Source: an uncultured Deinococcales bacterium
GTDB taxonomy: Bacteria > Deinococcota > Deinococci > Deinococcales > JAAFIG01
NCBI GenBank assembly: GCA_964247135.1
Contig: CAXTTL010000057.1
Span: forward strand, 1-22,499
Length of the DNA: 22,499 nucleotides
Direction of reading: 5' to 3'
The position numbers and the translations under genes were made by a program. Every line of letters starts with the position of its first letter. Within the stretch, counting starts at the first letter, position 1. A model generated the notes under the pieces. The model searched no databases and was not told the DNA's origin. It worked only from the letters and a program-made list of their open reading frames with translations. Below, piece by piece: positions 1 to 22,499 of this stretch.

Positions 1-1
1 G

Positions 2-331
2 CGCCGCCTCTTCCGCGCCAACCGCATCCAAACTGCCCATGACCAAACCGTTCATGCCGTAGACAATCCTCGCGCCTCCAAGTGCCACCAAATTCACTTC
101 TTTTTCCTCGCCTGGTTCAAAACGCACCGCCGTTCCTGCCGCAAGCTCGAGCCTCATGCCATACGCGACTTCACGGTCAAAACGCAGGGCGCGGTTGACT
201 TCAAAAAAATGAAAATGACTGCCGACCTGAATCGGTCGGTCTGCCGTGTTTGCCACGGTCACTCGAGCCGTGGCGCGTCCGACGTTGGCTTGAATATCAC
301 CGTCTGCAAGAATGTATTCACCTGGAATCAT
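2..331 (-). CDS. ureB: Urease subunit beta (3' end runs off the window)
   Basis: Not in the ORF track. Manual translation from ATG at 331 gives [79 protein letters not shown], with the UreB motifs [12 protein letters not shown] and [16 protein letters not shown] just upstream; lies downstream of ureA. Confidence 0.97.
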
Positions 332-350
332 GGGTGCTCCGTTTTTGAAG

Positions 351-409
351 GTAGGGTGCGCCGTGCGCACCGTTTTGCATGTGTCATTGGTGCGCACGGC
401 GCACCCTAC
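351..409. repeat. REPIN-like doublet of GTAG-type REP elements
   Basis: GTAGGGTGCGCCGTGCGCACC (351-371) and its exact reverse complement (389-409), separated by a 17-nt spacer. Each unit is GTAG followed by an imperfect palindrome. A near-identical doublet lies at 21309-21367. Confidence 0.9.
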
Positions 410-417
410 AAGAACCC

Positions 418-441
418 GGGCGCATGGCAATGCGCCCCTAC
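418..441 (-). repeat. Single GTAG-type REP element (second sequence class)
   Basis: Minus strand reads GTAG-GGGCGCAT-TGCC-ATGCGCCC: a GTAG tetranucleotide followed by an 8-bp stem-loop. Confidence 0.75.
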
Positions 442-449
442 GTCAACCA

Positions 450-752
450 TCAACGAATCGGGTCGTGAATCGTCACCAGTTTCGTGCCGTCCGGAAACGT
501 GCCTTCAACTTGAATGTCGTGAATCATTTCGGCAACGCCGTCCATCACGTCATCTCGAGTCAAGATGGTTGCGCCGTAATTCATGAGTGCCGCGACGCTT
601 TGCCCGTCGCGGATACCCTCGAGCACTTCGCTGGTAATCAAGGCGATGGCTTCGGGGTGATTGAGTTTTAAGCCTCTGGCTTTGCGGCGGCGTGCGAGGT
701 CGCCAGCGACCACGATCATCAGTTTGTCTCGTTCTCGTTCGGTCAAGTGCAT
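450..752 (-). CDS. ureA: Urease subunit gamma
   Basis: 100 aa [11 protein letters not shown]...[19 protein letters not shown]...[19 protein letters not shown], a canonical UreA. GGAGG RBS upstream. Confidence 0.98.
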
Positions 753-923
753 TGTTATTCCCTCCGTGGGTTTTTAGTTTACGCGAGACAGCCGTGGCGG
801 TGTGGCTCGAGTTGAGCCGTGTCAGTTTACAATATCTGCTGTTTGCAAAGTGTACTTAATTTTTGCGACATCTTGCAAGCATTGACAGGTTTGTTCCAAG
901 TATGCTTCAATCTTTCTTGCAAG

Positions 924-947
924 TTGTTCACAATATTTTGATCAAAA
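924..947. promoter_or_regulatory. Candidate operator dyad in the divergent ureA/urtA promoter region
   Basis: TTGTTCACAATATTTTGATCAA (924-945) is 18/22 self-complementary and overlaps the perfect palindrome TTTTGATCAAAA (936-947), in an AT-rich intergenic region. Regulator unknown. Confidence 0.4.
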
Positions 948-1009
948 GTCAAATTTAAAACGAACACCATGCAATTACAAAACTCGAGCATCATTTTTAA
1001 GGGGGCAGT

Positions 1010-2221
1010 ATGAAGAAATTCACCAGCACGAACGTGGCTTTGGGATTGGCTTTCGGTACACTTGGCTGCATCGGCATCCTGGGCGCAACACTGGCGCAAG
1101 ACTCGAGCATCAAAGTGGGTATCTTGCACTCGCTGACGGGCACGATGGCAATCTCGGAAATCACGGTGGCAAACGCCACCCAACTTGCCATCGACGAGAT
1201 CAACGCGGCGGGTGGCGTGATGGGTAAGACCATTTCTTCGGTTAAAGAGGACGGCGCATCCGACTGGCCCACCTTCGCCCAAAAAGCCGAAAAACTGATT
1301 CAGCAAGACAAGGTCGTGGCGGTTTTCGGCGCTTGGACCAGCGCCAGCCGCAAGAGTTTGTTGCCTGTCTTTGAAAAGTACAACAGCCTCTTGTTCTATC
1401 CCGTGCAATTTGAAGGCAACGAGTGCAGCCCGAACATCATTTACTCGGGCGCCCAACCCAACCAGCAAGCCTTGCCAGCGCTCGATTACGCGCTCGAGAA
1501 GGGCTTCAAGAAAATCTTCTTGCTGGGGTCGGATTACGTTTACCCGCGCACCGCAAATCTTATTTTAAAAAAGCACATCGCCGCCAAAAAAGCCACGCTC
1601 TCGGGCGAGGAATACATGGCGCTCGGCGGGACTGAATTTGCTTCGATCATCTCCAAGATCAAAGCTGCCGCGCCTGATGTGATCATCAACACCCTCAACG
1701 GTGACAGCAACGTGGCATTCTTCAAGCAATACAAAGCCGCCGGTTACGACGCGAAAAAACTTCCGGTCATCAGCTTCTCGATAGCCGAACAAGAAGCCCA
1801 AGCCATCGGCACAGAATTGTTGAACGGGCAGTACGCCGCCTGGAATTACTTCCAGAGCCTTGACAACGCACCAAACAAAAAATTTGTTGCCGCCTACAAA
1901 AAAGCCTTCGGTGCGGACGCCGTCATCACCGACCCGATGATTCATGGTTACATCGACGTCTACCTCTGGAAAGCCGCCGTCATGAAAGCCAAGAGCTTTG
2001 ATCCAGTTGCCGTGCGCAAAGCCATCGTCGGCATCAGCCTCAAAGACAGCCCAATGGGTCCCATCACGGTCAAACCCAACGGTTCGATCACCCAACGCGT
2101 GTACGTTGGCGAGAGCGGCGAGGGCGGACAATTCAAGATCGTCTGGGATTCCAAAAAAGCCGTCAGCCCAGAACCATACGACAAGCTGACCTTCCCAGGC
2201 AAAACCTGCCCAGCGAAGTAA
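1010..2221 (+). CDS. urtA: Urea ABC transporter substrate-binding protein
   Basis: Signal peptide, then IKVGILHSLTGTMAISE, EDGASDWPTFAQKAEKL, WTSASRK, LLFYPVQFEGNECSPNI, GSDYVYPRTAN and NTLNGDSNVAFF, all typical of UrtA. Adjacent to urease genes. Confidence 0.96.
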   Translation: MKKFTSTNVALGLAFGTLGCIGILGATLAQDSSIKVGILHSLTGTMAISEITVANATQLAIDEINAAGGVMGKTISSVKEDGASDWPTFAQKAEKLIQQDKVVAVFGAWTSASRKSLLPVFEKYNSLLFYPVQFEGNECSPNIIYSGAQPNQQALPALDYALEKGFKKIFLLGSDYVYPRTANLILKKHIAAKKATLSGEEYMALGGTEFASIISKIKAAAPDVIINTLNGDSNVAFFKQYKAAGYDAKKLPVISFSIAEQEAQAIGTELLNGQYAAWNYFQSLDNAPNKKFVAAYKKAFGADAVITDPMIHGYIDVYLWKAAVMKAKSFDPVAVRKAIVGISLKDSPMGPITVKPNGSITQRVYVGESGEGGQFKIVWDSKKAVSPEPYDKLTFPGKTCPAK

Positions 2222-2369
2222 TTTAAACTCGAGTTGAACGATTTGGGCTGGGGGAGGGAAACCCTGCGACCAATCATCTCAAAGCTTCACCGCAAGATTT
2301 TGCAAACTCGAGATAACGCAGCATTTTCTTCTCGAGTTACGATTTGAACCCATCATTTTTTTCCTCCTG

Positions 2370-2440
2370 TCCCCTCGCGTTTCCTGGCGCGAGGGGATGA
2401 ACAGCAAAAAGAGAACCCGATTTTTTTTACTCGGGTTTTT
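2370..2440 (+). terminator. Two intercistronic hairpins between urtA and urtB (partial terminator or mRNA-stabilising element)
   Basis: TCCCCTCGCG-N8-CGCGAGGGGA (2370-2397) and AACCCGA-N10-TCGGGTT (2414-2437) ending in a T run. Confidence 0.55.
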
Positions 2441-2456
2441 AGAGAGGAGTGAGCGC

Positions 2457-3365
2457 TTGAACGAACTTTTTATTGTCGAACAACTGTTTAATGGTTTATC
2501 CATCGGTTCTATATTGTTGCTCGCCGCGCTGGGTTTGGGTTTGAGTTTTGGTTTGATGCGCGTGATCAACATGGCGCACGGCGAAATGCTGATGATCGCG
2601 GGCTACATCACCTACCTCTCGAGCCAGTGGGTGCATGGTTCGGGTTACATCTGGCTGGCAATACCCTTGTCTTTTGCGGGAACATTTATCATCGGCGCGT
2701 TGCTCGAGACGCTGGTGATACGGCGCTTGTACGGTCGTCCGCTGGATACGCTGCTCGCCACTTGGGGCGTCAGTCTGATCTTGCAACAGGCGGGGCGCAG
2801 CATTTTTGGTCCGACAGGCGTGCCTGTGACTGCCCCAGATTGGCTATCGGGCGCGGTCACGATCTCGAGTGGGACGTTAAACGGTTTAGCCATTCCGTTC
2901 TCGAGGTTGTTCGTGCTGGCGCTGGCGGCGGTGGTCTTGCTTGCCATGTGGTGGTTGCTGCAAAAAACCAGTTTCGGAATGCACGTGCGGGCGGTCAATC
3001 AAAACCGTGAAGTCGCCCAGAGTTTGGGTGTCAACACCCGCATGGTGGACATGCTGGTGTTCGCACTCGGTTCGGGGATTGCTGGCATTGCAGGGGCGGC
3101 ACTGGCGCTGCTCTCACCCGTCAACCCGACGGTTGGGCAGGGTTACATTGTCAACGCGTTCTTGGTCGTGATCGTCGGCGGGATCGGCAGTATCGCAGGC
3201 ACAGCACTTTCAGCCATCGTGCTCGGCTTCATGACCGCCGCCACCGAAAGCCTGACCAGCGTCAGCCTCGCCAAAGTGATCGTGCTGGTGTTCGTGGTCG
3301 CCTTATTGCAAATCAGACCCAAAGGTTTCATCAGCGTGCGCTCGAGGGCGTTGGAGGATTCATGA
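2457..3365 (+). CDS. urtB: Urea ABC transporter permease
   Basis: FNGLSIGSILLLAALGL, FGLMRVINMAHGEMLM and LYGRPLDTLLATWG are UrtB motifs. Start moved to TTG at 2457 because AGGAG (2445-2449) lies 7 nt upstream; the ORF-track start at 2397 runs through the hairpin. Confidence 0.94.
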   Translation: MNELFIVEQLFNGLSIGSILLLAALGLGLSFGLMRVINMAHGEMLMIAGYITYLSSQWVHGSGYIWLAIPLSFAGTFIIGALLETLVIRRLYGRPLDTLLATWGVSLILQQAGRSIFGPTGVPVTAPDWLSGAVTISSGTLNGLAIPFSRLFVLALAAVVLLAMWWLLQKTSFGMHVRAVNQNREVAQSLGVNTRMVDMLVFALGSGIAGIAGAALALLSPVNPTVGQGYIVNAFLVVIVGGIGSIAGTALSAIVLGFMTAATESLTSVSLAKVIVLVFVVALLQIRPKGFISVRSRALEDS

Positions 3366-4471
3366 GCTTGTTCTCTCGAGGGACGACCATTACAGTCCGT
3401 GAAATTGTGCTGCCCCTGGTGGTACTTGCCATGATTGGGGCGCCGTGGTGGCTAGACAATTACAACCTGATTTTGGTCGGACGTTTTCTGGCGTTGGCGG
3501 TGGTCGCCATCGGCATTTCGCTGGTTTGGGGTCATACGGGCATCCTCAGTTTGGGACAAGGTTTGTTCTTTGGTTTGGGCGGTTATGCCATCGCCATGCA
3601 CTTAAAACTGATCGGCACACCCAAAGGCGAACTGCCAGATTTCATGATTTACAACGGCGTCGAAAGCCTGCCGTGGTGGTGGAGTCCATTCTCGAGTCCA
3701 GTTTTTGCGCTGGCGATGGTGATTGTGCTGCCGACCTTGGTGGCTGCCATTGTGGGCATTTTGATGTTCCGCAAACGCATCACGGGCGTATTCGTCTCAC
3801 TGATTACCCAAGCCTTGGTGCTTGCATTCTCGACACTCCTGATTGGTTCGCAGGGGGTCACGAGCGGCACGAACGGCATCACCGATTACAAAACTTTTTT
3901 GGGCATCGAACTGAAAGGGCAAGCCTTCAACAACGGTCTGTACTGGGTGACATTGGCTTTTGTGATCCTGTCTTACCTGGGCGTGAAATGGTTCAACCGC
4001 ACCCACGCCGGCAAAATGATGGTCGCCATCCGCGACGGTGAAAACCGCGTGCGCTTTCTGGGTTACGACCCCTCGAGTTACAAGGTTTTTGTCTTCGCCC
4101 TCGGCGGTCTGCTGGCAGGCATTTCTGGCGCGTTGTACGCCGTGCACAACGGCACGATCAGCCCCGCGATGGTCGGCGTTGTGCCCAGCATCGAGATGGT
4201 GGTTTGGGTGGCACTCGGCGGGCGTGACAGCATCGGCGGCGCAATCCTCGGCATGGTCGCCGGCAATCTCGCCCGTGACCGAATCTCGAGCGCCGCGCCC
4301 GATGCATGGTTGTACGTGATGGGCTTGATTTTCGTGCTGGTGGTGCTGGTCATGCCCAAAGGCTTGGCGGGTTTGCTGCGACCGATTCTCGCCATTCCAC
4401 TTTTCAAATTCTCGAGCAATCCCAAAACAAAACCTCAAAATTCCAAGCTCGAGGTGACACAAGATGCTTGA
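3362..4471 (+). CDS. urtC: Urea ABC transporter permease
   Basis: WGHTGILSLGQGLFFGLGGYAIAMHLKL, LPDFM, AIRDGENRVRFLGY and SIEMVVWVALGGR motifs. ATGA overlap with urtB. Confidence 0.95.
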   Translation: MSLFSRGTTITVREIVLPLVVLAMIGAPWWLDNYNLILVGRFLALAVVAIGISLVWGHTGILSLGQGLFFGLGGYAIAMHLKLIGTPKGELPDFMIYNGVESLPWWWSPFSSPVFALAMVIVLPTLVAAIVGILMFRKRITGVFVSLITQALVLAFSTLLIGSQGVTSGTNGITDYKTFLGIELKGQAFNNGLYWVTLAFVILSYLGVKWFNRTHAGKMMVAIRDGENRVRFLGYDPSSYKVFVFALGGLLAGISGALYAVHNGTISPAMVGVVPSIEMVVWVALGGRDSIGGAILGMVAGNLARDRISSAAPDAWLYVMGLIFVLVVLVMPKGLAGLLRPILAIPLFKFSSNPKTKPQNSKLEVTQDA

Positions 4472-5246
4472 GGCAACGCAAATGGAGTCTCAAGAAAACA
4501 TCCTCTCCCTCGAGCATGTCACCGTCAGTTTTGATGGTTTTAAAGCCGTCGATGACCTGAGTTTCAGCGTTCCCAAAGGCACGGTGCGCGTGGTGATCGG
4601 ACCGAACGGCGCTGGCAAAAGCACCATGTGCGATGCCGTGATTGGCAAAGTTCGTCCCGCCAGCGGACGCGTGCTGTTCAACGGACAGGAGATCAGCAAG
4701 CTTTCCGAACACGCCATTGCACGGCTCGGCATCTGCCGAAAATTTCAAACCCCTGGTGTGCTCGAGAACCTCACCGTGCTCGAGAATTTGGCGGTTGCCG
4801 TGCGCAAAGACAAAGCCTGGTGGAACAATTTGCGCCCAGGTTTGCACCGGTCCGAAACCGCTCGGGTGAGCGAATTGCTCGAGTTGATCGGCTTGACTGA
4901 GAAACAAGAGATGCTCGCCGCGCAACTCGCACACGGCGAAAAACAATGGCTCGAGATTGGCATGGTCGTCGCCGCCGACCCGCAATTGCTGCTGCTGGAC
5001 GAACCCACAGCCGGCATGACCACGCTCGAGACTTCCAAAACCGCCGAGATCATTCAAAAACTCTCTGGCAAGCACACCATCATCGTGATCGATCACGACA
5101 TGGGTTTCGTCGAACAACTCGGCGCGAGCGTCAGCGTTTTGCACCAAGGGAAACTGTTTAAAGAAGGCAGTGTGCTCGAGGTTCGGAACGACCCTGGGGT
5201 GATTGAGATTTATTTGGGACGGGCAAAAGAACACGCTCATGTCTAA
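4464..5246 (+). CDS. urtD: Urea ABC transporter ATP-binding protein
   Basis: Walker A GPNGAGKS, GICRKFQTP, LAHGEKQWLEIGM, Walker B LLLLDEP. Confidence 0.95.
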   Translation: MLEATQMESQENILSLEHVTVSFDGFKAVDDLSFSVPKGTVRVVIGPNGAGKSTMCDAVIGKVRPASGRVLFNGQEISKLSEHAIARLGICRKFQTPGVLENLTVLENLAVAVRKDKAWWNNLRPGLHRSETARVSELLELIGLTEKQEMLAAQLAHGEKQWLEIGMVVAADPQLLLLDEPTAGMTTLETSKTAEIIQKLSGKHTIIVIDHDMGFVEQLGASVSVLHQGKLFKEGSVLEVRNDPGVIEIYLGRAKEHAHV

Positions 5247-5282
5247 ACCAGATGCTCGAGAATTCAAATTCAGGAGTTCCTC

Positions 5283-5990
5283 ATGCTCGAGTTAAAATTT
5301 GTCAACGCGGCTTATGGTAAATCTCAAGTGCTTTGGGAAATCAACCTCAACGTTCAGGACGGCGAGGCGGTGGCACTCATGGGACGCAACGGCGTGGGCA
5401 AAACCACACTCCTTCGCAGCATTGTCGGGATTCATCCGGTCAGCACTGGACGAATTCAATTTGGTGATGAACCGCTGTTTCAAGGTTTGCCTGCGTATGA
5501 ACGGGCGCGACGCGGGCTGGCGTATGTGCCGCAAGGTCGTGGAATTTTTCCACATTTGACGGTGCAAGAAAACTTGCTGATGGGGCTGCCAGCACTCTCG
5601 GGGCGGAAACTCTCGAGCAAAGCCGTGCCTGAAATTGTTTTTGAACTCTTCCCAATTTTGTTTGATTTCAAAGACCGCAAGGGTGGCAATCTTTCGGGCG
5701 GTCAGCAGCAACAACTTGCGATTGGACGGGCGCTCGTGACGCAACCCAAATTGTTATTGCTCGACGAACCCACCGAAGGCATTCAACCCAGCATCGTGAT
5801 CGAAATTGAAGCGGCGTTAACTCGAGTTCGCAAAGAACTTGGCGTGGCGGTGTTGTTGGTCGAACAGTATTTTGAATTTGCCTGGTCGTTCGCAGATCGG
5901 TTTTTTGTGATGCAAAAAGGACGGATTATCGACAAGGGGCATACGAACGAACGCAGTGCTGAGAGTGTTGAAGCGTTGTTGGGCGTTTAA
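5283..5990 (+). CDS. urtE: Urea ABC transporter ATP-binding protein
   Basis: Walker A GRNGVGKT, AYVPQGRGIFP, LSGGQQQQLAIGRAL, LLLLDEPTEGIQPSI. AGGAG RBS upstream. Confidence 0.95.
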   Translation: MLELKFVNAAYGKSQVLWEINLNVQDGEAVALMGRNGVGKTTLLRSIVGIHPVSTGRIQFGDEPLFQGLPAYERARRGLAYVPQGRGIFPHLTVQENLLMGLPALSGRKLSSKAVPEIVFELFPILFDFKDRKGGNLSGGQQQQLAIGRALVTQPKLLLLDEPTEGIQPSIVIEIEAALTRVRKELGVAVLLVEQYFEFAWSFADRFFVMQKGRIIDKGHTNERSAESVEALLGV

Positions 5991-6268
5991 TATGCGCTGT
6001 CATGGTCAGGATGCAAACTCACAAAAACCACAAAGTCATTGTTACGCCGTACCAATGCACGACATTTTTGGGTAATGCGAATACTGTAAAACCGTTCACC
6101 ATGCACTTCTCGAGCCAGTTCCCAATTCAGTCCAGAATCTTTATAAACTTGATCCCAGGATAAGGGCAGTGATTTTCTTAAGGTTTTTATGACTGCAAGT
6201 TGATCTGATTTTTCCAAAGAAAACCAATCTTTGAGAAAATCGGAATCGTTTAAGTCAAGTTTTGGCAT
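5987..6268 (-). CDS. Putative type II toxin, RelE/ParE-like
   Basis: 93 aa with a RelE-like pattern (FLKDWFSLEK...RFYSIRITQKCRALV...FVSLHPDHDSAY). Starts immediately after the stop of the upstream small gene; low GC. Family is inferred from pattern only. Confidence 0.65.
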   Translation of the reverse strand: MPKLDLNDSDFLKDWFSLEKSDQLAVIKTLRKSLPLSWDQVYKDSGLNWELAREVHGERFYSIRITQKCRALVRRNNDFVVFVSLHPDHDSAY

Positions 6269-6538
6269 TTATTGTTGCCCGAGAATCTGTGCTTCGATGG
6301 CATCTAAATCAGATTCTGTGGAGGTTTGATTTTTGGCAAGATGTTTTTCCAATCGTGCCGTTACTTCTGGAGTGTACGCCCACATCAAATGCTCTGGAAT
6401 AATTTGCACGGGTGTCACCATCCAACGTCCATCTTCTAAGTGCTCGAGTTTGACGACTTTGCCAGCGAAAGCTTTGCCCAACGAGATTTGTCCGCTCGAG
6501 GAGATGGTTTTGATTTCACCGTTTGATATTTGTGTCAT
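6269..6538 (-). CDS. Putative type II antitoxin, AbrB/MazE/SpoVT-like
   Basis: 89 aa with an N-terminal swapped-hairpin-like segment IKTISSSGQISLGKAFAGKVVKLEHLEDGRWMVTP and an acidic C-terminus (ESDLDAIE). Antitoxin-first order. Confidence 0.7.
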   Translation of the reverse strand: MTQISNGEIKTISSSGQISLGKAFAGKVVKLEHLEDGRWMVTPVQIIPEHLMWAYTPEVTARLEKHLAKNQTSTESDLDAIEAQILGQQ

Positions 6539-6568
6539 AACAAGGCACTATATCATTTTTTAACAAGG
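6539..6568 (-). promoter_or_regulatory. TA operon promoter: extended -10 flanked by a direct repeat
   Basis: Minus strand CCTTGTT-AAAAAA-TGA-TATAGT-G-CCTTGTT-ATG: TGnTATAGT 8 nt before the ATG, no Shine-Dalgarno, CCTTGTT repeated on either side. Confidence 0.6.
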
Positions 6569-6583
6569 CGGACATTGCAAATT

Positions 6584-7669
6584 TCAACTTGCGCCCAAGA
6601 AAACCCGCATTCGCTCAAGTTCAGCCTCGAGTGCGATGTCAAACTTTTTAGATTTTGGTTTGCCTGCCACGAATCCAAGCTCAGACTCGAGTGTTCCAGC
6701 CACGACTTTTAAATTGCCCCAACCAATGATTTTGTCTTGCCAGAGCAGCGGCAGCGCGTAATAACCGAGCTTGCGTTTGGCGGGAGGCGTGTAGGCTTCA
6801 AAGCGGTACTCCCAACCGTGCAGGTGCTCAAAACGCCTTCTGTCCCAGACCACAGGGTCGAACGGGGCGAGCAGGCGCACTTCGGGTTTGATGTCGGTCT
6901 CGAGTGAATCCGTGCCAGACCAAAAATATTTCAGTCCATCGAGTTTGAGTGTCTCGAGTTCGGTCTTAACGGTTTTGAGAACCTTTCTGATCTCGAGTTT
7001 TAAATGCGGTGCGCCGAAATGACCCGCAAAAGCGACGAGTTGATTTAGGGTTTGTTCTGGCAGTGGCGCGTAGACGCTTAAGATCAAATCAATCAAACCT
7101 TTTGCCATGTCGTGATTGGAAAGCGGTTGCTCGAGAAACGGTTGCAGGTGTGCTGCGGCTTCGTAGACTTTGATGCCGTTGTCGCGCCTTGCGACACGCA
7201 GATGACCTCGGTAATGCAAACCGTCTAAAGCCCTGGTGGTGGCTTGCGAACCACCGCCCCAGTAATTGCCCACGCGTTGCTTGCCGAATTCTTGGGTCAA
7301 TTCTTTTGGATGCGTCGCCCCGTTTTCACGCACAAACTCGAGCACGAGATTGGTCAAACCAGGGGCTTCAGTTTCGATTCTCAGGGTTCTGTCAAACGTG
7401 CGCGGGTGCATGAAGGCTTGGAGTTCGCGGGGCATAAAACCGTAATTCACAAAAAAATCTTCTTCAACACCAAGCTTTGCATATTTTTGCTCGAGATCGC
7501 CCGCTGTGTAATTTTTTACGCGCTGCATCAAAATCAAATCTTGCGCTCGGGCGGGGGCACGAATCGGGTCGGCTTGCACAAACCCCAACCTCGAGATGGC
7601 GGTTTTGAGTTTGGCTTCACGCCACAAAGACCTGTGAACGCTGAAGGCGCGAAGTTGCTCGAGATTCAT
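6584..7669 (-). CDS. YcaQ/AlkZ (HTH_42) family DNA glycosylase, interstrand crosslink repair
   Basis: Catalytic QxD motif in LGFVQADPIRAPARAQDLIL and C-terminal LLAPFDPVVWDRRRFEHL.GWEYRFEAYTPPAKRKLGYYALPLL. Start moved to ATG 7669 (361 aa), since the longer ORF overlaps a terminator and the upstream gene. Confidence 0.9.
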   Translation of the reverse strand: MNLEQLRAFSVHRSLWREAKLKTAISRLGFVQADPIRAPARAQDLILMQRVKNYTAGDLEQKYAKLGVEEDFFVNYGFMPRELQAFMHPRTFDRTLRIETEAPGLTNLVLEFVRENGATHPKELTQEFGKQRVGNYWGGGSQATTRALDGLHYRGHLRVARRDNGIKVYEAAAHLQPFLEQPLSNHDMAKGLIDLILSVYAPLPEQTLNQLVAFAGHFGAPHLKLEIRKVLKTVKTELETLKLDGLKYFWSGTDSLETDIKPEVRLLAPFDPVVWDRRRFEHLHGWEYRFEAYTPPAKRKLGYYALPLLWQDKIIGWGNLKVVAGTLESELGFVAGKPKSKKFDIALEAELERMRVFLGAS

Positions 7670-7699
7670 ATGTTTACAGCATAACGCAAATCGAAAACG

Positions 7700-7730
7700 A
7701 AAAACCCCGGCACAGAAATTTGTGCAGGGG
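7700..7730 (-). terminator. Rho-independent terminator after the DUF11 lipoprotein gene
   Basis: Minus strand CCCCTGCACA-AATTTC-TGTGCCGGGG followed by TTTTTCGTTTT. Confidence 0.8.
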
Positions 7731-7751
7731 CGAGGAATCACTTGAGGAATT

Positions 7752-9887
7752 TTAGAACTCGACTGAAATTCCAATCGTGAATGGTTTGAACGAAACCCAA
7801 CCTGAAATCTTGATCTTGAAGCTCGAACCTGTTCCTTCATCGACCAGGTTGAATACATTCTCACCGTCAGTCACAGTGGTCAACGATATACCTTTGGGCA
7901 ATTTCACTTGGCTCTTAACGATTTCTTTGAGGTTCTGAAAGTCCGATACTGGGTTTGCGCTCGCCTCGAGAATTCTAACAAGTTGTGACTTGACATCGTT
8001 CAGGGCGGTTCGGGCTGTCAGTGCAGGTGAATCACCCATGCCCCAACTGCAATGCCAGCGTCCATTGGAATAGTGGCATTCGATCCAGAAGCTCAACGCT
8101 TCGCCGGTGCTCGAGTCGGAAACATTGAACAGATTATCCAGACCATCAACTGGGCTTAAGGTTACTCCCGAAACCAAACGCACTTGGGTTTTGAGGGTGT
8201 CTTTCAAACCAACCGTTGCCTTTTGTGTCGCCTCATCGATGGTGGCGCTCGAGTCGAGATACGCCTCGAGTTGAGTGTTTGCATCCTCGAGCGAAGTTGC
8301 CAAATGATCCGAAATGGCTTTGTTCTTGACGCTGTTGATGATGCAAGACTTGTTGTTGACGGGCTGGGTGTCGCCTGCCACGTTCACCAGGGCACAATTT
8401 TCAACTTTGCCCAGCAATTTCGGGGAAACGGTCACACCAACGGCGATGTTGTCCGTAAAACCGTTCGGGATGGCGAACGAACCCGTGTAAGAGCAACTGA
8501 GGATGCTTGGGGTGCTGGCGGCGCAATTCCAGTTGGCAGGGGTGGGAATGCTCGCCAAGGTCAAACCGACTGGCAACATGTCGGTCACGGTCACAGGACC
8601 CGAATTGATTGCCCCGCCCAAGTTGGCAACAGTCAAACCATAGGTTGTCGTGCCGCCTGCTGGCAGGGTGGTTGCACCGAGCAACTGCTTTTTGATGGCG
8701 AGATCAATTGGTTTAGGTAAAACGTCTGCGGTGTTGCAAGCCTCGTTGTTGGCTGGCGTGAAATCGTTTAACGCACTGACCGAAGCACAATTCTTGATTG
8801 CACCTTGCTGGGCAGTCACATTGACGGGAATCACGATTTGCTCTGACCCGCCGCTCGAGATGGCGGTGTTGCTGACACACGTGATCGTTGAACCCGCAAC
8901 GCTGCAATTCCAGTTGCCTTGGGTTGTGGCGAAGCTCGAGTCGAGCGTCAAACCTGCTGGCAGAACATCCGTGACCGTGATGGGTGTGCTGCTCGAGCCT
9001 GGACCCGCGTTGTTAACGGTTAAAACGTACTGCTCGAGTCCTCCAGCGTTTAATGGTGCGGCTTTCAGGTCTTTTTTGATGCTGATGTCGGCTTTTTCAG
9101 GTTGTTTGGGCAGAATGCAGACGTTATCGTAACGTCCCCAGGAAACGGTTCTGGGTTCGGCTTGCGCGGTAGGCACAGTGTTGCTCGAGGCGATGGTGAT
9201 GGTATCTGCTCCACCAGGAACAGTGATTGAGTATGGACCAAATTTCTTCCAAGTGGTTTGGTATGGCGTGATGGATGTGGAAACCGCATCATCAATGATA
9301 TTCGAGCCAGCGCCGAGCCAAGGGTTGGCGACAACACCTGTGGTTGCCAACAAGCGAAAACGCAATGGGGTGACGCTGGCGGTTTCGTTAAATTGCACCG
9401 CTGAAATGTACACGTCGTAACTGCCAGCCACGAACGGCACACCCACTTGACGAATCGCTTCGCCACCGTCTTTGTAACCCCACATTTGCGCGTAGACAGG
9501 ATTGCCGTCTCCCATCACCCAACCGCTGCTTTGCGGTGTGCCATTGGCTTGCTGCCAATTGGCAATGGTGGCTGGCGGCATGTTGCTCGAGCCAACGACG
9601 CCGAGCATGAATTTCGGGTTTTTGACAATGTTGGCGCTGGTGTTACAAGCTTTTGGAAATTCTTGTGGAAACACCCATTTTTGCAATACCGCATCGCTGG
9701 GTTGCAGTTCGGCAACATCACCAACCGGGTTCATGCCAGGAATTTTAAGGCTCGAGCCGTCAGGGGCAACGATGGTATCGCCGTTGTCCAAGACCACAGG
9801 TTCTGGAATTTGATTGCACGCTACGAAGCTCGAGACCACCAATGCGCCGAAGAATAATTTGAGCAAACCATTTCTTGCGTTTTTCAT
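7752..9887 (-). CDS. Large lipoprotein with two DUF11-like Ig domains and a duplicated C-terminal domain of unknown function
   Basis: Signal peptide and lipobox MKNARNGLLKLFFGALVVSSFVA-C after RBS GGAGG; an alternative in-frame ATG lies at 9947. Two DUF11-like repeats (ADISIKK..YVLTVNNAGP..ITVTDVLPAGLTL..TPANN and DLAIKK..YGLTVANLG..VTVTDMLPVGLTL..QPVNN) at about 8335-9095. Confidence 0.8.
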   Translation of the reverse strand: MKNARNGLLKLFFGALVVSSFVACNQIPEPVVLDNGDTIVAPDGSSLKIPGMNPVGDVAELQPSDAVLQKWVFPQEFPKACNTSANIVKNPKFMLGVVGSSNMPPATIANWQQANGTPQSSGWVMGDGNPVYAQMWGYKDGGEAIRQVGVPFVAGSYDVYISAVQFNETASVTPLRFRLLATTGVVANPWLGAGSNIIDDAVSTSITPYQTTWKKFGPYSITVPGGADTITIASSNTVPTAQAEPRTVSWGRYDNVCILPKQPEKADISIKKDLKAAPLNAGGLEQYVLTVNNAGPGSSSTPITVTDVLPAGLTLDSSFATTQGNWNCSVAGSTITCVSNTAISSGGSEQIVIPVNVTAQQGAIKNCASVSALNDFTPANNEACNTADVLPKPIDLAIKKQLLGATTLPAGGTTTYGLTVANLGGAINSGPVTVTDMLPVGLTLASIPTPANWNCAASTPSILSCSYTGSFAIPNGFTDNIAVGVTVSPKLLGKVENCALVNVAGDTQPVNNKSCIINSVKNKAISDHLATSLEDANTQLEAYLDSSATIDEATQKATVGLKDTLKTQVRLVSGVTLSPVDGLDNLFNVSDSSTGEALSFWIECHYSNGRWHCSWGMGDSPALTARTALNDVKSQLVRILEASANPVSDFQNLKEIVKSQVKLPKGISLTTVTDGENVFNLVDEGTGSSFKIKISGWVSFKPFTIGISVEF

Positions 9888-9989
9888 GATTCCTGCCTCC
9901 TGGCTCGAGATTGCGAGTGCCGTTGGTCGGTTTGTAAACTTGTTCATTTTTTTCCTGCTTTCTGCGGCGTGCCGCGTTTGATGACCAGA

Positions 9990-10027
9990 GAATACGAAGC
10001 CAGCCCTTAATAAGGTCATAAGGGCTT
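9990..10027 (-). promoter_or_regulatory. Candidate regulated promoter of the DUF11 lipoprotein gene (shared motif plus -10)
   Basis: Minus strand AAGCCCTTATGA-CCTT-ATTAAG (10027-10006), then TATTCT (9995-9990) 10 nt further on. Matches 11776-11797 at 18/22 positions. Confidence 0.6.
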
Positions 10028-10045
10028 TAAGCTCCAGCAGCACAA

Positions 10046-10078
10046 GAAAAACCTCCCAACCTTAAAGGGTCGGGAGGT
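10046..10078 (-). terminator. Rho-independent terminator after the S8 peptidase gene
   Basis: Minus strand ACCTCCCGACC-CTTTAA-GGTTGGGAGGT (one G-U pair) followed by TTTTCTT. Confidence 0.8.
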
Positions 10079-10104
10079 CAGAATTGTTGGGGTAACTCGA
10101 GGTT

Positions 10105-11712
10105 TTAAGGGGTTAAAGCCGCTTTGACGTTCAACTTTCCAGCCCCGCATTTGGTGGTCGCACAACCAGCAACGGGTGTGACGCTCGAGATCAATTTGGC
10201 TTTCACGGCGTCAACACCCAGGGCGGGGGTTTGAGCGCGAAGCATGAGTGCCGTGGCAGCCACTTGCGGCGCACTGAACGACGTGCCAGGTTTTTGAAAA
10301 AACGTCATCCCATCGGCTTTTGCCAGATCAAGACCTTCCCCAGGAGCGCTTAAACTGACCCACGCGCCCTCGCTCGAGAAATCGGATGGAAGGGCTTGCG
10401 CCGCCGTGGTTTTCAGGCTGCCCACCGCCATCAAACCAGGGATTGCCGCATGTTGCCCTGGCAAATTCACGCTGTAAAACGCTGGATAGTTCGCAGGTTT
10501 GCTCGGGTTTAAACCCTCATTTCCTGCCGAGGTGACAATGCTGATGCCTTGACTGGCAGCCTCCTGCAAGGCGCTGTACAAGATGCTCGAGGCTTGGGTG
10601 CTGTTGGCGCTGATGTTGATGACTTTCACCGGTCGGGCGGTCTGGGCAAGGCTTAGGGCATAACACACGCCCAAGGTTTGACTCGAGCTACGACACACAT
10701 TCGCGGTGGCGCTGCGTTCGCAAACTTTGACAGGAACAATCAAACCGTCAGCACTCTCGAGACCTGCTGGGAATTGACTGGTGATGGTGTTTGCCAGCAC
10801 ACCCGCAACCGCCGTGCCATGACCTGTTAACGCTCCATCAATCACGGCAAGGTCGCTGACATCGCTTGAAAGCGGCGCGGGATTGTTCGGGTTGTCCTCG
10901 AGCGTGAAATTACGGGCGGCACTGTAGTCGATCATGTTTTTGTTGTTGGGCAAAGCAAAAACCTGGTGCGGGTTGATGCCCGAATCCAGCATGGCGATGC
11001 GCACCGTGCTTAAATCTGCGGGAAGTGCTCGAGGTTGGGTTTTGGTGCTGCTCGAGAGGTTTGGGGTTGATTTGCCTTCAAATGCTGGTGAGGTTGCGAT
11101 TAAGATTGGTCCTAACTTCGCAACACTATTTCCTCCAGACCCCTCAAGTTCTTTACTCAATTGTATGAGTGCTGAAGCTGTTGGTCTTGGTGGTTTACTT
11201 TTATCGATCAAGCTCATCGTGGTTTGAACACAAACACTCGAGCCAGTTGTTAGAAAAGGTTCATTAATACTGCCGCTCAAGGCAAACCCCGCACGATCAA
11301 TCGCCGCTAAGATTTCTGTTCGATTGGCATCTGGTTTGAAGGCTAAAAACGCTTCACCAGCAACTGTTCCAGGAGCAATACCATCGCTTCCAGGCGTCTC
11401 GAATACGGTAAGGGCAGCGTCTCGACTAAGGCTCGAGCCATCCTTATTTTCAAGCGTCACAAGATACTCTCCCGCTTTAATGGCAGCACCAAGTTGTACT
11501 GTCACAGCATCTGAGGTGCTCGAGATTATCGTGGTCGGATTTAACCCAATGGTCAGACTTTTGGCATCCAAGTTTTTACCATGAATCGTCACTTCGGTTG
11601 TGCCTGCAATCGCAACAGATAAGGCACTGATTCGGGGCGTTGCGGTAACGGGTGGAATACATCCAACAGCCAGTGTCAGGGCAATCAAAGCAGCATAATA
11701 ATTTCGGGGCAT
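10105..11712 (-). CDS. S8 (subtilisin-like) serine peptidase lipoprotein with N-terminal IPT/TIG-like domain
   Basis: Lipobox MPRNYYAALIALTLAVG-C after RBS AAGGA (start moved to ATG 11712). IPT-like PRISALS..GTTEVTIHGKNL. Catalytic triad MLDSGI / HGTAVAG / GTSFSAP and oxyanion SAGN. Confidence 0.9.
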   Translation of the reverse strand: MPRNYYAALIALTLAVGCIPPVTATPRISALSVAIAGTTEVTIHGKNLDAKSLTIGLNPTTIISSTSDAVTVQLGAAIKAGEYLVTLENKDGSSLSRDAALTVFETPGSDGIAPGTVAGEAFLAFKPDANRTEILAAIDRAGFALSGSINEPFLTTGSSVCVQTTMSLIDKSKPPRPTASALIQLSKELEGSGGNSVAKLGPILIATSPAFEGKSTPNLSSSTKTQPRALPADLSTVRIAMLDSGINPHQVFALPNNKNMIDYSAARNFTLEDNPNNPAPLSSDVSDLAVIDGALTGHGTAVAGVLANTITSQFPAGLESADGLIVPVKVCERSATANVCRSSSQTLGVCYALSLAQTARPVKVINISANSTQASSILYSALQEAASQGISIVTSAGNEGLNPSKPANYPAFYSVNLPGQHAAIPGLMAVGSLKTTAAQALPSDFSSEGAWVSLSAPGEGLDLAKADGMTFFQKPGTSFSAPQVAATALMLRAQTPALGVDAVKAKLISSVTPVAGCATTKCGAGKLNVKAALTP

Positions 11713-11759
11713 AAGTGTTCCTTTCAAAGACAGAGCGCGGTTTTGCGTTCGTGCCATCA

Positions 11760-11797
11760 ATATGTCACTTGGGGTCTTAATGGCATCATAAGGGCTT
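11760..11797 (-). promoter_or_regulatory. Candidate regulated promoter of the S8 peptidase gene, overlapping the regulator's last codons
   Basis: Minus strand AAGCCCTTATGA-TGCC-ATTAAG (11797-11776), followed by TGA-CATATT, an extended -10-like box at the same position relative to the motif as upstream of the DUF11 gene. Confidence 0.55.
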
Positions 11798-14776
11798 GGC
11801 TACAAGCTGTCCCTCGAGTTGTATTAAAACATTTTGACTATCTTCTTGAAGGTCTATCCAGTTGTTAACTTTAGCTTGCTCGAGAGCTTGGTTTGCTTGA
11901 CTTATCGCCATATTGACATCACCAAGGTTGAGCAAAACCTTTGCATTTAAAACAAGCGCCGCTGTAACAATTCGACTTTCATTCTGATCGTGGATAAATG
12001 GGCGCAAACGTATTCTCGAAGCCTCAAAAAAACCAAGTTGGTATTCAACGAATGCAAGGTTAAATACAACGATTTCAAGCGGTTTGCGTCCTTCTCTCTC
12101 AAGCACCTCAATGCTATCTTGAAAGTAGATCATGGCTTGATCTAACTGCTCGTTAGCAAAATACATTGTGCCAATGTTTGCAAGAACGATTGCTTCATCC
12201 ATGATGTTGCCCAATCGCCGTTGCAGTTCGAGGGCACGTTGCAGCATTAGTATTGATTCGTTGAGCAGGTCTTGGGCGTGGTAGTGAATACTCAAATTGT
12301 TCAATGCCCTTGCCGCACCAAGCACGTCACCCAAACGTTCTCGAATCTCGAGGCATTCGAGCAAGTACGTTTCAGCTTGCGGATCGTTTAATGCCACGCC
12401 TGCCAAACCAAGCGCGTTCAATGCGCTGGCTTGTCGCGTTTGGTCTTGTAATGTTCGGGCAATCTCTAAGGCTCGCGTGGCGAGTTCAAGCGCTTCGGAA
12501 TTTCGGGCTTCAACCTGGGCAATCATGGCGCACAAGGTCAGTGCATCTGCCCGCACCTCGAGCACGGCAACGCCTTTGAGGTTTTCCAAAAGTTTTAGGG
12601 CGTGTTCGGCATTTTCTTTTGCCAGATCGGCACGACGCAATTCTTTGTTTTGCAAGCCTGCCCGGGTCACCAAAGCCCGTGCTTGCAACACCACGTCATC
12701 CAGCAACTCGAGGTGTTGGTCGGCGCGGTCTAGGGCTTTTATGGCTTCAAGGTGCTTGCCGTGAATGGCGAGGGCGTTGGCACGCTCGAGCAGGGTTCGG
12801 ACGCGCAAATCGTTTTGGTTTGCATACTCGAAAGCCCGATCAAACCAGGTCAAGCCCTGGTTTAAATCGCCTCGGATGGCGCTTTGCGCCGCGAACGCCA
12901 GCATGGCATTCACGGCTGGAATGCGGTCTTCTTCATCCCAAATGTTGTTCGATGCCCAGTAATGCCGTGCGGCAAAAACGGGTTCTCGGATTTCTCGAGC
13001 CGCCCGAAGTTGCAACAGCATTTGACGGCTGCCGGATAAGGTCATTTCCACGGTTTCTCGCACCAAATCGTGAATAAACCCAAGCGAATCAGTTGTCACC
13101 CGCAGCAGGTTCGCTCGCTCGAGGTTGCCGATGGCACTGCTGAACTCCTCGAGGGAGCGTCCAGAAACGCGTTGCACCAGTTTGGGAGCGCTGGGGTTGC
13201 CCGTGATGGTCAGTGTTTCGAGGGTTTGACGGGCGGTTTCATCAAGTTGCTCGAGCCGAATGTTCACCAGGTCATGCACCCGTGTCGAACCCGAGGCGTC
13301 TTGTGAGCGCAGCAACTCGAGCGCGTAAAACGGGTTGCCGCCAGAGGAGGCTTGCAAGCGTTCGGCGTCAACGTCGCTGCGCTCAAACGCCAGGGCGAGT
13401 GCCGCCAGGTCTTCAAGCTCGAGCGGCGAAAGGTGATGGTGAATGCCCAAATCGATTCTGGCAATGCGCTCGAGCAGGGTCTTCACGCCTTCCGGCATGA
13501 TTTCCGTCGAGCGCAGTGTACCCAGAATGACCAGACCATTTTCGGGCGGGTTTGCGGTCAGGGTGTGCAAAAACTCGAGCGAGACCGCATCTGCCCATTG
13601 CAAATCGTCCACAATCAAAACGCCCGAGAAACCCAACAAGGCTCGAGCGCCGTTGAACACGGCGCGGCGCTCGAGTTCTGGTGGCAGCGCGGGGGGCAGG
13701 TTCACGAACACATCGGGCGCGAGTCGAGCCAGGGCATCATGCCAATCTGAAGGCAGTGACTCGAGGTGGCTGGCATTGTTGCGCACCAAGGTTTCGAGCA
13801 GGGTGAACGGCAAACTCGAGGGTGCAAAAATCACGTGACTGGTCACGGCGTCCAAGGCGGCACTGACCTCGAGTGCCAACCGCGATTTTCCCGCGCCAGG
13901 TTCGCCCGAAATGACCGCCACCCGCAAGGTTTGGGCTTGAATGGGCAGGGCTGAACGCAGAAGCTCGAGGTCGCGGGTGCGTCCGACAAAAATTTCGCTT
14001 GGGCTTGTACGCAAGTCCACAACTTCGGTTGCGCCAAGCAATTCTGCCTCGAGGGCTTGCGAACAAGCTCGGGTCTCCCCTGTTCGCACCAATTCAAAAG
14101 CCGTGCGGGTTCGGGCGGTGATTTCAACGCCCAGTTCTTCCTCGAGTTGCGAACTCAATTTGGTGAACACCAACGCCGCCCGATCCAACTTACCCAGTGC
14201 GCCCAAAGCCAGCAGGAAGCGCCTGGTGGCATCCTCGAGCGGTTCGGAGTCTTGAGAGGTCGCAGCCACCTCGAGAAAACCCGCACAGGCGCTCAGGTCG
14301 CGTTTGACTTCGAGCGCTGCAAGTTTTGCCGCGAATTCACGGCGCTCGAGGTTGAGGGTTTCGCGGGTGGCGAACAACCAATCCTCAAACTCTGCGCCCA
14401 AACCCATCTCCCAGTCTTGCAGTCGCAAACCCGTTAAAAACCCGCCGCGCCACAACGCCCAAACTTCCGCATCAACTCGAGCCGCACCCTCGCGCCACTC
14501 GAGCACATCGCAAGAAACGTTTTTCCCAAGCGCCAAAGAATCGGCATCCACCTCGAGCGCGTTTTTTCCAAGGGCTTTGACCACCAAATTTCGCGCCACC
14601 GAAATGTTATTTAAGGCATTCGGCGCGTCCGCCCACAAAATATTCCCCAACACCCGCCGCGAAGTTCGACCTTTGATCGCCAAGAATGCCAGCATTGAAA
14701 TGTGCTTCACGCCAAGCTTCACCGCCCGACCGGAAACGGTCAGGTTGGGCGTGCCGAGCAGTTCGAGACGGAGCAT
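11786..14776 (-). CDS. SARP/BTAD-type transcriptional regulator with STAND AAA ATPase and C-terminal TPR repeats
   Basis: N-terminal LRLELLGTP..MLAFLAIKG..RRVLGNILW winged helix. BTAD-like LWRGGFLTGL..EFEDWL..LEEELGVE. FVGR..Walker A GEPGAGKS, Walker B LIVDDLQWAD, GGNPFY. C-terminal TPRs (ALNALG, ALNNLS, LANIG). Confidence 0.9.
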   Translation of the reverse strand: MLRLELLGTPNLTVSGRAVKLGVKHISMLAFLAIKGRTSRRVLGNILWADAPNALNNISVARNLVVKALGKNALEVDADSLALGKNVSCDVLEWREGAARVDAEVWALWRGGFLTGLRLQDWEMGLGAEFEDWLFATRETLNLERREFAAKLAALEVKRDLSACAGFLEVAATSQDSEPLEDATRRFLLALGALGKLDRAALVFTKLSSQLEEELGVEITARTRTAFELVRTGETRACSQALEAELLGATEVVDLRTSPSEIFVGRTRDLELLRSALPIQAQTLRVAVISGEPGAGKSRLALEVSAALDAVTSHVIFAPSSLPFTLLETLVRNNASHLESLPSDWHDALARLAPDVFVNLPPALPPELERRAVFNGARALLGFSGVLIVDDLQWADAVSLEFLHTLTANPPENGLVILGTLRSTEIMPEGVKTLLERIARIDLGIHHHLSPLELEDLAALALAFERSDVDAERLQASSGGNPFYALELLRSQDASGSTRVHDLVNIRLEQLDETARQTLETLTITGNPSAPKLVQRVSGRSLEEFSSAIGNLERANLLRVTTDSLGFIHDLVRETVEMTLSGSRQMLLQLRAAREIREPVFAARHYWASNNIWDEEDRIPAVNAMLAFAAQSAIRGDLNQGLTWFDRAFEYANQNDLRVRTLLERANALAIHGKHLEAIKALDRADQHLELLDDVVLQARALVTRAGLQNKELRRADLAKENAEHALKLLENLKGVAVLEVRADALTLCAMIAQVEARNSEALELATRALEIARTLQDQTRQASALNALGLAGVALNDPQAETYLLECLEIRERLGDVLGAARALNNLSIHYHAQDLLNESILMLQRALELQRRLGNIMDEAIVLANIGTMYFANEQLDQAMIYFQDSIEVLEREGRKPLEIVVFNLAFVEYQLGFFEASRIRLRPFIHDQNESRIVTAALVLNAKVLLNLGDVNMAISQANQALEQAKVNNWIDLQEDSQNVLIQLEGQLVAKPL

Positions 14777-14797
14777 TACAAATCAGTTTACTGGAAA

Positions 14798-14825
14798 GTA
14801 GGGGCGAGGCGTGCCTCGCCCCCAC
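14798..14825 (+). repeat. Single GTAG-type REP-like palindrome between recX and the regulator
   Basis: GTAGGGGCGAGGCGTGCCTCGCCCCCAC: GTAG start with a GGGGCGAGGC/GCCTCGCCCC inverted repeat. May also terminate recX transcription. Confidence 0.7.
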
Positions 14826-14831
14826 GCAAGA

Positions 14832-15332
14832 TCAATCTTCAATCTCAACTTCCTCGAGTTGCAAATTCTTGCGCCAATCTTCGAGCGCGGTGCGTATCAC
14901 CCCGCTCGAGAATCCACGGCGCATCATAAAACCGTAGGCTTTCTCAAAAGCTCGAGCGCCAGTCCATTTGTAAGATTGCTTTTCCACCAGCGCTTTTGCA
15001 TTCTCGAGTTCATCGGTGTTGGAACGTTCCATCAGGGCATCTTCGACGATATGACGGTTGACCCCTCGAGAGGCAAGTTTTTGGCTTATTGCGAATTTGC
15101 CTTTGGTCGTGTCCCTGACGGCAGATTCGGCGATGGCTTGGTCGGACAAGAATTTGAGTTCAATCAATTTCTCGAGGGTCTGATTGGCAACCTCTTCGCT
15201 CGCGCCGCGTTGACGCAACTTGCGGTTCAGTTCGTGTTTGGTCAAGGCTCGAGCCGCCAGCGCCCGAATCGCGTAAGCCAGCGCGTCTGAGGCTTTGAGC
15301 GAACCTGGTTGTGGTCTTGGCTTCCAGTTCAT
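14832..15332 (-). CDS. recX: RecX family regulatory protein
   Basis: DALAYAIRALAARALTKHELNRKLRQRG..LEKLIELKFLSDQAIAE..KGKFAISQKLASRGV..KAYGFMMRRGFS fits the RecX three-helix repeats. Start moved to ATG 15332 (ATGA overlap with the amidase stop), 166 aa. Confidence 0.9.
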   Translation of the reverse strand: MNWKPRPQPGSLKASDALAYAIRALAARALTKHELNRKLRQRGASEEVANQTLEKLIELKFLSDQAIAESAVRDTTKGKFAISQKLASRGVNRHIVEDALMERSNTDELENAKALVEKQSYKWTGARAFEKAYGFMMRRGFSSGVIRTALEDWRKNLQLEEVEIED

Positions 15333-16516
15333 TTTTTGATTTTTAAGAATTTTAGAATGCCGTTCGCAATGCCTTTGGCAACTTTTTGCGAGTACCATGC
15401 CGTGCCAAGGTTGCGCCCCTCGGTTGGGTTCGTGCCAAAACCAATCTCGGTCAAAATCGCGGGAATTCGGGCAAAGCGAATCACCCACAACGAGTTGGGA
15501 TGCACACCCCTCGAGCGAGCGCCCGTTTGAGCCAGCAAGTTTGCTTGAACGTCTTTTGCCAAGATTCTCGAGAATTTCAGGTTTTCTTGCACCAACTGGT
15601 CGTTGATGAGGTCCCTGGCGGCATTGCGGGTTTGGCGGGTCAGCTCGCGTCCGATGCTGCCGCCACCGTTTTCGCGTTCGGCTTGCGCCAGGGTGCTCGA
15701 TTCGAGCGGTTCGCCAAACACATAGGTTTCGATGCCTTGGGCGCTTGACGCGCCAGCGTTGACATGAATCGAGACGAACAAATTGCGATCTGTGGACGCC
15801 ATGTTCGCCCGCCAGCTCAGGTCTTTGCGTTTCTCGAGGATGCTGGGGGTTTTTTGCAATGCGTAATCGCCGGTGCGGGTCATGACCACGTTGACGCCTG
15901 CCGCCTCGAGGATCGCTCGGACTTTAAGCCCAACGTTCAAAGTCACTTGTTTTTCCATGACATAACCCAACATCCCCGAATCGATGCCACCATGCCCAGG
16001 ATCAAGAACAACTGTGTACTTGCGGGTTGGCGGACGGGCGGTCGGTGGTTTGGCTTTGAGGACCTCATTGGCGCCGGTGATCGAATTGCTCGGTTTGGCT
16101 TCGAGTCCCAATTTGATGCCGACATCGACCACCACACGGTACGGGTTGTCTGCATCGGCATCGAGCGCAAAGACGCGATAACCCTTATTGACGCCAAGGT
16201 CAAACGTGGTCTTTAAAATCAGGTTTGCCGTACCCGCATCCGACTCGAGCTTCCAGGTCGCCACCTCACCCGTGTCGCCCGAGCCTGCGACTTCGGTGGC
16301 GGTGGCGGGTTTTAAGTGCAATATCAGGGTGCGTCCAGAAACGTTTAAAAGCCATTTGGGTTTGCTGGGGGCGTCCATCACAATTCGGGTGAAACCCTCG
16401 TCTGGGTGGGCGGCAAGGCGCGGTGTGCCGACGCCGTTGGCTTGGGCGAGCAAGGGTGAAGCGAGCAGCAAAGAAATGGCTGCAATGGTAAAAAATGGGA
16501 TCAAACCAAAACGCAT
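15329..16516 (-). CDS. N-acetylmuramoyl-L-alanine amidase (AMIN-like plus Amidase_3, AmiC-like)
   Basis: Signal peptide, AMIN-like FTRIVMD..YRVVVDV, and Zn-amidase motifs VVLDPGHGG, EKQVTL, VVMTR, FVSIHVNA, PAILTEIGF. Confidence 0.93.
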   Translation of the reverse strand: MRFGLIPFFTIAAISLLLASPLLAQANGVGTPRLAAHPDEGFTRIVMDAPSKPKWLLNVSGRTLILHLKPATATEVAGSGDTGEVATWKLESDAGTANLILKTTFDLGVNKGYRVFALDADADNPYRVVVDVGIKLGLEAKPSNSITGANEVLKAKPPTARPPTRKYTVVLDPGHGGIDSGMLGYVMEKQVTLNVGLKVRAILEAAGVNVVMTRTGDYALQKTPSILEKRKDLSWRANMASTDRNLFVSIHVNAGASSAQGIETYVFGEPLESSTLAQAERENGGGSIGRELTRQTRNAARDLINDQLVQENLKFSRILAKDVQANLLAQTGARSRGVHPNSLWVIRFARIPAILTEIGFGTNPTEGRNLGTAWYSQKVAKGIANGILKFLKIKK

Positions 16517-16585
16517 GACAACAGTATAGTGCGATTTGAAAATTCTACCAGTCCAGATGTTGTGGGTTCGTTCAGGAAAAGCAAG

Positions 16586-17617
16586 TCATTTTTCGACAAA
16601 GACAAGGTCATTGGTATCAACCCCAAACTTCACTTGATTGCCAGTAACGTTCAGCAAGCTCGAGAAACGCACGGTTTGCCCTTTGGTGAGGACCAGATCG
16701 TCTTCTGCAACGCCAATGTTTTGCGTGGAAATCATCCAGTCTTTGATCGAACCCAGGCTGGCATTTTTGGCTTTGGCATTGAAGTAACTGATGGCACGCC
16801 TGAAGAGTTTGGGCAGGATCAAAACGCCGCGCTCGTTCACCGAATCTCGAGAAATCAGTTTGAAATTGCTGCTGGCATCCCGCGCCCAGACACCCAATTT
16901 GGAGGCTCGAGCTTGCAGAGTTAAACCTCGTAAAAAACTGCGGTGCGCCTCTGGGGTGCTCGAGTAGACAGTCAGGTACGCCATGCCGTTCTCGAGTTGT
17001 CTGGCGTTTAAAGTTTGGCGCAACATGGTGTCCGTGACGTTGACTCGCGTTCCATCCTTGAAGCCTGTTGCATCTTTCTCGAGCAGCACATAACTGATTG
17101 GGCGTCCATTGACTTCGGCGGCATGGGATAAAATCGCACCGCGCACGGTTTGGACGCTGGCAGAAATCACAGTTGCACCATTGGGTTTAAACTGCGGATT
17201 TTTAAAACCCATCAGTTTCAGAAGCGCATCTCGAGATTCGCTGCCCAGCGGTTGGGCGGCTCCCAAATAATGCAGTTCAGGCGCGTCGATGGCTTCAAAC
17301 CGCAATTGCACCGAGTGGTCCTTGGAAAGCCGAATGCGGTAATGGTTCTCGAGTTTACCCAGTAAGCTTGGGTCATCGGCAATAAAGCGCACGCTGTCGC
17401 CGTCAGGTTGCTTACCGACAATCACGAACGACCCTCGAATCAAAAGAAAACCTGGCGAATTTGAGGCTTGACTCGGGCTTGGGTTGGGTTTGGTTTGATT
17501 TAAAATTGGCGAATTGTTGCTGGGGCTTGAAGCTCGAGGCGCAAGCAACATCCAAACCAAAAACCCGCCAAGCACCAGGGTCAGCAATGGGAACAACCAC
17601 GGGCTTTTGAGGGACAC
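16586..17617 (-). CDS. Secreted or membrane-anchored thermonuclease (SNase-like) family protein
   Basis: N-terminal hydrophobic helix, a Ser/Pro/Asn linker, then PDGDSVRF and LRFEAIDAPELH motifs and LNARQLENGMAY..ARASKLGVW. GTG start with TAAACT 6 nt upstream. Confidence 0.8.
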   Translation of the reverse strand: MSLKSPWLFPLLTLVLGGFLVWMLLAPRASSPSNNSPILNQTKPNPSPSQASNSPGFLLIRGSFVIVGKQPDGDSVRFIADDPSLLGKLENHYRIRLSKDHSVQLRFEAIDAPELHYLGAAQPLGSESRDALLKLMGFKNPQFKPNGATVISASVQTVRGAILSHAAEVNGRPISYVLLEKDATGFKDGTRVNVTDTMLRQTLNARQLENGMAYLTVYSSTPEAHRSFLRGLTLQARASKLGVWARDASSNFKLISRDSVNERGVLILPKLFRRAISYFNAKAKNASLGSIKDWMISTQNIGVAEDDLVLTKGQTVRFSSLLNVTGNQVKFGVDTNDLVFVEK

Positions 17618-17637
17618 CGTTCAAGTTTACTCGAGAT

Positions 17638-19239
17638 TTACGGCAAAACGGTGCGGATTTGATTCTTACCAGCACTTTTGCCCGACAAGAGCATCGTGTC
17701 GGCTTTGGCAATCACGGCTTCGATACTGGTTTCGCCCTCAACGAATGCCACACCGATGGTGGCACCCAATTGATGCTCGCCCGCGCTAGAAACAATGGGG
17801 GTGTCATGAATCGCCGCCCGCACCCGCTCGAGAAAACCATCGGCTTCCAGTGGGCTGATGCCTGGTAAGAGGATGGCGAATTCGTCGCCGCCCAACCGTC
17901 CGATCAAATCGCTGGCACGCAATGAATTGGTGATGCGTTGCGCGGCGATGGTCAGCACCTCGTCGCCCGCCTTATGCCCCCAAAAGTCGTTGACGCCCTT
18001 AAAACCGTCCAGGTCGAGCAGTGCCACCGTAACGGGTTGCTGATTGCGTCTCGAGCTTAAAATTTGCGCATTGGCACGTTTGATAAATTCGGCACGGTTC
18101 AGTAAGCCCGTCAAAGAATCGACGCTGGCTTGGCGCACCAAGATCGAGAGCGGTTTGGTGATCCTGAACGCCAGTGGAATCGCCAACAGCCAGGTCAGCA
18201 GACTGATGCCCACCACCTGCCAGATGTAGCGATTGGCTCGAGCGTTGATCTCGCCCGTAAAGTCGCTGACTGGGGCGTGCAGACCGATCAACCATTTTGT
18301 GCCGTACCCTATCGAGAATGGACTGAGCATTCCGTACTCGAGGGTACTGCCAGCTTTAAACTCGAAGAAGTTGCGATTGGAGTTCAGGGATGTCAGGTTC
18401 GAGCGTTTCAGCAGCGTCTGAACCGCCTCGTTGCCGATGCTTTCAATTTTTGGCAGGGCGGGCTGATCGGTTTTTTTGGATTCCTCGAGCAAAATTGGCG
18501 CCAATTTTGGGAATGACACCGCCATGCCATGTTCGTCCATGATGAACGCCTGACCGTGTTCGCTGATCGGGATGCGTTCAATAAACTCTGAAAGTTTGGT
18601 GATTTCGACATCGACCCCGACCACACCCAACAGCTTGCCAGCGGCGTTTAATATTGGGGCTGCCGAGGTGACACCAGGTTTTTTGGAGGTAAAAAACACG
18701 TAGGGTCCAGTCCAAATTTGTTGTTTGGCTTGAACTGCACCCTTATACCAGGGTCGCGTTCGAGGGTCGTAGGTGTCCATCAAATCGGTTTTTTGCACGA
18801 TCTGTTTTAAATTGCGATCTCGAGAGGTCAGGCGCACCACCCGACCGCCGACCACCCGAATGTCTTTGGTTAAAAAACCAGTCGCATCGCGCTTGACAAA
18901 CAAGAACTCGCCGTTGGGTTTAGCCAGATACATGCCGTTCAGTTGATCTTGACTTTGCAACTGCGCCAGAAAATAACGCTCGAGCTTGGCGTTGTCGTCC
19001 AATTCAAACACGCCCTGCTTGAGCATTCGGGAGGTCAATTGAGCGCTGCGTTCGGCGGGTTGCACAAACCGCAAGGAGTTCTCGGCGGCACTTTCGACCA
19101 GATGGTGCATGACCACCCGCGCGTGGTCGCGCAGCACGTCTTCGGTGTTGGCTCGAGATGATGCCAGCACCCCAATCAAAGTCAGGAGCTGAACAATCAA
19201 TAAAACGGCAATCAAAATGTAACGCAACCAGGGCAACAT
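17638..19239 (-). CDS. Membrane sensor diguanylate cyclase (Cache plus GGDEF)
   Basis: Two TM helices flank a dCache-like region (YDPRTRPWY, WTGPYVF, GVVGVDV). DSLTGLLNR, LDLDGFKGVND..GH..GD and GGDEF are present, with an intact RxxD I-site (RASD). Start moved to ATG 19239 after GAGGT. Confidence 0.92.
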   Translation of the reverse strand: MLPWLRYILIAVLLIVQLLTLIGVLASSRANTEDVLRDHARVVMHHLVESAAENSLRFVQPAERSAQLTSRMLKQGVFELDDNAKLERYFLAQLQSQDQLNGMYLAKPNGEFLFVKRDATGFLTKDIRVVGGRVVRLTSRDRNLKQIVQKTDLMDTYDPRTRPWYKGAVQAKQQIWTGPYVFFTSKKPGVTSAAPILNAAGKLLGVVGVDVEITKLSEFIERIPISEHGQAFIMDEHGMAVSFPKLAPILLEESKKTDQPALPKIESIGNEAVQTLLKRSNLTSLNSNRNFFEFKAGSTLEYGMLSPFSIGYGTKWLIGLHAPVSDFTGEINARANRYIWQVVGISLLTWLLAIPLAFRITKPLSILVRQASVDSLTGLLNRAEFIKRANAQILSSRRNQQPVTVALLDLDGFKGVNDFWGHKAGDEVLTIAAQRITNSLRASDLIGRLGGDEFAILLPGISPLEADGFLERVRAAIHDTPIVSSAGEHQLGATIGVAFVEGETSIEAVIAKADTMLLSGKSAGKNQIRTVLP

Positions 19240-19350
19240 GAAAACCTCAAAACAACCCAATATTTAGAACGCAAGCCAAAAACAAGTGTTCGTTAAACTG
19301 TAATTCAGCTTACGCAACATTGCACCAAAAATACAACCAGGCTCGAGGTT

Positions 19351-20850
19351 TTAAGCCAGGCTGTCACGAATAAAAGCGCTTAAATCGGTCTTCAGTTGTG
19401 CCAAACTTGGCGCGTGAACGTACATCATGTGACCCGCAGGGTAAAACGTCATGCGAATGTTCGGCGCCAGGCTGGCGTCCAAAGACAGGTGTTTGAAGGT
19501 GTAATCGGTGGCAAAGTACGGCGTTGCCAGATCAAAATAACCGTTTGCCACAATCACTTTTAAGTTTGGATTGCTGCTCATGGCTTTGCGCATGGTTTCA
19601 GAAACATTGACAAAGCGGTTCTCAAATTCTTTGTACGACCAGGGTCTGACCGCACTGGTCAGGATATTGTACGGCAAATCGGATTCAAAACCAAGCTCAG
19701 ACCGCACGTAATGGTTGAGCGCCGCAGAATATGGACCCGTGATCGCGGCATGGCTTGGATCAAACTCGAAATACTGACCCGCCGCATCGCGGTCAATGCC
19801 CTTAAAACGACTGTCGAGCCGTCCGACGGTGCGCCCAGAATCCCGCAGCAATTCTTTGCAAAACCGCATGATCTCGAGCCTTAAATCGCAACGGTCCAAA
19901 AAGCTTTCAGAGATGCCCGTGAATTTTGAGAGTTGCTTCAAAACTCCGGCTCGGTCTTTGGCGCTTAAGCTCGAGCCTTTAAAGAGCGCCGCCGCGTACT
20001 CGCCAGAGGCGAATTCTTCGGCAAGCTTGAGGGTTTTGGCAAGGTCTTTTTGCAAGGCTGGCTCGAGTTTTTGGTGATACCAAGCGGTTGCCGTGTAGGT
20101 TGGCAGGTATAAAACATAAGGCAGGTCATGTCCAGGCTCGAAAACCGCCGTCGAAAACTCCAGGATACTCGAGATCAGCATCAAACCGTTGAGGTACAAG
20201 CCGTGACGGTCTTGAAGATAACCGCTCAAACCTGCCGCTCGGGTCGTGCCGTAAGACTCGCCCGCCAAGAATTTGGGCGACAACCAACGCTGGTGACGGC
20301 TGGTGTAGAGCCTGATAAAATCCCCAACGGACTCGATATCGGCTTGAAAACCGTGAAAATCTTTGGCTTTCACCCCCTCGCTCGCCCTCGAGAAACCCGT
20401 GCTGACCGGATCGATAAACACCAGATCGGTCTGGTCTAAAATCGAGAATTCGTTGTCTTCAAGCCCATACGGCGGCGGCAGCAAGGCGTCAACATCGCCC
20501 ATGCGCACCTTGCGCGGACCGAGCGCCCCCAAATGCAACCAGACGCTCGAGCTGCCAGGACCACCGTTGAACGAGAACGTGATCGGACGTTTGGTGATGT
20601 CTTTGACAGCGTCTTTGGTGTACGCCGTAAAAAACACGCTGGCTCGAGCCGTCTCGGGTTTGGTGTCGCTTTCGCGGTCGGTGGTTTCAGACCGCAGCAC
20701 CATCGTTCCAGTCGTGACGGTGTACTTGATTTCCTGCCCCCCGATTCGCACCCGATGCTTGCTGGTGCTGATGTTATCTGTCATGGCTGCGGGTGTTAGC
20801 GGTGCAGGCGTGGCAGCTTTGGTTTCCTCTGGTTTGACATTTTCAGGCAT
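19351..20850 (-). CDS. S10 family serine carboxypeptidase
   Basis: FSFNGGPGSSS, DLVFIDPVSTGFS, nucleophile motif GESYG, GYFDLATP and AGHMMY. No obvious signal peptide. Confidence 0.93.
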   Translation of the reverse strand: MPENVKPEETKAATPAPLTPAAMTDNISTSKHRVRIGGQEIKYTVTTGTMVLRSETTDRESDTKPETARASVFFTAYTKDAVKDITKRPITFSFNGGPGSSSVWLHLGALGPRKVRMGDVDALLPPPYGLEDNEFSILDQTDLVFIDPVSTGFSRASEGVKAKDFHGFQADIESVGDFIRLYTSRHQRWLSPKFLAGESYGTTRAAGLSGYLQDRHGLYLNGLMLISSILEFSTAVFEPGHDLPYVLYLPTYTATAWYHQKLEPALQKDLAKTLKLAEEFASGEYAAALFKGSSLSAKDRAGVLKQLSKFTGISESFLDRCDLRLEIMRFCKELLRDSGRTVGRLDSRFKGIDRDAAGQYFEFDPSHAAITGPYSAALNHYVRSELGFESDLPYNILTSAVRPWSYKEFENRFVNVSETMRKAMSSNPNLKVIVANGYFDLATPYFATDYTFKHLSLDASLAPNIRMTFYPAGHMMYVHAPSLAQLKTDLSAFIRDSLA

Positions 20851-20956
20851 GAATAAGCTTAACCCCAGGAACCAAACTTATGCTTGTCTCGTAAAGAGCG
20901 TTAGAGTAGAACCATGCACCTCGAGCCAAACGCTCGAGCATCTCAAGGAGGCAGAC

Positions 20957-21289
20957 ATGAAGGCACTGAAATACTGGGGTTTGGCAATCGGAATGGCAAT
21001 CGTTTTTACGGCGTGCAGCGCAGAACAGCAAAACACGTTCAGACGTGACGTGCTGAATTTGGCGAACGCCAGACATTACATTGTCTTGTACGGCGTCAAC
21101 GGCAGCGAACTTTTCAGGGGCGAACTCAACGGCAAGGTCACTCGAGCCGAAAAAGGAGCCGATGGCAACGGCGGCGAGTATGTGTACTGGTTTGATACGG
21201 CGGGCAAATACTGGCAAACCAATTTGCCGTACTTGGTGACCACCGATGACAAGCGCACCGGTGTGCTGACCAGCCCAATCAAACGTTAA
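20957..21289 (+). CDS. Small hypothetical lipoprotein (110 aa)
   Basis: Strong RBS AAGGAGG, ATG 20957, signal peptide and lipobox MKALKYWGLAIGMAIVFTA-C. This is the 3' part of the 20363-21289 ORF. Confidence 0.8.
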   Translation: MKALKYWGLAIGMAIVFTACSAEQQNTFRRDVLNLANARHYIVLYGVNGSELFRGELNGKVTRAEKGADGNGGEYVYWFDTAGKYWQTNLPYLVTTDDKRTGVLTSPIKR

Positions 21290-21308
21290 ACTGACTCGAG
21301 CTTATCCC

Positions 21309-21367
21309 GTAGGGTGCGCCCTGCGCACCAAGAACACGCAAACCACGGTGCGCACGGCGCACCCTAC
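21309..21367. repeat. REPIN-like doublet of GTAG-type REP elements between convergent genes
   Basis: GTAGGGTGCGCCCTGCGCACC (21309-21329, one mismatch to the 351 copy), a 17-nt spacer, then GGTGCGCACGGCGCACCCTAC (21347-21367, identical to 389-409). Confidence 0.9.
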
Positions 21368-21392
21368 AACCCTCAAGCTTCCTAAAAAGCGC

Positions 21393-22499
21393 TTAGACTT
21401 GTTTTAGGCGCTTTTCTGCGGTTTCTCGCGCCAATGCCGCTTTGGTGACTTCACCCAGTCCCTCGAGCGCGGCGGCGTGTTTTAACCAGTTGTAAGGGCT
21501 GCGTGGTCGCACGCTGATGCGTTCGCTCAGGATTGACCTCGCCAGGTCGTAACGCCCGCCGCGCAGTGCAGCTTCGATCAGCGTTTTTAAGACCGCGTCG
21601 CGTTGCGCGTGCGACCCACCAAATTCGTGAATTCGTCGCCTGATTGGGAACAAATGCTCGATCACGGCGGCAAAATTCCTGCGTCCAAACTCGAGGATGG
21701 CTTTGCAGACAGGCAAACCGATTTCGCGGGTCATAGCGACGTTGTTGATGCGCGGATTTGGATTGCTTTTCAGCCATGCCTCACGGCTTTCAATTAAATT
21801 TTGCGCCTCGAGTTCAAAACCCGCACCGACGAATGCCATCGTTATGTGCATGTCGTTGAAGGCATAAAATGCGGGTTCGGTCTTGTGCAACCAACGGCTC
21901 GCCACCGCCTTGAAGCGTTCGAGTTCGCTGTGACCCTCGAGTTTTAAACGCCACAACAACGCAGTGGCATCGAGCAGTTCCAATGCCAAATCGCCACTGT
22001 CTGAAGTGAACAGCGCCGTGTCAAAAATCTGACGCACCCGCTCAATATTGCCCGCCTCGAGCGCGAACAGGGCGTAATGCCACCAGTTGTGAATCAAAAA
22101 ATAATTGCCGAGGGTCCAATCCTCAGCTCGAGCGTCGTAATAATTCATTCCATCTTCAAAACGCCCCGTCTCCTCGAAGGTGTGACCCACCGCATGAAGC
22201 GCCCAAACATCTTTGGCGTTGCGTTCCACCGCGTCCAAACCCAACTCGAGCGCCCGGTCATGCTGATGGCATTCCTCAAGTCCGAACGCCAGCATCCCGA
22301 GCACGTTCGAGTAATTCGCATCGTGTTCCGACCAGGCGGCAATCGCCTGCCCAGGACGGTCACGCAGCATCCTCGAGTTGCCCGTGAAAAAATCGATTTG
22401 ATGCCCCACCCCAAGCGCCAGCAAATCCCTCGGGTGCGAAATGGTAATTTCCTCGAGGATTCGTCCCGCACCCCAAAAATCACCCTCAAGCAACGCTTC
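21393..22499 (-). CDS. TTC38-like tetratricopeptide repeat protein (5' end outside the window)
   Basis: HPRDLLAL, GMLAFGLEEC, DVWALHAVGH, HNWWHYALF, LDATALLWRL, FNDMH and GGSHAQRD match the TTC38 family pattern. Confidence 0.85.
   Translation of the reverse strand, partial: EALLEGDFWGAGRILEEITISHPRDLLALGVGHQIDFFTGNSRMLRDRPGQAIAAWSEHDANYSNVLGMLAFGLEECHQHDRALELGLDAVERNAKDVWALHAVGHTFEETGRFEDGMNYYDARAEDWTLGNYFLIHNWWHYALFALEAGNIERVRQIFDTALFTSDSGDLALELLDATALLWRLKLEGHSELERFKAVASRWLHKTEPAFYAFNDMHITMAFVGAGFELEAQNLIESREAWLKSNPNPRINNVAMTREIGLPVCKAILEFGRRNFAAVIEHLFPIRRRIHEFGGSHAQRDAVLKTLIEAALRGGRYDLARSILSERISVRPRSPYNWLKHAAALEGLGEVTKAALARETAEKRLKQV

Follow-up and report, generated by a model that had tools for sequence, protein, structure and literature searches.

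CTCGAG as a hyper-abundant, HIP-like palindrome in the genomes of a Deinococcales family

CTCGAG sites in the window and in the genome

The stretch of DNA analysed here (22,499 bp, hereafter the window; 16 ORFs listed) contains a group of urt-type genes near its start. The first three urt-type ORFs (1010-4471, forward strand) carry 13 CTCGAG sites, and the first of them (1010-2221) encodes a urea-type periplasmic binding protein. Across the whole 22.5-kb window, 151 exact CTCGAG sites are found between positions 146 and 22457, about one per 149 bp, in agreement with the roughly 150 copies estimated in a sequence-only reading of this DNA. Dinucleotide-preserving shuffles of the window (n = 100) contained 4.32 sites on average (sd 1.76, maximum 9), and none of them reached 151. 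The sites form a dispersed array, of which 134 lie in ORFs (6.57 per kb; 74, 18 and 42 in frames 0, 1 and 2) and 17 outside (8.11 per kb). All three frames are indeed used, as had been proposed. A frame-0 site (ATG-CTC-GAG, 5286-5291, forward strand) starts ORF 5283-5990, which also contains a frame-1 site (nCT-CGA-Gnn, 5821-5826, forward strand), and a frame-2 site (nnC-TCG-AGn, 1102-1107, forward strand) lies within ORF 1010-2221. The spacer between this ORF and ORF 2397-3365 harbours three non-coding sites (2228, 2307 and 2331; 2228-2336). Two further non-coding sites, 13 bp apart, are located downstream of ORF 19351-20850 (20920-20938). The twelve sites that had been named as intergenic (806, 983, 2228, 2307, 2331, 5255, 10096, 17630, 19342, 20920, 20933 and 21295) all fall outside long ORFs.

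The whole genome (5.09 Mb; assembly 84% complete) contains 33,925 CTCGAG, i.e. 6.7 per kb or 24.8 times the expectation from base composition. CTCGAG is the most frequent hexamer, more than twice as frequent as the runner-up, and the second most frequent palindrome reaches 3,272 copies. The enrichment is not confined to one contig, since each of the 297 contigs with a length of 5 kb or more has CTCGAG (2.56-10.53 per kb, median 6.77). The control palindromes are far from equally frequent: GAGCTC is absent from the genome and GTCGAC occurs 121 times (0.09 of expectation). Most other palindromes are avoided as well. The hyper-abundance of CTCGAG is thus confirmed for the window and the genome; we found no published report of it.

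Codon usage, reading frame and protein sequence

In frame 0 the motif reads Leu-Glu (CTC-GAG), and its excess could simply reflect which amino acids and which codons or dicodons are preferred in a genome of moderately high GC content. Indeed, frame 0 holds 61% of the coding sites, and relatives with high GC, as well as some phage contigs with high GC, combine a several-fold CTCGAG excess with abundant GAGCTC. However, a synonymous within-gene shuffle that kept amino acids and codon counts predicted 3,995 ± 63 coding sites, while 27,960 were observed (7-fold). Over-representation was 5.5, 13 and 11 times in frames 0, 1 and 2, respectively, and with crude gene calls (ORFs of at least 120 aa) non-coding DNA was denser in CTCGAG than coding DNA (7.38 and 6.52 per kb). 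GAGCTC, which would encode Glu-Leu, had 1,604 copies expected and none found. These results show that neither codon usage nor reading frame nor coding status accounts for the excess, in line with the sequence-only reading, which took it for more than Leu-Glu codon-pair bias.

The protein sequences are themselves affected. Leu-Glu is the most over-represented dipeptide of the proteome (O/E 2.38; Glu-Leu 1.01), and 17,075 of the 22,257 Leu-Glu dipeptides are encoded by CTCGAG. In identical aligned columns, 55 Leu-Glu of this genome compare with 18 in Deinococcus orthologues, and 260 with 107 in Chloroflexota orthologues. Judged by these outgroup orthologues, most Leu-Glu dipeptides are derived, and thousands of them have been created in proteins. 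Shuffle, frame counts, non-coding density and outgroup comparison all contradict Leu-Glu codon preference as the cause, and its probability is practically nil.

Motif specificity, conservation and distribution

Recognition is all-or-none and strictly hexamer-specific. The nine classes of one-off neighbours have O/E values of 0.08-1.74, the lowest being CTAGAG (0.08), in which the avoided tetramer CTAG is included; TCGA that is not part of CTCGAG is at expectation (20,685 versus 19,754). Flank information is at most 0.11 bits per position. A weak symmetric preference persists among the 5,018 sites that lie wholly in non-coding DNA: position -3 favours A and position +3 favours T (0.42), while position -1 favours G and position +1 favours C (0.35-0.36).

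Conservation was analyzed against a same-genus genome (152 kb aligned, 83.8% identity). There, 859 of 1,094 CTCGAG (78.5%) were intact compared to 41% for all hexamers, which ranks CTCGAG first among 204 frequent hexamers (mean retention 0.457, sd 0.066). The alignments show that CTCGAG is lost far more slowly than other hexamers. Positions 14835-22499 of the window could be aligned to four same-genus genomes (~85% identity). The 62 site positions in these five genomes comprised 28 present in all five, 15 missing in one, 10 present in one only and 9 with other patterns. Pairwise gain and loss counts are unpolarised; under strict criteria the polarised five-genome sample, which is small, yielded 1 clean gain and 15 clean losses. 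The clean gain is the site at 17348-17353, which reads TTTGAG in all four relatives and differs by two transitions. Two further sites are lineage-specific: at 15905-15910 the four relatives have TTGCAA, TTGTAA or TTGCAG (3-4 differences), and at 16846-16851 the relatives have CTTTAT, CTTTGT or CTTTGC next to conserved 5' flanks. Such positions show new CTCGAG sites arising in single lineages. The best DNA match to 1010-4471 comes from another family (GC 0.67) and has no CTCGAG in 4.1 kb; seven aligned sites read CTGGGC, CGCGGC, ATGGAG, GGCAAC, CGTGCG, GTCGCG and CGCGAG there.

No evidence pointed to a longer dispersed repeat (REP or MITE) of which CTCGAG is a part, or to an assembly or adapter artefact. 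Such an origin is contradicted by the low flank information, by sites that lie in frame within conserved genes and by the five-genome alignment. Site positions are moreover common to independently assembled genomes, including a single-contig chromosome, and we regard this explanation as having a negligible chance of being correct.

The lineage belongs to the Deinococcota and is not cyanobacterial; the closest records are Deinococcales MAGs, followed by Meiothermus. Hyper-abundance of CTCGAG was found in 17 of 17 sampled genomes of a MAG-only Deinococcales family, most relatives being sampled through stretches of 2-21 kb only. Triple-site clusters numbered 120-1,241 per genome in these 17 genomes and at most 76 in 64 other genomes. 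The earlier proposal that some process creates or retains the motif is borne out by this family-wide occurrence, the conservation of sites and the derived Leu-Glu dipeptides. CTCGAG richness in Meiothermus, which the sequence-only reading had mentioned, was also recovered: in 11 Meiothermus-titled loci (204 kb in total) the motif occurs at 1.5-3.3 per kb and in all three frames, and no other hexamer outranks it in 5 of them. Of these loci, 5 come from cultured strains or named species, among them M. taiwanensis DSM 14542 and M. rufus DSM 22234, and 6 from MAGs labelled Meiothermus sp. This enrichment is intermediate. Deinococcus loci avoid CTCGAG (6 copies over 73 kb, or 0.2 of what a synonymous shuffle predicts), and together the groups form a graded series: avoidance in Deinococcus, then an excess of ~3-fold in Thermus-like genomes, of 5-10-fold in Meiothermus and of ~25-fold in this family.

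Candidate causes and known systems

We read CTCGAG as a HIP-type palindrome kept at ~25 times expectation by a hexamer-specific fixation bias, probably molecular drive, and hold this reading with about even confidence. Substitutions would be fixed with a strict, all-or-none bias toward CTCGAG, genome-wide and family-wide. The O/E stays at 24-26 across all 2-kb bins with GC between 0.35 and 0.70, as a multiplicative advantage that is the same for every site would produce (ln 25, ~3.2 in scaled units). The drive would be exerted by a sequence-specific, dimeric, restriction-modification-like DNA-handling protein reading CTCGAG. Such a protein might bias the repair of mismatches at the sites, or DNA with CTCGAG might be taken up or recombined in preference to other DNA. 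That each site brings a fitness benefit of its own is probably not the cause. Alternatively, each site could be individually useful for binding or marking in an abundant chromosomal function (nucleoid protein, strand discrimination for repair, segregation) and be held by natural selection, a possibility that we consider on the unlikely side. Strong site conservation is compatible with such usefulness, as are the similar O/E kept across five genera of the family (GC 0.45 to 0.62), the tolerance of CTCGAG despite its protein-sequence cost and a symmetric flank preference such as a dimeric binding protein might show. However, density is not regulated: because O/E is constant across GC bins, density (3.2 to 8.0 per kb) tracks local composition instead of staying at a fixed level. 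The sites are spaced almost at random (CV 0.96), with short-range exclusion below ~20 bp, and the sole periodicity is that of 3 nt; no long-range period and no HIP1-type quasi-periodicity were detected in the spacing. A density that follows composition and a near-random spacing speak against sites being selected to cover the genome evenly. Where 34,000 copies exist already, one more should bring hardly any benefit, although the advantage of a site looks constant, and the hypothesis comes without a family-specific candidate protein. Drive and weak per-site selection give the same equilibrium and are therefore inseparable from sequence alone.

The fixation bias favoured here has its closest parallel in the cyanobacterial HIPs. 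HIP1 is GCGATCGC, and alternate HIPs are GGGATCCC, TCGATCGA, GGCGCC, rCCGGy and GCsGC, with densities of ~500-2,500 per Mb according to Elhai (2015; PMC4390886), in which CTCGAG is not mentioned. Taking at least about 15-fold over-representation of the top oligomer as the mark of a HIP, CTCGAG, likewise a short GC-rich palindrome, stands at 24.8-fold and is by far the most over-represented oligomer. Like HIPs, it occurs in coding and non-coding DNA, is conserved beyond neutral expectation and is a lineage-level trait, in a genome avoiding most other palindromes. Unlike HIPs, it is found in Deinococcota, has a hexamer core with almost no flank information and reaches 6,660 per Mb. HIP1 itself is nearly absent (2 copies in 5.09 Mb), and the only periodicity of CTCGAG is codon periodicity, unlike the quasi-periodic spacing given for HIP1 in an excerpt of PMC5861425. 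Of the HIP1-like genome-marking system proposed in the sequence-only reading, the HIP1-like lineage-wide palindrome stands. The marking system found no counterpart in the searches for a shared methyltransferase orthogroup, Vsr or an XhoI-type nuclease.

A special case of drive would be a model of the type that Elhai put forward for HIPs. It supposes that CTCGAG is methylated by a methyltransferase of the genome itself and that sites are preferentially restored, or newly made, when mismatches are repaired by the methyl-directed or the very-short-patch pathway. Cyanobacterial HIP genomes each carry a methyltransferase able to modify the HIP (PMC4390886, excerpt), CTCGAG is listed as a methylated motif in hot-spring communities in the excerpted part of a preprint (bioRxiv 10.64898/2026.06.24.734251), and several methyltransferase genes are present in each family genome examined. 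However, no methyltransferase orthogroup was common to the six genomes compared, and sequence alone does not reveal which site such an enzyme would modify. Three N6_N4 methyltransferase genes were present in 4, 5 and 4 of 12 family relatives and a D12 gene in 5 of 16; the one single-contig genome lacks any PF01555 gene, and another genome lacks any PF00145 gene. The ~500-aa N6 methylases are mostly type I HsdM. Vsr was detected in 0 of 17 family genomes (6 of 64 others), and the neighbours expected from deamination are not depleted (CTTGAG O/E 1.17, TTCGAG 1.74). A methyltransferase-based origin thus appears improbable.

In E. coli, Vsr together with Dcm shapes the frequencies of CCWGG and CTWGG by only a few-fold. 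This sequence-specific repair bias raises the frequency of a methyltransferase target, a likeness to CTCGAG, but the undepleted T:G-derived neighbours and the absence of Vsr hits in the 17 family genomes led us to reject a Vsr-type product. An XhoI/PaeR7I-type restriction-modification system shares the recognition sequence CTCGAG and the strict hexamer specificity. Restriction targets are normally avoided, as CTCGAG is in Deinococcus loci, and here the motif is enriched. No cognate nuclease-methyltransferase pair was found: the XhoI-type nuclease model (PF04555) gave hits in 0 of 19 family genomes and was equally silent in every control genome, and the sole nuclease found beside a methylase is of the SacI family. 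On this search, CTCGAG did not qualify as an XhoI-like type II target.

Known uptake sequences (USS of Pasteurellaceae, DUS of Neisseriaceae) are 9-12 bp long, non-palindromic and occur about once per kb. CTCGAG resembles them as a hyper-abundant short motif in genes and spacers that distorts peptides, is conserved among relatives and could be explained by molecular drive. ComEC was found in 18 of 19 family genomes, its domain also being matched in 10 of 14 control genomes. CTCGAG differs from these sequences in being palindromic, 6 bp long, present at 6.7 per kb and recognised in an all-or-none manner. HIP1 has recently been proposed as an uptake sequence (PMC13756078, excerpt). It is conceivable, though rather doubtful, that CTCGAG is a self-DNA tag read in natural transformation or recombination of a competent lineage, an uptake-sequence-like drive without a dedicated conserved methyltransferase and independent of HIP1. 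If so, drive would act on a 6-bp palindrome at one site per 150 bp, rewriting ~13,000 dipeptides of the proteome, and the graded series from Deinococcus to this family would record the evolution of drive strength.

To our knowledge, HIP1 has lacked an explanation for 30 years, and work on it has been restricted to a single phylum. CTCGAG would represent an independent and stronger HIP-like case in another phylum, with another motif, 3-10 times the density and a measurable distortion of the proteome, so that general explanations of HIPs could be tested by comparison. Since the order holds a graded series, and since cultured Meiothermus strains with CTCGAG as their leading hexamer belong to it, tractable organisms are at hand, and the series offers a natural design for phylogenetic profiling toward the presumed reader protein. 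The composition signal of CTCGAG is strong enough to help in binning and in assigning mobile elements of this lineage to their hosts. The motif also serves as a residency marker: 8 of the 11 longest CTCGAG-free stretches consist of low-GC DNA (GC 0.27-0.40).

Abundance and specificity of CTCGAG

The window carries 151 exact CTCGAG sites, spanning positions 146 to 22457. Dinucleotide-preserving shuffles of the window yielded 4.32 ± 1.76 sites (maximum 9), and none of 100 shuffles reached 151. Of these, 134 fall in the 16 open reading frames (ORFs), at 6.57 per kb and with a frame split of 74/18/42; the other 17 are outside ORFs (8.11 per kb). All intergenic positions and reading-frame examples named in the sequence-only reading, which had proposed a system akin to the highly iterated palindromes (HIPs) of cyanobacteria, agree with this ORF map. 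The excess is genome-wide. In the assembly of the source genome (5,091,702 bases, 386 contigs including the window as contig C57, GC 52.7%, 84% completeness) we counted 33,925 copies, corresponding to 6.66 per kb or ∼4% of all bases. Relative to base composition, the observed/expected ratio (O/E) was 24.8, more than twice that of any other hexamer, and the next-ranked hexamers are overlaps of CTCGAG itself. The motif is not a contig artefact, since every one of the 297 contigs with a length of 5 kb or more contains it (2.56-10.53 sites per kb). A search for public sequencing runs that contain the window listed none. An order-4 Markov model gave an O/E of just 1.24 and was set aside as uninformative, because the 5-mers CTCGA and TCGAG are made almost wholly of CTCGAG.

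The excess is also independent of coding. Densities were 6.52 per kb in a crude set of 4,233 genes (ORFs with a minimum of 120 aa) and 7.38 per kb in the remainder, and coding sites occupied frames 0/1/2 with 17,075, 4,419 and 6,466 copies. Synonymous codons were shuffled within each gene, keeping the amino acid sequence and per-gene codon counts, which are themselves inflated by the motif. Expected were 3,995 ± 63 sites, observed were 27,960, an excess of 5.5-, 13- and 11-fold in frames 0, 1 and 2. The claim that codon bias does not account for the motif thus holds. Under the same shuffle 1,604 copies of GAGCTC were expected and none was observed.

Furthermore, the excess is strictly specific to the hexamer. 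The two control hexamers suggested beforehand were rare or absent in the genome (GAGCTC 0 copies; GTCGAC 121 copies, 0.09 of expectation), and HIP1 (GCGATCGC), a cyanobacterial HIP, and CGATCG had 2 and 47 copies. The nine classes of one-off neighbours of CTCGAG had O/E values of 0.08-1.74. The lowest, CTAGAG, contains CTAG, which is itself generally avoided; the three transition neighbours were slightly elevated (1.17-1.74), as expected if decay of the huge CTCGAG pool feeds them. Outside CTCGAG, the core TCGA was found at expectation (20,685 vs 19,754). Flanks were analyzed for 5,018 sites with a fully non-coding 30-nt context. The sole signals were weak and symmetric, namely A at -3/T at +3 (0.42) and G at -1/C at +1 (0.35-0.36), each position holding at most 0.11 bits. 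With flanks this weak, CTCGAG is not part of a longer repeat. Judging from these sequence patterns, recognition would be like that by a DNA reader that is symmetric and restriction-modification-like.

This genome strongly avoids most other GC-rich 6-bp palindromes. Avoidance was extreme for GGCC (O/E 0.02) and CTAG (0.07), and GGGCCC, CGGCCG, AGGCCT, CGTACG and GGATCC are each down to 1-7 copies. Cyanobacterial genomes are alike in their extreme avoidance of many palindromes.

Distribution, retention and turnover among relatives

RpoB was not found in the 84% complete assembly, and a protein of the window was used for placement. Its closest records were titled 'MAG: Deinococcales bacterium' (93-94% identity), followed by Meiothermus, Trueperaceae, Deinococcus and Chloroflexota. 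The excess extends over the whole MAG-only Deinococcales family to which the source genome belongs. In 2-20 kb samples of 15 family genomes from five genera (GC 0.47-0.62), we found 3.1-7.6 CTCGAG per kb; CTCGAG was the top hexamer in 14 and GAGCTC was absent from 14. Twelve further loci of Deinococcales MAGs had 4.6-6.9 per kb and no GAGCTC. Whole genomes were compared by clusters of three sites, which numbered 120-1,241 in all 17 family genomes vs at most 76 in 64 genomes of four other families. In a Deinococcus-like genus, only one of 16 genomes had any such cluster.

Meiothermus-titled loci (n = 11; five cultured strains or named species and six MAGs) were intermediate with 1.5-3.3 per kb. 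CTCGAG was the top hexamer in five of them, including M. taiwanensis DSM 14542, and ranked second in M. rufus DSM 22234 (21-kb samples of both strains), which bears out the CTCGAG richness proposed for this genus in the sequence-only reading. In kind, the Meiothermus excess matches that in the family: the motif exceeded the synonymous shuffle 2.7-, 4.4- and 4.2-fold in the three frames, non-coding DNA had 1.79 sites per kb, and Leu-Glu was over-represented (O/E 1.49), 48% of it encoded by CTCGAG. In Deinococcus loci CTCGAG was avoided, at 0.2 of what the shuffle predicts and with a Leu-Glu O/E of 1.01. Controls from Chloroflexota were neutral (Leu-Glu O/E 0.95). The trait is therefore graded over the order and extreme in the family of the source genome. 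In an 'uncultured Trueperaceae' genome outside the family (L176, GC 0.43), CTCGAG ranked first among hexamers with 2.27 per kb and an O/E of 13.5, and GAGCTC was absent over 12 kb; it may represent a second focus within the order.

Viral contigs with triple-site clusters were found at no fewer than 120 loci in IMG/VR, mostly high in GC and rich in GAGCTC as well. Five of these loci (L361, L264, L320, L326 and L273; GC 0.58-0.69) combined 4-6 CTCGAG per kb with a lack of GAGCTC. A tblastx search of the five against the source genome gave no match. Possibly, these contigs stem from phages whose hosts are motif-rich.

CTCGAG sites are retained. Sampling 254 kb of a same-genus genome gave 152 kb aligned to the source genome (57 segments, 83.8% identity). 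Here, 859 of 1,094 sites (78.5%) were intact, compared to 41% for all hexamers; conservation in relatives had been named as a check by the sequence-only reading. CTCGAG took first rank among 204 frequent hexamers, whose mean was 0.457 (sd 0.066). Replaced sites mostly differed by a single transition.

The sites also turn over. Positions 14835-22499 of the window were aligned with four same-genus genomes (∼85% pairwise identity, star-like). At 62 site positions, the motif was present in all five genomes in 28 cases, missing in one in 15 and found in one only in 10, with other patterns in 9. Position 17348 is a clean gain, the four other genomes having TTTGAG. At several single-lineage sites (e.g. 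15905, 16846 and 16991) the relatives differ at three to four of six bases within conserved flanks. A strict polarised sample contained one gain and 15 losses, too few for rates; with the near-star tree of five genomes, polarisation gave no usable count. Pairwise gain/loss ratios were discarded, as they are unpolarised and their expected values ignore that the other five bases must remain unchanged.

Proteins changed by the motif

CTCGAG changes the encoded proteins. Leu-Glu is the top over-represented dipeptide of the genome (O/E 2.38; Glu-Leu 1.01), and CTCGAG encodes 17,075 of 22,257 Leu-Glu pairs. Counted over the same aligned columns of putative orthologues, Leu-Glu was more numerous in the source genome than in Deinococcus (55 vs 18, 9 pairs), Chloroflexota (260 vs 107, 38 pairs) and Meiothermus (234 vs 180, 43 pairs). 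For two further genera from its family, numbers were equal (128 vs 110 and 444 vs 431), and Glu-Leu counts did not differ in any of these comparisons. CTCGAG-encoded Leu-Glu was matched in 15% of columns in Deinococcus (all dipeptides 39%), in 12% in Chloroflexota (19%) and in 52-53% within the family (40-44%). The residues usually found opposite in outgroups were LA, LT, LD, LR, VE, IE and ME.

The urt-type operon of the window (positions 1010-5990) illustrates this rewriting; its best DNA match, in a genome of another family with GC 0.67, has no CTCGAG in 4.1 kb. This match has 66-75% identity, and five same-genus genomes did not provide a best match. The first ORF of the operon holds only two CTCGAG sites in 1.2 kb. 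These comparisons would fit horizontal acquisition by this genome or loss in its relatives.

Local density, candidate machinery and origin of the excess

Gaps between CTCGAG sites in the genome have a mean of 148, a median of 108 and a CV of 0.96, with no periodicity other than the 3-nt one of codons. Gaps below 20 bp are scarce (0.25-0.55 of expectation). A distance of 6 bp was never found, as it would create GAGCTC. Spacings of 8 bp are nearly missing as well (11 cases vs 87 at 7 bp and 115 at 9 bp). In 2-kb windows (n = 2,341), the O/E relative to local GC stayed at 24-26 across all bins between GC 0.35 and 0.70; four windows below 0.35 gave 17.5. Absolute density therefore tracks composition, with values of 3.2-8.0 per kb over the GC range. 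One site per kb or less was seen in only seven windows.

These data point to a constant per-site fixation bias. Each CTCGAG would confer a fixed advantage, the same for the 34,000th site as for the first; from such an advantage, one expects a constant multiplicative factor and near-random placement (ln 25, ∼3.2 scaled units). Selection of every site for a chromosomal function seems rather unlikely to us: selection for even density does not predict a constant factor with near-random placement. A molecular drive stands an even chance of being the right explanation and is favoured because density is unregulated, placement is near-random and the apparent advantage is unchanged from the first to the 34,000th site despite the cost to proteins. 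Such a drive could act by biased repair favouring CTCGAG, or through a preference, in uptake or recombination, for DNA that carries the motif.

Methyltransferase-directed repair is the model proposed for HIPs (PMC4390886). Applied to CTCGAG, it finds no support in the gene content of the family genomes. The methyltransferase search called for by the sequence-only reading returned at least 12 methyltransferase-like genes in the source genome and no family-wide orthogroup. Across six genomes, three N6_N4 genes and one D12 gene, as well as the C5, N6 and Eco57I families, were patchy or non-orthologous. The three N6_N4 genes occurred in 4, 5 and 4 of 12 family relatives, and the D12 gene in 5 of 16 (own genus 4/4, another genus 1/2, largest genus 0/7). 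All-against-all BLAST of the methyltransferases from five good genomes, one from each of five genera, gave no group common to all. A PF01555 gene was not found in a single-contig family genome, nor a PF00145 gene in another. The ∼500-aa N6 methylases were type I HsdM in most cases. Vsr was found in none of 17 family genomes vs 6 of 64 others. An XhoI-type nuclease (PF04555) was found in none of 19 genomes, which is weak evidence because the model was silent in every control genome, too.

A SacI-family nuclease and a D12 adenine methylase are predicted as a pair on contig C320 of the source genome (L133:407-2331, minus strand; PF09566, E 8e-7). The nuclease gene is full-length (364 aa) and overlaps that of the D12-class methylase (277 aa) by 4 nt. 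Four same-genus genomes have this pair, too; in another genus, a closer SacI-like nuclease adjoins a C5 methylase. The D12 methylase shares 83% identity with a methylase of another genus, in which orthologues average 59%, suggesting a mobile restriction-modification system. This system may be linked to the total lack of GAGCTC in the 5.09-Mb genome. It cannot explain the CTCGAG trait, being present in only 6 of 19 genomes.

Concerning uptake, ComEC was found in 18 of 19 family genomes, so DNA uptake may be a route; the domain is common in bacteria. HIP1 has been reported to increase transformation in a way that depends on methylation and was proposed as an uptake sequence (work cited in PMC13756078). 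By analogy, CTCGAG may serve as an uptake sequence. For HIP1, enrichment has been related to the presence of gene families under phylogenetic correction (PMC13756078). CTCGAG was not found in the HIP paper PMC4390886, whose supplementary tables might list it. In the full-text literature searched, including that on Deinococci, Meiothermus and cyanobacteria, no report of its hyper-abundance was found, although supplements might hold tables; for CTCGAG and Meiothermus, titles indicated primer uses only. The motif is listed among the methylated motifs of hot-spring genomes, where nothing is said of its abundance (bioRxiv 10.64898/2026.06.24.734251, whose supplementary tables might list CTCGAG).

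CTCGAG is missing from eleven stretches with a length of 1.8 kb or more (C13:11892-14536, C70:14167-16418, C4:51524-53437 and eight others), eight of them with GC 0.27-0.40. They encode e.g. a reverse transcriptase-trypsin fusion, a protein with an O-antigen ligase domain (Wzy_C), AAA_16 proteins and proteins without known function. They are not rRNA loci: Rfam gave one tRNA and no rRNA in ten stretches. Probably, these stretches are recent acquisitions, and motif density could be used as a residency clock. The 66 predicted tRNA genes contain 10 CTCGAG sites vs 34 expected at genome density. In the 300-nt flanks of these genes, the density is 8.7 sites per kb.
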